This document shows, piece after piece, positions 1 to 58,737 of a stretch of DNA of 58,737 nt. The first letter of the stretch is position 1. Each line of letters opens with the position of its first letter. The notes under the pieces are model-generated. The model was not told the DNA's origin, searched no databases, and was given only the letters and a program-made list of their open reading frames with translations. The stretch is from IMG/VR virus record IMGVR_UViG_3300000968_000001, positions 1-58,737 of that record; one strand, 5' to 3'. The translations under genes were made by a program, and so were the position numbers. This DNA comes from a virus.

Positions 1-49
1 TTTAAGCGTAGTTTTGTTCAGTAGTGTTTTCATTGTTTTAAGCGTTTGG
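1..49. repeat. Terminal direct repeat copy 1 (same as 58689..58737); signature of a circularly closed contig
   Basis: The first 49 nt (tttaagcgtagttttgttcagtagtgttttcattgttttaagcgtttgg) are repeated exactly as the last 49 nt of the window. Confidence 0.9.
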
Positions 50-104
50 CTTGTCTCATTAAGAGAGGTCAAGGGGCGACACGCGCCCCCTGCGCTCTTT
101 TAAT

Positions 105-272
105 TCAAACCCATTCTAATTTCCATTTGTAGCAATTAAGAGTTACCGTTTTATTTCTCCTGTCTGGGCAATTAGAATAATCTCTAGGGTAAGCGCAAAA
201 TTTATCAGTTAATTCCGCATCCCTGTATATCCCGATATAAGCACCTTCTTTTCTGGCGTATAATGTAATCAT
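105..272 (-). CDS. Small hypothetical protein (55 aa, MITLYARKEGAYIGIYRDAELTDKF...)
   Basis: ATG..TGA ORF below the 60-aa track cutoff. It fills the gap in a minus-strand gene string and starts 20 nt after the upstream stop. Confidence 0.35.
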   Translation of the reverse strand: MITLYARKEGAYIGIYRDAELTDKFCAYPRDYSNCPDRRNKTVTLNCYKWKLEWV

Positions 273-291
273 AATTTTAAAAGGTTAGTGA

Positions 292-588
292 TTAAGAGAA
301 TGCAGGGTGAGTATTATTTGCTAAGTAGTAAGAGAAATGAGCAAAGTTTCTAGGTCTGAACGTTTCAAGCCTAGACCAATTAACATAAATCATTTCATCT
401 CTTTCTCTAACCCATTCCAGCATCTTGTGCCTATTGGATCGGCTAACAATCCAACCACACTTACTTTTACCATTTCTAGCTTCTCCCCATCCTGACATAA
501 ATTTATCAGTTGCGTAAACGATGAATAAATCACCGTGTTTTTCCTTGAACTCGTTAAGCTCTTCCTGTATATAGTCTGTATTAGTCAT
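292..588 (-). CDS. Hypothetical protein (98 aa from the internal ATG; MTNTDYIQEEL...)
   Basis: ORF 292..645. The ATG at 588 is preferred because the upstream codons overlap a conserved leader hairpin and the gene then starts ATGACTAATAC like its neighbour. Confidence 0.6.
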   Translation of the reverse strand: MTNTDYIQEELNEFKEKHGDLFIVYATDKFMSGWGEARNGKSKCGWIVSRSNRHKMLEWVRERDEMIYVNWSRLETFRPRNFAHFSYYLANNTHPAFS

Positions 589-618
589 AATATTAGTATT
601 GTTAATTTTGTGATTAGT

Positions 619-648
619 CCCTTGCTTGTGCGCTAACACTTGCAAGGG
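619..648 (-). promoter_or_regulatory. Conserved leader hairpin, copy B (7 bp + TT/TT internal loop + 3 bp + 6-nt loop)
   Basis: cccttgcttgtg-cgctaa-cacttgcaaggg. The same architecture occurs at 1050..1079 with compensatory outer-stem changes. Confidence 0.45.
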
Positions 649-702
649 GCGATTCTCATTAAGAGATTCCTGCCCACTGCAAGAGTGAGCGGAGTCTTTT
701 AA

Positions 703-1017
703 TTAGCTATTAAGGTCAGGGTGGCTCAAAGCGTAACCGAAGGCACTGCCCACTGAGTCAACGGCGACTTGATCATCGAGGCTATACCAGTAACAGTATC
801 CGTATTTGTCTGCTAAATCCCTGAGCTTAACGGTTTCGTAGTTTTTACACAAATCAGCGAATCTGTCATCTTGTCTTATAGCATCTAAAAGACGCTTTCC
901 AGAAGCCCGATCGTTTTTCGCAAGGTGAGTTTTCGCAAAAGCTGATACTCTCGATACATATTGAGAGCCATTTAGTTTGACACTCGCCCCTTTTGCTTCT
1001 TCTTTCGTATTAGTCAT
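703..1017 (-). CDS. Hypothetical protein (104 aa, MTNTKEEAKG...)
   Basis: ATG ORF, first gene of the minus-strand string, preceded by leader hairpin copy A. Confidence 0.65.
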   Translation of the reverse strand: MTNTKEEAKGASVKLNGSQYVSRVSAFAKTHLAKNDRASGKRLLDAIRQDDRFADLCKNYETVKLRDLADKYGYCYWYSLDDQVAVDSVGSAFGYALSHPDLNS

Positions 1018-1049
1018 AATTCTAAGTTTGTTTTAGTTTTTTGATTAGA

Positions 1050-1079
1050 GCCTCGCTTGTGTTGTAGCACTTGCGGGGC
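1050..1079 (-). promoter_or_regulatory. Conserved leader hairpin, copy A
   Basis: gcctcgcttgtg-ttgtag-cacttgcggggc, followed (minus sense) by CTAATCA, an A-rich spacer and ATGACTAATAC, as in copy B. Confidence 0.45.
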
Positions 1080-1209
1080 TTGTTTATCTAGTCGCTTTGG
1101 CTTGTTGGCTTCTCTGAAGTTACTGCTCTTTCGCTTTCGATGTCCTATTAAAAACATAGATTGAAATGAGAGTCAATAGTTTATTTCATGTTTTTTCAAC
1201 AAAAACTTG

Positions 1210-1238
1210 TTTACATAAATAATGGGACGTGGTATATA
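1210..1238 (+). promoter_or_regulatory. Sigma70-like promoter TTTACA-N17-TATATA ending about 8 nt before the ATG at 1247 (near-leaderless mRNA)
   Basis: Hexamers and 17-nt spacing read directly from the sequence; sits in the divergent intergenic region 1018-1246. Confidence 0.4.
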
Positions 1239-1246
1239 AAGTTTAT

Positions 1247-1492
1247 ATGGCTAATAAAAAACCAAATACTACAGGGTTAAAACCCGCAACAAAAGGCAAC
1301 ACGAGAGCATTAAAGGAGGAAAGTCAGCGACAATCTAAGAGGATAATGTTTACAGCTACCCAAGATGAGTTTAATGAACTAGAATCACAACAAAAGGAAA
1401 GCGGTCACAAATCCCTCTCTGCATTCATCAGAAACGCTCTAGGCCTTTCCGTCCTAGTCGCATCAACATTTATAGCAAGCAAGATTAAATAA
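1247..1492 (+). CDS. Ribbon-helix-helix (CopG/MobC-like) DNA-binding protein
   Basis: ...SKRIMFTATQDEFNELESQQKESGHKSLSAFIRNALGL fits a beta-strand/helix/helix RHH pattern. First ATG of ORF 1229..1492. Confidence 0.55.
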   Translation: MANKKPNTTGLKPATKGNTRALKEESQRQSKRIMFTATQDEFNELESQQKESGHKSLSAFIRNALGLSVLVASTFIASKIK

Positions 1493-1494
1493 TT

Positions 1495-2279
1495 ATGCAA
1501 CTAGAACTAATTACATTTGAATATAACGACAAGAACCCTTTTCGCTCTATCGACATAAATGGCGAGCCGTGGTTTGTAGCAAAAGATGTCTGCGATGTCT
1601 TAGCTTTAGATACTAGGAATATTAAAAAATACTAGATGATGATGAGTATCAAACTCGACCTCTACAGTGTACACATCAGGTCAGGGAACTCTTGTTAATA
1701 AACGAATCAGGGCTATATACTCTTGTCCTTAAGTCGAGGAAACCAGAGGCGAAACCTTTCAAGAAATGGATCACTAAGGAAGTTATTCCATCCATTCGTA
1801 AAACTGGAGGATATGGAAAGCGCAAAAGCAGTTTCGTATTCCTTAAACGATACCATGCGAACTCTGACAGATTGGACTCTGGCTACTTCTCCGTCATAAG
1901 CGAGCTATTCGTTAGGGTTTACGGCAAGTTAGAGCTTAAAGGCCATATCATACCAGATAAGTCACCTAACGGAAAAGAAATTAGGCCAGATGTAAGCGTA
2001 GGCAAAACGTTCCCTAAGTGGCTAGAGAATCACAAGCACTCGATGCATTATGTAGGAAAGAGAAAAAGATACACTCATTTACTACCAGATGGAACAGAGG
2101 TCGAGGCTTGGCAATATGATAATCTCGTCTTACCCGTGTTCATTCAGTTCATTGAAGAGGAATGGCTTCCTAATAGAGCTTTCGCATACTTCAAAGAGAG
2201 AGATCAAAAAGCGTTGGATTATTTACCTAAGATTATATCACCACCAAAAGAACCCGCAACGAACGAGATAAGAACCTAA
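1495..2279 (+). pseudogene. Bro-N domain antirepressor-like gene interrupted by a 1-nt frame break in an A6 run (1624-1629)
   Basis: 1495..1635 encodes MQLELITFEYNDKNPFRSIDINGEPWFVAKDVCDVLALDTRNIKKY*. The -1 frame continues (K)ILDDDEYQTRPLQCTHQVRELLLINESGLYTLVLKSRKPEAKPFKKWITKEVIPSIRKTGGY, giving a contiguous Bro-N (PF02498-like) consensus if one extra A is assumed. Confidence 0.75.
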
Positions 2280-2340
2280 TCTCAACACGATGAGACAAAA
2301 AACAAGACGTATCACAACATACGTTTGACTAATCTCCAAG

Positions 2341-2370
2341 CCCGTGCTATAACAAGCGCGGGTTTTCTCG
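2341..2370 (+). terminator. Rho-independent terminator after the Bro-like gene
   Basis: cccgtgc-tataacaa-gcgcggg stem-loop followed by ttttctcgttt. Confidence 0.55.
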
Positions 2371-2730
2371 TTTCCCATTACATACCCGAAAGGATGGAAT
2401 AAGAATCGTTGCCATATTGAATAAATAAGGTAACGTGAACAATAGCAGAACTTAAACCTTGAAACAGGTAAGAGACCTACAAAGGATGCGTCCCAAGTAG
2501 AGAAAAGGGTAACTCCATAAAACTGCTAGCGTAGATCATGAACTGATTACGTGAGGGATATAGCGAAGCTGTATTCATAATAATAGGGGTATAAGGGGAT
2601 AAAGCTTCAGCTTTCACTAAATAAGCTTACGAAGTAAGTGCGTAAGCAATAGCCAACGGCAACTGAGTCACACACGCACCAATACACTACATGCTTTACT
2701 AATCATCACATATATGATACAAGCGATCAC

Positions 2731-3186
2731 ATGTCAGCTAATACAGAAGCTCTAGAACTAGCATTCAACTCAGGTAACACAACAAAAGACGCCTTAAGGC
2801 AGTTCGTTTCATGCTCAGACATCACAATACAGCGATTCTTAGCAAAGAAAGAAGATGAACTAAAAAGATACAATCTGAACAACAAAGACAATTTAAAGAT
2901 AAATGCTGAAAAAACACGTGAAAAACACCTTGAGATTTACCGAAAAGACCTCGAAATCATAGAAAACGCTATGGCTCTATGCACTGAGGGAGATAAAAAC
3001 TGGATGTTTTACCAGAAACGCAAGAACGAACAGCTTGCAATCATTGAGAAACATGAAGGATGTGAGATAAGTATGAAGGTTGCTGAGAAGATTGCAATCA
3101 ATGGAGCGGAGCAACCAGTGCAAAAACCGATAGACTCAAGCACAAACGCATGGATTCCAGATTGTGGAGACGCAAAAAAAGACTAG
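2731..3186 (+). CDS. Hypothetical protein (151 aa)
   Basis: ATG ORF preceded by about 450 nt of non-coding sequence; no motif recognised. Confidence 0.55.
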   Translation: MSANTEALELAFNSGNTTKDALRQFVSCSDITIQRFLAKKEDELKRYNLNNKDNLKINAEKTREKHLEIYRKDLEIIENAMALCTEGDKNWMFYQKRKNEQLAIIEKHEGCEISMKVAEKIAINGAEQPVQKPIDSSTNAWIPDCGDAKKD

Positions 3187-3430
3187 TTCTGATCACGCTG
3201 AACTAAAAAAACTCTACAACGCCTTGTAGTTACAGTGTTTGTATTCGAACTTGTAGTTCAAGTAGCGCGTCACGAGGCGCAGATACAGCACTGAGGCACA
3301 GCACAGGGGGCACCCATCAAAGGGTCCCCGATATGTATAGGACATAGGGTGCCCGTCTGCGCTGTATAGAAAAGAAATAAGCGATGCCGACTATGTTATC
3401 TATACATATAAGCACGCACAGAGAGATGGG

Positions 3431-3991
3431 TTAAATACACGGCAAGGTTAATTCTATTTGAGTGTCTACAATTATTTTAATAGATTTTTTGATATTATCC
3501 TTAACTGTTAATGGCTGTAAATTAGTGTAGTGTCCAGCTATAGCTCTGTGTTCTTTATCGGTTAAGTCGAACAAGCTTAATGGGATGACATGATCTACGT
3601 GCCATACTGACCCATAGTTTTCCCAATTCATTTCTTTAGTGAACTGTGATTCCATATGTTTCTGGAATTGATATGGTGATGCGTTAGATTCATTTTTTAA
3701 TTGATTAACTAAACATGCCTTTATCCTTTTTGAGGCTATAGTCCTAGCTTTATGTGCGTTAGGGTGGGCTTTTGGTTCTTTCTTTTTGATCTTCTTACCA
3801 GTGTTTAGCTTTAGCTTGTTCTCGGGTGGTTTTGAAGGTCTTTTTGATTTCCTTCTTAGCTTCCTGCATTCGCAACAATCGTAATTCTTAACCCTCCTTT
3901 CGGAGATATGGCCTCTGCTGCATGGGGCTCCCGTGAAGAATCTACTGAGTCCTTTTCCTATCGCTTCTTTCCTTGAAATTAAATCCATCAT
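3431..3991 (-). CDS. HNH endonuclease (free-standing)
   Basis: C-terminal WHVDHVIPLSLF...GHYTNLQPLTVKDNIKKS (H-N-N/H core); N-terminal Cys cluster CSRGH...CCEC. Confidence 0.8.
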   Translation of the reverse strand: MMDLISRKEAIGKGLSRFFTGAPCSRGHISERRVKNYDCCECRKLRRKSKRPSKPPENKLKLNTGKKIKKKEPKAHPNAHKARTIASKRIKACLVNQLKNESNASPYQFQKHMESQFTKEMNWENYGSVWHVDHVIPLSLFDLTDKEHRAIAGHYTNLQPLTVKDNIKKSIKIIVDTQIELTLPCI

Positions 3992-4060
3992 TAATAATAA
4001 ATCGTGAGTGCTCTCAATATAAGTTTACGCATCAATAGTATTCTTACAAGATTTATGTTA

Positions 4061-4081
4061 TGTAGCCACAATCAGTTTAAT
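4061..4081 (+). promoter_or_regulatory. Conserved 21-mer TGTAGCCACAATCAGTTTAAT, copy 1, abutting gTTGACg
   Basis: Exact copy of the element also at 14436..14456(rc), 43868..43888(rc) and 55386..55406; intergenic. Confidence 0.7.
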
Positions 4082-4121
4082 GTTGACGGGTGGTATTACT
4101 TAATGGTATTGGTTGGTTGTT

Positions 4122-4640
4122 ATGAGATTAAACAAAGAGAAGGTTGAGAGCTTTCGTCTGCATGTTGTGGGCGGTGGTGATGCTGATGAATGGTTTAAAG
4201 AGAAGGGCGTTGAGAGTGATCGAGCTAAGGCTGCATATATTAAGCAGAGTAATGTAGATGAAATCATTGAGGCTATTAAGAATACCTCACTCTACTTTAG
4301 TCTTTGCAATATGAAGCCATCTGACTGGGGGCTTCTGAATCCTGATAGGCTAATGGGGATAAAGCCATCTATCGAAGCGGAGGAGAAGCAATGCCTTAAA
4401 GAAAGATTAATTCAATTGGGGTATATTAAAGATAATGTGGAGAAGCCTTCTGTTGGCGGATCTGATTCTGTTAGTGTTTCTGTTGGCGAGAATGATATTG
4501 TTATCACCAAGGAGGAATACGCTCGTTTAAAAGCTATTGAACGAATGGTTGATAAGCCGCAGAAGTTAATGCTTGATGAATTGAAAGATATTAAGGCTGC
4601 CCACAATGGCAAAGCATTTGTTAAGTGGGAGTTGGCATGA
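4122..4640 (+). CDS. Hypothetical protein (172 aa)
   Basis: ORF 4113..4640, first ATG at 4122. Confidence 0.55.
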   Translation: MRLNKEKVESFRLHVVGGGDADEWFKEKGVESDRAKAAYIKQSNVDEIIEAIKNTSLYFSLCNMKPSDWGLLNPDRLMGIKPSIEAEEKQCLKERLIQLGYIKDNVEKPSVGGSDSVSVSVGENDIVITKEEYARLKAIERMVDKPQKLMLDELKDIKAAHNGKAFVKWELA

Positions 4641-4784
4641 AGAATTTAAAATACTTAGCCTTAATTAGTTTAGGGTGGTCTTTTGGGTCTTGTGATTTCT
4701 CCGATAAGTTAAGTTCATTAGTCTCATTTGCTGGGGTAGTTTTATCTGCGTGTCTTTGTCTGATTTATTTATTTAGAGGTGAGT

Positions 4785-5351
4785 ATGAGTAAATACTGGA
4801 ATTACGAGAAGAAGATGCTTGAGTTTAGGAAGCTTTCTGAGAAGCTGGATGCTCTTTCGGTTGATGAATCTTGCCATCATTCCATAACCTACAATATGGA
4901 TCAGGAGCTAGTGGAAGAAAACTTGTCATTAAAAGCCAAGCTTGTAGAGCGACAAGAGCGGATTAGTGAATTGGAAGAAGCTTTAAGTTTAGCTCTGAAC
5001 TCAGTTTCTAAGAATGCTCAATTAATTATTAGCAAAGCTCAAGAAATCAAGAAGTTGAAAAAACCTAAGTCTAACGAGTATAAAGACCCGCCACTTAATT
5101 ACTTCAGGAAATTATCTTATGATCTAAGTTTTCTCGGTCAGTGGATTTATGAAGTCCATACATCAAAAGATTTTTTTAAAAAGGTAATTAAAAATATTGA
5201 AAAGGAAGTTACGCCTTATGAATTAGGTATATTAAGAAAGCTTTCGCCAGAGAATGGAGTTAATCAAATCACTTATGAAGGCATCAGGTTCGTATTGAGA
5301 GAAGGGATGAGCAAATCTTTTCATGTAGAGATATATAATTTAGAAACTTAG
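4785..5351 (+). CDS. Hypothetical coiled-coil protein. Its position immediately upstream of TerL allows a small-terminase role, but this is unsupported
   Basis: ORF 4779..5351, ATG at 4785 preceded by agaggtgagt (one of the few SD-like sites in the genome). Confidence 0.5.
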   Translation: MSKYWNYEKKMLEFRKLSEKLDALSVDESCHHSITYNMDQELVEENLSLKAKLVERQERISELEEALSLALNSVSKNAQLIISKAQEIKKLKKPKSNEYKDPPLNYFRKLSYDLSFLGQWIYEVHTSKDFFKKVIKNIEKEVTPYELGILRKLSPENGVNQITYEGIRFVLREGMSKSFHVEIYNLET

Positions 5352-5392
5352 CGGCGCGTTGGTCGCTCAATAAAAGAAACGCGGAATAAAGT

Positions 5393-5416
5393 AAGCACGC
5401 TGTGAAGCGTCCTGAA
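5393..5416 (+). promoter_or_regulatory. Conserved 24-mer AAGCACGCTGTGAAGCGTCCTGAA, copy 1 (ACGCT-GTGA-AGCGT hairpin)
   Basis: Exact repeat of 8725..8748; ends 6 nt before the TerL ATG at 5423. Confidence 0.7.
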
Positions 5417-5422
5417 ACACTT

Positions 5423-7420
5423 ATGAACTTAGAAGAACTACACCAGAGATTTGACGGATTCCCTACTGACGCCAGTAGGGCGGAAATGATGTCTCTTGCT
5501 TATACGAAAGTTAATTGGGAGGGGGTTAAGCACCGTGATCAAGTTTCTTCTGTATTAATGGGCAATGTTGATTACTGGAATAGCGGTGAGTTCTCTAGCC
5601 CATTGCAAGCAGAGTTATCTATCCTTAGGGGGGTGGATCAATATAAGTGGCATACAGAGCAACCATTTGGAAAGCCTATGTGGGAGCATCTATGCTGCTT
5701 AATGAAGCTCCTTAATCCTCAAAAGACAGATATACTCACTGGACTCTATGACTCAGCACAAGCTTTCTGCATATTACTAGGGACGGGCGGGAAGGTGCTT
5801 AATCAGTTAGGTGCGCGGTCAATGAGTAAGACGGGTGGTAATGTCCGATTAATGAGAGCATTAATGACCATTAAGCCAGAAAAGACGATGTTGTTCATTT
5901 CTTGCCCTACTGAGAAGGTTTCGGACACGGGCGCATGGGGTGACTTCAGGGCTATCTCAAATGACGCTCATAAAAACAATCCGCACCTATTCCCTGACTA
6001 TAAGGATTACAAAGATCGATTAGTTAGATTCATCAATAGTGATGATAAGTTCGGGGTGGCAATGGCTCGAACAACTGCTGAGGCGGGTAACTACCAAGGA
6101 ACTAAAGGGCATGAAGATGGTGATGGCTTCATCATTGTTTTTAATGAGGAGATCAATAAGCATCCAAGGTCTGCTTACATGGAGATTGAGGAGAATGTTA
6201 CCTCAAATAGACAGTTCATGTTCTTCAACGCTTGGAACTGGAAGAAAGATACCGATATGGGCGCAGTTGTATCTGAGCCTGATGCAGAGCGTTGTCAACT
6301 TAAGCAGCATAGTGATATTGATATAGATAATGATCAAGTCTATGATTGCGTAGGGGAGGGGCTTACAGTGCGATATGATGGGTTGTATTCTATCAACATG
6401 CTAGCGGGGCAGAGGCTTACTCCATATACCTTCTTTAATTACCAAGATGACTTCATGCCGCTACTCAAAAGGTATGGAAAAGAACACCCAACCTTTAAGT
6501 CACAAGCTAGAGCATACCCAGGTGCTAGCGGGGAGCACGAGACAGTTCTTTCACAAACAACCGTATTAAAATCTAGGTATAAAGATGTATTCACGGTTAA
6601 GAAAGTTATTGGTCGCACGGCGTTCTTAGACCCTGCATTTGGAGGGAAGGACTCACCTGAGTTTAGTTGGGCTGAGACACAAGAGATTTGGTATCACGAT
6701 GGAGGGGATGCCAAGGACAGGAAGGTTGCTACCGTTCTCGTATGGAAGGATTACATTAGAGCATTGAAGTTAGTTGCTGAAGCTCGATGGAATGACTTCT
6801 GGATAGAACGCGCTACGAACGCGGGTTTAATCATGACTCATGTTAAGCCTAATGAGCCTATTAACTATTCTGAGCAACTGGTGGTGCAAGTAGCGGAGAA
6901 GTGCAAGCAATACGACATTCCGTGGCGGAACTACGGGTTTGATTTCTCTATGGATGACACGATCATGACAGCTCATGATAAGCTTATGGGTTTTGATCAT
7001 AGTCCGTATAAGTATAATGTCACTAAGCTGGATGGGATTGAACTACCTCACCTCAATACAAACAGTAAGGATTTGTGCTACAATAAGCGTGACGAACTAT
7101 TTTTCCAAGCAGCAGGTATGTTTGAGAATCAAATGATCAGGAATGGAATGTTCATTGATCCAGCTATTGATGATTTATGCCGAACACGCTACGATGTGCG
7201 CGGGAGTAAGCGTAAGATTGAAGATAAAGCGGAGTTTAAGAAAAGGAACAGAGGACGTTCCCCTGATAAATTAGATGCCATGGTTGGCAACATAGACATG
7301 GCTAGAAGAAGAACAGGCTTGAAACAATTAAAGATGTCTGTTAAGAGTGTGAAACCTCAAAGCTTTTTTAGTGGAGCAGTGAGTGAATTTAATAAGGTAA
7401 GAAAAGGATTAAGATTTTAG
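5423..7420 (+). CDS. terL: Terminase large subunit
   Basis: Walker A-like GARSMSKTGG, Walker B-like GFIIVFNEE, nuclease motifs AFLDPAFGGKD and SPDKLDAMVGN; size and position upstream of the portal. The track start, GTG 5402, lies inside the conserved 24-mer, so ATG 5423 is preferred. Confidence 0.85.
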   Translation: MNLEELHQRFDGFPTDASRAEMMSLAYTKVNWEGVKHRDQVSSVLMGNVDYWNSGEFSSPLQAELSILRGVDQYKWHTEQPFGKPMWEHLCCLMKLLNPQKTDILTGLYDSAQAFCILLGTGGKVLNQLGARSMSKTGGNVRLMRALMTIKPEKTMLFISCPTEKVSDTGAWGDFRAISNDAHKNNPHLFPDYKDYKDRLVRFINSDDKFGVAMARTTAEAGNYQGTKGHEDGDGFIIVFNEEINKHPRSAYMEIEENVTSNRQFMFFNAWNWKKDTDMGAVVSEPDAERCQLKQHSDIDIDNDQVYDCVGEGLTVRYDGLYSINMLAGQRLTPYTFFNYQDDFMPLLKRYGKEHPTFKSQARAYPGASGEHETVLSQTTVLKSRYKDVFTVKKVIGRTAFLDPAFGGKDSPEFSWAETQEIWYHDGGDAKDRKVATVLVWKDYIRALKLVAEARWNDFWIERATNAGLIMTHVKPNEPINYSEQLVVQVAEKCKQYDIPWRNYGFDFSMDDTIMTAHDKLMGFDHSPYKYNVTKLDGIELPHLNTNSKDLCYNKRDELFFQAAGMFENQMIRNGMFIDPAIDDLCRTRYDVRGSKRKIEDKAEFKKRNRGRSPDKLDAMVGNIDMARRRTGLKQLKMSVKSVKPQSFFSGAVSEFNKVRKGLRF

Positions 7421-7422
7421 TT

Positions 7423-8124
7423 ATGGAGCCGATTAAAACAATACTATCAAGAAAGCCATATTTCAGATGTGCGGATAGAAAGAACCGCAAGGTTACGGAT
7501 TGCTTAGTGCGTGGTCGCCCTACAGAGGATTACTGGAGTGTTAAGTTCGTATTGAATGGCGTTCCTTATGAAACACCGAAAGGGAGGTGGAAAGAATCAA
7601 TAGAGTTAATGCGTGATGTATTAATTGTTAATGGCGTAAAGGATGCTGAATTAATCGCAGGCACATCGTGCAACTACGATTGGTTGATTAAGTCAAAGAA
7701 AGAGAATCAGTTAGTCGATCCAGAAACGCTTTTAAACTCCAGTGAGTTAGTCAACTTAACGATTACTCAAGGAGTGGTTACTGTGGAGAAAGAAGAACGT
7801 GAATTTAAAAGCCCTGATTTCTGGGGTGCGATTGACTGGCAGTATATGGGAATGGAGTTAGGATTCGATGACGTGACGGTAAGCAGCTTTAAGTCATTAA
7901 TCAATCGTGAGGCTCGAAAGCTTAATCCAGCACTTAATCCTAGCCGTGGATGTGAAACGTGCTATGGTCATTGGCTAGAGGCTATTAAAGGGTATAATCA
8001 CACAGTTACTACAGTTGATGGCGCGAGGAAGTGGCTATGGGAAACACACAACGAGGTTAACAAGCGGGAAGGGAAAGAAATCTTCTCATGGGACGATGCA
8101 GTTAAGCAATACGGATGGGATTAA
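7423..8124 (+). CDS. Erv1/ALR-family FAD-linked sulfhydryl oxidase-like protein (C-terminal domain) with an unknown N-terminal domain
   Basis: GCETCYGHWLEAIKGYNHTVTTVDGARKWLWETHNEVNKREGKEIFSW shows CxxC, then W..HNEVN...GK..F, as in ALR (PCEECAEDLRK...WLCHLHNEVNRKLGKPDF). Confidence 0.7.
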   Translation: MEPIKTILSRKPYFRCADRKNRKVTDCLVRGRPTEDYWSVKFVLNGVPYETPKGRWKESIELMRDVLIVNGVKDAELIAGTSCNYDWLIKSKKENQLVDPETLLNSSELVNLTITQGVVTVEKEEREFKSPDFWGAIDWQYMGMELGFDDVTVSSFKSLINREARKLNPALNPSRGCETCYGHWLEAIKGYNHTVTTVDGARKWLWETHNEVNKREGKEIFSWDDAVKQYGWD

Positions 8125-8125
8125 T

Positions 8126-8428
8126 ATGGAGGAAATGAAGGTGAAGGAGTTTAGTGTATGTAATGCGGATTATTTCTTAAAGCAGATTACTGGGGATGAA
8201 GTTGCAAAATTTAGGCTGAATGGGTCAAAACTCATTCCTATTTACCCATTCATGTATAGCGAAGGATTAGAGTATAAGAAACTCAAGAGATTAGAGTATG
8301 GCTCAGAATTAATGATCGTGAGTAATCCTGATTATAATAAGAAAAGAGAAAGTGATGACCTAGTATATTGCTTAACTTACCGAAAAGAAAGCGACACCTT
8401 GGTTAGTGGATACCTAGTGAGGGATTAA
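8126..8428 (+). CDS. Hypothetical protein (100 aa)
   Basis: ORF 8015..8428; the ATG at 8126 follows the upstream stop by 1 nt. Confidence 0.55.
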   Translation: MEEMKVKEFSVCNADYFLKQITGDEVAKFRLNGSKLIPIYPFMYSEGLEYKKLKRLEYGSELMIVSNPDYNKKRESDDLVYCLTYRKESDTLVSGYLVRD

Positions 8429-8429
8429 T

Positions 8430-8606
8430 ATGGATATATCAGAACAGGAAGACGCGCTCTACAATGAGCTTTACGCTATGATTATGAGGTTCAGTTCAAC
8501 GAATGGAGAGTTTGACCCAACTGCATACCAAGCAATCGGAGCAATGGAGAAAGTTAAAATAGACCTACTTACCGATTGGGATGTAGTCCACGAAGACTTT
8601 GAATAA
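8430..8606 (+). CDS. Hypothetical protein (58 aa, MDISEQEDALYNELYAMIMRF...)
   Basis: ATG 1 nt after the upstream TAA; below the track cutoff; followed by a strong hairpin. Confidence 0.45.
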   Translation: MDISEQEDALYNELYAMIMRFSSTNGEFDPTAYQAIGAMEKVKIDLLTDWDVVHEDFE

Positions 8607-8610
8607 AAAA

Positions 8611-8641
8611 CAGGTAGCGTCACCCCAAGAAACGCTACCTG
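8611..8641. terminator. 10-bp hairpin (caggtagcgt/acgctacctg) between the TerL operon and the portal
   Basis: Perfect 10-bp stem and 11-nt loop; A6 upstream but only a weak T tract downstream. Confidence 0.4.
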
Positions 8642-8724
8642 TTAAACAATGAATATAACAACAGAACACGAAGTAATATTGATATGCGTAATTAAAGCAC
8701 ACACATAAAAAGAAGTCAAACCAA

Positions 8725-8748
8725 AAGCACGCTGTGAAGCGTCCTGAA
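8725..8748 (+). promoter_or_regulatory. Conserved 24-mer AAGCACGCTGTGAAGCGTCCTGAA, copy 2
   Basis: Exact repeat of 5393..5416; its last A is the A of the portal ATG. Confidence 0.7.
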
Positions 8749-11051
8749 TGATGAAAACAAAAATAAAAACCAAGTCACGGTTCTTTAAGTCTATTGAAGA
8801 AATCGAAAGGAAGCGCGAGCAGTATGATACTGTTGAAAAGCAAAGAGAGAGAAGATTCTTAAACGCAGTTCAGCGATTCTTTGCTGGGCTATCACAATTA
8901 CAGCAGAAGTATAAGCTCTCAGAGTGCGATGAAGAGGATGAGATTACGAATTACTTGATCGGATTCCCACTAATCCAAGCGCACAGAGATCAATACGCTG
9001 ATATGTTCAATGGCACAAATCGCCTCGTGCAGGTTCATTGCGTCAATACAGGGGATGTTAATCAAGAGGATCGTGACGGGAGAATCATCACGGAGGAGTT
9101 TAACAAACATATCATTAATTACGGCAAGGAAATTCCTAACCTCCTGAAGAGGATTTGCGATGAAGAGATGTTGTGCGGAGTAGCTATCTCGGTTCTCCCT
9201 GAGACAATGGGCTACATTCCTAATATTGAGCGTGACATAATCTTTCCTGAACACACGCGAATGGAGTCGAAAGATTTATCATTCTTCTGGCGACCTGTAA
9301 ACCTCTCCACAAAAGATCTGCTAGAATACGCTAACGACCCTAATGAGGAAGATAAGGACTACATCAATAAGGAAGCGATTAAAGGACTCCTAGAAGAGAT
9401 CGAGGAGAATATCAAGAATGGCGGTCGAGGAAGTGGATTCTGGAACAATGGGCAAACAGGCTCATATACTAAAGATTATCATAATGGATATGATGAGTTC
9501 TACACAGTTCCCACAGATCGAGATCTTCCCGCTCAGTGGTATTATGAAGTTCAAGAGGACGGAAGCTTAAGCAAGACCCTATACATTGAGAATCCCAGAA
9601 ACACCAAGAGCAATACGGAGATCATGTATATCAAGGGAGATGAGAAGATTCTAGCAGAAGACCTCATCGACTTCGCGAGCGTGCAAACCATGTTTGGTGG
9701 TGACGAGTATTTAGAATCAGCAGTTGGCTACATGCAACTCATCTATAACTTTTCCCTAGAGGAGACGGAAATGATTAACCGTGCGGCTGATCATATTAAT
9801 GAAAAGTTAAATGATGCCTTTGTCTTGGACGAGAATATCACATCTAAGGATGAAGCTAACCGATATGACAGACAACACAGCAAGTATCGTCCTGCTGGAT
9901 TGATGCGAGATAAAGATATGCCACGGATGCAGGAGTCGTTCCAGCTTATGGACTGGCTATCGCGAAAGTCAGAGCAGATCACAGGCACAACCCAGAGCAA
10001 TGCCCTAACCACGGATGGAAGATTCTCAGCAGAGTTTAAGCAGCAGGTAGCAGTCAATGGGAACAAGATGAAGACACTCGCGGCTATCCGTTACCGCAAC
10101 ATGCAACACCTCTTCCGAAAGATATTTATCCACGTTCTTAGAATGTGTGATGACATGGATAGAGTCGAAGAGATTAAGCCCCATGGATGGGAAGGTGTTA
10201 AGATATTCAAGGATTGCTTAAAACGAAAAGGAGTAAACCTCAAGAAATACAGCAAGCGTCTAGGAGGTCGCTTAAAGCACCTAGAAGTCAAAATAGATAA
10301 GGTTTTAGCACCTGGCGACCCACAATCATTCGAGGTGGAATCGGAGTCATTAATGAGCTTGCTACAGCACCTAGATCCCGTGGCGAGAAACCTCGCTAAA
10401 TATAAGCTTCTAGCCTCTAGGCATGGTTCAGACCACGCTGACGAACTCATGGGTAACACCCAAAAGCTCTCTGAGGTAACGCGAGATCAAGAGGAGCTTG
10501 CTTGGCTTAAGGTCTTCAAAATTAAAGAGAAAGCGGGAACTAACCAAAATGTTGAGATCGAGAATGGAACAGTCCACCAGTTGCACGCACTGGTCATGTT
10601 CCAAGCCCTAGAAGGGATGATTAATAAGGCGCAGATGGGGAGGCCGTGGACAGGCGCAGACACCCTAGAAGCGTCAGCCATCAATAACCACGCTGTAAAC
10701 CTAATTAATGCAGTGATGGAGCAAGGCTATGAGATGGAGGCTAAAGTTCTATACGAGCAATTTCTAACCTATCAGGAGGCTATTAAACAACTCTCAGCGG
10801 TTGCTGATCAACAATCACAACAGCAATCAAGCTCAGAGGATGAAATAAGAGCACATGAGTTAGCTCTAAAGATTCAGAGACTAGAGCTAGATCGGGATAA
10901 ATTCCAACTAGCACAAGCAAACATCCAGCGACTTCAGCAGAGTAATCAACTCAATGACCAACTGAAGATTAACAAGCATCAGGCTGATAATGTCTTCAAG
11001 GCAGAGAACCTAAGAATCCAAGATAAAAACGCATCACGAAATGAACGCTAA
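8748..11051 (+). CDS. Portal protein (putative)
   Basis: 767 aa, sits between TerL and the scaffold-like gene, Gln-rich coiled-coil C-terminus. Assigned by size and synteny only. Confidence 0.6.
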   Translation: MMKTKIKTKSRFFKSIEEIERKREQYDTVEKQRERRFLNAVQRFFAGLSQLQQKYKLSECDEEDEITNYLIGFPLIQAHRDQYADMFNGTNRLVQVHCVNTGDVNQEDRDGRIITEEFNKHIINYGKEIPNLLKRICDEEMLCGVAISVLPETMGYIPNIERDIIFPEHTRMESKDLSFFWRPVNLSTKDLLEYANDPNEEDKDYINKEAIKGLLEEIEENIKNGGRGSGFWNNGQTGSYTKDYHNGYDEFYTVPTDRDLPAQWYYEVQEDGSLSKTLYIENPRNTKSNTEIMYIKGDEKILAEDLIDFASVQTMFGGDEYLESAVGYMQLIYNFSLEETEMINRAADHINEKLNDAFVLDENITSKDEANRYDRQHSKYRPAGLMRDKDMPRMQESFQLMDWLSRKSEQITGTTQSNALTTDGRFSAEFKQQVAVNGNKMKTLAAIRYRNMQHLFRKIFIHVLRMCDDMDRVEEIKPHGWEGVKIFKDCLKRKGVNLKKYSKRLGGRLKHLEVKIDKVLAPGDPQSFEVESESLMSLLQHLDPVARNLAKYKLLASRHGSDHADELMGNTQKLSEVTRDQEELAWLKVFKIKEKAGTNQNVEIENGTVHQLHALVMFQALEGMINKAQMGRPWTGADTLEASAINNHAVNLINAVMEQGYEMEAKVLYEQFLTYQEAIKQLSAVADQQSQQQSSSEDEIRAHELALKIQRLELDRDKFQLAQANIQRLQQSNQLNDQLKINKHQADNVFKAENLRIQDKNASRNER

Positions 11052-11274
11052 ACAAGAATGGCAAACTATAGATACCGCGCCAGAAGGAGAAGAAATAATC
11101 CTTCATGGGAAGAAGTGGGGAGGAGACTTTATAACGATGGTAGGGCAAATAGAAAAAATAAGAGGTTCTAGGTATATAAACCCTATTGGAGCTGATGGTT
11201 ACAATGTGGAGCCTAGTCTCGACCGTGAAAACGTAACCCACTGGATGCCTCTACCCCAACCACCGACAACTTAA
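11041..11274 (+). CDS. DUF551-like small protein
   Basis: W..IDTAPEGEEIIL...VTHWMPLPQPP pattern typical of DUF551. Confidence 0.5.
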   Translation: MNAKQEWQTIDTAPEGEEIILHGKKWGGDFITMVGQIEKIRGSRYINPIGADGYNVEPSLDRENVTHWMPLPQPPTT

Positions 11275-11275
11275 T

Positions 11276-11539
11276 ATGACAGCTAAAGAATACTTAGAAA
11301 AGAACTTAGGGGGGCTAGCTTTAAGCAAAAGCCACAACAAAGCCATTAAGATCAAAGCAATGGTAGATATAGGGTTAATCCCTGTCCTACAGGAGCTTAT
11401 CGAGGATTACACCGATATGGCAGAAACCGATAATGAGCTATGGCAAGCAAAAGGCATTGTCCGAGCATTGGGAGATATTCGCGCCCTAAACCAATACGCT
11501 CTCATGAGCCAAGACGAAGAATCTAAAAAAACTAAATAA
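11276..11539 (+). CDS. Hypothetical protein (87 aa)
   Basis: ATG ORF tightly packed in the head operon. Confidence 0.55.
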   Translation: MTAKEYLEKNLGGLALSKSHNKAIKIKAMVDIGLIPVLQELIEDYTDMAETDNELWQAKGIVRALGDIRALNQYALMSQDEESKKTK

Positions 11540-11541
11540 TC

Positions 11542-12999
11542 ATGTCAAAACATCAAGATAACAAGAACGAAGCTAGTGATGAACTCGCAAGCTTACTAGG
11601 AGAACAAGACCCTACATTTGCTATGCCTAATAACACTCAGCGTAGCACACCAAGCCCAGAAAAGGAAGAAGTGGAGGAGGTTGTAGAAGTCGAGCCAAAA
11701 CAAACTGAAGGGCTAGATGGAAATGGCATTCCGCTTTCCACGGAGCCTAGCGAGGAGATTCCATCGGATGATGATGACCTAAAGAAAGAAATCGAAGCAT
11801 TAAGTGCTGAAGAGTTTTCTGAGGAGAAGCCTAAAGAAGATGATGGAACAGACTGGTCAGAGCTAGAGGAGTTTTCCCCAGAGGATTACACCAATAAAGA
11901 AAAGATCCCCGCTATCCGAGAAGATAACCGCAAGAAGTCACTAGAAGCGAAGAGACTACGTGAAGAGAAGATTCAGTATGAGAGTCAGCTTGAGGAGTTA
12001 CAGGCTAAGGTTCAAGATTACGAACAGAAGGTTAAGAGTCAAGAGCCAGTAGTTAACGCACATGAAGATCCTGAGTGGCAGCGCATCAATACCGAGGTAG
12101 TCTCCAAAGCTAAAGCGTTTGATAACGACCTCATGCTAACTACAGGATCATCTATACCTCTCGCTTCAGGCGAAAGGTTTGAGAGTTTGTTCACTGAGTA
12201 TCAGCAGGTCAATGATGACGCACAGAGCAAGCGGGAATTCCTAATGAAAGCATCCCTAGAGCTAATGGGGAAAAGTGATTCCATCACGGATAATATCATT
12301 GATGGAGAGTGGGATATTAAATCTACGTTATCAGAGCTAGAGCCAGATGAACGAATCTCTGTAACACAGGCGATTAAGAGCTTGGATGGAGTCCTATCTT
12401 TTGCTTCAGAGTCATCCTCTAAGCTTCGTAAAATCGAGGCTGATATTAATGAGAACTCAGGCAAGTATCTAGCAGAGTCACGTATCAAGAAGTATGAGGA
12501 AAGCTCAACCAGCTTCCGTGAGTCGCTTAAGGGAGTAGGCATCTTAGATGAACAAGCGGTAGAGAGTGACCCTAACTCATTCAGCGCATTCATTCATGAG
12601 CGTATGTCCGACCCTAAGAACAAGGGGAATATCGAAAGCGCAATCAAGATGCACACGGAATATAAGCATGGTCGCCCGCAGATTAGCGAGAAGGTTTATG
12701 AGAGCTTTGAGCTTGAAGGCAAAGACCGCAAGTATGTCGATAAGATGGCTGATGAGGCGCATTCTAAGAGGGTGGCTAGCATGGATAAAGAGATTCACAT
12801 GTATCTCTCTAACCGCGAGTTAATCCAAGAAGCTGTCCGTCAATACAACAAGGCGCAGAAGAAAGCAGAACTCAAAAAGAAAGAGAAGAAGCAGGTGAGC
12901 AGCGCAGAGACATTACCTACTCGAAAGGAGTCCACATCTAAAGATTCGGGTGATGTAGACCACTTAGCCTCACTTCTTAATTTCAACCCTAGACGATAA
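11542..12999 (+). CDS. Scaffolding-like protein (acidic, coiled coil, no Cys noticed)
   Basis: Highly acidic, E/K-rich 485-aa product located between portal and capsid. Confidence 0.45.
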   Translation: MSKHQDNKNEASDELASLLGEQDPTFAMPNNTQRSTPSPEKEEVEEVVEVEPKQTEGLDGNGIPLSTEPSEEIPSDDDDLKKEIEALSAEEFSEEKPKEDDGTDWSELEEFSPEDYTNKEKIPAIREDNRKKSLEAKRLREEKIQYESQLEELQAKVQDYEQKVKSQEPVVNAHEDPEWQRINTEVVSKAKAFDNDLMLTTGSSIPLASGERFESLFTEYQQVNDDAQSKREFLMKASLELMGKSDSITDNIIDGEWDIKSTLSELEPDERISVTQAIKSLDGVLSFASESSSKLRKIEADINENSGKYLAESRIKKYEESSTSFRESLKGVGILDEQAVESDPNSFSAFIHERMSDPKNKGNIESAIKMHTEYKHGRPQISEKVYESFELEGKDRKYVDKMADEAHSKRVASMDKEIHMYLSNRELIQEAVRQYNKAQKKAELKKKEKKQVSSAETLPTRKESTSKDSGDVDHLASLLNFNPRR

Positions 13000-13243
13000 G
13001 GGTTGACAGAGATAGTAATCATTAGCTATAACTGCTGAAGAGAAAAAAGTAAGGGTGCGCGAACATCCCCACTTTAGTTCATTAGATGAGCATTTCTCAG
13101 AACCGATCAAGCTGTAAAAACAGCCTTACTAGTTCGTTGATTATTGGCATAATCTTCAGGCTCCACACGGTTACCACTAACTTTGTGGAGTCTGTTTTAT
13201 AATTATTGACTGACTATTGATTTGTAGTATCTTAATAAAGCAA

Positions 13244-13334
13244 GCCCTCCAAGCCTCTGATACATCAAGGACGTGTTATAGACTCGCAAGCGGATCATTA
13301 CCGCGTTTAGTGTATCGTGCTTAATTTGGAGGGC
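13244..13334 (+). ncRNA. Candidate structured RNA closed by a 9-bp helix (gccctccaa/ttggagggc)
   Basis: Nested pairings gataca/tgtatc (13259-64/13311-16) and gcgg/ccgc (13290-93/13301-04). A TTGACT-N16-TATCTT box at 13206-13233 would start transcription near the helix. Confidence 0.2.
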
Positions 13335-13472
13335 GTTCAAATTATAAAGGACATTGACTTAAATTTCATATATTTACCCCTTCCACTGACAGTCTTCCGC
13401 TGTAATGGGGATCACGAATAAACGTGTGAGTCTTTAGATCGTGCGCGTGCGACTATCGGTTAGGGTTTTATA

Positions 13473-13500
13473 TTGACTAAAAAATATGTTTGATTATATT
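13473..13500 (+). promoter_or_regulatory. Sigma70-like promoter TTGACT-N16-TATATT upstream of the tRNA/HNH cluster
   Basis: Hexamers read directly from the sequence. Two further ATTGACT boxes at 13206 and 13354. Confidence 0.3.
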
Positions 13501-13561
13501 ACTACTCATCACAATTAGATTTATCTCATCAAGTTGATTCTTGGTTAGCTGAATTGTATTT

Positions 13562-13624
13562 TAACTCCGTAATATCGAAGGCTTACGTTATGCATAATCT
13601 ATTGATGTAGGTATTGCGGAGTTA
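13562..13624. other. Long hairpin (12 bp including one G-U) enclosing the palindrome TTATGCATAA
   Basis: taactccgtaat (13562-73) pairs with attgcggagtta (13613-24); the inner 10-nt perfect palindrome is at 13588-13597. Confidence 0.4.
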
Positions 13625-13732
13625 TGACACTGGGAAAGACTAGATTAAATGCTATTCCAGAGAATCCCGACTCATAATCGATGCGAAGAACTCTTTAATG
13701 TGGGAGTCATTAGATTAGCTCCATAATGAATC

Positions 13733-13805
13733 ATTCCTGTAGCTCAATGGTTAGAGCGGGCGACTCATAATCGCTAGGTTCTCGGTTCAAGTCCGAGCGG
13801 GAGTA
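13733..13805 (+). tRNA. tRNA with anticodon CAT (elongator Met, or Ile2 if lysidine-modified)
   Basis: Hand-folded cloverleaf: acceptor ATTCCTG/CGGGAGT, D arm GCTC-AATGGTTA-GAGC, anticodon arm GGCGA-CTCATAA-TCGCT, T arm CTCGG-TTCAAGT-CCGAG, discriminator A; no encoded CCA. Confidence 0.85.
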
Positions 13806-13812
13806 TCCTAAA

Positions 13813-13852
13813 GCGCATGTGGCCAAGTGGTTAAGGCGGAGGTTTGCAAAAC
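13813..13852 (+). pseudogene. Truncated tRNA-Cys(GCA) 5' half (acceptor to anticodon loop + 2 nt)
   Basis: GCGCATG-TG-GCC-AAGTGGTTAA-GGC-G-GAGGT-TTGCAAA-AC, after which homology stops. No ACCTC partner, T arm or 3' acceptor follows locally. Confidence 0.6.
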
Positions 13853-13868
13853 AAAATAAAATAAACGA

Positions 13869-14339
13869 ATGAAGAAATTGAAATTTTACAAAAGGATCAG
13901 AGTCGATGGAAAGACAGTCCTTGAGCATAGGCACTTGATGGAGGTCAGTATAGGGAGAAAATTAAAAACCTTAGAGCATGTCCACCATAAGGATGGAGAT
14001 ATATTTAATAATGATCTGAGTAACTTGGAAGTTTTGAGCGCATCTGATCACGCTAGATTACACTTTACAAAAACTAACAAGACTTATTCAAAATGCGAAC
14101 TTTGTGATGAGGTGTGTGATGGCTCAAGGAGGTTTTGTGGCGTAAAGTGCTTTGACTTATGGAGGTCGAGCCTTATTCCAGATAAGGAGACTATAGTATC
14201 AGACCTCCTTTCTAGCGAGACATTTACATCACTAGGCAAGAAGCACGGAGTTAGTTGTAACGCATTCAGGAAGTGGTGTGTAAAGTATGGCTTGCCTAGC
14301 AGACTCAAAGAGAGGAAGCATTGGGTATTATCTCATTAA
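13869..14339 (+). CDS. HNH homing-type endonuclease
   Basis: LEHRHLME...LEHVHHKDGDIFNNDLSNLEVLSASDHARLH (HNH_3-like) plus a C-terminal Cys/HTH-like region; sits between the tRNA-Cys half and the full tRNA-Cys. Confidence 0.85.
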   Translation: MKKLKFYKRIRVDGKTVLEHRHLMEVSIGRKLKTLEHVHHKDGDIFNNDLSNLEVLSASDHARLHFTKTNKTYSKCELCDEVCDGSRRFCGVKCFDLWRSSLIPDKETIVSDLLSSETFTSLGKKHGVSCNAFRKWCVKYGLPSRLKERKHWVLSH

Positions 14340-14346
14340 TTTTAAA

Positions 14347-14426
14347 GCGTGTGTGCCTGAGTGGTCTAAAGGGTTCGATTGCAAATCGAATATTATTCGT
14401 GAGTTCAAATCTCTCCATGCGCTCCA
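14347..14426 (+). tRNA. tRNA-Cys (anticodon GCA) with encoded CCA
   Basis: Acceptor GCGTGTG/CATGCGC (two G-U pairs), D arm CCT-...-AGG with GG in the loop, anticodon arm TTCGA-TTGCAAA-TCGAA, T arm GTGAG-TTCAAAT-CTCTC (one T-T mismatch), unusual 8-nt variable region, T + CCA. Confidence 0.75.
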
Positions 14427-14435
14427 ATTACTCTC

Positions 14436-14456
14436 ATTAAACTGATTGTGGCTACA
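14436..14456 (-). promoter_or_regulatory. Conserved 21-mer, copy 2 (reverse orientation), 8 nt upstream of the TTGACA of the capsid promoter
   Basis: attaaactgattgtggctaca is the exact reverse complement of TGTAGCCACAATCAGTTTAAT. Confidence 0.7.
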
Positions 14457-14464
14457 TTTCTTGT

Positions 14465-14493
14465 TTGACAAAACCGCATCAATAGTTTATAAG
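14465..14493 (+). promoter_or_regulatory. Sigma70-like promoter TTGACA-N17-TATAAG for the capsid-like gene
   Basis: Consensus -35, 17-nt spacer, 5/6 -10, followed by a roughly 200-nt hairpin-rich leader before the ATG at 14698. Confidence 0.5.
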
Positions 14494-14697
14494 GGGTATT
14501 CAAGGCTTACGAACTCCCTATTCCAAAGGGAGCAACTGCATAAGAAATAAAGAGAACTTGGCGTAGATGGATCAGCCACCATCCTCAACACATTTCAAAG
14601 CGGTGGATAGGGTTAGCATACTATCTGGAAAAGGAAATTAGAAACCAATCGGGAAATCCGTTTGGTAAACTTATTTAATCTTAAACCAGATAGAAAA

Positions 14698-16638
14698 ATG
14701 TCAGAAATTTGCTACGATAAAATCCCTGCGGCTATTTACGCCGACAAAGAAAGAAACCAACGATTCTTAATGGATCGTGAAAGAGCCAAGTGGTCTGAGA
14801 CAGATGTTCTCGATAAAGTGGCTTTCCAAGGCCAAATCTCACCTACTACAAACCTAAACATCGTCAAGATGTCTAAGTCTATGGCTTGTCCAGTAGGGTT
14901 TAGTGAAAAGAACTACCAACTAGAGGAGTGCCAACCAGACAATTACGAAGTAGGAACACAAACAGGACGAACTAATTGCGGAGGTGACTCAGAATGCGCT
15001 ACGCAAGAAACCTTAGTTACAAAGAAAGATGGTTCATGTCGCCCTGAGATGTGCGAGATTCCATACGCTCAAGGACACCGCGTTATTGAGCCTTTTGATT
15101 GGAAAGGAGCATTTAAGTCTCAGACCATGTGCGCTGAAGAACTTTATAACCACGGAGGATCACAACACCTTTATGATTACAATGAGGCCGTAAAAGAGCA
15201 CTTCTCTGATTGGCTTACATATAACTATCAGATGAACCTCCTTAACGAGCTTGGGTTGCGTGCAGAATCAAACTCCTCGGAAGGTTGGTCAAATAACGGA
15301 TCAGTTGCATCTAAATACACTTGGCACGGAAAACCTAAAGGTTACCTGTCTATCTCACACCTTAAGCAGTTGCGTAAAGTACTTCATATCAGAGGTGGAC
15401 TAAATGAAGGAAAACTTCGCCTAGAAGGCCCGATGGAGGACTTTATTCGCGCTATCCAAGACTACGAATGCAATGTTCTCGGCAAGCAGTTCTGTGATGT
15501 TTCTTATAACCGTGTCCAATACGAAGATAAAGAAGGAATGCTTCGCGGTCGTGAATACATCGAGTACGAAGGGATTTGCTACTACCGTAATGAATATCCA
15601 CGTAAAGCAATCTGGATCCAGAAAGGTAAATCAGCTTCACTTAAGTATATCTATCCATATGTTGACTCAACAGAAGCGGCTGAAGTCGGATTAATGAAGG
15701 AGGATAACGATGAATACTACGGTGAGTATGTTTACTGTGATGGGTCGTATCACGACCTTATCACAATCTATGATTTCATTCACCCGATGTCATCTAAACG
15801 CTGGACTCTCGATAAACCTATTAACCCTGAGAGTGACAACACCTCAACAGGACTTGAGCTTCACGTAGCTAAAGAGTGGCAAATTCCTTGCAATATCAAT
15901 AAGGATAAGTGGTTCTACTACTCACGCCCTCGTATGAGACACCTCGTTGAATACCCAGAGCATCTAGGCTTCCACCTTGCACTATCACGTGATACAGGCG
16001 GCGGGGAAATTGTTGTTACCACCAAAACATCCAGAATTCCAACTGACAATACCAAGTGCGGAATTCCAACAGTGCCACCTAAGTATGATACATGCGCTGA
16101 TGATGGTTCATGCGCTGAGTGTGATGACACAACTACTTGTGAGGCAGTAACGGCGAGCATCGTTCCATGCCCTAATAAGGAGCTATACTATGAAGGAGTG
16201 TTTGCTGACGGTGACACGCAAGAAGCGGCATACCGCATTGAACTATCTGCACCAGCGTGTGAGGATGGAACAATCGACTACGCCTTCGTTGATGGTGATG
16301 CAGTATTCGGAACTAACTACGATGTAGCTAGTGGCCAAACTGGAACAATTAACGTTGTCGCGGGAGATGCTGAAATCGTAGTGCCATTCACCGTTCTAGG
16401 AGTTGATCCTGACGCTGACGGCGATGCAGATCCAGCAACTATCTCTAAAGTATCTGGAACACTCACTCTCACAGGAGCAACTGGAGGAGTAGAGCTTGCA
16501 ACAGATTGCGTAGAGTCCACCTTCTGCATTATCGATAACTCTAGCGAGTGCGGTAGTGAAGAGTGTGGCGCGGATGCTGATTGCCCTAACTGCACAGGAA
16601 CAGGAAGCGCAGTAGGAGGCGGAACAACAAATCCTTAA
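14698..16638 (+). CDS. Putative major capsid protein with a Cys/Asp-rich C-terminal extension
   Basis: A single gene bracketed by a strong promoter and terminator, downstream of portal and scaffold. About 26 Cys by hand count. No fold-level evidence. Confidence 0.5.
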   Translation: MSEICYDKIPAAIYADKERNQRFLMDRERAKWSETDVLDKVAFQGQISPTTNLNIVKMSKSMACPVGFSEKNYQLEECQPDNYEVGTQTGRTNCGGDSECATQETLVTKKDGSCRPEMCEIPYAQGHRVIEPFDWKGAFKSQTMCAEELYNHGGSQHLYDYNEAVKEHFSDWLTYNYQMNLLNELGLRAESNSSEGWSNNGSVASKYTWHGKPKGYLSISHLKQLRKVLHIRGGLNEGKLRLEGPMEDFIRAIQDYECNVLGKQFCDVSYNRVQYEDKEGMLRGREYIEYEGICYYRNEYPRKAIWIQKGKSASLKYIYPYVDSTEAAEVGLMKEDNDEYYGEYVYCDGSYHDLITIYDFIHPMSSKRWTLDKPINPESDNTSTGLELHVAKEWQIPCNINKDKWFYYSRPRMRHLVEYPEHLGFHLALSRDTGGGEIVVTTKTSRIPTDNTKCGIPTVPPKYDTCADDGSCAECDDTTTCEAVTASIVPCPNKELYYEGVFADGDTQEAAYRIELSAPACEDGTIDYAFVDGDAVFGTNYDVASGQTGTINVVAGDAEIVVPFTVLGVDPDADGDADPATISKVSGTLTLTGATGGVELATDCVESTFCIIDNSSECGSEECGADADCPNCTGTGSAVGGGTTNP

Positions 16639-16651
16639 TCCATAACAACTA

Positions 16652-16683
16652 AGAGCGGGGGTAACCCCTCCGCTCTTTCTTTA
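16652..16683 (+). terminator. Rho-independent terminator after the capsid-like gene
   Basis: agagcggggg-taa-cccctccgctct followed by ttctttaac. Confidence 0.6.
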
Positions 16684-16705
16684 ACCTTTTAAAATTATAT
16701 ATACG

Positions 16706-17956
16706 ATGGCTACTTTTGAATACTTCTTAGACGGATGCTTACCAGACTGTGATTCTGGGGTATTTATTTTCCAACTAGCAACACAGAGCAATATTAGTAA
16801 TTATCCTTCTGAGATAGACATGGTGGTGACTGCCACTGATGATATTATCGTAAACGGAAAGGCATTAAAGAGATACACCCTAAGCTTTGATGAAACACTA
16901 ATTTTCCCTTTAGGTCGCCTTAGTGTTTGCGACCTCAAACAAGATGAAGGAGGCTTTCATGGCTCGCCTTCATGCAAGATTTGCGCTACAAACTGCGAAC
17001 TTGAGGGTGATATAGCAGCGATAAACCAACTCCTTTTAGACAGTGGGATTATATCTGATACATTTATCTATATTGAGAACGCTGACGGGAGCATCACTTA
17101 CACAAATAGTGATGGGACTATTACGGGTATTATTCCAGCATCAGCAGGATTATCCGTTGATTCAGACGGTAATCTAGTTGATTCAGGCGGCACTATTATT
17201 GCAGCTTCTGGAGAGGAGGCCAATATAGCTACAACGATTGATACGGAAGGAAATGTGTCACTCTTGATTAACGGAGTTGAAGCTCATACAGTAACTCACT
17301 GCGAATTGACGGCAAAATGCTTATCTGATCAATCTTTCGCTGAAGACTTAGCTGAGACACTAGAGAAGCATATTGAGATTGAAGACCTTGGGACAACTGC
17401 TCCTGAAGGATCAACCTATGTTTCTGATGGGTCAGGCGGTTTAATCGCAGTGCAAAACGCAGTATATAATAGTCTACCTTCCACCAATCGAGGCAGTGTC
17501 ATTGTAAGCAACCATGATGGATGTATTCGATCATATTACTGGGATGGCAGTGCTTATATTGCAGTCCCTAATGATACATCCGAAGAGTTCGAGGGAGTGC
17601 TTATCTACAGTTCGTCTGGGTTACAAACCGAAACGGTAACCATCCCCACACACTCAGCCTACGCTCCAACTAAAGGGGTTCCAGTAGCGGCTATTGTGCA
17701 ACTAAGAGCCTATGTTAATACTAATGACGGGATTAGCAATGCCAACGCTTCAATCTACAGGACGGCTACAGGATTAAACTCAGGGGCGCGTGCCGCTACC
17801 GCGGTTGCTGATAACGGAAGGCAGTTTGATACTAACGAAGTACGTATCCCTCTAACATCAGCAGGGAACGTCATACTAACATCTACTACTGCGAGCCCTA
17901 TTGGTGGCGCAGGTCAAGCTGATACGGTCGCTTATCTAATCGGCTACAAGTACTAA
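16706..17956 (+). CDS. Tail fibre/spike protein, paralogue 1 (shared N-terminal anchor domain)
   Basis: The first ~100 aa are roughly 60% identical by eye to the N-terminus of 18428..21133, and the C-termini are unrelated. Confidence 0.55.
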   Translation: MATFEYFLDGCLPDCDSGVFIFQLATQSNISNYPSEIDMVVTATDDIIVNGKALKRYTLSFDETLIFPLGRLSVCDLKQDEGGFHGSPSCKICATNCELEGDIAAINQLLLDSGIISDTFIYIENADGSITYTNSDGTITGIIPASAGLSVDSDGNLVDSGGTIIAASGEEANIATTIDTEGNVSLLINGVEAHTVTHCELTAKCLSDQSFAEDLAETLEKHIEIEDLGTTAPEGSTYVSDGSGGLIAVQNAVYNSLPSTNRGSVIVSNHDGCIRSYYWDGSAYIAVPNDTSEEFEGVLIYSSSGLQTETVTIPTHSAYAPTKGVPVAAIVQLRAYVNTNDGISNANASIYRTATGLNSGARAATAVADNGRQFDTNEVRIPLTSAGNVILTSTTASPIGGAGQADTVAYLIGYKY

Positions 17957-17975
17957 CCCTTAACTAATTTAAAAT

Positions 17976-18419
17976 ATGTCAGAATTAAAATATAGAGGCG
18001 GAGTTGCTTACACATGGGGTGAGTCAACGCAGACGGAAGCAGAGTTCACTTCATCACTCAACGAGTATGTATCAAATTACATTAAACAATTTGGCACAGA
18101 GCCAGATTACGTGGACGGAAACAATAAGCCAGAAAAAGCGATTATTGACGAAGCGTTAGCCGCTTATAAATCGCTACAAGCTGAACAAGCACCAGTTGAA
18201 TTCACTATCCCTAGTGCAATCCTCAGGCCATCGCGAGAAGAGTTCGTTAATGAAGTCTACACGCTCGTAACTGAGGGACAAACAATTGGAACCGTAGCAG
18301 TATCACCTATTAATGAGGGAGAATTGGTAAAAGTATCAATAATTAAAAAAGCGTATAACGCACTAACGGACGAACGCAAATCCGAGATAGCTGAATTAGC
18401 TAAGAAATTTGCTCAATAA
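17976..18419 (+). CDS. Hypothetical virion-module protein (147 aa)
   Basis: ATG ORF between the two fibre paralogues. Confidence 0.5.
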   Translation: MSELKYRGGVAYTWGESTQTEAEFTSSLNEYVSNYIKQFGTEPDYVDGNNKPEKAIIDEALAAYKSLQAEQAPVEFTIPSAILRPSREEFVNEVYTLVTEGQTIGTVAVSPINEGELVKVSIIKKAYNALTDERKSEIAELAKKFAQ

Positions 18420-18427
18420 CTAAAAAC

Positions 18428-21133
18428 ATGGCCACATTTAAATATTTACTAGACGGGTGTTTACCAGATTGTGATTCTGGTGTATTCACATTTCAACTAC
18501 TTAGTCAATCAGGCATCACAGGATTCCCTACAGAGATTGATATGCAACTCGTATCTACGGGTGAGACATACGTAAACGGGAAGAAGGTAAAGGAATACAC
18601 CTTTGACTTCGACCTTTCGCTTATTGCGCCACTAGAACGACTTAACTTATGTGACCTAGAACAAGATCCAGATGGTCTCCACGGATTTCCTACATGCAAA
18701 GTATGCGCGTCAACGTGCGAACTTGAGGAGCGTGTAGAAATTCTCGAAGCAAAGGTTGACGAGAATACTCGTTATGACTTTAACTTCACTCGCAGTGGGG
18801 ACAATCTAGTATATACAGCAACGCCCAACGATGGAGGTGCACCTTATACTCAGACCATCCAAGATGTGTTTGTAGATACAGATACGCTCGATGTGTCTCA
18901 ATTTAGTGGAACTGTGAGCAATGGTATTGTTACTATTAACCATTCATCAGGCGGCAATAGTTCAAACATTCAATTCCCCCTCGGAGTATCAAGTGTAGCT
19001 ACTAACTCTAACCCAGATGGTTCAACAACTATTACTTATGTAGATGGAGAAGGCAATACACAAACAGCGGGTGTAATCCCAACAGGTAGTGAAAGCTCTG
19101 TTTTAACTACAACAAACGCTAATGGTTCAGTTACTTATACGCATGATGCAGGAAATGGGGACGCGCCAGTAAGTTGGACAGTGTTCCCGCCAACTATTGA
19201 CACCAACTGTTGCACAACAGATTTAAGACTTAATCCGACAGGAGGAGTAGCTGGAACGCCAGTATATGAGGCGGAGATTACGGATTTAATCAGCGGGGCT
19301 GCAAGCGTCATAGCTGCACCTGCGGGAGTTTCTAGTGATGCTAACAACTCACTCACAGTGGGAGCTGATGGATTACCTTATTACAACGATGTCGATATTG
19401 TTACTGAAGTGACTCAAAACGCCAGTGGTGCATGGGAGGTTACTGAGAATGGAGTCTTAGTAGAGACTATTACGGACACGACTATTGCAGACACTAATAC
19501 CAATGCTAGTATTGTTAATAACGCAGACGGCACGGTAACAATTACGAATGATGCAGGTCAAACTTGGACAAGCGGAGTTACTGCATCATCTGGATGTCCT
19601 GATACATTCGCATCTATTACAGATGAAGATGCTCGTAACGTATCAGCTTCGGGTTGCGGTGACGACATCACCCTCCACAGAACGCTTAACGTAGGGGATG
19701 AGCATACAAGCTCAACTGGAAATGGGGATATTAGCGTTGCATCATTGGACTCTAATCATAGCGCGAGCGGTGGGGTTGTAGGAGTAACTACAGATCACAA
19801 CACTCTAATCGCAAACTCATTAAGCTCAACAGCTACAGGAGCAGGATCTACAGTGGTTAGCTCATGGGAATCTACAGCATCTGGCGTAAACTCCTTTGTT
19901 GCATCATCAACTTTCAGCACGTCCGTGACAGGTAATTTCTCTACAGCTATCAACGCTGGCAGCGGGTTAAATGAAGGAGATTATTCATCGATTTACGGAT
20001 GGCGAGCATTCAACTATGGTGACGGATCATTCGTAAACGGAGGCAATAGATATGTAGGCACTGGATCTTCCGCTGAAAATAGGCTTAATGGTTCTTTTGT
20101 TTACGGAAGAGATGCTAAAAATTTGAATACTGGAGATTACACATTCACGCGGAATAATTTTCTATTCGGAGATAATTCTTTTGTAGATAACAATTTAAAT
20201 TCAGTCTGTTTTGGTGCTACAATTGAATCTGGAGGGAGTCATAATTTTGCATTTGGAAATAATTCAACAATAAGCTTAGCTAGCGGAACCACCTCATCAA
20301 CTGGGGCGACACTAACAGGTGCAAACCAAGCGATTGGGTCTCAAATAACTATCGAGATAGACACCCTTAATGACACTGAGCTTGACTCAAGAGCTGGGGA
20401 TGGGGGCTTAGGAAGATCGACAGGTCTTGGCTATGCTCATTTAATTGAGTCATCCCAAGCAACCTCAATAGGTTACAGAGGCCATGTTTTACCAGGTCAT
20501 AGAAACGCAATGGTCTTAAGTGGGAACAATCAGGCTTCATCGCCACCCACTACATCGACAGGTCTAGCCACCTTGACAGCACTATTTCCGGGAGGATATA
20601 CCTTCTGGACAAATAATGCTCAAACGGTAGGGGTGACACTTACTGGTTCTGGATGGGTATCAACATCTACTAGAGATTCTAAAAAGAACTTCGCAGATGT
20701 AGGAAGTGTGATTGAAGCGGTGGAGAACACTCTCCCTAAAGCGGAATCATGGCAGTATGACGCCGAACTCACTAAGGTGGTAGGGGTAGAAGAAGTGGAA
20801 TACGAATACACTGATATTGACGAATCCATTCAAAGGGAAATTGAAGAACTGGAATCAGAGAGTGCAGATACGAGCGAAAAGCGAAAAGAGTTATCTGAAA
20901 GACTCAAAATAACAAAGAAGGTTACAAGAAAGAAAAACATCATTTCTGAGGAGCAGCCAATATTTATTGGGTATATGGCTGAAGACTTCTCGAAACTAGG
21001 ATATGGATCATCTACGCAAGGCATCGAACCCTTGCAACTTGCAACCATAGCACTAGAATACGCAAGGGAGGTTAAATATATTAATGATGAATTAACATCT
21101 AGGATTGAAAAGCTTGAAAATACCATTAAGTAA
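18428..21133 (+). CDS. Tail fibre with a C-terminal intramolecular chaperone (peptidase S74-like) domain
   Basis: Shared N-terminal domain, Gly/Ser/Thr/Asn-rich repetitive body, ...STRDSKKNFADVG... and a C-terminal coiled coil (LQLATIALEYAREVKYINDELTSRIEKLENTIK) typical of auto-cleaving chaperone domains. Confidence 0.65.
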   Translation: MATFKYLLDGCLPDCDSGVFTFQLLSQSGITGFPTEIDMQLVSTGETYVNGKKVKEYTFDFDLSLIAPLERLNLCDLEQDPDGLHGFPTCKVCASTCELEERVEILEAKVDENTRYDFNFTRSGDNLVYTATPNDGGAPYTQTIQDVFVDTDTLDVSQFSGTVSNGIVTINHSSGGNSSNIQFPLGVSSVATNSNPDGSTTITYVDGEGNTQTAGVIPTGSESSVLTTTNANGSVTYTHDAGNGDAPVSWTVFPPTIDTNCCTTDLRLNPTGGVAGTPVYEAEITDLISGAASVIAAPAGVSSDANNSLTVGADGLPYYNDVDIVTEVTQNASGAWEVTENGVLVETITDTTIADTNTNASIVNNADGTVTITNDAGQTWTSGVTASSGCPDTFASITDEDARNVSASGCGDDITLHRTLNVGDEHTSSTGNGDISVASLDSNHSASGGVVGVTTDHNTLIANSLSSTATGAGSTVVSSWESTASGVNSFVASSTFSTSVTGNFSTAINAGSGLNEGDYSSIYGWRAFNYGDGSFVNGGNRYVGTGSSAENRLNGSFVYGRDAKNLNTGDYTFTRNNFLFGDNSFVDNNLNSVCFGATIESGGSHNFAFGNNSTISLASGTTSSTGATLTGANQAIGSQITIEIDTLNDTELDSRAGDGGLGRSTGLGYAHLIESSQATSIGYRGHVLPGHRNAMVLSGNNQASSPPTTSTGLATLTALFPGGYTFWTNNAQTVGVTLTGSGWVSTSTRDSKKNFADVGSVIEAVENTLPKAESWQYDAELTKVVGVEEVEYEYTDIDESIQREIEELESESADTSEKRKELSERLKITKKVTRKKNIISEEQPIFIGYMAEDFSKLGYGSSTQGIEPLQLATIALEYAREVKYINDELTSRIEKLENTIK

Positions 21134-21146
21134 TATTATCATTTTT

Positions 21147-22115
21147 ATGAGTCTTCTATGTCACAGTAAATCAAGCGCAGATAATAAACCGTATCGTTAT
21201 ATTATCTATGGTCAAAGTAACGCTTATGGGCCTAACCCTAACACTACCAACTTCCCACAAGCGGTTGACACAACTATAGACGCAAGAGTAAAAATATGGG
21301 CTAATGCTAAACACGGGGGATTAAATGCCTTCGGAAATCTTGACGGTAAAGGAGAATGGGAGTCGTGGGATATATCAGCATCGCCAAGGCAATACGGAAG
21401 TTATAGCGAAACGAATCAAAGATCAAATAACGCTCTTTACTCACTAGCGAAAAAAGTAGCCTCTGAAACAGGTAATGAAGTGGAGTGCATTGTTTGCGCT
21501 TTTGCAGGCTCTCCTATATCTAACTTGGTTGATATTAACGGATTCGGCTTCAGTTTGCTTAGTGATATACTTAGCAATGTAGAATGGGATTACGTAGATG
21601 GCATTATCTTTATTCAAGGGGAGTCAGATCAAAACACTCCGCTAGCTGATTATGAAAACTTATTCATAACAATGAGGGGAAATATGAGCAATCTTAACCC
21701 TATTAATGATAATACTCCAATGTATGTAGTGCAGTTGCAAGAAGTTGGAGCAGGAGGGGTTTCTGGTGATTTTGCGATGAACGAGTTTTTAGAAACTACA
21801 CCTAACAGGATTGATTATCCTTTCTATTACATAAAAACAGATGGGTTGGAGGCCAGAGATAGGTTACATTTCTCTAATAATGGGCTAAATGAGTTAGGGG
21901 GAGTTAGGTTATGGAATGAAATATCCAACAATAATATCTTCTTAGACAGAAACCTAACTCAAGTAAAAACCGACAACGGAAACGCGGTGGTTTTTTTTGG
22001 AGGGGACTCATTAGAATACTCGGACGACTTAGTGAGTTGGTTTACAATTTCTGGCGCGACTAGCCCATATACTGAACCTTTAGTCCAAAGAAGATTTTAC
22101 AGATCGACAAATTAA
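21147..22115 (+). CDS. SASA/SGNH-type carbohydrate O-acetylesterase-like protein
   Basis: YIIYGQSNAYG (GQSN block), IIFIQGESD (QGES block), DRLHFS (D..H). First ATG downstream of the fibre stop. Confidence 0.6.
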   Translation: MSLLCHSKSSADNKPYRYIIYGQSNAYGPNPNTTNFPQAVDTTIDARVKIWANAKHGGLNAFGNLDGKGEWESWDISASPRQYGSYSETNQRSNNALYSLAKKVASETGNEVECIVCAFAGSPISNLVDINGFGFSLLSDILSNVEWDYVDGIIFIQGESDQNTPLADYENLFITMRGNMSNLNPINDNTPMYVVQLQEVGAGGVSGDFAMNEFLETTPNRIDYPFYYIKTDGLEARDRLHFSNNGLNELGGVRLWNEISNNNIFLDRNLTQVKTDNGNAVVFFGGDSLEYSDDLVSWFTISGATSPYTEPLVQRRFYRSTN

Positions 22116-22116
22116 C

Positions 22117-22620
22117 ATGAGCATACTAACCACAGCTATAAGCACTCTTACAGGGGGAGTATTAGAGAAGACAGCGGATAGATTGCTGGATCTTCTCCCT
22201 CAGAATATGTCTCCGCAAGACAAGCAGGAATACGCGCTTAAGACTAAGCAGCTTCTTCATGAGCAACAAGTGGAGTTTATCAAGTTAGCTCAAGAGCGTG
22301 AGCAGGAATACATTAAAGATATTCAGAATGCTAGAGGTCGTGAATCTGATGTGGTGTCAGCTACAGGAAAGAAAGATGTATGGCTATACTACCTAGCGGG
22401 GGCATTAGTTATTGGATTCTTCTCGGTATTGGTAATGGTTATCTACAAGGATCTTTCTGATAACCAGACGGCGAACATAATGCTAGGTTATCTAGGTGGC
22501 TCATTCACGAGCGTAATAGCTTACTTCTTTGGGAGTTCTCAGGGGAGTAAGGATAAGACCGCCTTACTTAACACTAAGGCGAAACAAATTGAACATAGAG
22601 CAATAGAAGTAGATGAATAA
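22117..22620 (+). CDS. Membrane protein, holin candidate
   Basis: Two hydrophobic helices (VWLYYLAGALVIGFFSVLVMVIY; IMLGYLGGSFTSVIAYFFG); overlaps the amidase start. Confidence 0.4.
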   Translation: MSILTTAISTLTGGVLEKTADRLLDLLPQNMSPQDKQEYALKTKQLLHEQQVEFIKLAQEREQEYIKDIQNARGRESDVVSATGKKDVWLYYLAGALVIGFFSVLVMVIYKDLSDNQTANIMLGYLGGSFTSVIAYFFGSSQGSKDKTALLNTKAKQIEHRAIEVDE

Positions 22621-23293
22621 TAAAGAGAAATGGACAGCCATATGGCACGCTAAGAATTCCACGAAGGAGAAGCTTATTGACTACCTTTATTCGATTACGC
22701 CTTCCTATAAGAAGCAATCGACCAAGGGGGATAAGAAGCTAGCTGTAGTTGTAGGGCATAACAGTAAAGAGACAGGAGCATATGCTAAATCTCCATTATC
22801 TATGTCTGAATACAAATTAATGTCTAAGGTTGCTTCTGAAATGAAGATCATCGCTGATAATGACCCGTCCATTGAGGTTAAGGTATTCAAGCGTAAGCCG
22901 TACTCCTCTTATTCACGTCAAATCAAGGAGTGTTACGATCAAGTCAACGAATGGAATCCAGACGCGATTATGGAACTCCATTTCAACTGGCTGAATGGAA
23001 AAGGTAGAATTGAGATGCTGCACGCCGTTGGCTCTAAGGAAGGTCGCAGGCTAGCTCAGATATGCCTTGATAACACATCGTCCATCATGGGGCAACGAGA
23101 CGGATTGAAGCTACTACCTACATCTAAGTCAACAAGGGGCGGGGCTTCCTTATATGCAGGGAATGCACCTACAGTTCTTCTAGAGCCGTTTGATTGCTCT
23201 AATAAGGAACATGTAGTTAAAGCTTCGGTAGTTACACCTAGAGGATTTGCTAGAACGAATATACAAACAGCAAAACAATTTTTCACATCATGA
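22613..23293 (+). CDS. N-acetylmuramoyl-L-alanine amidase (Amidase_3-like endolysin)
   Basis: AVVVGHNS...SEY...ELHFN...LLEPF gives the H/E/H/E zinc-amidase pattern. Confidence 0.65.
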   Translation: MNNKEKWTAIWHAKNSTKEKLIDYLYSITPSYKKQSTKGDKKLAVVVGHNSKETGAYAKSPLSMSEYKLMSKVASEMKIIADNDPSIEVKVFKRKPYSSYSRQIKECYDQVNEWNPDAIMELHFNWLNGKGRIEMLHAVGSKEGRRLAQICLDNTSSIMGQRDGLKLLPTSKSTRGGASLYAGNAPTVLLEPFDCSNKEHVVKASVVTPRGFARTNIQTAKQFFTS

Positions 23294-23628
23294 CATTACT
23301 AGAATCAAAAGACCAGAGGACATTTATTGCTAGCGCGATCTTCGTATTTCTGGTATTACTACTTATAGCATATTTAACTTTTATTGAAGTTCCAGATTCC
23401 AACAAAGACCTTATCACAGCAATCATCTCAATGATGGTTGGCGGATTGGGGGTTTCACTTAATAAGTTATTCGGATCGGATGGAGAGGAGATCAAACAAC
23501 TTAGGAGTGAATTAAACGAATTAGTGGATGAAAATAAAGTTCTTGATGCAAAATATTGGGAGGTAAAAAAAGAATTAGATACGTTTCGTGAGCGTATTTT
23601 GGAAAAAGTAAATTTAAGAGAAGAATAA
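23290..23628 (+). CDS. Membrane protein with a C-terminal coiled coil (holin/spanin-like)
   Basis: Two TM helices then EEIKQLRSELNELVDENKVLDAKYWEVKKELDTFRERI; ATGA overlap with the amidase. Confidence 0.4.
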   Translation: MTLLESKDQRTFIASAIFVFLVLLLIAYLTFIEVPDSNKDLITAIISMMVGGLGVSLNKLFGSDGEEIKQLRSELNELVDENKVLDAKYWEVKKELDTFRERILEKVNLREE

Positions 23629-23630
23629 TT

Positions 23631-25628
23631 ATGATCAAAATATGTTCAAAGACAGTGGATGAAATCTTAACATGTATATGTGATGGAGAAATATCTACAT
23701 ACGCGCAGCTTGAGGCAATCCTTCAAGCGTCCCCGCAAATCCCAGCGACAAAGAAAGAGGATATACTAGAGCAATTCTTTAAGCATAAGCTTGATGGATG
23801 TGACCTCCCCCTTGAAACAGAGGTGGAAGATTGTGATGGCAATATCACTACTGAAGAAGCTCAAGCGGTTGCCGTCAAAGGCATTGTCCGAACTAAGTCA
23901 TGCGACCCTTCTATTGATATAGAGAAAACAGGATGGGTATGCAGAAATGGAACTAAGCAGAATCTAGTATGCACCTTCACGGATGGAGTTAAAACTAACG
24001 AAGAGTGGATTGACTCTGGCATAGGATGCGATGAAGAGTTCCCTACGGATGTTGAAATATTTTATAAGAAGCGTTGTGACCTAACAACCAATACAATTTG
24101 GGAGCAACCTACATTCTACGCTCCCACTGATTCAGAAGATCCAACTACTACACAAGAAGTAGCAATGGGGATTGAATACGATACAGGTATATCTTGTGAG
24201 TCACTAATTCAAGATGTTAAAGCGGTTGATTGTGATGGTAATGACTTATTAATTAGAGCTGTTCCAGTAGTGACCCAAGGCACGGGAAGTGTTAAGGAGT
24301 GTAACTCGGATGCGCTACTAGATGTAGAGGTCAAGAAAGCTCAAATACTCAATGATATTCTGGAGTCGTTAAATGAAGACGATACGGATGATGATCTTCG
24401 CCGCGACTTTGAACTTACTAACTGTAGAGTAGTTGGTATTGACGGAAATCAGATTGATGGCTGGACGGTCTGGAACGTAGAGGTCAAAGATGAATTCGCT
24501 AATGTAGTTGAGGAAAGGCAAGTAGTTAAACTTAATGGTGTTGAGAATCCATTGCCAAGAGGTGCGACTGTCACCTGTATTGAAGAAAATAACTCTCAGA
24601 CTGAATGCCGTAAATCGCAAGAGGTGACTTTTGCTTTTGACAACACAGGGTTCTCAAAAGACGCAACCTTAGAGATAGGACTAGAATTATCGGATGGGCA
24701 ATACGCAACATTCATACAACCTCCACAAGCTAGTTTCACAGCGCAGACGACTCAATGGGTTACGGAAATCCAGTCCATTTTTGCAAACTTGGGAATAGTA
24801 GGATTCGTTGAGTCAAGGTTCATCAATAATAGTGATCCATCAGACACTTCAGGAAACACAGCTAGCGGGAACCCCAGCGGCCTTAATGGGGTTCCTAGCG
24901 CAAAGATTGGACAACTATTAGATGCGGGAGGGATCATCGCTCGCTATGTGAATGTTCAATCTTGCCCAGATCAACCAGCTATCGTCAGTGTGGAATTACT
25001 CTCAGTAAACGGAGTTCCTAGATCCACACCTAGATTCGCAACAGCAGTTGGTCCTCTATTAGGAGATGTCAATAGATACCAAGTATGCACTAGTTGCGGA
25101 GAAGAGGATGTGTGGTATATTTACGATGACACTTTAGCAGATAGCGATAAGAGATTAGCAACGCCTAGTGAGATACCTAACTGTTGGTGGTCTTGTTCAG
25201 AGCCTATACCTTCGCCGCCTAAACCTAACTGCTCAACAGTTAAAGATGAAGGATGCGATAGTGCCAACGACACAGAGGTGGTGAGGTTAACAACCTTCTG
25301 CTCTGGGACTCCTCCAATAGTAGAATTCTACGAAGAGCTTCCCGATGGATCATTACAGGAACACACCCTTATAGGTCAGTTCGTGGATTGTGAAGATGGA
25401 ACAGTTGTCGCAGATCAAGCTTCTGAAGAAAGAGTAGAGACTGCAACATTTATTGATTGCTATACAGATGGGGCAGGTAATTACAAAAAAGGGATTAGGG
25501 TATTAGATGTAACTAATCCTGTAGCCCCTTTCGTAATTGGCTCTTTCGAGTTAGACCGAATTACACCGCTAGACACTTCTGTTTGGACGGTGGAGGAAGA
25601 TAAATGTAACTGCGGATGCGGATGTTAA
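23631..25628 (+). CDS. Cysteine-rich virion protein (665 aa, ends ...DKCNCGCGC)
   Basis: About 30 Cys by hand count; located in the structural module. Confidence 0.5.
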   Translation: MIKICSKTVDEILTCICDGEISTYAQLEAILQASPQIPATKKEDILEQFFKHKLDGCDLPLETEVEDCDGNITTEEAQAVAVKGIVRTKSCDPSIDIEKTGWVCRNGTKQNLVCTFTDGVKTNEEWIDSGIGCDEEFPTDVEIFYKKRCDLTTNTIWEQPTFYAPTDSEDPTTTQEVAMGIEYDTGISCESLIQDVKAVDCDGNDLLIRAVPVVTQGTGSVKECNSDALLDVEVKKAQILNDILESLNEDDTDDDLRRDFELTNCRVVGIDGNQIDGWTVWNVEVKDEFANVVEERQVVKLNGVENPLPRGATVTCIEENNSQTECRKSQEVTFAFDNTGFSKDATLEIGLELSDGQYATFIQPPQASFTAQTTQWVTEIQSIFANLGIVGFVESRFINNSDPSDTSGNTASGNPSGLNGVPSAKIGQLLDAGGIIARYVNVQSCPDQPAIVSVELLSVNGVPRSTPRFATAVGPLLGDVNRYQVCTSCGEEDVWYIYDDTLADSDKRLATPSEIPNCWWSCSEPIPSPPKPNCSTVKDEGCDSANDTEVVRLTTFCSGTPPIVEFYEELPDGSLQEHTLIGQFVDCEDGTVVADQASEERVETATFIDCYTDGAGNYKKGIRVLDVTNPVAPFVIGSFELDRITPLDTSVWTVEEDKCNCGCGC

Positions 25629-25629
25629 T

Positions 25630-26976
25630 ATGAATGATATAATTGATCTAACAAGTGGCTGCAATAGCAGTAAAGGATGCGTAGTTCCCAGCATGGGGAT
25701 TATGCCCCTCATTGCAGAAAGGGAAGAATACTGCAACTATGAGGTGACAGCCCTCCTAGAAGATGGTAGCGAACCCGACTTTGATGGGGTTGGTGGAACT
25801 TTATGGGCGGGGAGCATGCTTCTCACATTGAGATTTAAGCAACCAACGGACGTCTACATAACCAACCATGACACAAGCTCCGCTGCTGTAATCCATACCA
25901 ACCAAGGAGGTGATGGAGCTATGACCACAGATGGAGGCGACTGGTTGTTTACAGCAGGCTCATTCAATCCGTCAGGATCATTTATTGATGTTTCAGGTAA
26001 AATAGTGACACCTCTTTTATTGGCGGCAGATCCACTCAGTCCAAGTGCTAATGATGACTGGGGGCAACTCGTAACGTTCGGAGCTAAAAACATAACTATT
26101 CAAGCAGGAGCGACTACAGCCTTCAAGATTCACTATGAACCCACTGTGGAACTTAAAAAAGATGTTTGTGAACTAATTACAGACCTCCAAGACCAAGTTG
26201 GTGACATTGCATCAAACCCTGCAACAGACACTAACACACAAAACACAGTATCAGCAGGGGCAAACGTAACAATTTCTACGGGAACTAATGCAGATGGTGA
26301 GACAGATTACGAAGTTAGCGCAGTAGTGCCAAGTAACACAAGTGATCTAGTAAACGATAGTGGATTCATTACATTATCGGATATACCGCCTGATATGGAC
26401 ACTGATGTCACGGCAGTATCTCTGTCATTATCTGGAGATCAACTAACGGCTAGCGTTTTTGAAAACGGCAACACTATCCCTAGTGTCCCGATCACAATTC
26501 CCACAACCACAGTAGATAAATCATATGTGGCTGAGTATGTCATGTCAGGTGATGGGAACGCCAGTGCGGTTGAAGAGCTGACACTAGCGTTAATCAGGCA
26601 AGACACCCCCTTTGTTGAAGCTGGGGATAGAGTTACAGTAAATCTCGATGGGGATTATTTAGAGATTTCCGCGATGGCAACATATGATGTCAATACCAGC
26701 GGGGTTCTACAGAGGATTGCTCCAGAGTTAGAGCTAGTTAGGACAAGAGGCGGGGCAGATACAATTCTTTCCGAATCCGCAACAGGTTATCAGCGTCACG
26801 CAACGGGGCATGACAACTCATCAAACACTATCTATAGATTGGTGACAGACCATGTAGCAGGGGATATATACAGATTGAGACCGAGACAAGGAGGAACACA
26901 GAACGACACGCTTCCTATTTCTATAGGTCACGCCTCTTTTAAACTGGTAGAGAAGATAACCGTATTTACTCCTTAA
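25630..26976 (+). CDS. Tail fibre-like protein
   Basis: Contains SDLVNDSGFITLSDIP, a motif common in phage fibre proteins; N-terminus has GCNSSKGC. Confidence 0.5.
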   Translation: MNDIIDLTSGCNSSKGCVVPSMGIMPLIAEREEYCNYEVTALLEDGSEPDFDGVGGTLWAGSMLLTLRFKQPTDVYITNHDTSSAAVIHTNQGGDGAMTTDGGDWLFTAGSFNPSGSFIDVSGKIVTPLLLAADPLSPSANDDWGQLVTFGAKNITIQAGATTAFKIHYEPTVELKKDVCELITDLQDQVGDIASNPATDTNTQNTVSAGANVTISTGTNADGETDYEVSAVVPSNTSDLVNDSGFITLSDIPPDMDTDVTAVSLSLSGDQLTASVFENGNTIPSVPITIPTTTVDKSYVAEYVMSGDGNASAVEELTLALIRQDTPFVEAGDRVTVNLDGDYLEISAMATYDVNTSGVLQRIAPELELVRTRGGADTILSESATGYQRHATGHDNSSNTIYRLVTDHVAGDIYRLRPRQGGTQNDTLPISIGHASFKLVEKITVFTP

Positions 26977-26980
26977 TATT

Positions 26981-27160
26981 ATGCCTAAATGCCCAATAGA
27001 CGGATGTAAAAAAACCTGCTCCTGCTCATGCAGAAAAGGGCGCGAGTGTGGGCTATTAAAGACGAAGTTAAACACTGAGAAAGTAATAGATAAAAAAGTA
27101 ATAGATAAAAAAATAATCTACTCCCCTAAGAATGGAGTGGTTCGACTTAAAAGAAAATAA
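26981..27160 (+). CDS. Small Cys-rich ORF (59 aa, MPKCPIDGCKKTCSCSCRKGRECG...)
   Basis: ATG 5 nt after the upstream stop; contains an in-frame 15-nt tandem duplication; just below the track cutoff. Confidence 0.3.
   Translation: MPKCPIDGCKKTCSCSCRKGRECGLLKTKLNTEKVIDKKVIDKKIIYSPKNGVVRLKRK
27081..27110 (+). repeat. Tandem duplication 2 x 15 nt (AAGTAATAGATAAAA), with a degenerate third unit
   Basis: Read directly from the sequence; encodes KVIDK-KVIDK in the small ORF frame. Confidence 0.85.
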
Positions 27161-27161
27161 T

Positions 27162-28127
27162 ATGAGTGAAACAGATTGCGGATGTTCAAAAGGGTATGCT
27201 AGTGCCAGTAATTCTAGCGCAACGAGTAATCCTACCAATAGCGTTGCGACTGGTAGCGTGGCAACAAATACCGTCAGCCCTGCATCAAATGTTGTGGTTA
27301 CTCCTCCAAGTGTTGTAGAGGAGTCAGTTGTTGAGAAGACTATTTATGCTACGAGTCCATCAGTTCCTACAGCAGATGCGGCAGTTAAGGTGACTACGCC
27401 ACCGATTCAATTAAAAGTATCGGATATTAATGGGTTTGGATATGACTTTAAAGTTGACCAAGTTGTCACTCAAGAAGTGAAGTCGTGCGGCATTAATCGT
27501 AAATGCACTCCCGCTATTGATTACGTCCCAGATTGGGCGCAGACGACCTTTTGTGCTGATGAGCTATCATTCATCGGTTATGATTCAAGCGGTGTTGTTG
27601 CTAAATTCTGTGGTGATGGAAAATACCTTAGCCACGTTGGAGATGGGGTCTTTGGATTAGTAGATGAGATTCCTCTTAAGGCTGAGTGCTTGTGGCACAA
27701 CACTACTACACTGAATGGAGGCGCGGCTATTGGTGATCCATTATGCTTCCCACATATAGCGATTACGGATGCAGAAGGAAACTTATGGAGTCAAAAACCG
27801 AAGCAAGGTCAGCAATCTATCTTAGTTGCTAATGGGGAAACAGGAGAGTGGTGTCAGCAGGATATTCGTGATGGAGGCTCATATGAGCAAGGCGCGATAG
27901 ATCAGTTTGAGGGAGGTATCGAGCTTGCAGGGTTTGAAGCTTCAGACTGCTTAGATGACGGATCATACCGTAAGCTAGGGACATTCAAGACAGACCTAGA
28001 GCAATTCCTCATGATTGGCACAAAAGTCCCATGTGACTTATACTCCACGGATTGTGAGCAAGGGTATAAATACGTAATGAACCCAATTAGTTTGGAGGAT
28101 CTGAAAGCTATGTTAGATGCGATGTAA
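27162..28127 (+). CDS. Cysteine-rich virion protein (starts MSETDCGCSKG)
   Basis: ORF 27132..28127; ATG 27162 follows the small ORF stop; about 12 Cys. Confidence 0.5.
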   Translation: MSETDCGCSKGYASASNSSATSNPTNSVATGSVATNTVSPASNVVVTPPSVVEESVVEKTIYATSPSVPTADAAVKVTTPPIQLKVSDINGFGYDFKVDQVVTQEVKSCGINRKCTPAIDYVPDWAQTTFCADELSFIGYDSSGVVAKFCGDGKYLSHVGDGVFGLVDEIPLKAECLWHNTTTLNGGAAIGDPLCFPHIAITDAEGNLWSQKPKQGQQSILVANGETGEWCQQDIRDGGSYEQGAIDQFEGGIELAGFEASDCLDDGSYRKLGTFKTDLEQFLMIGTKVPCDLYSTDCEQGYKYVMNPISLEDLKAMLDAM

Positions 28128-30055
28128 TGAGTAGTGCGCGTTCCATACTTGAGCTAGGCACTAGAGGTGTTGATATGCGAACTAATCCCTTTCAATTAGG
28201 GATTGGCAAGTTGGCATTCGCTCAGAATGCAGTCTTTGATGAATCAGAGGCGAGAACGCGCTTTGGATATAACTACCACAACTTAGGGTTATCAGGCAGA
28301 CTTCAAGATGCGATGGTAGTGAATCTAGGTAAAGGGATGTCTCGCGGCAAGTATGGTCATGATGTTGATGTATTGGTTATCGTTATTGATGGCAAAGCGT
28401 GGTTCCTGAGATCAGAAGTATTTTTTGAAGGCGACAAGAAGAGAGTTTCTTTCTGTTGCCCTCAAAGAATATGTGACCTCGAATGGGGGAGATGTGAGGA
28501 AGTCCGTATTAAACAGGTGGAGGACTACGTAGTATTCTACGGAAGGAATATTAAAACCTCATGGTGGAACGGAGAGGTGTGCGAAGTATCGCAAGGGATG
28601 GAAGACCGAGCTTGCTCTAATATAGATGAGCGATGTCATGAGCCAGAGAGTTTCTGTGATGAAGATATTAGAAACTGGATTCCTCATAATTTATGCAACG
28701 TAGCTTATGCTCACGGAAGAGCGCACGCACAGGTGGGGAATAACACAATTTACGTTGGCGACATGCTCCACAAGAGAGCTGAAGACAGAACATCGGACGT
28801 ATTAAAATTTAATGAGCAAGCACATGATTCGTATGGAGATCCTATTGGGGTTCCTAGTTCCAGTGGTTGTTATGTAACTTTAGAGAATTTCCCCGCGATG
28901 GGGACAGTTTATGGCGAGGGAGATATAGTGGGATACACAACGTGCGGGGGAATAGTTACCCACCCAACTAATATCTTTCCTCGCCAATCACGCTATACAG
29001 CACAGGGTGAGAATATCACAAAAGGATGGAAGTATCAGAAAATGGTTACTCGCATCGTGAATGCCGTCACCGCTGTTGGTTATAATGCTGTCACCGTTAC
29101 ACCTAGAGATCACTTCTTTGCTAGTGACTATGGCGTGCATTTCCTAACGCAAGTCACAGGCGAGGGGAGCTTTAACGATGAGACTACTAAGACGCTCTCA
29201 CAGGATATAGAGCCTCTTTATCGTATTGACTCACCAGCCCTCACGTATGGACGATCAACAGGGCATTGGTTGAATGGGAGCAGATTCTTCGTGACAGTAG
29301 GAATGGTTGAATCCGAGTGGAGCAACCTGCCAGTAGCTAAAGGATATGCTAGCATGAACCAAGCCTTAACCTACACAGAGGATAGAACGCCTTTACCCGT
29401 ATGGGAGGGGCTACACACGGTTGATGAGGATATGGTAATTCATAAGTTCCTCGCATCGACTAAGGTTGATTACCGTGGAGCATACGGATTCTTAGCTAGT
29501 TCTAGTGATGGATCACTTTACTTTGCTGAAATGTGTGAGGACTTAACTCATGACGTTAGAGATGACGAAGAGATCCCGATTGAATGGGAAATCGAAACAG
29601 GGAAGACTATTGCAAATAGGTTCATGAAGACCTCTATCGTTAATGATGGCACATTGCGTTATATTACGGATGATGCCGACCTAGACCTATCTATAATGAC
29701 GCGAACGTCTCATTCATGCAACTGGAAGAACTGGCGCACAATGGATGTATGCGCTGATAAGATAGATGAAAGAGGCAGAGTTATCTCTGTAGCTACATTA
29801 GGTCAACCTCCAAAGGATTACCGTGAGAACGCATGGGCACAGTATCGCATTCAAGGGCGCGGGTATGCTGAGATTGAGAGCTTCCAAGTGTGGTATGAAG
29901 ATGGAACACAGATAAAATCTAAAAATTATTGTAAGTGCGCGGGCGAGCGAGTCCGTGACTATAGGAATTGTCTTGGCATAAACGACAAGGCATTGTATAA
30001 GAAACCAAGCGAGTGTAAAGATCCACTAAAATTAGAAGAACCCTGCACCTGCTAA
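28127..30055 (+). CDS. Cysteine-rich virion protein (642 aa, ends ...EEPCTC)
   Basis: About 20 Cys including CCPQRIC..RCEE; TAATG overlap with the upstream gene. Confidence 0.5.
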   Translation: MSSARSILELGTRGVDMRTNPFQLGIGKLAFAQNAVFDESEARTRFGYNYHNLGLSGRLQDAMVVNLGKGMSRGKYGHDVDVLVIVIDGKAWFLRSEVFFEGDKKRVSFCCPQRICDLEWGRCEEVRIKQVEDYVVFYGRNIKTSWWNGEVCEVSQGMEDRACSNIDERCHEPESFCDEDIRNWIPHNLCNVAYAHGRAHAQVGNNTIYVGDMLHKRAEDRTSDVLKFNEQAHDSYGDPIGVPSSSGCYVTLENFPAMGTVYGEGDIVGYTTCGGIVTHPTNIFPRQSRYTAQGENITKGWKYQKMVTRIVNAVTAVGYNAVTVTPRDHFFASDYGVHFLTQVTGEGSFNDETTKTLSQDIEPLYRIDSPALTYGRSTGHWLNGSRFFVTVGMVESEWSNLPVAKGYASMNQALTYTEDRTPLPVWEGLHTVDEDMVIHKFLASTKVDYRGAYGFLASSSDGSLYFAEMCEDLTHDVRDDEEIPIEWEIETGKTIANRFMKTSIVNDGTLRYITDDADLDLSIMTRTSHSCNWKNWRTMDVCADKIDERGRVISVATLGQPPKDYRENAWAQYRIQGRGYAEIESFQVWYEDGTQIKSKNYCKCAGERVRDYRNCLGINDKALYKKPSECKDPLKLEEPCTC

Positions 30056-30094
30056 AAACTATTTAACGCACGTCGTGATGATGTCCGTAATAAA

Positions 30095-31138
30095 ATGACA
30101 ACTACATATAATCCAACTACCTTTGGAAAGTTACTCTCTTGGATAGCTAAAGAGAACGTAACTGGTCTAAACTTGGAAGATGACAGAGAAGAGTTAGTAG
30201 AGATCGGAAACTTAATTCGTGAGTTCTGGTATAACCAGTATCACAACATATCCCTCTTTGATAACTACATGACCTGTCACAAGGTAGAGTGCTACCCTCT
30301 TGACTGTGGCGACCCTACGAAATGTTGCCACAATCAGTATTGGGGGATTACCGCCCCTGCTGATTTAGCGGGGATAGAGGAGGCTTGGTATAACAAGAAG
30401 CCTCTTTATACTCGATCCCGATGGTGGGAAGGAAAGGAAGGTCTTGTCTCACAAGGGTATGGAGACATGCAAATTGTTCCGATGGATCAAGAGTCGCCAT
30501 TGCGTCACCCTCTCAAATCATGCTCTAAGCTAACGATCCACACTCAGAAGAGATGCGATGACGGGAAAGACTTCGTTATCGAAGGGACGATCTTAACAGC
30601 TAGAGGGGAAGTAGAAGAAGTTGAGGATTATGAGATTAATGATGTCTTAGTTGGCGGCAAGAAGATTGAAACACCTGTTCAGTTCATGAATGTCACGAGC
30701 ATTATTATGCCAGAAGACCTAGAGGGTTATGTGCGTATCTTAGATGAAGATGGAAAGCTCCTAGTCAAGATTGACAGAGGTAACTATATCCCACGTCACA
30801 GACGCTATAAGATCACGGTTGATGGATGCAGTTGCGGTGATGACTGCAAGCCTGTTGGTCACGTAGCGGTCAAAGGCACAAGACAGTTTAGAGATTTATA
30901 TGACGATAACGACATTGTTGAGATTGGCTCACGCAGAATCATTCAACACCTAGCACGCATGGTTGTTAAGGAAGACTCTGATGATGATAAGGAACAAGCG
31001 ATTGCTAACCTAAACAGATCGAGAGCCTTAGATGAAATGCTAGGATTAGTGGAGCGATACCAAGCACAGCAAGATCAAGACCGCCCTAGACGATACAACA
31101 GAAGAAGAGATTACCACACAAAGATATGGAGACGATAA
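30095..31138 (+). CDS. Cysteine-rich virion protein (347 aa)
   Basis: CHKVECYPLDCGDPTKCCHNQ and DGCSCGDDCKP clusters; basic C-terminus. Confidence 0.5.
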   Translation: MTTTYNPTTFGKLLSWIAKENVTGLNLEDDREELVEIGNLIREFWYNQYHNISLFDNYMTCHKVECYPLDCGDPTKCCHNQYWGITAPADLAGIEEAWYNKKPLYTRSRWWEGKEGLVSQGYGDMQIVPMDQESPLRHPLKSCSKLTIHTQKRCDDGKDFVIEGTILTARGEVEEVEDYEINDVLVGGKKIETPVQFMNVTSIIMPEDLEGYVRILDEDGKLLVKIDRGNYIPRHRRYKITVDGCSCGDDCKPVGHVAVKGTRQFRDLYDDNDIVEIGSRRIIQHLARMVVKEDSDDDKEQAIANLNRSRALDEMLGLVERYQAQQDQDRPRRYNRRRDYHTKIWRR

Positions 31139-31554
31139 AGCCAAAAGTATTACCAATTAATAATTTAGAGAGCATTGAGGAATTAGTATATCAATACTTA
31201 GAGAAGAATGATCTTCTTCAATACGCTGATCTTCAAAAGGTGATGGCTAATATAGCGATAGGTCAAACTCGCAAAACATCTATCACCTTGGTGGATGATA
31301 TTAATGAGCCGACTTGCTTCTATTGGGCGGGGATTGTCCCTAAGCCAATACTCGTAACAGAGATGGTGGAGTTGATTTCTATGGGGGCATGGGTTGAGGA
31401 CGAATCTCAGATGGATGCTTTAATGGAGTCGATGAAGCGAAAGGCAAAGCTTCGGGGTGTGACTAATTTCTTTGTGAGCGATCACTACCCTTTCAGCTTA
31501 CTGGATGACTCTGAATACGAAGAGTTTGAAACTGCAAAGATGATTAAGCTATGA
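31126..31554 (+). CDS. Hypothetical virion-module protein (142 aa)
   Basis: ATG ORF overlapping both neighbours. Confidence 0.5.
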   Translation: METIKPKVLPINNLESIEELVYQYLEKNDLLQYADLQKVMANIAIGQTRKTSITLVDDINEPTCFYWAGIVPKPILVTEMVELISMGAWVEDESQMDALMESMKRKAKLRGVTNFFVSDHYPFSLLDDSEYEEFETAKMIKL

Positions 31555-32783
31555 TATTTTTCGGAGATCCAGCAACGAATCCACTAGGAGCGCGATGTGT
31601 AAATATGCGCTTTCAAGTAGCGAGTTCCAATTCGAATAATACTTACGAAACCGACTACGAAGAAGCGGCTCAAGTTTGGGCTGATTACTATGGAGGGTCA
31701 TACAATGATTACCTAGCATCTCAACAAGGCTTTAATGCTGGTCAATGGTTAGAGCAAGCGACATACGCGACAACTGTATTTGGTCTTCAGTGGATTTTAG
31801 AAAAGAACCGTATTGATGACAGGGCTGAGAAGTTCGAGGAGATGCGTGAGGCTATTGTAGCATGTGGAGATGCCTTCTGCGATGAGGCAGAAGAGTTACT
31901 TAATACGCTAGATGAGAACGCCCCATCAACACCGCAAGCAGCTGAATATGTTCCTGTGGATTGTTGTGAAGTTTTCCGTGATACGATTGCGTGCAATATC
32001 CAGAATTGCGACTTAGCGGAAGAGTTGGCAGACTTAGTGAATAGTAAGCACTTAGAGAAGGACATCGAACGCATGATGTTCATTGATAATAAGTATCAAG
32101 AGAAAGCGGATCTTATTAGCTGTCAGGTAGCAGATTTACTTAATGGAAAGCTACCAACCTCAGACCAAGTAGAGAGCGCGGAAGACTCTTGCGGTCGTGC
32201 GATGTATGCGGGCAGCTTGGGAGGTGCGTGTAGAACTAGACGACAAGACTTGGGCATCTCAGAGTTGAGAGCGAACAGAGAAGGTTTTGAGCGTGAACTA
32301 GCATTCAGACAGAGCAATGATAGAATTTCACCCATTGAGAGGCAGTTTGACTTGCGATCTACGCATAAGAATCCAGCACAGGCGATGCAATGGGCGTTAC
32401 TCCAAGCGGAACTAATTCAGCAGTCACTACAGAATGTGTATAACCTAGCTGCGGTTCCAGACCCCACTATCTTTGATCGGATTAATGCGAGACTAGCTAA
32501 GACGACTACTAATCTTAATACGTGCTTAGCGGCGGCTACCACAAGAAGTAACGAGGTAATTAATCTAAACGCTTTCGCGCAACCATTAATCAGTACAATC
32601 GCTTCGGGTGTTCAAGGGCTTACAGGAGTAGGCATCAACTCATTCAACAACCAAAACAGTCAACTACAGCAACAGCAGGTAGCAACTACAGGATCAGGAG
32701 TCGTCCAGAGATTCGGTTCAGATCCTTATATTCAGGACAGGGCTACATACGGTTTAGATAGCGGAAAAGGAATAGTATTCTAA
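31551..32783 (+). CDS. Hypothetical virion-module protein (410 aa)
   Basis: ATGA overlap with the upstream gene; Gln-rich C-terminus. Confidence 0.5.
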   Translation: MIFFGDPATNPLGARCVNMRFQVASSNSNNTYETDYEEAAQVWADYYGGSYNDYLASQQGFNAGQWLEQATYATTVFGLQWILEKNRIDDRAEKFEEMREAIVACGDAFCDEAEELLNTLDENAPSTPQAAEYVPVDCCEVFRDTIACNIQNCDLAEELADLVNSKHLEKDIERMMFIDNKYQEKADLISCQVADLLNGKLPTSDQVESAEDSCGRAMYAGSLGGACRTRRQDLGISELRANREGFERELAFRQSNDRISPIERQFDLRSTHKNPAQAMQWALLQAELIQQSLQNVYNLAAVPDPTIFDRINARLAKTTTNLNTCLAAATTRSNEVINLNAFAQPLISTIASGVQGLTGVGINSFNNQNSQLQQQQVATTGSGVVQRFGSDPYIQDRATYGLDSGKGIVF

Positions 32784-32785
32784 TT

Positions 32786-33655
32786 ATGTTAAACGAGACT
32801 TTCAACTTCCTACAAGTGCAACAGCAAGAGCCGATAACCAACTCGGATTTGTTTCAATTTGGCGTGCCTGATATATCCGATTTACCAGGTGTTCAACGCT
32901 TAGAATCTGCACGTCAAGAGGCGCAACAAACTCGACAGATAGAAGAGAATATCCGTCAGCAAGAGGCGTTTAATTTTCAACAACAAGAAGATCAATTGCA
33001 GTTTGACCAACCTAACACAGAGATGTTCAGATTTGATGATAACAATCACCAATCAAGATTGCGTAATGCGAGCGGGGTTGATGCGCCTAGTAGTGGCAGT
33101 AGCAGTAGGTCAAGAGGAGCGGAGGACTTCGCATCGTTCACGTTTGAACGGGAAGCTCAACGAGATTCTAAAGGCCGACTCAAAGTTTTTACACCACCTA
33201 GCGGAGATGGCGGAGGAGCTTTTGAAGTCGCAGGGATAACCGCAAAGTTTCAACCTAAAGAGGCAGCCAGACTTAAGAGTCTTATTGAGGCAGGTAATCA
33301 TGATCAAGCCGAGAGGGAGGCTAAAGCGTTCTACGCTAAGCGAGCAGCACCTTTCATTAAACACACTAACAATGAAGGAATTAAGCTTCAATTAGCAGAT
33401 ACAGTTCATCATCGCGGAGAGGGTGGCCTCCGTAAGATTCTTCAGAAAGCTACAGGAAGTAGCAGTAAATCACATGCTCAACTAATTTCATCACTATCAA
33501 ATGATCCTAAAGCATTGAGTAAATTCAATAAAGCTAGGAACGACTATGAATGGAATGAAATAGATAGAGGAAGAGCATCAAGGAAGAAATTCAGAAAGGG
33601 CTTACAAAACCGTTTTAACAAGGCGCATCAGGCAGCATTAAACTTACAAGGATAA
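32786..33655 (+). CDS. Virion protein with a GH108-like (lysozyme-like) domain
   Basis: FTFEREAQRD..GDGGGAFEVAGIT...LADTVHHRGEGGLRKILQKATG resembles the GH108 pattern (hEGG...D.GG.T..GI...lfD.avn.G...a.k.lQ.a.G). Confidence 0.4.
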   Translation: MLNETFNFLQVQQQEPITNSDLFQFGVPDISDLPGVQRLESARQEAQQTRQIEENIRQQEAFNFQQQEDQLQFDQPNTEMFRFDDNNHQSRLRNASGVDAPSSGSSSRSRGAEDFASFTFEREAQRDSKGRLKVFTPPSGDGGGAFEVAGITAKFQPKEAARLKSLIEAGNHDQAEREAKAFYAKRAAPFIKHTNNEGIKLQLADTVHHRGEGGLRKILQKATGSSSKSHAQLISSLSNDPKALSKFNKARNDYEWNEIDRGRASRKKFRKGLQNRFNKAHQAALNLQG

Positions 33656-33661
33656 AACATC

Positions 33662-34582
33662 ATGTTATCAACAGGAAATATATTTAACTTCGGAGGATCG
33701 AGAGACTTTAGTAACATCTTGTTACAAGCAGGGAAGAACATCTCTAACGCAACGAGCATTGGCGCATCACTCATTAAGGATTCGTCAGCAAGAGAAGCGG
33801 CACAAGAAGCAATGTCGTTTAAGGCTGCACTCAACGAGCAGTCTAGGATTGACGCAAAGGAGCAAGAAGATTTCAATCGATTTAAATCGGAAAGACAATT
33901 CAACTTTGATGTCTTTAGAGACGGAAGAGATCATGGATTCGACTTCCATAAATTCAACAACCTAAGTGCAGGGCAAAGGCTTCAAGGTCAACTTAGTCGT
34001 GAGTCCGTAGCGGCAGCTAATTTAAGGCAGTTTGGCTCTCAAGCGCACACGGAGAGAATGGCCGTGATAAATAGGGAGAATCAAATTACCGTTGATAATA
34101 ACAGGAAGGGTAATGAACAGGATTTACTGAAGACGAAAAATAAAAATGCTATATCCTTAAGGAAAGAGGAAGAGGAGAAGAAGCGAAAACTCAACCAAGC
34201 AATTGCGGGATTAAATAACCCAGACTCCACGCCCGAACAAAGAGAGGTTTACACTCAGACTATAATTAATGAAGCTAGTCCTTCTCAAGTAAATCAAGCA
34301 ACTAAACCGCGAGAAAGCAACTCCTTTTCTCCAGATAAAGCTCAATTGAAAATAAGAGAATTAAGCACTACTATCCAAGAGATGGAAGAGAATAGACCAG
34401 ATGAACCTTCATCAGCATGGATAACCGACCTCGCTGAAAAGAAGGGAGAGTTACAATCCTTAATGTCAACCCTGAACACTGGAAGTGAGCCATCATCGCC
34501 GTCAAGAGCAGGAGTTATTTCAGGCCAGCAAGCAGGAGCATCGGCACAACAATCAGATTCAACGCCAGCCTTTAATTTCTAA
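33662..34582 (+). CDS. Hypothetical internal virion protein (306 aa)
   Basis: ATG ORF, polar and low-complexity, overlaps the next gene start. Confidence 0.5.
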   Translation: MLSTGNIFNFGGSRDFSNILLQAGKNISNATSIGASLIKDSSAREAAQEAMSFKAALNEQSRIDAKEQEDFNRFKSERQFNFDVFRDGRDHGFDFHKFNNLSAGQRLQGQLSRESVAAANLRQFGSQAHTERMAVINRENQITVDNNRKGNEQDLLKTKNKNAISLRKEEEEKKRKLNQAIAGLNNPDSTPEQREVYTQTIINEASPSQVNQATKPRESNSFSPDKAQLKIRELSTTIQEMEENRPDEPSSAWITDLAEKKGELQSLMSTLNTGSEPSSPSRAGVISGQQAGASAQQSDSTPAFNF

Positions 34583-37500
34583 TGCCTATAACACAATGGA
34601 GCGATGTCGTTAATAGCGATAAGTGGAGAAATGGAGACTACAACTTCAAGAGGGAAACCATGTCTAACTATATGGAATACTATAGAGAGAATGGAGATCC
34701 AGAGACGATCCCACAAGCTGAAGAGAACTTCTCTGTGCAATTTGAAGCACTAGATAAGGCTCACCCAGACTTCCTGAAAGGAGCAGAAGGAGCTAGTGCG
34801 AAAGCGGAAAAATTCAACATTGGTCAGGAATTACTACCTCTACACACATTGGCAAACGCTCCATTACGAGGTGAGATTCAGCCAGATTCTGAAGGTCGTA
34901 GGAATTTAGGCTTCAGTGGCAGAGAGGACGAGAAGATAGAGGCTCATAACAATGCGATACTCGCAGACCAAGAGGCATACTCACAAAAGCTAGAATCCTT
35001 AGGGATAGATGAGGAGCAAGCTAATGTATTGGTCGAGGACTACAAAAGGCTATCATGGAATAGTGATCAAACAGGGGGTGTCAACGCAACCATAGATAGC
35101 GATGGGTTTATATCATTCAATCCTGCTAAGATATTATTCGATGGAGGTCTTCAGAGTATTGAGGAAGAAATCAATTCATTAGACACATTAGATACAGCGA
35201 AGCAACATGCGATCAAGAGGGCAAGGCAAAGTCAAGAAAGTCAACTTGCCGCATTGGAGAAGGATTATCATGATTTAAATAAATCAGCTGATGACTTAGG
35301 ATTTATCTCTCAAAACGGCATAGCTAAACTAGGCTTTAATAAGCAAAGTGCTAATGTAGGTATTCTCGGCGAAGTGAATAGGAAGGTTGAAGAGGGGATG
35401 TCCGTAAGGGATGCCATCAAGAAGGTTGCAGAAGAGCAGGATACTAAACTGGAATCAGCCCAAGCTGGTGCAGAGTCTGGATTACTAGGCATAAGCAACA
35501 CACCTCATGGGTTATTTACATTATTCACAGGAAAGAAGACCAAGACGGGGGAGTTCGTTTCAAATCAAGACGCTTTCACACAAAAAATAAGAAGTGGGGT
35601 TAGCGATACCAATTCATTATTCTTTGATGTCATAAAAGCTGGAACGGAGGCTATACCTCAGGTTGGCTTAGGATTAGCGGGAGGAGGAATTACAAGCGTA
35701 GCTTTAATGTCTGCTGCTCAGTCTGCTTCGGGAACAGCGTCAGATATACGATATTCAGAGGAAATTGAAACCGCGCTAGCTAATGGCGAATTAACAGAGG
35801 AAGAGGTTACTAGGACAATTCGTGAATCAGGAGCATCCACTGGAGTTGTGACGGCATCGTTAGGATTTATATTTAGAGGAGGAACAGAATCTTTTGCAAC
35901 ACAAGGAGTCAAGAGCCAAGTTAAGTCTCTAGTTCAGGACAATATTAAAAGCAATATAGCTAAAGGGGTAGGGAAAACTGCATTAAAGACCTTATCGGGT
36001 GCGGGAGATGAAGCTATCGAGGAGGCTATAGATAGTGCTTTCCAGTTCGCTATTACAGAGAATGCTAAAGGCAATAACCCAGACTGGACGCAATTCACCA
36101 CAGACCTTCCAAGGACGATGGTAGTGGCTAGTATATTAGGTGGAACCTTTGAAGGGTCTAGTGTTGGATTGAACTCCAATACTTGGAATGCTAAAGAAGC
36201 TCAGGCATCTATAGGCCAACTACAAGAGGAGGCTAGAAATCCCTCACCTGTAACCAATGACCAGACCACGACAGAGGAGGAGAGCGTAAGTGAGGCACCC
36301 GTAACGCAAACCCAAGCGGAATCACTAGGGAAAGGCGAGGGGGCTACTATCACAGATCCTACAGAGCTAATCCGAGCAAACAGAGAGAGCGCGGAAAGAG
36401 GCTCACAGGTGAGAGATGCGTCAGCTAGGTTACTCGATGTGCAGAGCGAAGCCGATTTAGGATCATTGGATTCTGAGGTGGACTTCATTGCAGAAGAGGA
36501 GATCGAGAATGTGTCGCAAGCGCAAGAGACGCTAGACTTAATTACAGATAACGATGGCAACCCTGTAGAGGGAGTAGAGCCAGCGAAAGTAGAAGCTTTA
36601 AAACAATACATAAATGAGCAATCAGAAGGAACTAGCGGAGACGCTAATCAAGAACGGAACAGTGGAGACGGTAATGCAGATCCAGTCCTCGAAACCAACA
36701 CCCAAGAAAACAGCGATCAAGTTACTGATGGAGAAGGGGTTGAAACGGAAGGACGCGCAGATGCTATACAACAAGACTTATCAGGAGTTCGACAGGAAAC
36801 GGAAAGCGCGAGCCAAGTTGATGACATACCAGCAGCCACCAACCCAAGTAATTCTTTAGATGACGTTCAGCCCAGAGACACAGAATCAACTCAACCAGTG
36901 GCAGAAGCCGTGGATGGAGGTGCTACGCCAACTACGCAGGAGGTGGTCACTCCTCCCGCCCAAGAAGCAGAATCAATACAAGCAGATGAAAGCGGAACTG
37001 GAACAAGCGGAGAGGTTGATCAATCACTAGAGGGGGAAGCTATTTCGGTTGAGGCTAATCAGGATGCGGGTTCAACTCCTGTCGCCTCCACTAAGACAGC
37101 CTCAGAAGTTCAGGTTGGTGATACGGTGGTTACTAATGATGGTATAAAACATTTGGTAAGAGGGGTCATCCCTCAAGAGAACGGAGATTTGGAATTGGAT
37201 TTCACTGACCCAAGTAACATCACAGTAAGTCCTGATTCACAGGTAAAAATACAACCCTCCGACTTCACAGACAGGAAGATTAGTGGGAATAATAATTCAC
37301 TAGGTATAGTCTCCCCTACAATGGCAGAAATCCTTACTGTTGAACCTGTTGCTGATAATTCTAAAAATAGATTACAGAGAGGTCTTCCGCCCAATCCAAA
37401 TTCAGCGACAAAGCTACAGAAGCGTGTTCATTTCTTCGAGTCTATTTTATTTAAAAATGGCAGATTGCCTATTTCCACGAGAAAGGAACTAGCAGACTTG

Positions 37501-39945
37501 GAATCCAAGAAGTCATCATACCAGACATTATTCACAAAACTTGGCGATGATCTAAAAAACTCTATCGAGAAAAACTCTAAGAACGAAAGAGAATCCAGTC
37601 TACACTCTGAACTGTCTTACAGAGCATTAAAAGGTGATAATTCTGCTCTAAGTATATTACCTCAACCGATTAAGCAATCCGTCTTGAATGGAAGGAGGTC
37701 TATTGATATACCATCTAAAAAACTAATCGATGATGGAGTGATTAGTGGTGATTTAGCTAAGTCAGTCGGTGACAATATAGGGAAATACATTCTGAGGGAA
37801 TTTAAAGTATTTGATCCAGAGTCAGGCTGGAATTACGACAACATTAAAAGCGAGCATCCAGACGTTTATAATTCAGCTTTGCAATACATCATGGGCAGTA
37901 AGGGCATGAGCGAAGTTGATGCTGATATAGTAATTCAAGAAATGACTGATGCTAGCAGGGCGCGTTCATTCTATATGGGGGACAGTCAAGCAGGAAAGAT
38001 TGATGCTTCGTCATTCATTAAGAGAAAGGATTTACCCACGCCTATACTCAATCTTCTTGGGGAGATTAGAGACCCCGCATTAAATATAGCTAGAACAGGA
38101 AGCAAGGTCACTGGAATATGGGCTACACATGAGTCTCAACAGAAGGTAGCGCAAATATTATTACAGCAGGGATTCGCTAGTAGAGCTAAGGATGGGAGGA
38201 ACAATACAAGGGTTGGAGCAACAGATGTTACGTATGCCACGATTGATGCTGAGGGCAAGCCCGCTGTAGGGAAGACTCTGACAACAAGTAAGTCCATGTC
38301 TGGCTTTGGAGAAATTTACATGTCTCCTGAATTGGCAGAAGCATTTGAGACTCACTTCTCCCCATCAAATAAAAATGAGACTTTCCTAGATGTCGTTGGC
38401 TCTACGCTGGCAAAAGTGTCTAGTGTAGGTAAATTCAACCAAGTCATTCTAAATCCAGCCGCATACCCTACTAACGCTGTCGGAGCTTTCATGGTAAACT
38501 TGTTTAATGGTTATGTTTCACTAAATTCATTTAAGGCTTACGGGAAAAGTTCAAGGTTTAACAAGAGTGAATCTCCTTATACGGCACAAGACCAAGTCAA
38601 TTTCTACTCAATGAAAGTTGAGGACTTTAGGAGGGAAGGTGGTAGTGCAAGCATTAGACCTAAGCAGTTTGAGGTCGAAGCTGAAGCTTACGGATTGAGA
38701 GATAATAACGTAGCTGCGAATGACTTACTAGACACAGTGAACGAGGGTTGGAAATTCACTCCTTCAATAATGAAGAACCTATCGAAAGCTTACCAAGCTC
38801 CTGATAACTCCGCTAAACGAGCGGCTTTTGCCCGTGAGATTGATAAGTGGTCAAATGCACTTCCCGATGGATCAACCATGGATAAAGCTATTAGGTTAGC
38901 AGCTAAAGATGTTAAGCGAGTCACACAGAACTACGACATGATACCTTTATTTATTAAGGAGATGTCACAGAAAGGACTGGGTGTAGCCACATACATCAGC
39001 TTCACTTATGAGCTGGTAAGAAACACCGCTGAAACAGTGAGGTTAACCAAGGAGGAGTTAATGTCCGACAACCCTATAATTAGGAAGTCAGGCGCAATGA
39101 GACTAGCTGGTATGGCCTCTGTTGCAGGATTACTATACGGACTCAATGAGATGATAGGTGGAGATGATGAAGAGAGAGATGCCATCAAGAGAAGCCTTGC
39201 TCCGCCTTGGCTTAAAGGCAAAGGAATATTATATTTTGGTAAAGACTCGCAAGGTCGATATAGATACGCAGACCCTAGCTACATCATTCCGCATCAAGCA
39301 TTCTACAATGCTATCAACTCGGTGTTGAAAGCAGACTCTCCAGATGAAGCGTTTGAGGCTTTTGGTGATGCACTTAAAGATAACTTTGGGCAATTAAACA
39401 TTATGATGCAAACATCCGCTGAGATGATTGCCAACAAAAAGGTTTCAGGAGGCCAAATATACAATCCTGAGATAGAAGGAGATAAGGAATCCAAGCTTCC
39501 GCTACACTTATTTGACAGCATGTTTAAGCCGGGAATTTGGAAGACGATAGAAAAGTCTATTGAAGCAGGGCAAGGCAAGACTAAATCCTTTGGTTCGACA
39601 GCAAACTGGAATGATCTAGCTTGGAATTTAATAGGGGTTAGGCCATACACTGTAGACACTAAATCCCCCTCATTCTTGGAAGATCACATGAGTAGTTTTG
39701 TGTATAGGCATAGAGATGCATCATCCTTTGATAGTGCAGGAAAGCAAGCCAAACGGACACTAGGGGAGCAAGCTGAAGCTATTGAGAAAGTAAACGCTTC
39801 AGTTGATGAAATTAAAGAGGAAGCTAAAAACTTTTACGAAGACGCCATGAAGATGGGTGTCACTAAAGAAGCTATTTTAAAATCTGAGAAGGCTATAAAA
39901 ATGCCTAAGCAATATAGGTTTAAAGCGATAATGAGCGAAAAATAA
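34582..39945 (+). CDS. Large internal virion/ejection-type protein (1787 aa)
   Basis: Largest ORF; long acidic T/E/D/Q-rich linker (about 36.2-37.1 kb); I noticed no Cys. Function inferred only from size and position. Confidence 0.5.
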   Translation: MPITQWSDVVNSDKWRNGDYNFKRETMSNYMEYYRENGDPETIPQAEENFSVQFEALDKAHPDFLKGAEGASAKAEKFNIGQELLPLHTLANAPLRGEIQPDSEGRRNLGFSGREDEKIEAHNNAILADQEAYSQKLESLGIDEEQANVLVEDYKRLSWNSDQTGGVNATIDSDGFISFNPAKILFDGGLQSIEEEINSLDTLDTAKQHAIKRARQSQESQLAALEKDYHDLNKSADDLGFISQNGIAKLGFNKQSANVGILGEVNRKVEEGMSVRDAIKKVAEEQDTKLESAQAGAESGLLGISNTPHGLFTLFTGKKTKTGEFVSNQDAFTQKIRSGVSDTNSLFFDVIKAGTEAIPQVGLGLAGGGITSVALMSAAQSASGTASDIRYSEEIETALANGELTEEEVTRTIRESGASTGVVTASLGFIFRGGTESFATQGVKSQVKSLVQDNIKSNIAKGVGKTALKTLSGAGDEAIEEAIDSAFQFAITENAKGNNPDWTQFTTDLPRTMVVASILGGTFEGSSVGLNSNTWNAKEAQASIGQLQEEARNPSPVTNDQTTTEEESVSEAPVTQTQAESLGKGEGATITDPTELIRANRESAERGSQVRDASARLLDVQSEADLGSLDSEVDFIAEEEIENVSQAQETLDLITDNDGNPVEGVEPAKVEALKQYINEQSEGTSGDANQERNSGDGNADPVLETNTQENSDQVTDGEGVETEGRADAIQQDLSGVRQETESASQVDDIPAATNPSNSLDDVQPRDTESTQPVAEAVDGGATPTTQEVVTPPAQEAESIQADESGTGTSGEVDQSLEGEAISVEANQDAGSTPVASTKTASEVQVGDTVVTNDGIKHLVRGVIPQENGDLELDFTDPSNITVSPDSQVKIQPSDFTDRKISGNNNSLGIVSPTMAEILTVEPVADNSKNRLQRGLPPNPNSATKLQKRVHFFESILFKNGRLPISTRKELADLESKKSSYQTLFTKLGDDLKNSIEKNSKNERESSLHSELSYRALKGDNSALSILPQPIKQSVLNGRRSIDIPSKKLIDDGVISGDLAKSVGDNIGKYILREFKVFDPESGWNYDNIKSEHPDVYNSALQYIMGSKGMSEVDADIVIQEMTDASRARSFYMGDSQAGKIDASSFIKRKDLPTPILNLLGEIRDPALNIARTGSKVTGIWATHESQQKVAQILLQQGFASRAKDGRNNTRVGATDVTYATIDAEGKPAVGKTLTTSKSMSGFGEIYMSPELAEAFETHFSPSNKNETFLDVVGSTLAKVSSVGKFNQVILNPAAYPTNAVGAFMVNLFNGYVSLNSFKAYGKSSRFNKSESPYTAQDQVNFYSMKVEDFRREGGSASIRPKQFEVEAEAYGLRDNNVAANDLLDTVNEGWKFTPSIMKNLSKAYQAPDNSAKRAAFAREIDKWSNALPDGSTMDKAIRLAAKDVKRVTQNYDMIPLFIKEMSQKGLGVATYISFTYELVRNTAETVRLTKEELMSDNPIIRKSGAMRLAGMASVAGLLYGLNEMIGGDDEERDAIKRSLAPPWLKGKGILYFGKDSQGRYRYADPSYIIPHQAFYNAINSVLKADSPDEAFEAFGDALKDNFGQLNIMMQTSAEMIANKKVSGGQIYNPEIEGDKESKLPLHLFDSMFKPGIWKTIEKSIEAGQGKTKSFGSTANWNDLAWNLIGVRPYTVDTKSPSFLEDHMSSFVYRHRDASSFDSAGKQAKRTLGEQAEAIEKVNASVDEIKEEAKNFYEDAMKMGVTKEAILKSEKAIKMPKQYRFKAIMSEK

Positions 39946-39956
39946 CAAAATAAATA

Positions 39957-41063
39957 ATGTCAACCAACATAACAAAAACGTCCATACGCAAGCGCGTAAA
40001 GCATGAAGAGTGGGGACTAATTGAATGGGTGCGTCACAACGATGTGTCCATAGATGAGATCATCCACGGCAATAGCTCAGGGGGGAGAACTAACTTCAAC
40101 CAGAACAACTACCTGCCCGCTGTGGTAGACGGAAAACTTCTCGATATGGAGGCATTCTGTAAGCATTACGGACTAGAGGTGAAGGATGTTCTTCGCTACA
40201 AGTTAGTTACTCATGCAGGTGGAGCTTACTACAATATCACGATGGCAGATAACTCGTCCGACAAGGTGGTTGACGACATGCGTGAGGTATTTGAAAGGGA
40301 GATTAAAAAAACTCGCTCTCCTTTGCCGTTAAAAGGGCGTGTAGGCGTGGTTACGGTGACGGATATACATATAGGGTCGAAGACGGAGAACTACAACATA
40401 GAGGTGATTATAGACTCACTAGACAAGATAGCGAAGCAAGTTAATAAGATGGGGTTTGATTCGGTGGTGGTGAACAACCTTGGAGATACGATAGAGACAT
40501 TCAGCGGGAAAAATCACCCGAATTCATGGCAGTCCATAGAGGAGGGGATGTATGGAGCAAATGTTGTCAAAGTGGCAGCAGACATTCTCGATAACTTCTT
40601 ATCTAAAATTGATAACTTATCCTATGTTAATTTCATTGGAGGTAATCATGGAAGATCATCAGCAAGTCGTGATGAAGATACTAAGGCAGGGGCAGAGGAC
40701 TTAATCGCTTACTGCTTGGAACTCATGGGGCATGACATTAGATTTAATCCTAGAATCATCTCAGAGGAGATTGATGGGGTGCAGTATATCTTAACGCATG
40801 GCGACAAGAGAATATCTAAACTAGCGGGTGCAGAGTTGGTATTGCAATACGGAGACCCTAAGAAGTTCAACCTTATTCAATCTGGGCATCTACACACAGA
40901 GAAGTTTGAGGAGGAGAGTGACATCTTTCGTAAGTATAAAGTTTCTCCTATTATTAAAGAGAACGAGTATAGCAAAGATGGAGGATGGACAAGTCGCTCA
41001 GGCTACTCAGTAGCATGGAATAACGGTGATGGTATTCCACACATACTGAACGCTAGGCTATAA
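39957..41063 (+). CDS. Calcineurin-like metallophosphoesterase
   Basis: Motifs VTDIHIG, LGDT, GGNHG, THGD, SGHLH in canonical order. Confidence 0.7.
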   Translation: MSTNITKTSIRKRVKHEEWGLIEWVRHNDVSIDEIIHGNSSGGRTNFNQNNYLPAVVDGKLLDMEAFCKHYGLEVKDVLRYKLVTHAGGAYYNITMADNSSDKVVDDMREVFEREIKKTRSPLPLKGRVGVVTVTDIHIGSKTENYNIEVIIDSLDKIAKQVNKMGFDSVVVNNLGDTIETFSGKNHPNSWQSIEEGMYGANVVKVAADILDNFLSKIDNLSYVNFIGGNHGRSSASRDEDTKAGAEDLIAYCLELMGHDIRFNPRIISEEIDGVQYILTHGDKRISKLAGAELVLQYGDPKKFNLIQSGHLHTEKFEEESDIFRKYKVSPIIKENEYSKDGGWTSRSGYSVAWNNGDGIPHILNARL

Positions 41064-41068
41064 CAGGT

Positions 41069-41098
41069 CGATACGGTAAATTGCAAGCAATTACCGAT
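41069..41098. terminator. Imperfect hairpin between convergent operons
   Basis: gatacggtaaattg...caattaccgatc (about 13 bp with two bulges); weak T tracts. Confidence 0.3.
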
Positions 41099-41111
41099 CT
41101 TGGCTGTTATG

Positions 41112-41303
41112 CTAAGAATTGAGTAGCTTCAATAGCTCATCTATTCTCTTTTGATACGGATCTGTTCCGTCTTCTCTACACTTCTGCTTTTCCTCCTCTG
41201 AGTGGTGATCGACGACTCTAATTAGCTTATCTAGTTCGGTGTCTCGGATATATCCCCAGTCTTGGAATTTCGCCGTATCATGTATAAATCTTGGTTTACT
41301 CAT
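41112..41303 (-). CDS. Hypothetical protein (63 aa)
   Basis: ATG ORF, last gene of the minus-strand block. Confidence 0.5.
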   Translation of the reverse strand: MSKPRFIHDTAKFQDWGYIRDTELDKLIRVVDHHSEEEKQKCREDGTDPYQKRIDELLKLLNS

Positions 41304-41380
41304 ATTCGTAAATTGTAGTTGTGCATAACACTAGGATGGACGCCAAAATCTGCTAGGGCAGATTTGTGTCATCCATTCCG

Positions 41381-41668
41381 TTATCTTTGAAGATCTCTAG
41401 CTAGAGCCACTAAATCACAAAAAGAAGGGGAGGCATCACCGCTCCCTAATGCTAGAGCTAGTTCTTTTTTCAGCCTTTCATGCTCGGACTCGTATAGCTC
41501 CAACCTTTCCATCTCTGAGAAGTAACCTTCATCGCCGAACCTTTTTTTGATTTCACATTTAACTTGATGTTCCAATTTTAGTAATTTGCCTGTAGATAAC
41601 AAGTCACAGCACCCAACTGCATGAGCGGTCGCTGTTTCTGGGTTGGTCTCTGTATTATTCTCGCTCAT
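41381..41668 (-). CDS. Hypothetical protein (95 aa)
   Basis: ATG ORF. Confidence 0.5.
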   Translation of the reverse strand: MSENNTETNPETATAHAVGCCDLLSTGKLLKLEHQVKCEIKKRFGDEGYFSEMERLELYESEHERLKKELALALGSGDASPSFCDLVALARDLQR

Positions 41669-41686
41669 TTGTTGGCGTGCTTTCCG

Positions 41687-41959
41687 TTATGCTAAAGGAA
41701 TGCTTATATCTTCAAGCTTAGCCCAATACGCCCAGTCTTCTGGCGACCACTCATAATAAGATTCGCCGTTTTGGTCGTTTACGGAAAAGTGTTCAGAGTC
41801 GCAGGATATTGTCACGATAGCTATTTCCCTGCTATGATTGGTCTCGACGACAATCATTAGCTCATCTCCATCATACCATCTAGCGAATCCATCTTCTGTT
41901 CCTGCTGTTCCTTGCCCTCCTTTGGCAGGGCCTTTCTCCCATTTTATTTCTGTGGTCAT
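41687..41959 (-). CDS. Hypothetical protein (90 aa from ATG; MTTEIKWEKG...)
   Basis: ORF 41687..41971 starts at TTG; first ATG at 41959. Confidence 0.5.
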   Translation of the reverse strand: MTTEIKWEKGPAKGGQGTAGTEDGFARWYDGDELMIVVETNHSREIAIVTISCDSEHFSVNDQNGESYYEWSPEDWAYWAKLEDISIPLA

Positions 41960-42040
41960 ATATCCATTCAACCCCGCAGCTCCATTACGGCTTGCAGGGT
42001 AGGTGAGGTTGATAGATTTAAGCTCCTCTTCTATATTAGA

Positions 42041-42226
42041 TCAGTCCTCGGCAAGAACCATGATCTCTGTAAGAATATCTATGACCCTTTCGTCTTGCTC
42101 TTGCTTGCGGTATGACCTAGCTAGGTTGTATATCTCTAAGAGCCTTGAGTCATACTCCACTCCTTTAAGAAAGTGTTCATGCTCCTCGCGCTCTTCTGGC
42201 AGGTTGAATGTATATGTGGCCTTCAT
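42041..42226 (-). CDS. Hypothetical protein (61 aa)
   Basis: The minus ORF has a plausible E/K-rich composition; the overlapping plus ORF 42003..42275 is S/L/R-rich (shadow). Confidence 0.45.
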   Translation of the reverse strand: MKATYTFNLPEEREEHEHFLKGVEYDSRLLEIYNLARSYRKQEQDERVIDILTEIMVLAED

Positions 42227-42567
42227 TGTTCCTTCACGAACGTGCCGTTTATCATCTTCCCCTTGCGATCTTTAATCTCCTCGTAAGCGGCCTCTAAGCA
42301 CTCTTCCAGCGTAAACCCATACATAGTAGCTAGGTTTATCAAGCAGACGAGAGAATCGCCCAGCCCATCTTTAATCTCACCCATATAAGGGTTTTCATCA
42401 CCATCGAACACCTGCTCTGGTGTTACGCTTAGGCTTGCCCTGATTATTGCGTCTCTAGTCTCTAGAACCTCCTCGACAAGCTTATCATGTTGCTTAATTG
42501 GTGTACTACCCTTGATTATATTTCGGTCGTTAGACCACTGTATTACTTTTTCTATTAGTTCGTTCAT
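42223..42567 (-). CDS. mazG: MazG-like nucleotide pyrophosphohydrolase
   Basis: KLVEEVLETRDAI...EIKDGLGDSLVCLINLATMYGFTLEECLEAAYEEIKDRKG matches the small phage MazG pattern (EE..E...D.lGD). Confidence 0.7.
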   Translation of the reverse strand: MNELIEKVIQWSNDRNIIKGSTPIKQHDKLVEEVLETRDAIIRASLSVTPEQVFDGDENPYMGEIKDGLGDSLVCLINLATMYGFTLEECLEAAYEEIKDRKGKMINGTFVKEQ

Positions 42568-42785
42568 ATAAGTTCTTCTGGTTGTGCGTCATCCTGCCTA
42601 TCAACGCATTGGTACGTATGGCCTACTATGTAGAAGGTGAATGCTTCTGGCTTAGTCTCTAGTGCTAAGTTCTCGCAGAGTGAGTCAGCTTCCTTGATAG
42701 TGATCTGCTCATACTCTCTTACAGCATACCCTTCCTCGTCAGTCACTACGATGTCGAATCGGGCGTTTGGGTCTATTCCTTTCAT
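42564..42785 (-). CDS. Hypothetical protein (73 aa from ATG)
   Basis: ORF 42564..42797; the ATG at 42785 forms an ATGA overlap with the upstream mini-ORF. Confidence 0.5.
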   Translation of the reverse strand: MKGIDPNARFDIVVTDEEGYAVREYEQITIKEADSLCENLALETKPEAFTFYIVGHTYQCVDRQDDAQPEELI

Positions 42786-42910
42786 ACCACCTCCCAATCT
42801 GTAATGAAGTGAATCAATTCACTGTAGTCCTTCCCTAGTGCATCACAGAGAGTTAGCCCCTTAAGGATTCCCTCTGATCCATTATCCCATGTTATTCTGA
42901 ATAGTTTCAT
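42782..42910 (-). CDS. Mini-ORF (42 aa, MKLFRITWDNGSEGILKGL...)
   Basis: ATG 15 nt after the methyltransferase-like stop; ATGA-coupled to the next gene. Confidence 0.3.
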   Translation of the reverse strand: MKLFRITWDNGSEGILKGLTLCDALGKDYSELIHFITDWEVV

Positions 42911-42925
42911 TGTTTTATTTTTATG

Positions 42926-43741
42926 TTACTTAAATTCGTTTCTGTATTCCAACTCATCGACCATTGACTTTCTGATGAAGTGGTTGATGTGAGTTTGTGT
43001 ATCAAGGATTGCTTGGATATGCTTATCGCTTAGATCCTTTAATTTCTTATAGTCCTTGCCAGTGTTAGTATTACTTCCCCATGTGAGGTATTCTCTAATA
43101 ATTTCATGAGGAGCATCGCTGTAGATACTGACATCCTCTAGGTCATTGTAAGCCCCTATAACACGCTGATATTCAGCCCCGCCATCTAAGCCGTATATTC
43201 TACCATTCTCATCTAAGTGCGACACTAGGTCATGCCTATGCTTACTATGAAGAACCGTCCCATCAGGAGTCTTCATCATACTAGCTACAAGTGTTCTGTT
43301 CATAATTAGATGAATGTCACCTTGAAGCATACCATTCCATGTGAAGACAAATTTGCGAACCGCTTTATTATGAGAGGTGTATGCTAACTCACAATCAGCA
43401 TAACCAGTGTTCCCGTTATCCTTATCCCACACTACCCAAGAAGAGGAGTCGAAAGGCATTTCGGAGATAAAGTGATTAGCCCCCCATATGATCTGATGCT
43501 TAGAGACTCTTTTCAACTCTTTGAAATACTCGCCATTAGGAGAACTACAAAGCCATAACGATTGATTGTAATCTTTTTGCTCAGCAACGCCTTTGCCACC
43601 TACACCTTTAGTGTAACCTCCTTGGATGTTTCTTGACCCGTAAGGAGGATCAACAACAGCGAGATCGAAGTGATTATCAGCAAACTCTTTCATAAGCTCC
43701 ATGCAATCCATATTGCGAATATCTAATAGGTCTGTCTTCAT
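42926..43741 (-). CDS. DPPY N6-adenine/N4-cytosine DNA methyltransferase N-terminal half fused in frame to an unrelated ~125-aa domain
   Basis: FDLAVVDPPYGS, IIWGANHF, WVVWDK, E.AYTS match beta-class MTases up to ...NGMLQGDIH. The expected HPTQKP and D.F.GSG(T/S) motif I are absent. The sequence continues MKTPDGTVLHSKHRHDLVSH... Confidence 0.55.
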   Translation of the reverse strand: MKTDLLDIRNMDCMELMKEFADNHFDLAVVDPPYGSRNIQGGYTKGVGGKGVAEQKDYNQSLWLCSSPNGEYFKELKRVSKHQIIWGANHFISEMPFDSSSWVVWDKDNGNTGYADCELAYTSHNKAVRKFVFTWNGMLQGDIHLIMNRTLVASMMKTPDGTVLHSKHRHDLVSHLDENGRIYGLDGGAEYQRVIGAYNDLEDVSIYSDAPHEIIREYLTWGSNTNTGKDYKKLKDLSDKHIQAILDTQTHINHFIRKSMVDELEYRNEFK

Positions 43742-43867
43742 AACATTAAAGGGAGTCCCCGACTGGATTAGGAACTCCCTTTGGTTACTCGCCTTTAGCA
43801 AGAATGGTGAACGTGATTCCAGTCAAGTTCTGCTCGATAATTAGCACCGTGAAAATATGAAGTCAAC

Positions 43868-43888
43868 ATTAAACTGATTGTGGCTACA
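43868..43888 (-). promoter_or_regulatory. Conserved 21-mer, copy 3, flanked on both sides by outward-facing TTGAC boxes
   Basis: agTCAAcATTAAACTGATTGTGGCTACAttttttaTTGACg. The minus side reads TTGACT-N17-TAATTA (43866..43838). Confidence 0.7.
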
Positions 43889-43924
43889 TTTTTTATTGAC
43901 GTGTTTTAATATGTGTGGTTTAAC

Positions 43925-44036
43925 TGTGGCAGAGTTGCAGCTGAAACAACGACTCGTTAAAATTTCTGGATGTGTTCATATCCGATTAAAAAGCCTTTCT
44001 GTCATTTCAGCTGCACAGAAAGGCTTTTGCTTTTCT
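43925..44036 (+). ncRNA. Candidate small RNA (~100 nt) between the promoter-like TTGACG box and a strong terminator
   Basis: No credible ORF (track ORF 43878..44084 runs through the terminator); internal hairpins; the end is defined by the terminator at 43991..44036. Confidence 0.3.
43991..44036 (+). terminator. Rho-independent terminator (12-bp stem)
   Basis: aagcctttctgt-catttcagctgc-acagaaaggctt followed by ttgcttttct. Confidence 0.7.
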
Positions 44037-44446
44037 AAGCTCTCACATAGTTCAACGAGAGAACAACCGCTAGACTACGACTAGATAATAGACACGGAGT
44101 AAATGGCACAAAAGCAGGAATACCAAGGGTGAGGACGATGCGCCTTGGTTAAAAATCTCGAAAGAGAACTACTGTTGAGTTGATGGTTTTAGCTATGGCT
44201 GGGCTTTCCTACATCTATAACTCAATAGTCCGAAAGGGTCTTAAAATGGTAAGCGAAAACAATATGCGGAGTTTCTTAACATTAAAGGCAATAACCCCTG
44301 AATTGGGCGACTTGTCTTTGATAGTTTCGCTCTTCAATGTCGGAGTTTACTTAACATCGAAACAATGAATAATATGAAACTAAGAGAATACCAACAAGAG
44401 GCAAAAAGAAAGCTGATCTCGGCAAGATTTTATCAATTAAATAATT

Positions 44447-44992
44447 ATGAACATAACAACAGAAGAAATAAACATACTAATCTTGGAGTCTATGAATAGA
44501 GCTAAACAAGCCATTAGGTGTCAAAATGAAGTCTACAAAGCGATGCTTAAGGTGGATAACCCTATTGAGTCACTAGAGGATGGGGAGGCATATACGCCTA
44601 TAGAGAAGCGTATTTACAAGAGTATCCTAGATAAGTATGAATTAAGTATCGATCACTACATTGAAATCGGATCAATGCTTCACGACTCCCCTTTAAAGAT
44701 AGATGAAAAACAACTTAAAGGGTATCTAACAAAGATAATAAAAGGTAAGGATTCGGACATAACTGATACCGAGCTTGGCTCAATTTCAAATTGCAGGGGC
44801 AATTTAATTACTATGTGCTTAGACTTTTGGCATATCGAGACTAGTTACATCATCTTCGGGAAGACCGCCACTTACGGGAGGGATGATCCGCTTACCGAGT
44901 GTGAAATCACTGGAAGGAGAATAGACTGGAATAATAATGAGTTCCTTGATAGTTTAGAAACCCTAGCAACTAGAAACCTAAAAAATAAATGA
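44447..44992 (+). CDS. Hypothetical protein (181 aa)
   Basis: ATG ORF. Confidence 0.55.
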   Translation: MNITTEEINILILESMNRAKQAIRCQNEVYKAMLKVDNPIESLEDGEAYTPIEKRIYKSILDKYELSIDHYIEIGSMLHDSPLKIDEKQLKGYLTKIIKGKDSDITDTELGSISNCRGNLITMCLDFWHIETSYIIFGKTATYGRDDPLTECEITGRRIDWNNNEFLDSLETLATRNLKNK

Positions 44993-45540
44993 ACCAAAAA
45001 GCACAAAACCAACTATCAGAAACCAGTTCACCTCAAGAAATGTACGAAGCTATATTTTGCACGTCTTTAGGAGATGGGTATGAATGCGAACTATCAACCG
45101 TAAAATTCACATGTGAATCATACTCCACGCCCATTAATGAGGAAGGGGAGAGCTTTCGTGACAGAATATTCCAGACTATAAATGCAGTATTCACGGTAAC
45201 TAAAGGGGGCGATTTCGTTAGGAGAGTATTACTCAAGGCTATAGATAGGAATGGAAGCTACTTCATTTCCGACCCCTTTGCTGAAATGAGCGATAAAGAA
45301 CTAGATCCTGTAGAGGTGTTTCAGTCTGAGCAGTATGAAATATTCTGCGCTTATACGGAGTTTACTTTCGATGAGATTAATGACGCTAGGTTATTCGATC
45401 ATGACCCCATCCGAAATGCTGAAGAAGGATTCCGAGCTATATTATTAACCCCTCCTGTACTAACGGACTTATCACTGAATATCTATTGGGATAACTTCCA
45501 TAACAAAGTAGTTCTACCTGACCCTTGGTGGAATAAGTAA
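44989..45540 (+). CDS. Hypothetical protein (183 aa)
   Basis: ATGA-coupled to the upstream gene. Confidence 0.55.
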   Translation: MNQKAQNQLSETSSPQEMYEAIFCTSLGDGYECELSTVKFTCESYSTPINEEGESFRDRIFQTINAVFTVTKGGDFVRRVLLKAIDRNGSYFISDPFAEMSDKELDPVEVFQSEQYEIFCAYTEFTFDEINDARLFDHDPIRNAEEGFRAILLTPPVLTDLSLNIYWDNFHNKVVLPDPWWNK

Positions 45541-45651
45541 TATTCAATAACGAAAATGACTACGCCTCAGAAAAAACCGCAGAGCGTGAAGTGTATTCAT
45601 GCTTCTGTGGTGGAAAGTGGAGCTATAGGTTAGATAATACTCAAAAGAACA

Positions 45652-46284
45652 CTAGCTAATCCATCCGATTCTTTTAAGTGCGGTAAGAACTTCTTCCTTA
45701 CTGCCTCCTTCTGTTGATAACCTCCCTGTGAATTTTATCATATCAGAAACCTTATCGTATGTGGCTACAGCTTTGTTATCGATCTTCACGATTTCAATAT
45801 CTACCTTTGGCTTACTGGACTCACGTTCATCTATGAGCTTGGTCTGATACTTCATTTGCTTAAGTGACCTAAGCTTCTCTCCATCGAAAGCTATCTCTAT
45901 ATCAGTAGAGTTGAGCTGGTGGAGTTGCAGAGGAGTGAGAACCCATTTGCCATCATCAGCTTTTCGAGGGACGGAGATTCCATCCTTAACGATTTCCTCT
46001 TGTTTTCTTAGTGGTAGTTTACGAACTCTCTTGGCGGCATGATATTCCGCACCGTATAGTCCGATGTGGAGGGTTTGATTAGAGATACCCAGTAGATCAA
46101 CAAAGATCTTCTCCCAAGTTCTGTCATGCTTACTGATTATCTCTATGTCCTCTAGTTGCATCTTGCCCACAACATCAGCCATCTGCACGATTAGCTCTTG
46201 TCCTTGCTTCTTAAGTTCTACTAGCTGTCTTAATGCTTCCGATCCTTCTGGGGAAAGCTCCTTTAGTATTAGGTTATTACTCAT
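45652..46284 (-). CDS. Hypothetical protein co-transcribed with the integrase (210 aa)
   Basis: 4-nt overlap with the integrase stop. Confidence 0.55.
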   Translation of the reverse strand: MSNNLILKELSPEGSEALRQLVELKKQGQELIVQMADVVGKMQLEDIEIISKHDRTWEKIFVDLLGISNQTLHIGLYGAEYHAAKRVRKLPLRKQEEIVKDGISVPRKADDGKWVLTPLQLHQLNSTDIEIAFDGEKLRSLKQMKYQTKLIDERESSKPKVDIEIVKIDNKAVATYDKVSDMIKFTGRLSTEGGSKEEVLTALKRIGWIS

Positions 46285-47477
46285 TGTGTATTTAGTTTAT
46301 TTAAAGCTGATTCCGTATCGTGATGAACATACATATCATTCACTTGCTCGCTGAGGTGGCCTGCGAGCTTCATTACGGTTTTCTGTGGAACTCCTGCATT
46401 GATTAGAGCGGTAGCTCCCCAATGTCGAGTAGAATGGAAATGTTTCGTGCGCCACGTATTCCCTGCGGGAGTAGTGAGAGTTTCATAATCAATCTCACAT
46501 TCTTCCATGATTTTGACAAACTTAGCATCGAGGCCAGTAGTTCCTCCCACCTTGCATCGAGAGAGAGTAGGGAAGAGCTTATCCCTATCCGTCTTGCCAT
46601 CTAGGGCGGAAAGCAGAGGCTCCACTACAGGCATTGTAATGTAATCCTGCTTAATCTTCTTATCAGGCACGAATGATATAAATAGCTTCCCATTCCTGCG
46701 CTTGAAGTAGTCTCTACCCGCCTGTGACACATCACCAATCCTCATTAGAGTGGACGTAGCGAAGAGAATAAAGAGCCTCCACTCTTCATCTTCGCAGTTT
46801 CGCAACCTTTCTATCTCATCATTGGTGAATGGGTATTTAGGCATCTTAGCGACCTCCTTAATATAGATGTCGTTCTTGAATGGGTTTAGCTCGACATACC
46901 CTTCGTCCTTTGCCCAATCGAAAAGGGAAGAGCATTTCTTCTTAAAGTTCCTTGTGGTTGCGGTTGACCTACCCTTCATGTTCTTACGCTTACCGCCTTT
47001 GCCCTCAGAGTGAGCTGTAATGATAGCCTGAGCGTCATCCCCACTGAACTCTACGATGTCCTTACTTAGGTAGTCCTGAGCGATGTCAGTGAACATACTC
47101 TTCCAAGAGTTATAAGTGATTGCATTATCATCTGAGATTCTGGCCTCTTTATAAGTGATCCATTCATTCACAGCCTCGCCTAGCTTCTTATTAGGTTGCA
47201 CTGAGGAGAATGATAACTGCACTGGCTCCTCGCCTAGCTTAATCATGACAGCGTTAATATGATGCAGGACGTAATCTGCTATGTCCGTGGACTTACCTTT
47301 GTAGTGTTCTAGGTTATTCATAAATGATGAGAGTTCTTCTAGTAGAGATTGCGCGAGTAATTCATCAGAAGTGCCTAAAGTTTTTTTCCATCGACTGTCA
47401 TCTGGGAGCCGTAAATGGGCATAATATACATTTCTGCCAGAGGGGAGGATGACCTTAGGTGGTTTTCTTTTTCGCAT
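46281..47477 (-). CDS. int: Tyrosine recombinase / phage integrase
   Basis: C-terminal catalytic pattern ...LMRIGDV...HSTRHWGATALINAGVP...LAGHLSEQVNDMYVH (R, H-x-x-R, H, Y). Confidence 0.9.
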   Translation of the reverse strand: MRKRKPPKVILPSGRNVYYAHLRLPDDSRWKKTLGTSDELLAQSLLEELSSFMNNLEHYKGKSTDIADYVLHHINAVMIKLGEEPVQLSFSSVQPNKKLGEAVNEWITYKEARISDDNAITYNSWKSMFTDIAQDYLSKDIVEFSGDDAQAIITAHSEGKGGKRKNMKGRSTATTRNFKKKCSSLFDWAKDEGYVELNPFKNDIYIKEVAKMPKYPFTNDEIERLRNCEDEEWRLFILFATSTLMRIGDVSQAGRDYFKRRNGKLFISFVPDKKIKQDYITMPVVEPLLSALDGKTDRDKLFPTLSRCKVGGTTGLDAKFVKIMEECEIDYETLTTPAGNTWRTKHFHSTRHWGATALINAGVPQKTVMKLAGHLSEQVNDMYVHHDTESALNKLNTQ

Positions 47478-47597
47478 TATTCTGGGGTTAGGTTCTCGTT
47501 ACCGTGTTGTTTTGGTCTCGTAGACTCATAAGGTGAGACCAAAACTATAGGTAGTCAATAACTTTTCGAACATATCAAATTAATGTTCAAACTCTAG

Positions 47598-47611
47598 TGT
47601 AGCCACAATCA
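47598..47611 (+). promoter_or_regulatory. Partial (14/21 nt) copy of the conserved 21-mer
   Basis: tgtagccacaatca, then diverges. Confidence 0.4.
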
Positions 47612-47628
47612 ACCCCCTATTTTTGCAC

Positions 47629-47663
47629 AAAAAAATCGCCCATCAGTATTTTAGATGGACGAT
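47629..47663 (-). terminator. Rho-independent terminator immediately downstream (minus sense) of the tRNA 3' fragment
   Basis: Minus strand: atcgtccatc-taaaatact-gatgggcgat (one mismatch) followed by T7. Confidence 0.55.
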
Positions 47664-47677
47664 CCGTTGTTATAAAA

Positions 47678-47710
47678 TGGTAGCACTGAGTGGATTTGAA
47701 CCACCGAATC
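47678..47710 (-). other. attP candidate: tRNA 3'-end fragment (T arm + acceptor + CCA)
   Basis: Minus strand reads gattcGGTGG-TTCAAAT-CCACT-CAGTGCT-A-CCA. There is no matching 5' acceptor (AGCACTG) within 100 nt, so it is not a full tRNA. It lies about 200 nt upstream of int. Confidence 0.6.
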
Positions 47711-47832
47711 AAGTGCAATCCTTTATTCTATAAGTGATTGCGAGCATTTAGGGGTTGTGGCGCGATCAGAAAGGTTATGTTTTTGACAATTCTATTGAAA
47801 AGTTACTCACTTTATGTGACACATATATAATT

Positions 47833-48219
47833 ATGCCTGAATTCTTATGCTCTAATTGTGAGGGGAAAATATTAAGAGAAGTTAAACGATATTCTCCCAC
47901 GAAGTCTTTATGCTGTGAATGCAAGAAGGCTAGGGTTACGGAAAACAACGCGAGGCAGAACGAGAAGAGGGGAGCGCAGTTCTGGAAGGAGAGACGCACC
48001 AAACTCAAGGAGCAGGGTATTACACGTGCAGAGGAGCGCAGGAAGCAATACGAGAAGGATAAGGAGTCTGGCAAAGCTAAGGAGCAGGTGATGGCCTTTA
48101 GAGAGCGATTCAAGAAAGAGAATGGCCTTGAGTATGGAGCGCATTGGGAGCGCAAAAAGAGAGCGGCAGTAAACAAAGAAGCTCTTACCCGATTAGAGCA
48201 AGAGCTTTTAAAGGATTAA
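47833..48219 (+). CDS. Basic zinc-ribbon-like protein (128 aa from ATG)
   Basis: CSNC...CCEC followed by a K/R/E-rich tail; ORF 47755..48219, first ATG at 47833. Confidence 0.5.
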   Translation: MPEFLCSNCEGKILREVKRYSPTKSLCCECKKARVTENNARQNEKRGAQFWKERRTKLKEQGITRAEERRKQYEKDKESGKAKEQVMAFRERFKKENGLEYGAHWERKKRAAVNKEALTRLEQELLKD

Positions 48220-48220
48220 A

Positions 48221-48535
48221 TTATTTAGTCCACCCGTTCACCTTACCGTCTTCAAAGGTGACTCTCTTAACTGGGTATCTAACCTTGTCTACTCCATCGG
48301 CAACCATTTCTGAAACACCGAGGGTGACTATCCCTAGAAGCCCTGTTTTATTTAACTTATCATAAGACCAGTATGATTTATTCCCACTGCTGTTTATGCG
48401 GACGGGTTGTCCATACATAGCTCTTACTTGTGCCTGAGTCATTCCTAGCTCTATCCCGCTCGATCGAGATGCGGTGTTAGTAGTGGCACAACTAGCTAGT
48501 AGTGACGCTCCGATTATTATCAGTGTTTTTTTCAT
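48221..48535 (-). CDS. Lipoprotein with a SmpA/OmlA (BamE-like) domain; moron candidate
   Basis: Signal peptide + lipobox MKKTLIIIGASLLASC; GMTQAQVRAMYGQP motif; isolated opposite-strand gene. Confidence 0.65.
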   Translation of the reverse strand: MKKTLIIIGASLLASCATTNTASRSSGIELGMTQAQVRAMYGQPVRINSSGNKSYWSYDKLNKTGLLGIVTLGVSEMVADGVDKVRYPVKRVTFEDGKVNGWTK

Positions 48536-48681
48536 GTGTTTGTTTTTTATGTGTTTTAATTAAATTGTCAACAATAGTCGGATGCAGGAGACGCTATGCG
48601 CCCCCGATCCTTAGTGTTATTTAAGGTTCCCGTATTATAATATTAGTTGATATTTACTCTTTTCAAATAGTGTTCATTAGA

Positions 48682-49005
48682 TTACGCTTTGCTCATGAAG
48701 TTTGAAACCATACTAATTAAAGACTCGCCTACTTGGACTGTGCACTGAGGATTATTATAAGCTAGGTAGCCGATTCCACAGCTGATGGCGATTACAGGGA
48801 GACTCTTTAAGAAATTAAGGTAGCTCTTTTCAGGAACCACTCTGTATGGAATAGTTATCTCACCATCATCTTGCCAAGTCTTGCAAAGACCCTTCACTAA
48901 AGATGATACTAAATCTGACGGAGACATTTCTAAGCTCTCAGCCATATCCTCAAGTTGCTTTTTAAGTTTAGGAGTAACCCTTACCGATATGCGTTCTGTT
49001 TTCAT
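48682..49005 (-). CDS. RHH-domain regulator (repressor candidate) with a hydrophobic C-terminal segment
   Basis: MKTERISVRVTPKLKKQLEDMAESLEMSPSDLVSSLV (RHH pattern); first ATG of ORF 48682..49134. Confidence 0.55.
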   Translation of the reverse strand: MKTERISVRVTPKLKKQLEDMAESLEMSPSDLVSSLVKGLCKTWQDDGEITIPYRVVPEKSYLNFLKSLPVIAISCGIGYLAYNNPQCTVQVGESLISMVSNFMSKA

Positions 49006-49027
49006 ATGGATGCCAATGTCTGACAAA

Positions 49028-49042
49028 TGACACCCATTGTCA
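49028..49042. promoter_or_regulatory. Operator-like palindrome TGACACCCATTGTCA, copy 1
   Basis: TGACA-N5-TGTCA inverted repeat; exact second copy at 49091..49105. Confidence 0.6.
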
Positions 49043-49090
49043 ACCTTAAAAATTAAATATATAATAATAACATAATTCACAAAAAAATAT

Positions 49091-49105
49091 TGACACCCAT
49101 TGTCA
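49091..49105. promoter_or_regulatory. Operator-like palindrome TGACACCCATTGTCA, copy 2 (overlaps a TTGACA box)
   Basis: Exact repeat, 63 bp from copy 1. Flanking direct repeats TGGATGCCAAYGTC at 49007-49020 and 49119-49132. Confidence 0.6.
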
Positions 49106-49121
49106 CCCGTGTTTTTAGTGG

Positions 49122-49304
49122 ATGCCAACGTCACCCATGAAAGAAAAAATTGAAAAACTATTAGAGGAAATCTGTGAGGATACAGGTTTAAGTAAGAGCT
49201 GGCTTAGAAATAAAGCCACTCTTGAAGGGTTAAAGCTGATCTCTGAGGATGGAGTATTGGTCAAGGTTACCGACAAGCAAGAGGGACTAGAAGAAGTAGC
49301 GTAA
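49122..49304 (+). CDS. Small Cro-like regulator candidate
   Basis: Divergent from the RHH gene across the operator region; alternative in-frame ATG at 49137. Confidence 0.45.
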   Translation: MPTSPMKEKIEKLLEEICEDTGLSKSWLRNKATLEGLKLISEDGVLVKVTDKQEGLEEVA

Positions 49305-50158
49305 TGAACTCACACGAATACGCAGACCTGTTCCCGATGATGTCGGATAGCGAACTTAACGATCTATCAAAAGACATTAAGCAGAACGGACTCCAGAACG
49401 ACATCATCACTTACGAAGGGAAGATCCTAGACGGGCGCAATCGCTACAAGGCTTGTGAGATAGCTGGCGTAAATCCTGTCATGTCGGAATACGAGGGTGA
49501 GGACGCGCTTGCTTTTGTTATTAGCCACAACTTGCATCGTAGACATCTCAACGAGAGTCAACGTGCGATGGTAGCTAGCAGAATGGCAAAGCTGAAATCT
49601 GGAAACCCTACTGGCAAAAACCAACATGGAACTCCACCAATTGGTGAAGTTCCTAAAGACTTCTCACTATCTCACCAAGACCGAAAGAGCGTGGCTGATA
49701 AATTACAAGTAGGAACATCATCACTGGATAGAGCGAGAAGGGTTCAGCGTGACGGAGCGGATGAGGTAGTGGATGCAGTTGACCGTGGTGAAATACGAGT
49801 ATCTACAGCTGAAGAGTTAGTAAAACTCCCGAAAGAAGAACAGCGGGAAGTCCTAGCGCAAGGAACGCAAGCGGTGAAGGAGAAGGTGGCAGAGATTAGA
49901 CGCACGCCTAAAGAAGTTCCGCAAGCTGAACCAGAAAGCCCTACGGAAGAGAAGCCTAAATACCATAGGAGCATCACCCTAGATGCGAGAGGTGAACCAC
50001 TGCACAAGATAGGGACGATGATGCGAATGCAAGCGATGACTTGCATGCAAAGAATTTTAGACGAGGACGGAGAGTTTGAGTCCGCATTTACCAAGATGCG
50101 CGACTACTGCAACTCACGACTTGCTGAAAATAAAAGAACAAAAGAACTAGCATATTAA
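49304..50158 (+). CDS. ParB N-terminal (ParB/Srx nuclease-like) domain protein
   Basis: IKQNGLQNDIITYEGKILDGRNRYKACEIAG...ISHNLHRRHLNESQRAM is the typical ParB-like core. Confidence 0.7.
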   Translation: MNSHEYADLFPMMSDSELNDLSKDIKQNGLQNDIITYEGKILDGRNRYKACEIAGVNPVMSEYEGEDALAFVISHNLHRRHLNESQRAMVASRMAKLKSGNPTGKNQHGTPPIGEVPKDFSLSHQDRKSVADKLQVGTSSLDRARRVQRDGADEVVDAVDRGEIRVSTAEELVKLPKEEQREVLAQGTQAVKEKVAEIRRTPKEVPQAEPESPTEEKPKYHRSITLDARGEPLHKIGTMMRMQAMTCMQRILDEDGEFESAFTKMRDYCNSRLAENKRTKELAY

Positions 50159-50159
50159 T

Positions 50160-50909
50160 ATGAAACCAACACTAAAACAAACAAGTAACTACGAGCTTTT
50201 TATTGATAATGAAGAGCAACCAATGATGAAGAAAAGCAACTTGAAAAAGCTAAGGCAGTCTATGTCCGCTATTGGATTTAGACCATCAAAGCCAATTCAA
50301 GTTGAGAAATCTGGGTCAAAGCTAAAGATTATTGATGGGCATCATAGATTCTATACAGCTAAAGAACTTGGACTTCCAGTTTATTATGTAGTAGAGGATA
50401 ATGTAAGTCAAGATGTAATGACCTTCGTGAATACGTCTATGCGAGTGTGGGGGCTCAAAGATTATATTCAGATGTATTGCAAGAGAGGTTTGCATGATTA
50501 TTGTGTGCTGTCTGAGTATATGGATAAAGGTCTTAACTGCGGTATCGCTACTGAGCTATTAGGAGTCCCTAGTAAGATCAGGTCGGGCGAATTTAAGGTT
50601 GTCACTACTAAGTTCGCGGACTTCATTTTAACTATTCTTGATGACGTTAAAGATAAGCACCCTCACCTAAAGAAAAATACATTCAGCAGGGCTTTAGCTA
50701 AGATTATGATGGTGAAAGGGTTAGACCGTGAAAGGCTGAGAGAGCAGTGTGACAAGCACGCAAATCTAATCCAAGACCTCTCTAATGTCAGTGATATGAT
50801 TGATGAGATTGAAACGGTTTATAACTTTAGAAAAAAGGGGTCAGCTAGAATGTCTATAGCTTTTGAGGCGAAGAAAATCACCAGAAAACCTAACGAGGAA
50901 ACGGAATGA
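50160..50909 (+). CDS. Second ParB-like domain protein
   Basis: PIQVEKSGSKLKIIDGHHRFYTAKELGLPVYYVV (DGhHR motif). Confidence 0.6.
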   Translation: MKPTLKQTSNYELFIDNEEQPMMKKSNLKKLRQSMSAIGFRPSKPIQVEKSGSKLKIIDGHHRFYTAKELGLPVYYVVEDNVSQDVMTFVNTSMRVWGLKDYIQMYCKRGLHDYCVLSEYMDKGLNCGIATELLGVPSKIRSGEFKVVTTKFADFILTILDDVKDKHPHLKKNTFSRALAKIMMVKGLDRERLREQCDKHANLIQDLSNVSDMIDEIETVYNFRKKGSARMSIAFEAKKITRKPNEETE

Positions 50910-50926
50910 AAAGAATGATAAGTAGC

Positions 50927-51193
50927 TTAAGAGCTTACTACCGACTCTGCATAAAGAAGGATCGTGCGTCTATCAACCACGGAGATCGAGCTTTCTTTGA
51001 TCCATCGTTCCAAATGTTCAGGGATTATGTGAACGGTGATCACTTCTTGTCCGAGGCTTTCTTGGTGGAGTCTTTCCCTGTGAAAGATTCGGAGGAAGTC
51101 TTCATAGGGGCGCATATCACGGGAATCCGATGGAATGAGCATTTGGCGAACTTGTTCGTAATCGTCTTTAGAGGCGTAGAATGGAGCGATCAT
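50927..51193 (-). CDS. Hypothetical protein (88 aa) antisense to the surrounding plus-strand operon
   Basis: E/D/R-rich, protein-like sequence (..DYEQVRQML..PYEDFLRIF..VHIIPEHLERWIKE..). The overlapping plus ORF 50906..51250 is F/S/R-rich, as expected of a shadow frame. Confidence 0.4.
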   Translation of the reverse strand: MIAPFYASKDDYEQVRQMLIPSDSRDMRPYEDFLRIFHRERLHQESLGQEVITVHIIPEHLERWIKESSISVVDRRTILLYAESVVSS

Positions 51194-51279
51194 CGCAGGA
51201 GCTACTCACAGAGGCGTAAGCCAGTCAATAGTAATAGCTTAACCGCCTAATCTTGACTAATTTACTAAAGATTAAAACC

Positions 51280-51504
51280 ATGAGTATTAACGAAGAAATT
51301 TTAAAGAGTTCCATAGAGAACGTAACGACAACTTACCACAACGGAGTAAGGGATGGGAAGGTGCAAGCACTGGAAGACATGAGACTGTATCTGCACGCTA
51401 TGATCCAAGATGAGACAATCATGGATGAAGAGGAGGCGGGGTTCTCTATGGCTGTAGGCGCAATGCTAAAGCGAGTCTTGAAAGATAAGGAGGCACTATC
51501 ATGA
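51280..51504 (+). CDS. Hypothetical protein (74 aa from ATG)
   Basis: ORF 51253..51504 begins at TTG; first ATG at 51280. Confidence 0.5.
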   Translation: MSINEEILKSSIENVTTTYHNGVRDGKVQALEDMRLYLHAMIQDETIMDEEEAGFSMAVGAMLKRVLKDKEALS

Positions 51505-51740
51505 GCGTTGCATCAATGACTCCTGAGGAGTTTCTGCGTGAAGCACTGAAACTAAGCAACGGAAAGGGATCTAGGCACTCACCATTCCTTGATAAGACTA
51601 AGCTACTAATCAGCGAGTGCGATCACAGCTTATGGAAATCATGCGAGATCATCGCGAAAATGGAGGGCTGGGACAAGAACAGACAGAGCGCATATTACCG
51701 CTACTGCCAGAGGCAAGGACTTAAAAGTAAAAACAAATAA
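51501..51740 (+). CDS. Hypothetical protein (79 aa)
   Basis: ATGA-coupled. Confidence 0.5.
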   Translation: MSVASMTPEEFLREALKLSNGKGSRHSPFLDKTKLLISECDHSLWKSCEIIAKMEGWDKNRQSAYYRYCQRQGLKSKNK

Positions 51741-51853
51741 AACAATGAATAATAAATTACTAATACCACTACATCAAGTGAAGAATAGAAACACGAGGCG
51801 AAGCATCTTCCAGAGAGTAGCTAAGAGGTTAGCTCTACTAATCAAATAAGGAT

Positions 51854-52285
51854 ATGGAGACTAACTACATCGATACATTTCTGGGTGCTGTGAAAGCGAT
51901 TGACCGACTCGATGACGAGAGGTGCAATATGATAGAGCGAGCCAAGAAAAACAAGGAGGCGACATTGCTACAGAAGCGGATCTTAGACGAGAGCATCTTC
52001 TACCTTATGCGTAACCTTAAGTCACTAGAACAGGAATATTCCCTTGATGATATAGCATTGGCTGTAAAGGCGTGGTGGTATAAAAATCTTGGGGGAAGGA
52101 AAGCCAGTAGAAGGCTACCTCACTTTGATAAGTATCTAAGAGTCCACGCTGAAGAGGTAGATAACGAGAAGAGGCGCGAGATTCTAGTAAGGATGGGCGT
52201 GTCACCAGAGCGAGCTAGTATACTAGCCTTTGGAGATCCCAAAATAACTAAACCTAAGAAAAAGAAGAATGGAGCTAAGAAGTGA
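51854..52285 (+). CDS. Hypothetical protein (143 aa)
   Basis: ATG ORF; basic C-terminus. Confidence 0.5.
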   Translation: METNYIDTFLGAVKAIDRLDDERCNMIERAKKNKEATLLQKRILDESIFYLMRNLKSLEQEYSLDDIALAVKAWWYKNLGGRKASRRLPHFDKYLRVHAEEVDNEKRREILVRMGVSPERASILAFGDPKITKPKKKKNGAKK

Positions 52286-52634
52286 CAGCTATGGCATGGA
52301 TGACCCTAGGTTTAACAATATCACGTGTGAGATGTGCGGATGCAGTGATCTACGTGATGAGCCTCCTACACTTAATGGTGAGCCATTCTGTGATGAGTGC
52401 TTCATTACAGAGGCTAACAACCTAGAGCATCTACACGTTCACAGCATGAATGACATATGTATGAGAATGTCGAAGTTAAAGTCCAAGTCATACAGTGATA
52501 GCTTAATGCTAGAGGAGGCGTGCGAGATAATCAATAAGGCTTACATAGCCGATAATAGCAACACTATCGCTAAAGATTGGGTTGATGAATACTTAGGATC
52601 ACAAGGGAGATCAATATTACGAATTACTAAATAA
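52269..52634 (+). CDS. Hypothetical zinc-ribbon protein (121 aa)
   Basis: CEMCGC...CDEC. Confidence 0.5.
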   Translation: MELRSDSYGMDDPRFNNITCEMCGCSDLRDEPPTLNGEPFCDECFITEANNLEHLHVHSMNDICMRMSKLKSKSYSDSLMLEEACEIINKAYIADNSNTIAKDWVDEYLGSQGRSILRITK

Positions 52635-52636
52635 AC

Positions 52637-53224
52637 ATGAGCAAAGAAAAGACAATAGGAGAGGTTCTGTCCGAGATACAGAAGACGTTGAAAGCACCGA
52701 AGGGGCAGACGAATAACTTTGGAAAGTATAAGTATCGCAACTGCGAGGATATACTGGAAGGAGTGAAGAAAGTCACTCCAGAGGGTGTGTGTATCTTGCT
52801 TTCTGACGAGATCGTAAATGATCCGTTGCGAGTAGAAGCTAAAGCAACTATCACTTATAAAGAAGACAAGATAAGTGTGACGGCTTCTGCGGGGATAGAC
52901 ATTAATAAAAAAGGGATGGATATTAGCCAGACCTTTGGTGCGGCCAGCTCATACGCTCGTAAGTATGCGCTTAATGGGTTGCTCTGTATTGACGACACGA
53001 AAGACGCGGATTCAATGGATAATAGCAAGAAGTCTCCTGCTAAAAAGGCTACTAAAAAGCAACTAGAGGAGGTGGAGAGACTTTCCTTTGAGTTGGAACT
53101 AGACAAGGAAAAGCAAGAAGCCTCTGTGATGTGGGCTTCTAACAAATCACACACTGAAGCGAAGTGGCTATCTGAAGCTCAAGCGGAAAAATTAATCAAT
53201 TTCTTAACTGAAAAACAAAAATAA
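52637..53224 (+). CDS. erf: ERF-family single-strand annealing protein
   Basis: NNFGKYKYRNCEDILEGVK...ISQTFGAASSYARKYALNGLLCIDD matches the ERF core (..YA.r.al.gl). Confidence 0.7.
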   Translation: MSKEKTIGEVLSEIQKTLKAPKGQTNNFGKYKYRNCEDILEGVKKVTPEGVCILLSDEIVNDPLRVEAKATITYKEDKISVTASAGIDINKKGMDISQTFGAASSYARKYALNGLLCIDDTKDADSMDNSKKSPAKKATKKQLEEVERLSFELELDKEKQEASVMWASNKSHTEAKWLSEAQAEKLINFLTEKQK

Positions 53225-53229
53225 ATAAT

Positions 53230-53526
53230 ATGGGAAAACTAATAAGCGCGTCTGTTGACGTAACAAAAATTGACAAGAGTAAGCTTTTCGCGGGAAAAAA
53301 AGGCACATACTTAAACCTTGATATATGGGTGAATGATGAGCCTGACCAATACGGTAAAGATGTGGATATTCAGCAATCTCTCACGAAAGAGGAGAGGGAG
53401 GCGAATGCTCCTAAGGTTTACCTAGGGAAGGGAGAGAAGAAGTTTGGATGGGAGGGCGACTCAGTTACTAGCCAAGCTCCACCTAAATCTTCCGCTGATG
53501 ATGAAAGTGATGAAATCCCCTTCTGA
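53230..53526 (+). CDS. Small SSB-like protein with a canonical acidic IPF tail
   Basis: The C-terminus SADDESDEIPF mimics the bacterial SSB C-terminal tip (DDDIPF); adjacent to erf. OB fold not verifiable by eye. Confidence 0.45.
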   Translation: MGKLISASVDVTKIDKSKLFAGKKGTYLNLDIWVNDEPDQYGKDVDIQQSLTKEEREANAPKVYLGKGEKKFGWEGDSVTSQAPPKSSADDESDEIPF

Positions 53527-53592
53527 TCTAAACTGAAGAACAACTAACGACACCCCGCGCAACGTAATTGATTGGCGGGGCTTTCTGGTGCA

Positions 53593-54279
53593 ATGAAACT
53601 AGAAAAAATAGGACGCGCAAAGGCGCATGACGGAACGAAGCTCGATATTATCGATATACTTACCAACGAAGTGAGAAAAGAAGCGGTCAAGAGATTAGGC
53701 GATGGACAATTTTGGCAATATAACGAAGAGGGATGGTCGCACGGGTTTAATGGGGATACCGAGATATACATACACGCCCTCACCCCAGAAGATCGCAAGG
53801 CGTTCAATAACTGGACGGAGCCTAAAAAACGCGAAATCGACATATCATCCATCGAGCATCAATTAGTTAGGTTAAAACCTGAGACACGCGCGAAGCTTAT
53901 CGCTAATGTTGAGAATCCTGATGTGTGTATGCATTGCGAAGCGATTTGGGAAGATCTACCATTAAACTTATTAATCTGGTGCACTTCAGAAGAGGGTTAT
54001 GATTATTGGGCGGAAATATCCCACGCTATCGATTGCAACCTAGACCATCCCGCGCTGATCAAGCCTTTCAAGTGGATTAAGGATAGACCACCGACTGAAG
54101 AGGATGCAGATGAAATAGGAGAGGTATCCCATTATTATCCAAGTAGTATTGATAAGTCTTCCGAAGATGATTGGGATAGCTGGGCATTCAAAACAGGAAT
54201 GCCATGGGCACCAACTTCCGAAGTTCAGCAATTCACGAAGGAAAATCCTGCACCATCACCCTTTGACCAAAAAGACTAA
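53593..54279 (+). CDS. Hypothetical protein (228 aa from ATG)
   Basis: ORF 53572..54279 starts at TTG; ATG at 53593. Confidence 0.5.
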   Translation: MKLEKIGRAKAHDGTKLDIIDILTNEVRKEAVKRLGDGQFWQYNEEGWSHGFNGDTEIYIHALTPEDRKAFNNWTEPKKREIDISSIEHQLVRLKPETRAKLIANVENPDVCMHCEAIWEDLPLNLLIWCTSEEGYDYWAEISHAIDCNLDHPALIKPFKWIKDRPPTEEDADEIGEVSHYYPSSIDKSSEDDWDSWAFKTGMPWAPTSEVQQFTKENPAPSPFDQKD

Positions 54280-54452
54280 TGGGTGACAAAGATCTATTGG
54301 TAATGTTTGAGGAATTGGAAGCAATCTCACATAAGAAAGACATAATTATCGACTCTCTTGTGGAAGCTTACGCGCACTCTAGCAGAGGTGAGCTAAACTT
54401 AGCAAATAAGAGATTTGCAGAAGCTATTAAACAATTAGATGAATTATCATGA
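54279..54452 (+). CDS. Hypothetical protein (57 aa, MGDKDLLVMFEELEAISHKKD...)
   Basis: TAATG and ATGA overlaps with both neighbours; below the track cutoff. Confidence 0.45.
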   Translation: MGDKDLLVMFEELEAISHKKDIIIDSLVEAYAHSSRGELNLANKRFAEAIKQLDELS

Positions 54453-54742
54453 GTGATTTTGAAACATGGTGGAAAAACGAAGGCTCTGGAATAGTAATCA
54501 TAAAAGGACATGATATAGAAGAACACGCTCAGAGGTTGTCTAGTATAGCATGGGAGAACGGAGTGTATAAAGCTACATATTGCCCTAAGAAGAGGAATGC
54601 AGATGAAATGTATAAGGCTTTGAGTTGGTTCATTGAGCAATTTCAAGGCGAGTCAGGAGCGGGGGAGAATTATTGGGAAGATTGCAAAGATTACGCCCTT
54701 GCAAAAGAAACCTTAGCTAAAGCGGGAGGAAAAGAATCATGA
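54449..54742 (+). CDS. Hypothetical protein (97 aa)
   Basis: ATG ORF. Confidence 0.5.
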   Translation: MSDFETWWKNEGSGIVIIKGHDIEEHAQRLSSIAWENGVYKATYCPKKRNADEMYKALSWFIEQFQGESGAGENYWEDCKDYALAKETLAKAGGKES

Positions 54743-54768
54743 AATCTATAAACCATGCCTAATAAAAA

Positions 54769-55188
54769 ATGCGAATGTCAAAATCACAACTACAGAAACT
54801 TGGCTTTAATCCAGATGATGAGGGAGGAGTTTGGAGCAAAAACAGTGTTCCAAATGACAATCCCAAACCATCGGCTTCCGAGCATAAACCAGATGAACGC
54901 GGTTCAGAAGTGGCAGAGGAAGAAGATAAAGGATGGGGAAAAGGAAGCGTTCGCTACAGCCTTATCATCCACAGCTACAGGACAAATGCCATCGACTACT
55001 CAAACTTCTCAGTGAAGCAAATAGAGGATATGCTATCTGCACCACAGGGACGAAAGGATTATGGAATAGGCGTCTTTCCAGACGATTCTCCAGAGTATTG
55101 TGACCAACCGATTCACTTATTCACAAAGGTGAAGAAAGGCGAAGAAAAAACAGAAATAGAAGTGCTAAAATACAAAATAAAACAATGA
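54769..55188 (+). CDS. RusA-like Holliday-junction resolvase candidate
   Basis: ...AIDYSNFSVKQIEDML...GVFPDDSPEY...TEIEV fits the D..N..K...D....DD RusA pattern. Confidence 0.35.
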   Translation: MRMSKSQLQKLGFNPDDEGGVWSKNSVPNDNPKPSASEHKPDERGSEVAEEEDKGWGKGSVRYSLIIHSYRTNAIDYSNFSVKQIEDMLSAPQGRKDYGIGVFPDDSPEYCDQPIHLFTKVKKGEEKTEIEVLKYKIKQ

Positions 55189-55385
55189 ATATACTATCAG
55201 AAAACTACAGGAGATACCGAAAGGTTAAGAGAGCATGGAGCTTATTATGGCGAGTGAGAAAGGCTAAAGCTAAGATTCAAGCTGAGATAAGAGAGTTAGA
55301 GCAACAGGAGAAAATGCTGAATGAGTTTATATCGAGTAATAATGACTTAAAGATCATTCCTCCAACGGAAAACCTTAATAGGTAA
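55185..55385 (+). CDS. Hypothetical protein (66 aa)
   Basis: ATGA-coupled. Confidence 0.5.
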   Translation: MNILSENYRRYRKVKRAWSLLWRVRKAKAKIQAEIRELEQQEKMLNEFISSNNDLKIIPPTENLNR

Positions 55386-55406
55386 TGTAGCCACAATCAG
55401 TTTAAT
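55386..55406 (+). promoter_or_regulatory. Conserved 21-mer, copy 4
   Basis: Exact TGTAGCCACAATCAGTTTAAT starting right after the stop of 55185..55385, 21 nt before the ATG at 55428. Confidence 0.7.
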
Positions 55407-55427
55407 ATTTGCTAAAAAAGTAACACG

Positions 55428-55814
55428 ATGAGAACGATAAACCCATTAGGGAAAGCTATATCTCACTTAGATAGAGAGATAATAGCTCAAGAAACAAGTT
55501 TCGATAGGCATTTAAGGGCTGAAAAATTAAAAGATTTGAAGTCAGGATATGTCGAAATGCGAGGAAATAAGAATAAATACAGTGTTATCTTCATGACTCA
55601 TTGGGATGCCATGAAGTTCAACAAGGAGCGTAGAGAATCCTTTATTGAAGATCATGACATGGGGGCTGATTGTGAATTATGGGAGTGGAAGATGATTATT
55701 CCACATCCAGAAAAAGAAGCTTTCCTTAAAAGAACTCCTAATATGCAGAAGCAACTGGAATGGATGGAGAAAATAAGAAGGAGAATTCCAAAGCAATTAA
55801 TACCAAAGAAATAA
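55428..55814 (+). CDS. Hypothetical protein (128 aa)
   Basis: ATG ORF. Confidence 0.5.
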   Translation: MRTINPLGKAISHLDREIIAQETSFDRHLRAEKLKDLKSGYVEMRGNKNKYSVIFMTHWDAMKFNKERRESFIEDHDMGADCELWEWKMIIPHPEKEAFLKRTPNMQKQLEWMEKIRRRIPKQLIPKK

Positions 55815-55843
55815 CAGCTACTATCTCTTAATTATTAAATAAT

Positions 55844-56490
55844 ATGAAAGCGTTTATAGATGAGAAGTTCTGGACTGATCCAGAGATTGAAGAATTAGAC
55901 CCAAAAGCAAAGTTGGCTTTCGTTTGGTGCCTCACGAATCCATCAAGAGATTTGTGCGGATTTACGCAAGTTAGTCACAGAAGGTTTATTTTTGAAACGG
56001 GATTAGAAGTTGAGGATTTGCAAAGGGCTATCAAAGCCCTCCCTAAGGGGTTGGTAAGCCCTTGCAAAGGGGTTGTATGGTGCCGTAATTTTGTAGGTTA
56101 TCAATTCGGCAGAGGTGAGGGTTTACAAAGGAATAATATGAGTAAAGGGGTTGCTAAGCACTTACTGAATCTCTCTGAAGACCTTTCTTCTCTCTTCTTA
56201 GAAGAATACGAAGAATTACAAGCCCTTACTAAGCCCTCCCTAAGGGGTAAGAGTAAGAGTAAGAGTAAGAGTAAGAGTAAGAGTAAGAGTAAATCGAGAA
56301 AGCTCTACTCAAAACCAGTAAAGAGGAAATTCTTGAGGGAATTCAGAAATACATCGATAACAAACCAGAGGATGTTTCCTACGCTTACCCTGCAACATGG
56401 ATGAACGCAGAGAGGTGGAATGATGAATATGAAGCGAAGGAGGCGCAAAACCCTAAAGCTAACCACGTCCCAGAACACAAAGACTTTTAA
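55844..56490 (+). CDS. Replisome-organiser/helicase-loader-like protein. Frame 0 ends at 56404, but the probable true C-terminus (56293..56490) lies in the -1 frame
   Basis: N-terminus FWTDPEIEELDPKAKLAFVWCLTN, then a (KS)8 linker. The -1 frame reads IEKALLKTSKEEILEGIQKYIDNKPEDVSYAYPATWMNAERWNDEYEAKEAQN...KDF* and stops 2 nt before dnaB. The frame-0 tail is basic and low-complexity. Confidence 0.55.
56249..56290 (+). repeat. Hexanucleotide microsatellite (AAGAGT)x7 encoding (KS)n
   Basis: Seven perfect tandem units read directly from the sequence. Confidence 0.95.
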
Positions 56491-56492
56491 TC

Positions 56493-57860
56493 ATGATGGA
56501 AACACCAGAAGCATTAAAGCGATCATTGCCGCACGCTATTGACTGCGAAAAGAAAGTCCTATCATCTCTGATTTATGACTCATTGAAATATTTCGATTTA
56601 GGGAATGAGCTAGGACTAACTGCCGAGTCTTTCTATAAAAAATCTCATGCTCAGATTTATGAGATCATCGAGTCGGAGACGAAAAAAGGAATCGAGATTG
56701 ATATGACAATTCTATTTCTGAGATTAGATGAGAAGGGAATTTTAGAGAATGTCGGAGGTAGGGGAGAGGTTGCGGATATCGCTTGCGCCGAGCCACTGCA
56801 TTCAAACTTTAGCGATTACGTGAAGATTATCACAGAGAAGCATATGATGCGGAAAGCTATCGTTTACGGACACGAGGTAATAGAACAGGCTCACAAAACT
56901 GAAGACTCAGAATCGCTTTTATCTCTACTGAACAAGAGTAGTGATGACTTTGAGACAGCTAACCCAGAGAGTAACAACCATTTGACCGCCAAAGAGGTTT
57001 TAGCGAAGACGGCAGACATGATGGAAGAGAGGTCTAAATCAGAGTCTAAAGCAGTCCTAAGCACGCCTTGGAGTGGATTTAACAGGGCTACAGGTGGCGG
57101 ATTGACTAGAGGAGAGCTTCACTTCTTTTGCGGTAGACCTTCATCGGGAAAATCTCTTGTTGCGGGAAATTTACTCAATGAGTGGGGAAGCAAAGGCGAA
57201 CCTTGCGCCATCCATAGCTTTGAGACTTCAGAGGAGGGTTATATGATGCGCCTAATCGCTTGCCGAAACAAAATCCCTATCGGAGCGATAATTAGAGGAA
57301 AGCTAATCACAGATCAGGTAGCTAAATTAAAAAAAGACAGTAAGAAAATAGAAAATATGCCAATCCATTTCAAGCGATATGCACAGGCAAATCGTATCAA
57401 TGTCGCTCGATCTATTAGGAAACTTTGTGCTCAAGGCGTTATGACACACGTTATTGATTACCTCCAGAAGTGCGATCCCGCCAACATTGACGAAGCCAGA
57501 AGTGACAAACTAAGGATTGACGCTTTTCTGCGCGAAATCGATCAAGTGAGACGCGCTACAGGATGCACAATCATCATGCTAGCTCAAACAAGTAGAGACA
57601 TGGACACTGCGACCTTAAGCCAGTTGAGGCTCTCTATGATTGCCGACACATCTACCGCTGAAAAAGATGCAGACTCGATTTGGTTTATTCTCAAAGGGTG
57701 GGATAATTCTAACGCGAAGCCAGAGGATGACGAAGTAACAGACGGATTAAAGGAGCGTGCTCTGTATTGCTTAAAAGGGCGAGATAGTGGCACAGAGCAA
57801 CGAGTAAAACTTAATATGGCGGGTGCGTACTCGCAACTGCTAACCCCAGAATATACATAA
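56493..57860 (+). CDS. dnaB: DnaB-family replicative helicase
   Basis: N-terminus LPHAIDCEKKVLSSLI, Walker A GRPSSGKS, Walker B-like THVIDYLQ, 455 aa. Confidence 0.85.
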   Translation: MMETPEALKRSLPHAIDCEKKVLSSLIYDSLKYFDLGNELGLTAESFYKKSHAQIYEIIESETKKGIEIDMTILFLRLDEKGILENVGGRGEVADIACAEPLHSNFSDYVKIITEKHMMRKAIVYGHEVIEQAHKTEDSESLLSLLNKSSDDFETANPESNNHLTAKEVLAKTADMMEERSKSESKAVLSTPWSGFNRATGGGLTRGELHFFCGRPSSGKSLVAGNLLNEWGSKGEPCAIHSFETSEEGYMMRLIACRNKIPIGAIIRGKLITDQVAKLKKDSKKIENMPIHFKRYAQANRINVARSIRKLCAQGVMTHVIDYLQKCDPANIDEARSDKLRIDAFLREIDQVRRATGCTIIMLAQTSRDMDTATLSQLRLSMIADTSTAEKDADSIWFILKGWDNSNAKPEDDEVTDGLKERALYCLKGRDSGTEQRVKLNMAGAYSQLLTPEYT

Positions 57861-58261
57861 TGAAATTCAAAAACCGAAAACAAAAACACAGAAAGCTTAA
57901 AGCTAGAATAATCATCAAGGAAACCATGTGCGGATTTGTAAAGCTGAGTTACAGTTTCCCGAAGTCCTGCCTAGGAGATAAATCTATGGTCTATCTTTTT
58001 CAGAAAGCATGGATAACGATTAATGAAGACGTAATGCCTCTGCAAACACGAATGAGGATTAATGATGACCGCATCAAACAGAAATGCGAAATCCTGTTCA
58101 CCCGCCCCGCCGATCCTAAGGCAAATCTCGTCATGGGAATTGATTACGAGGTTCCCAATCGCGTGAATAAGCCTACGCCATACGAGGCGATTAAATACAT
58201 TTCCCTGCCGACCTTGGCTGAGAGGTTGGATGAGTATATCCTGCACAAGCATAACCTGTAG
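57860..58261 (+). CDS. Hypothetical protein (133 aa)
   Basis: TAATG overlap with dnaB; last plus-strand gene before the convergent terminator. Confidence 0.5.
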   Translation: MKFKNRKQKHRKLKARIIIKETMCGFVKLSYSFPKSCLGDKSMVYLFQKAWITINEDVMPLQTRMRINDDRIKQKCEILFTRPADPKANLVMGIDYEVPNRVNKPTPYEAIKYISLPTLAERLDEYILHKHNL

Positions 58262-58264
58262 GCA

Positions 58265-58297
58265 CAAAAAAGGCGCGTTCAATTAAGAACGCGCCTT
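58265..58297 (-). terminator. Rho-independent terminator (11-bp perfect stem), best oriented for the minus-strand operon
   Basis: aaggcgcgttc-aattaa-gaacgcgcctt. On the minus strand it is followed by TTTTTTG. Confidence 0.7.
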
Positions 58298-58320
58298 GTG
58301 GCTATGACTAAATTTATTTT

Positions 58321-58533
58321 TCAGCAAAAACCTTCGCTTGATAACTCTCTATTATATTCTGAAATAATATTTAAAGCTTCATTCACAGGGTTATCAGTTT
58401 GTAAAAGCCCCGAATTAACAAGACTTTTAAAAAGGCAGAGTTCCTTCATTATTGGCTCTCTTATTTCGTGCTTTTCGATACTTATCTTATCAATGTCCTC
58501 TTGGACTGATTTTATATATTCTTCTACATTCAT
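58321..58533 (-). CDS. Hypothetical protein (70 aa)
   Basis: The minus ORF is E/K-rich and protein-like; the overlapping plus ORF 58298..58546 is S/F/L-rich (shadow). Confidence 0.5.
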   Translation of the reverse strand: MNVEEYIKSVQEDIDKISIEKHEIREPIMKELCLFKSLVNSGLLQTDNPVNEALNIISEYNRELSSEGFC

Positions 58534-58535
58534 AA

Positions 58536-58721
58536 TTAATACTTAGTGATTTTACAAGGAACGCCGTCTGGATGATACCAGATTTCCCAGAGCCCTATTA
58601 CTTGCGATTCTTTTGTGTGTATAATCGCGTTAAAGCTCCCATTTAGTATGATTACGCTCAGATTAAGTAAGAGCGTAATACAGGCGATTTTAAGCGTAGT
58701 TTTGTTCAGTAGTGTTTTCAT
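58536..58721 (-). CDS. Small secreted/membrane protein (61 aa)
   Basis: N-terminal hydrophobic segment LKIACITLLLNLSVIIL. The start lies inside the terminal repeat, so the gene spans the circular junction. Confidence 0.5.
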   Translation of the reverse strand: MKTLLNKTTLKIACITLLLNLSVIILNGSFNAIIHTKESQVIGLWEIWYHPDGVPCKITKY

Positions 58722-58737
58722 TGTTTTAAGCGTTTGG
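58689..58737. repeat. Terminal direct repeat copy 2
   Basis: Identical to bases 1..49. Confidence 0.9.

What the first reader, a model, noticed from the sequence alone, without database searches (positions are those of the whole stretch)
14698..31138. Exceptionally cysteine-rich virion proteins, suggesting a disulfide-stitched particle
My hand counts (each may be off by one or two) are as follows. The capsid-like protein has about 26 Cys in 646 aa, the 665-aa protein about 30, the 642-aa protein about 20, the 331-aa protein about 12 and the 347-aa protein about 10. The shared fibre N-domain has 6 conserved Cys. That is roughly 3-4.5% Cys, often in CxxC, CxC or CC clusters such as DTCADDGSCAECDDTTTC, SECGSEECGADADCPNC and CCPQRIC. 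In contrast, TerL and the portal are near 1%, and I noticed no Cys in the scaffold-like protein or the 1787-aa internal protein. Enrichment confined to a subset of virion proteins, alongside an Erv1-like oxidase in the same late region, suggests programmed oxidative folding or cross-linking rather than compositional drift.
Basis: partly seen in the sequence, partly recalled or inferred. Interest (0 to 1): 0.8.

Follow-up and report, generated by a model that had tools for sequence, protein, structure and literature searches.

The report
Phage with own disulfide oxidase
An uncultured bacteriophage has outer-shell and tail proteins packed with conserved cysteines, internal proteins with none, and a sulfhydryl-oxidase gene inside its head-assembly operon, so it probably makes its own disulfide bonds as giant viruses do, something not yet described for phages.

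Summary
Exact counts match every hand count: 26, 30, 20, 12 and 10 Cys. Cysteine is very unevenly spread over the late proteins (chi-square p = 7e-23). The capsid-like protein has 4.0% Cys, against a published median of 0.2-0.5% for phage capsid proteins.

The cysteines are under selection. 81% are invariant among capsid homologues, against 41.5% of all residues, with synonymous codon turnover. Their neighbours are polar and acidic rather than hydrophobic.

The gene at 7423-8124 is a real Erv/ALR-fold protein. It scores above the Pfam cutoff, matches the PDB at profile level (ASFV pB119L, E 6e-10), gives an AlphaFold model of pLDDT 92.7 and has an invariant GCxxC.

New here: this Erv gene sits between the terminase-like and portal-like genes in every relative recovered, about a dozen marine and other metagenomic phages. 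In all of them the scaffold-like protein has no cysteine. The giant internal proteins also have none: 2,382 aa here and at least 2,973 aa in a distant relative. No Erv was found in 50,697 GenBank phage records.

The best reading is phage-programmed oxidative folding or cross-linking of the exposed virion proteins. The disulfides themselves, FAD binding and the capsid fold remain unproven. Interest is high, and this is a new variant of a known viral strategy.

The parts
5402..7420 (+). Terminase-large-subunit-like protein (672 aa, 9 Cys, 1.34%)
   Evidence: It has no Pfam, PHROGs or PDB match. The label comes from its position and from motifs conserved in the 7-sequence alignment A5: IGSQNxSKS (Walker-A-like), IxDEVNEI (Walker-B-like) and AFCDPxFGGKD (nuclease-like). 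Orthologues at 26-33% identity lie directly upstream of the Erv gene in all relatives.
7423..8124 (+). Erv/ALR-family sulfhydryl-oxidase-like protein (233 aa). An N-terminal domain of about 110 aa has an unknown fold, and the C-terminal Erv domain carries CxxC at residues 177-180 and HNEVN at 209-213.
   Evidence: Pfam PF04777, E 8e-10, above the cutoff. CxxC and WLWxxHNxVN align to the QSOX1 active site. The family profile matches ASFV pB119L at E 5.7e-10 over the whole Erv domain. AlphaFold pLDDT is 92.7. Foldseek matches Erv2p, pB119L and AtErv1 with TM 0.64-0.70. GCxxC is invariant in 40 family members. The ATG lies 3 nt after the TerL-like stop codon.
8748..11051 (+). Portal-like protein (767 aa, 6 Cys, 0.78%)
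   Evidence: Labelled from position and size only. Orthologues at 20-50% identity lie directly downstream of the Erv gene in relatives and have 0.26-0.88% Cys. No database match.
11276..11539 (+). Small conserved head-module protein (87 aa, 0 Cys)
   Evidence: An orthologue of 78-98 aa lies between the portal-like and scaffold-like genes in all relatives.
11542..12999 (+). Scaffold-like protein (485 aa, highly acidic, 0 Cys)
   Evidence: Composition is E 14.6%, K 10.3%, S 11.3%. All eight orthologues (425-508 aa, 3,828 aa in total) have zero Cys.
14347..14426 (+). tRNA-Cys (anticodon GCA), about 270 nt upstream of the Cys-rich capsid-like gene
   Evidence: ARAGORN and the Rfam tRNA model at 52.5 bits. 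It is absent from the relatives' loci, so it is a recent gain in this phage.
14698..16638 (+). Major-capsid-like protein (646 aa, 26 Cys, 4.0%) with a C-terminal Calx-beta-like domain (about residues 480-613) and a Cys-rich tail
   Evidence: Counts. 21 of 26 Cys are invariant in homologues at 68% and 51% identity. C114, C145, C466 and C472 are invariant in 8 orthologues at about 20% identity. The Calx-beta domain matches Na/Ca-exchanger CBD structures at E 1.6e-9. The capsid label is inferred from the portal, scaffold, capsid gene order. AlphaFold failed.
16706..17956 (+). Fibre/spike-like protein (416 aa, 9 Cys) with the shared 100-aa N-domain carrying 6 Cys
   Evidence: The N-domain is 62% identical to that of 18428-21133. 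All six Cys are invariant in both paralogues and in the L002 orthologue.
18428..21133 (+). Fibre/spike-like protein (901 aa, 11 Cys) with the same 6-Cys N-domain
23631..25628 (+). Cys-richest virion-region protein (665 aa, 30 Cys, 4.5%), ending in KCNCGCGC
   Evidence: No Pfam, PHROGs or PDB match.
27132..28127 (+). Cys-rich virion-region protein (331 aa, 12 Cys)
28127..30055 (+). Conserved virion-module protein (642 aa, 20 Cys) with a Cys-rich insertion at about residues 110-190 (9 Cys) and a Cys-rich C-terminal tail
   Evidence: The orthologue in IMGVR_UViG_3300006056_000046 (608 aa, 8 Cys, 23% identity) lacks the insertion and shares no Cys positions.
30095..31138 (+). Conserved virion-module protein (347 aa, 10 Cys)
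   Evidence: The orthologue (333 aa, 10 Cys, 27% identity) shares C61, C78, C245 and C247.
31551..32783 (+). Virion-region protein (410 aa, 11 Cys)
   Evidence: Its distant orthologue (362 aa, 28% identity) has zero Cys, so the cysteines were gained in this clade.
32786..39945 (+). Three consecutive cysteine-free proteins (289, 306 and 1787 aa; 2,382 aa in total), taken to be internal or ejected virion proteins
   Evidence: Counts. Composition is rich in S, A, E, Q and N, with no transmembrane segments. At the same place in the distant relative, proteins of 362, 377 and at least 2,234 aa also have zero Cys. The internal/ejection role is inferred from composition, size and position.

Best explanation
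The window is a complete, temperate, tailed-phage-like genome of about 58.7 kb from an uncultured lineage. That lineage carries an Erv/ALR-family FAD sulfhydryl oxidase as a fixed gene of its head-assembly operon (TerL-like, Erv, portal-like, small protein, scaffold-like, capsid-like).

Proposed mechanism:
1. The oxidase is made together with the packaging and head proteins.
2. It uses its CxxC/FAD centre and oxygen to put disulfide bonds into the capsid-like protein and the tail, fibre and adaptor proteins. This happens while they fold and assemble in the otherwise reducing bacterial cytoplasm.
3. Its novel N-terminal domain may dock it onto the substrate or the procapsid.
4. The disulfides staple exposed loops, inserted mini-domains and terminal tails, and may link subunits. 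The result is a hardened particle.
5. Proteins that must leave the shell (the scaffold) or be unfolded and ejected through the tail (the 289-, 306- and 1787-aa internal proteins) have been purged of cysteine, so they cannot be trapped by stray cross-links.

In the clade of this window the strategy has been pushed further. The capsid-like protein went from about 8-13 Cys to 23-28, Cys-rich insertions and tails were added, and this phage has picked up its own tRNA-Cys just upstream of the capsid-like gene.

Shown: the counts, the conservation, the Erv fold and motifs, the gene order, and the lineage-wide absence of cysteine from the scaffold-like and internal proteins.

Inferred: FAD and oxygen chemistry, the identity of the substrates, the existence and topology of the disulfides, the virion location of each protein, and the reason for the cysteine-free proteins.
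For: 1. Exact counts and strong heterogeneity: chi-square p = 7e-23, and 3.41% against 1.66% Cys (Fisher p = 5e-8).
2. A published baseline puts median Cys in phage capsid proteins at 0.21% (INPHARED) and 0.51% (gut phages), with 3 or more Cys already in the top quartile (bioRxiv 10.64898/2026.07.03.736451). This protein has 26.
3. Selection on the cysteines: 21 of 26 are invariant against 41.5% of all residues (Fisher p = 3.6e-5). 11 of the 21 invariant columns use both TGT and TGC. Four Cys are among only 27 invariant columns at about 20% identity. The six Cys of the fibre N-domain are invariant. Four Cys are shared by the 347-aa orthologues at 27% identity.
4. The neighbours of the cysteines are depleted in hydrophobic residues (32% against 37%, p = 0.01) and enriched in acidic ones (21.7% against 15.0%, p = 9e-6). 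That suggests exposed loops, where free thiols are disfavoured, rather than the buried isolated cysteines reported for gut-phage capsids.
5. CxxC pairs, typical of zinc sites, are rare in these proteins: 0 to 2 per protein.
6. The Erv assignment rests on Pfam above cutoff, a profile match to ASFV pB119L and AtErv1 over the full domain, an AlphaFold model at pLDDT 92.7, Foldseek TM 0.64-0.70, and GCxxC plus N210 invariant in 40 members.
7. Wherever flanks exist, the Erv gene lies between the TerL-like and portal-like genes, often with overlapping stop and start codons. The loci are L001, L003-L006, L008-L013, L015-L018 and L020-L024, from TARA ocean and JGI samples.
8. All eight scaffold-like orthologues have zero Cys (3,828 aa). 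The internal proteins have zero Cys in 2,382 aa here and in at least 2,973 aa in a relative whose capsid-like protein is only 20% identical.
9. tRNA-Cys(GCA) lies about 270 nt upstream of the capsid-like gene.
10. Precedent: NCLDVs and baculoviruses use Erv-family oxidases for virion morphogenesis (PMC3509050, PMC10598087, PMC11654684).
Against: - No disulfide has been observed or modelled. The only structure attempt on a Cys-rich protein failed (pLDDT 33), and the tools give no coordinates for measuring Cys-Cys distances.
- Parity is only weakly supportive.
- The helix-1 histidine of the usual Erv W-x3-H motif is not conserved in this family, so FAD binding is unproven.
- The window protein lacks the N-terminal CxxC found in about a third of family members. 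It has C16-x10-C27 instead.
- No thioredoxin-fold partner was found by Pfam in the proteins scanned (46 of the 70 ORFs tabulated).
- Relatives that carry the same Erv gene have capsid-like proteins with only 1.3-2.2% Cys. The oxidase therefore does not by itself predict extreme Cys content.
- None of the 20 Cys of the 642-aa protein is shared with its distant orthologue.
- The tRNA-Cys is absent from relatives.
- In oxic water disulfides could form without any enzyme after lysis.
- Low-complexity hydrophilic proteins are naturally poor in Cys, which explains part of the zero counts.
Confidence: 0.58

Rival explanations
1. The particle is disulfide-bonded, but the bonds form spontaneously in oxygenated water after lysis, or through host enzymes. 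The Erv protein does something else, such as oxidising a single assembly factor, acting on host proteins, producing H2O2, or working as a packaged enzyme at entry.
For: - Phage virions with disulfide networks are known, and no phage-encoded oxidase has been reported with them (Milano, PD491P1, tail tubes; PMC13576161).
- Relatives with the same Erv gene have only moderately Cys-rich capsid-like proteins.
- Family members come from oxic settings such as TARA ocean scaffolds.
Against: - The Erv gene is fixed inside the TerL-like/portal-like/scaffold-like/capsid-like operon in every relative and is often translationally coupled. That points to a morphogenetic role.
- A core of capsid-like cysteines (C114, C145, C466, C472) is conserved across exactly the set of phages that carry Erv.
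- The scaffold-like protein is cysteine-free in all of them. That makes most sense if oxidation happens while the scaffold is still inside, that is, before lysis.
Confidence: 0.2
2. Most of the cysteines bind metal (zinc, iron or iron-sulfur clusters), or are free thiols used for packing, not disulfides. The Erv gene is unrelated.
For: - Some clusters look like metal sites: C-x2-C-x3-C with a fourth Cys in the fibre N-domain, the C-terminal CNCGCGC, and the acidic CxxC-containing stretches.
- In gut-phage capsids the conserved cysteines are mostly buried and isolated.
- Several proteins have odd Cys counts.
Against: - CxxC pairs are rare: 0 to 2 per protein against 10 to 30 Cys.
- The spacing is irregular.
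- The neighbours are polar and acidic rather than hydrophobic.
- The highest densities lie in inserted loops and terminal tails, as in extracellular disulfide-rich domains.
- The matching purge of cysteine from proteins that exit or are ejected is not explained by metal binding.
Confidence: 0.12
3. The uneven cysteine content is a by-product of composition and ancestry, with no redox programme. Globular proteins carry cysteines and low-complexity ones do not.
For: - The cysteine-free proteins are hydrophilic, low-complexity and also poor in Trp and His.
- Many cysteines in the 642-aa and 410-aa proteins are not shared with distant orthologues.
Against: - Cys is the most conserved residue type, with synonymous turnover.
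- 4.0% Cys in a capsid-like protein is about 19 times the INPHARED median and about 8 times the gut-phage median.
- The chance of zero Cys in 1787 aa is 1.5e-12, and the C-terminal half or so of that protein looks globular.
- The zero-Cys state recurs in orthologues at about 20-25% identity.
Confidence: 0.05

Closest known systems
Cytoplasmic disulfide pathways of nucleocytoplasmic large DNA viruses: vaccinia E10R-A2.5L-G4L, ASFV pB119L, mimivirus R596
   Same: A virus-encoded Erv/ALR-fold protein with an active-site CxxC, expressed with late or morphogenesis genes, in a virus whose structural proteins carry many cysteines. ASFV pB119L is the best PDB match by profile (E 5.7e-10) and among the best by fold (TM 0.66-0.68). 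All named hits among the top 50 BFVD matches are sulfhydryl oxidases of large eukaryotic DNA viruses (NCLDVs and an ascovirus).
   Different: - The host is a bacterium. The genome encodes a peptidoglycan amidase, bacterial-type tRNAs, a tyrosine integrase, ERF and DnaB.
- The particle appears to be tailed and has no membrane.
- The oxidase has a novel N-terminal domain of about 110 aa.
- No thioredoxin- or glutaredoxin-like relay partner was found.
- Sequence identity to the known enzymes is only about 20%.
Baculovirus P33 (Ac92) sulfhydryl oxidase and the disulfide-cross-linked nucleocapsid
   Same: An Erv-type oxidase in a virus whose capsid is covalently cross-linked (PMC11654684, PMC10657434, listed).
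   Different: Different viral realm, a eukaryotic host, nuclear assembly and a different quaternary structure. No sequence-level relationship was tested here.
Phage virions stabilised by disulfides: Parabacteroides phage PD491P1, Agrobacterium phage Milano, siphovirus tail tubes, Q-beta capsid, SPP1 stopper
   Same: Disulfide bonds in phage structural proteins, extensive in PD491P1.
   Different: For those phages no phage-encoded oxidising machinery has been described; that paper says so explicitly. Here the disulfides are only inferred, but a dedicated oxidase gene is present and conserved. There is no sequence similarity to any GenBank phage.
[quoted passage not shown]
   Same: Conserved cysteines enriched in phage capsid proteins.
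   Different: The scale differs: a median of 0.5% there against 4.0% here. The environment differs too: those cysteines are buried, hydrophobic and isolated, and the authors argue against disulfides, whereas here the neighbours are polar and acidic and the cysteines sit in loops and tails. No oxidase is involved there.
Cysteine usage in viruses of hyperthermophilic archaea (intracellular disulfides).
   Same: Elevated cysteine content in viral proteins, read as evidence of intracellular disulfide bonding.
   Different: That system relies on the host's disulfide-rich cytoplasm and a protein disulfide oxidoreductase, not on a virus-encoded Erv. Nothing here suggests a thermophile.

Membership tests
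Erv/ALR sulfhydryl oxidase family (Pfam PF04777) | Sequence match to the family model above the curated threshold | tested here: met
   39.4 bits against a cutoff of 27.6, E 8e-10, but covering only model positions 38-91 of 93. A profile of 40 family members covers the whole Erv domain of pB119L (residues 6-100 of 106) at E 5.7e-10.
Erv/ALR sulfhydryl oxidase family (Pfam PF04777) | Helical-bundle Erv fold | tested here: met
   The AlphaFold model has pLDDT 92.7, with helices at 131-145, 153-167, 178-194, 198-215 and 223-230. Foldseek against the PDB finds Erv2p, ASFV pB119L and AtErv1, with probability 1.00 and target-normalised TM 0.61-0.70.
Erv/ALR sulfhydryl oxidase family (Pfam PF04777) | Active-site CxxC at the start of the third helix | tested here: met
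   C177-E-T-C180 lies at the N-terminus of helix 178-194. It aligns with the QSOX1 active-site CxxC, and G-C-x-x-C is invariant in 40 family members.
Erv/ALR sulfhydryl oxidase family (Pfam PF04777) | Flavin-contacting motifs: helix-1 W-x3-H and helix-4 H-N-x-V-N | tested here: inconclusive
   W-L-W-x2-H-N-E-V-N is present (H209, N210), and N210 is invariant. The helix-1 tryptophans (W134, W139) are conserved, but the histidine is replaced in this family.
Erv/ALR sulfhydryl oxidase family (Pfam PF04777) | Bound FAD and oxygen-dependent thiol oxidase activity | not testable with these tools
   This needs purified protein, a flavin absorbance spectrum, and a DTT or protein-thiol oxidation assay.
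Erv/ALR sulfhydryl oxidase family (Pfam PF04777) | A second 'shuttle' disulfide on a flexible arm. Present in Erv1, Erv2 and ALR but absent from some viral members. | tested here: inconclusive
   About a third of family members start with MACxxC. The window protein has C16-x10-C27 instead, shared with its two closest relatives.
Virus-encoded cytoplasmic disulfide-formation pathway (NCLDV type) | An oxidase expressed with morphogenesis genes and required for virion assembly | tested here: inconclusive
   Placement in the operon and translational coupling with the TerL-like and portal-like genes are conserved in all relatives. Whether the gene is required cannot be tested here.
Virus-encoded cytoplasmic disulfide-formation pathway (NCLDV type) | Thioredoxin- or glutaredoxin-fold relay proteins between the oxidase and its substrates | tested here: not met
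   No thioredoxin- or glutaredoxin-like Pfam domain was found in the proteins scanned (46 of the 70 ORFs tabulated). Divergent or host-supplied partners are not excluded.
Virus-encoded cytoplasmic disulfide-formation pathway (NCLDV type) | Structural proteins shown to contain disulfides | not testable with these tools
   There is only indirect evidence: conservation, local sequence context and the cysteine-free counterpart proteins.
Tailed phage (Caudoviricetes) head module with an HK97-fold capsid protein | Recognisable TerL, portal and HK97-fold capsid protein | tested here: inconclusive
   There are no matches in Pfam, PHROGs, PDB sequences or INPHARED. AlphaFold on the capsid-like protein failed. 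Support comes only from the gene order, the sizes, ATPase- and nuclease-like motifs in the TerL-like protein, and a helix predicted at residues 156-191 of that low-confidence model.
Calx-beta domain | Sequence match to Na/Ca-exchanger calcium-binding domains | tested here: met
   The profile of 8 capsid-like proteins matches NCX CBD structures at E 1.6e-9. This is the only part of the capsid-like model with pLDDT of about 60-86.

The most novel reading that the evidence does not exclude
A widespread, uncultured lineage of bacteriophages found in marine and other metagenomes has made an Erv-family flavin sulfhydryl oxidase a core head-morphogenesis gene. This would be the first phage counterpart of the cytoplasmic disulfide pathways of giant viruses and baculoviruses. 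Its proteome has split around that chemistry. Exposed shell and tail proteins accumulate selected cysteines, reaching 4-4.5% in this clade. Proteins that must exit or be ejected (the scaffold and internal proteins of more than 2 kb) are kept strictly free of cysteine. If so, oxidative virion maturation inside a reducing bacterial cytoplasm exists. The phage Erv family, whose nearest structural relatives are NCLDV enzymes, also bears on where the viral Erv genes came from.
Probability: 0.5. Interest if true: 0.85.

Novelty: new variant of a known kind. Interest (0 to 1): 0.74.

Why it matters
[quoted passage not shown] Consistent with that, tblastn with two canonical Erv cores and two members of this family found no true phage among 50,697 GenBank phage records.

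A phage-encoded oxidase fixed in the head operon would show that phages, like giant viruses, can override the reducing cytoplasm to build covalently hardened particles.

It would also give testable rules:
- cysteine-rich exposed parts;
- a cysteine-free scaffold and cysteine-free ejected proteins.

These rules can be checked by proteomics, redox gels and cryo-EM, and could be used to engineer tougher phage particles or capsid nanocontainers.

The Erv family is compact (about 230 aa, two domains, roughly 100 clusters at 50% identity). It is a new resource for making disulfide-bonded proteins in bacterial cytoplasm. It also adds a data point for the debate on the origin of the NCLDV Erv genes.

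Tried and rejected
- **Known-phage relatives.** Megablast and tblastn of the region and of the capsid-like, TerL-like and Erv proteins against GenBank phages found nothing.
- **Family libraries.** PHROGs and Pfam scans of the structural proteins, including all members of the TerL-like, portal-like and capsid-like alignments, gave no usable hit.
- **PDB sequence searches.** The TerL-like, portal-like and 665-aa proteins gave nothing.
- **Word-indexed homologue search.** It returned only the query itself for Erv, and two homologues for the capsid-like protein.
- **Related-locus scans.** Scans with the capsid-like and TerL-like proteins in viral, metagenome and genome collections found nothing. 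Alignments A2 and A3 were too divergent, or their candidates failed confirmation. A hand-made degenerate DNA pattern across WG-W, GCxxC and HNxVN solved this.
- **AlphaFold of the capsid-like protein.** With 3 sequences it gave pLDDT 33 and was unusable. The capsid fold and Cys-Cys distances could therefore not be assessed, and the tools return no coordinates in any case.
- **Chance or distant hits.** L007 (a Bacteroidota MAG) was a chance pattern match with no Erv. L014 and L019 carry only weak, differently placed Erv-like hits and were not counted.
- **Parity of Cys counts.** Considered as evidence for pairing and rejected as weak, because several proteins and one homologue have odd counts.
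- **tRNA-Cys as lineage-wide evidence.** Rejected, because it is absent from relatives.
- **The PD491P1 structure paper.** It is not held in the library.

Full report
**1. What the window is**

The first and last 49 nt are identical (1-49 = 58689-58737). The contig is therefore a complete, circularly assembled genome of about 58.7 kb.

It carries the following recognisable genes:
- a tyrosine integrase (46281-47477, minus strand);
- an ERF recombinase (52637-53224);
- a DnaB helicase (56493-57860);
- a Bro-N protein;
- an Amidase_3 peptidoglycan amidase (22613-23293);
- a SASA-type esterase (21105-22115);
- an HNH endonuclease;
- two tRNAs.

This is a temperate bacteriophage-like element. It has no detectable similarity to any of 50,697 GenBank phage records. 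Its large structural proteins hit nothing in Pfam or PHROGs.

**2. The observation**

Exact translation reproduces every hand count: 26 Cys in 646 aa, 30 in 665, 20 in 642, 12 in 331 and 10 in 347. The quoted motifs are present.

Two further proteins are also elevated: 410 aa with 11 Cys and 416 aa with 9. The TerL-like and portal-like proteins have 1.34% and 0.78% Cys.

Four proteins have no cysteine at all: the scaffold-like protein (485 aa) and three consecutive proteins of 289, 306 and 1787 aa.

Across the 26 late proteins the distribution is far from uniform (chi-square 166.5, 25 df, p = 7e-23). The seven Cys-rich proteins pooled have 3.41% Cys against 1.66% in the non-late proteins (Fisher p = 5e-8). 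Zero Cys in 1787 aa has p = 1.5e-12.

A 2026 preprint gives an outside baseline. The median Cys content of phage major capsid proteins is 0.21% (INPHARED) and 0.51% (gut phages), and 3 or more cysteines already falls in the top quartile (bioRxiv 10.64898/2026.07.03.736451). At 4.0%, this capsid-like protein is an extreme outlier.

**3. The cysteines are under selection**

The capsid-like protein has two close homologues, at 68% and 51% identity. 21 of its 26 Cys are invariant across the three. Cys is the most conserved residue type: 81% invariant against 41.5% overall (Fisher p = 3.6e-5). 11 of the 21 invariant Cys columns use both TGT and TGC, so the conservation acts at the protein level.

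In an eight-member alignment reaching about 20% identity, four cysteines (C114, C145, C466, C472) are among only 27 invariant columns. C119 and C398 are present in 7 of 8.

The six Cys of the 100-aa N-domain shared by the two fibre-like proteins are invariant in both paralogues and in an orthologue at 37% identity.

The 347-aa protein shares four Cys with an orthologue at 27% identity.

Residues within three positions of a cysteine are depleted in hydrophobics (32% against 37%, p = 0.01) and enriched in acidics (21.7% against 15.0%, p = 9e-6). This is the opposite of the buried, hydrophobic, isolated cysteines reported for gut-phage capsids. It fits exposed loops, where cysteines are usually paired or bound to metal. 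That last point is established knowledge (Marino and Gladyshev 2010, as cited in that preprint).

CxxC pairs, the usual signature of zinc sites, are rare: 0 to 2 per protein.

**4. The oxidase**

The 233-aa product of 7423-8124 starts 3 nt after the TerL-like stop codon.
- Pfam PF04777 is hit above threshold.
- phmmer aligns its GCETC...WLWETHNEVN to the active site of QSOX1.
- An exhaustive HMMER search found a family of about 100 clusters of proteins of 210-260 aa sharing both domains.
- In 40 of them G-C-x-x-C and N210 are invariant.
- The family profile matches complete Erv domains in the PDB. The best are ASFV pB119L (E 5.7e-10) and Arabidopsis Erv1.
- AlphaFold with this alignment gives pLDDT 92.7.
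- Foldseek places the C-terminal domain with Erv2p, pB119L and AtErv1 at TM 0.61-0.70.
- The N-terminal domain of about 110 aa has no structural match.
- In BFVD, every named hit in the top 50 is a sulfhydryl oxidase of a large eukaryotic DNA virus (NCLDVs and an ascovirus), and no named hit is a phage.

Caveats:
- The helix-1 histidine of the usual W-x3-H motif is not conserved.
- The window protein lacks the N-terminal MACxxC seen in about a third of members, which is a plausible shuttle disulfide. It has C16-x10-C27 instead.
- FAD binding cannot be tested here.

**5. The new comparative result**

A degenerate DNA pattern spanning WG-W, GCxxC and HNxVN recovered family members with their flanks from IMG/VR, JGI and TARA metagenomes and from one MAG.

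Every locus with a strong family hit has the same order wherever the flanks exist. That order is TerL-like (about 640-675 aa), Erv (214-261 aa), portal-like (755-798 aa), a protein of about 80-98 aa, scaffold-like (425-508 aa) and capsid-like (581-607 aa where complete). The loci are L001, L003-L006, L008-L013, L015-L018 and L020-L024. Stop and start codons often overlap. Protein identities to the window are only 20-33%, so this is an old, conserved arrangement.

All eight scaffold-like orthologues have zero Cys (3,828 aa in total). The portal-like proteins have 0.26-0.88% Cys. The capsid-like proteins have 8-13 Cys (1.3-2.2%), which is well above phage norms but below the 23-28 Cys of the window clade.

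I walked along the 58.5-kb relative IMGVR_UViG_3300006056_000046. It has orthologues of the 642-aa and 347-aa proteins, several other proteins at 3-4% Cys, and then three consecutive proteins of 362, 377 and at least 2,234 aa with no cysteine at all. The division into cysteine-rich and cysteine-free virion-module proteins is therefore a property of the lineage.

The window clade has added cysteines through inserted loops and terminal tails:
- residues of about 110-190 of the 642-aa protein (9 Cys), absent from the orthologue;
- the capsid-like C-terminal tail;
- the C-terminal ends KCNCGCGC and EEPCTC.

**6. Mechanism**

The best-supported reading is that the Erv protein, made together with the head proteins, introduces disulfides into the capsid-like and tail-associated proteins during assembly in the cytoplasm. 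This would parallel pB119L, E10R, R596 and P33 in large eukaryotic viruses (PMC3509050, PMC10598087, PMC11654684).

On this reading, the proteins that must leave the procapsid (the scaffold) or be unfolded and ejected (the internal proteins) are kept cysteine-free to avoid being trapped.

The capsid-like C-terminal Calx-beta domain (E 1.6e-9 to Na/Ca-exchanger domains) and the acidic Cys-rich linkers suggest an exposed decoration that may bind calcium.

A tRNA-Cys(GCA) lies about 270 nt upstream of the capsid-like gene. That fits the demand for Cys codons, but it belongs to a window-specific tRNA/HNH cassette absent from relatives.

None of the following is shown: FAD chemistry, the substrates, the existence or topology of disulfides, or the location of each protein in the virion.

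**7. Rivals**

- Disulfides may form spontaneously after lysis while Erv serves another role. The operon placement, the co-conserved cysteine core and the cysteine-free scaffold argue against this, but it is not excluded (0.2).
- Metal binding or free thiols may account for some clusters, notably the fibre N-domain and the CNCGCGC tail. It fits the overall pattern poorly (0.12).
- Pure compositional drift is contradicted by the conservation data (0.05).

**8. Comparison and novelty**

Disulfide-stabilised phage particles are known: Q-beta, Milano, tail tubes and, extensively, PD491P1.

The finding is therefore a new variant of a known viral strategy. It appears in a new host domain, with a new two-domain Erv subfamily and an unusually clean proteome-level signature.

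**9. Limits**

- The terminase, portal and capsid labels are inferred from gene order, sizes and motifs.
- The host is unknown. Only 4 of 40 genes have a Shine-Dalgarno-like motif, which hints at a Bacteroidota-like host. One relative is a 55.7-kb contig binned with a Rubritalea MAG, which is weak evidence.

Noticed in passing
window 13733-14426: A cassette of about 1.7 kb lies between the scaffold-like and capsid-like genes and is absent from relatives. It holds tRNA-Met(CAT) at 13733-13805, an HNH_3 endonuclease ORF at 13869-14339 and tRNA-Cys(GCA) at 14347-14426. At 13815-13855 there is a remnant about 70% identical to the 5' half of the tRNA-Cys, anticodon loop included. Its 5' GCGCATG is the perfect complement of the 3' acceptor strand CATGCGC of the intact tRNA, whereas the intact tRNA's own 5' strand pairs with two G-U wobbles. 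This looks like the footprint of an HNH-element insertion that split the tRNA-Cys gene and restored it.
   Followed up: partly
window 13561-13625 (+): An Rfam DUF3800-VIII RNA match at 42.0 bits (gathering score 40.2), just upstream of the tRNA cassette. It is only just above threshold, and its function here is unknown.
   Followed up: no
window 4054-4087, 14435-14465, 43862-43905, 55369-55409: A motif of about 30 nt (CATTAAACTGATTGTGGCTACAT...) occurs four times, twice in each orientation, in intergenic regions at operon boundaries. One copy lies just upstream of the capsid-like gene and one beside the divergent region at 43.8 kb. It is probably a shared promoter or operator element.
   Followed up: no
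window 1-49 and 58689-58737: An exact 49-nt terminal direct repeat. The contig is a complete, circularly assembled genome with 58,688 unique bases.
   Followed up: yes
window, 40 gene starts: Only 4 of 40 genes have a Shine-Dalgarno-like motif upstream. The upstream regions are A/T-rich, as in Bacteroidota-type translation initiation. The only taxonomic label among relatives is a 55.7-kb contig binned in an uncultured Rubritalea (Verrucomicrobiota) MAG (L008). The host remains unknown.
   Followed up: partly
Erv family P0004-P0103; window 7423-7750: The phage Erv family has a conserved N-terminal domain of about 110 aa with no structural match. Conserved features include P33, W38, N84 and W87. 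About a third of members begin with MACxxC, a candidate shuttle disulfide. The window protein and its two closest relatives have C16-x10-C27 instead.
   Followed up: partly
window 5402-7420, 8748-11051, 14698-16638 and their orthologues in L001-L026: The terminase-like, portal-like and capsid-like proteins of this whole lineage match nothing in Pfam, PHROGs, PDB sequences or GenBank phages, even at relaxed thresholds. The lineage appears to be unrepresented among cultured or deposited phages.
   Followed up: partly
window 21105-23293: A SASA-type carbohydrate esterase (E 2e-12) and an Amidase_3 peptidoglycan amidase (E 2.5e-8) lie among the fibre-like genes. They suggest a receptor-modifying tail enzyme and the endolysin.
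   Followed up: no
window 56023-56248: Three copies of a 29-nt repeat (AAGGGCTATCAAAGCCCTCCCTAAGGGGT, 72-100% identical) lie inside ORF 55844-56404, upstream of the DnaB-like helicase gene. They may be origin iterons.
   Followed up: no
window 28127-30055, residues about 110-190: A Cys-dense insertion (9 Cys in about 80 residues) is absent from the distant orthologue. It looks like a recently acquired disulfide-rich or metal-binding mini-domain.
   Followed up: partly
GenBank phage collection, BTJB01000001.1: The only Erv hit in the 'phages' collection is 'Mollyvirus Mo1-1', a 620-kb giant-virus record filed among the phages.
   Followed up: no
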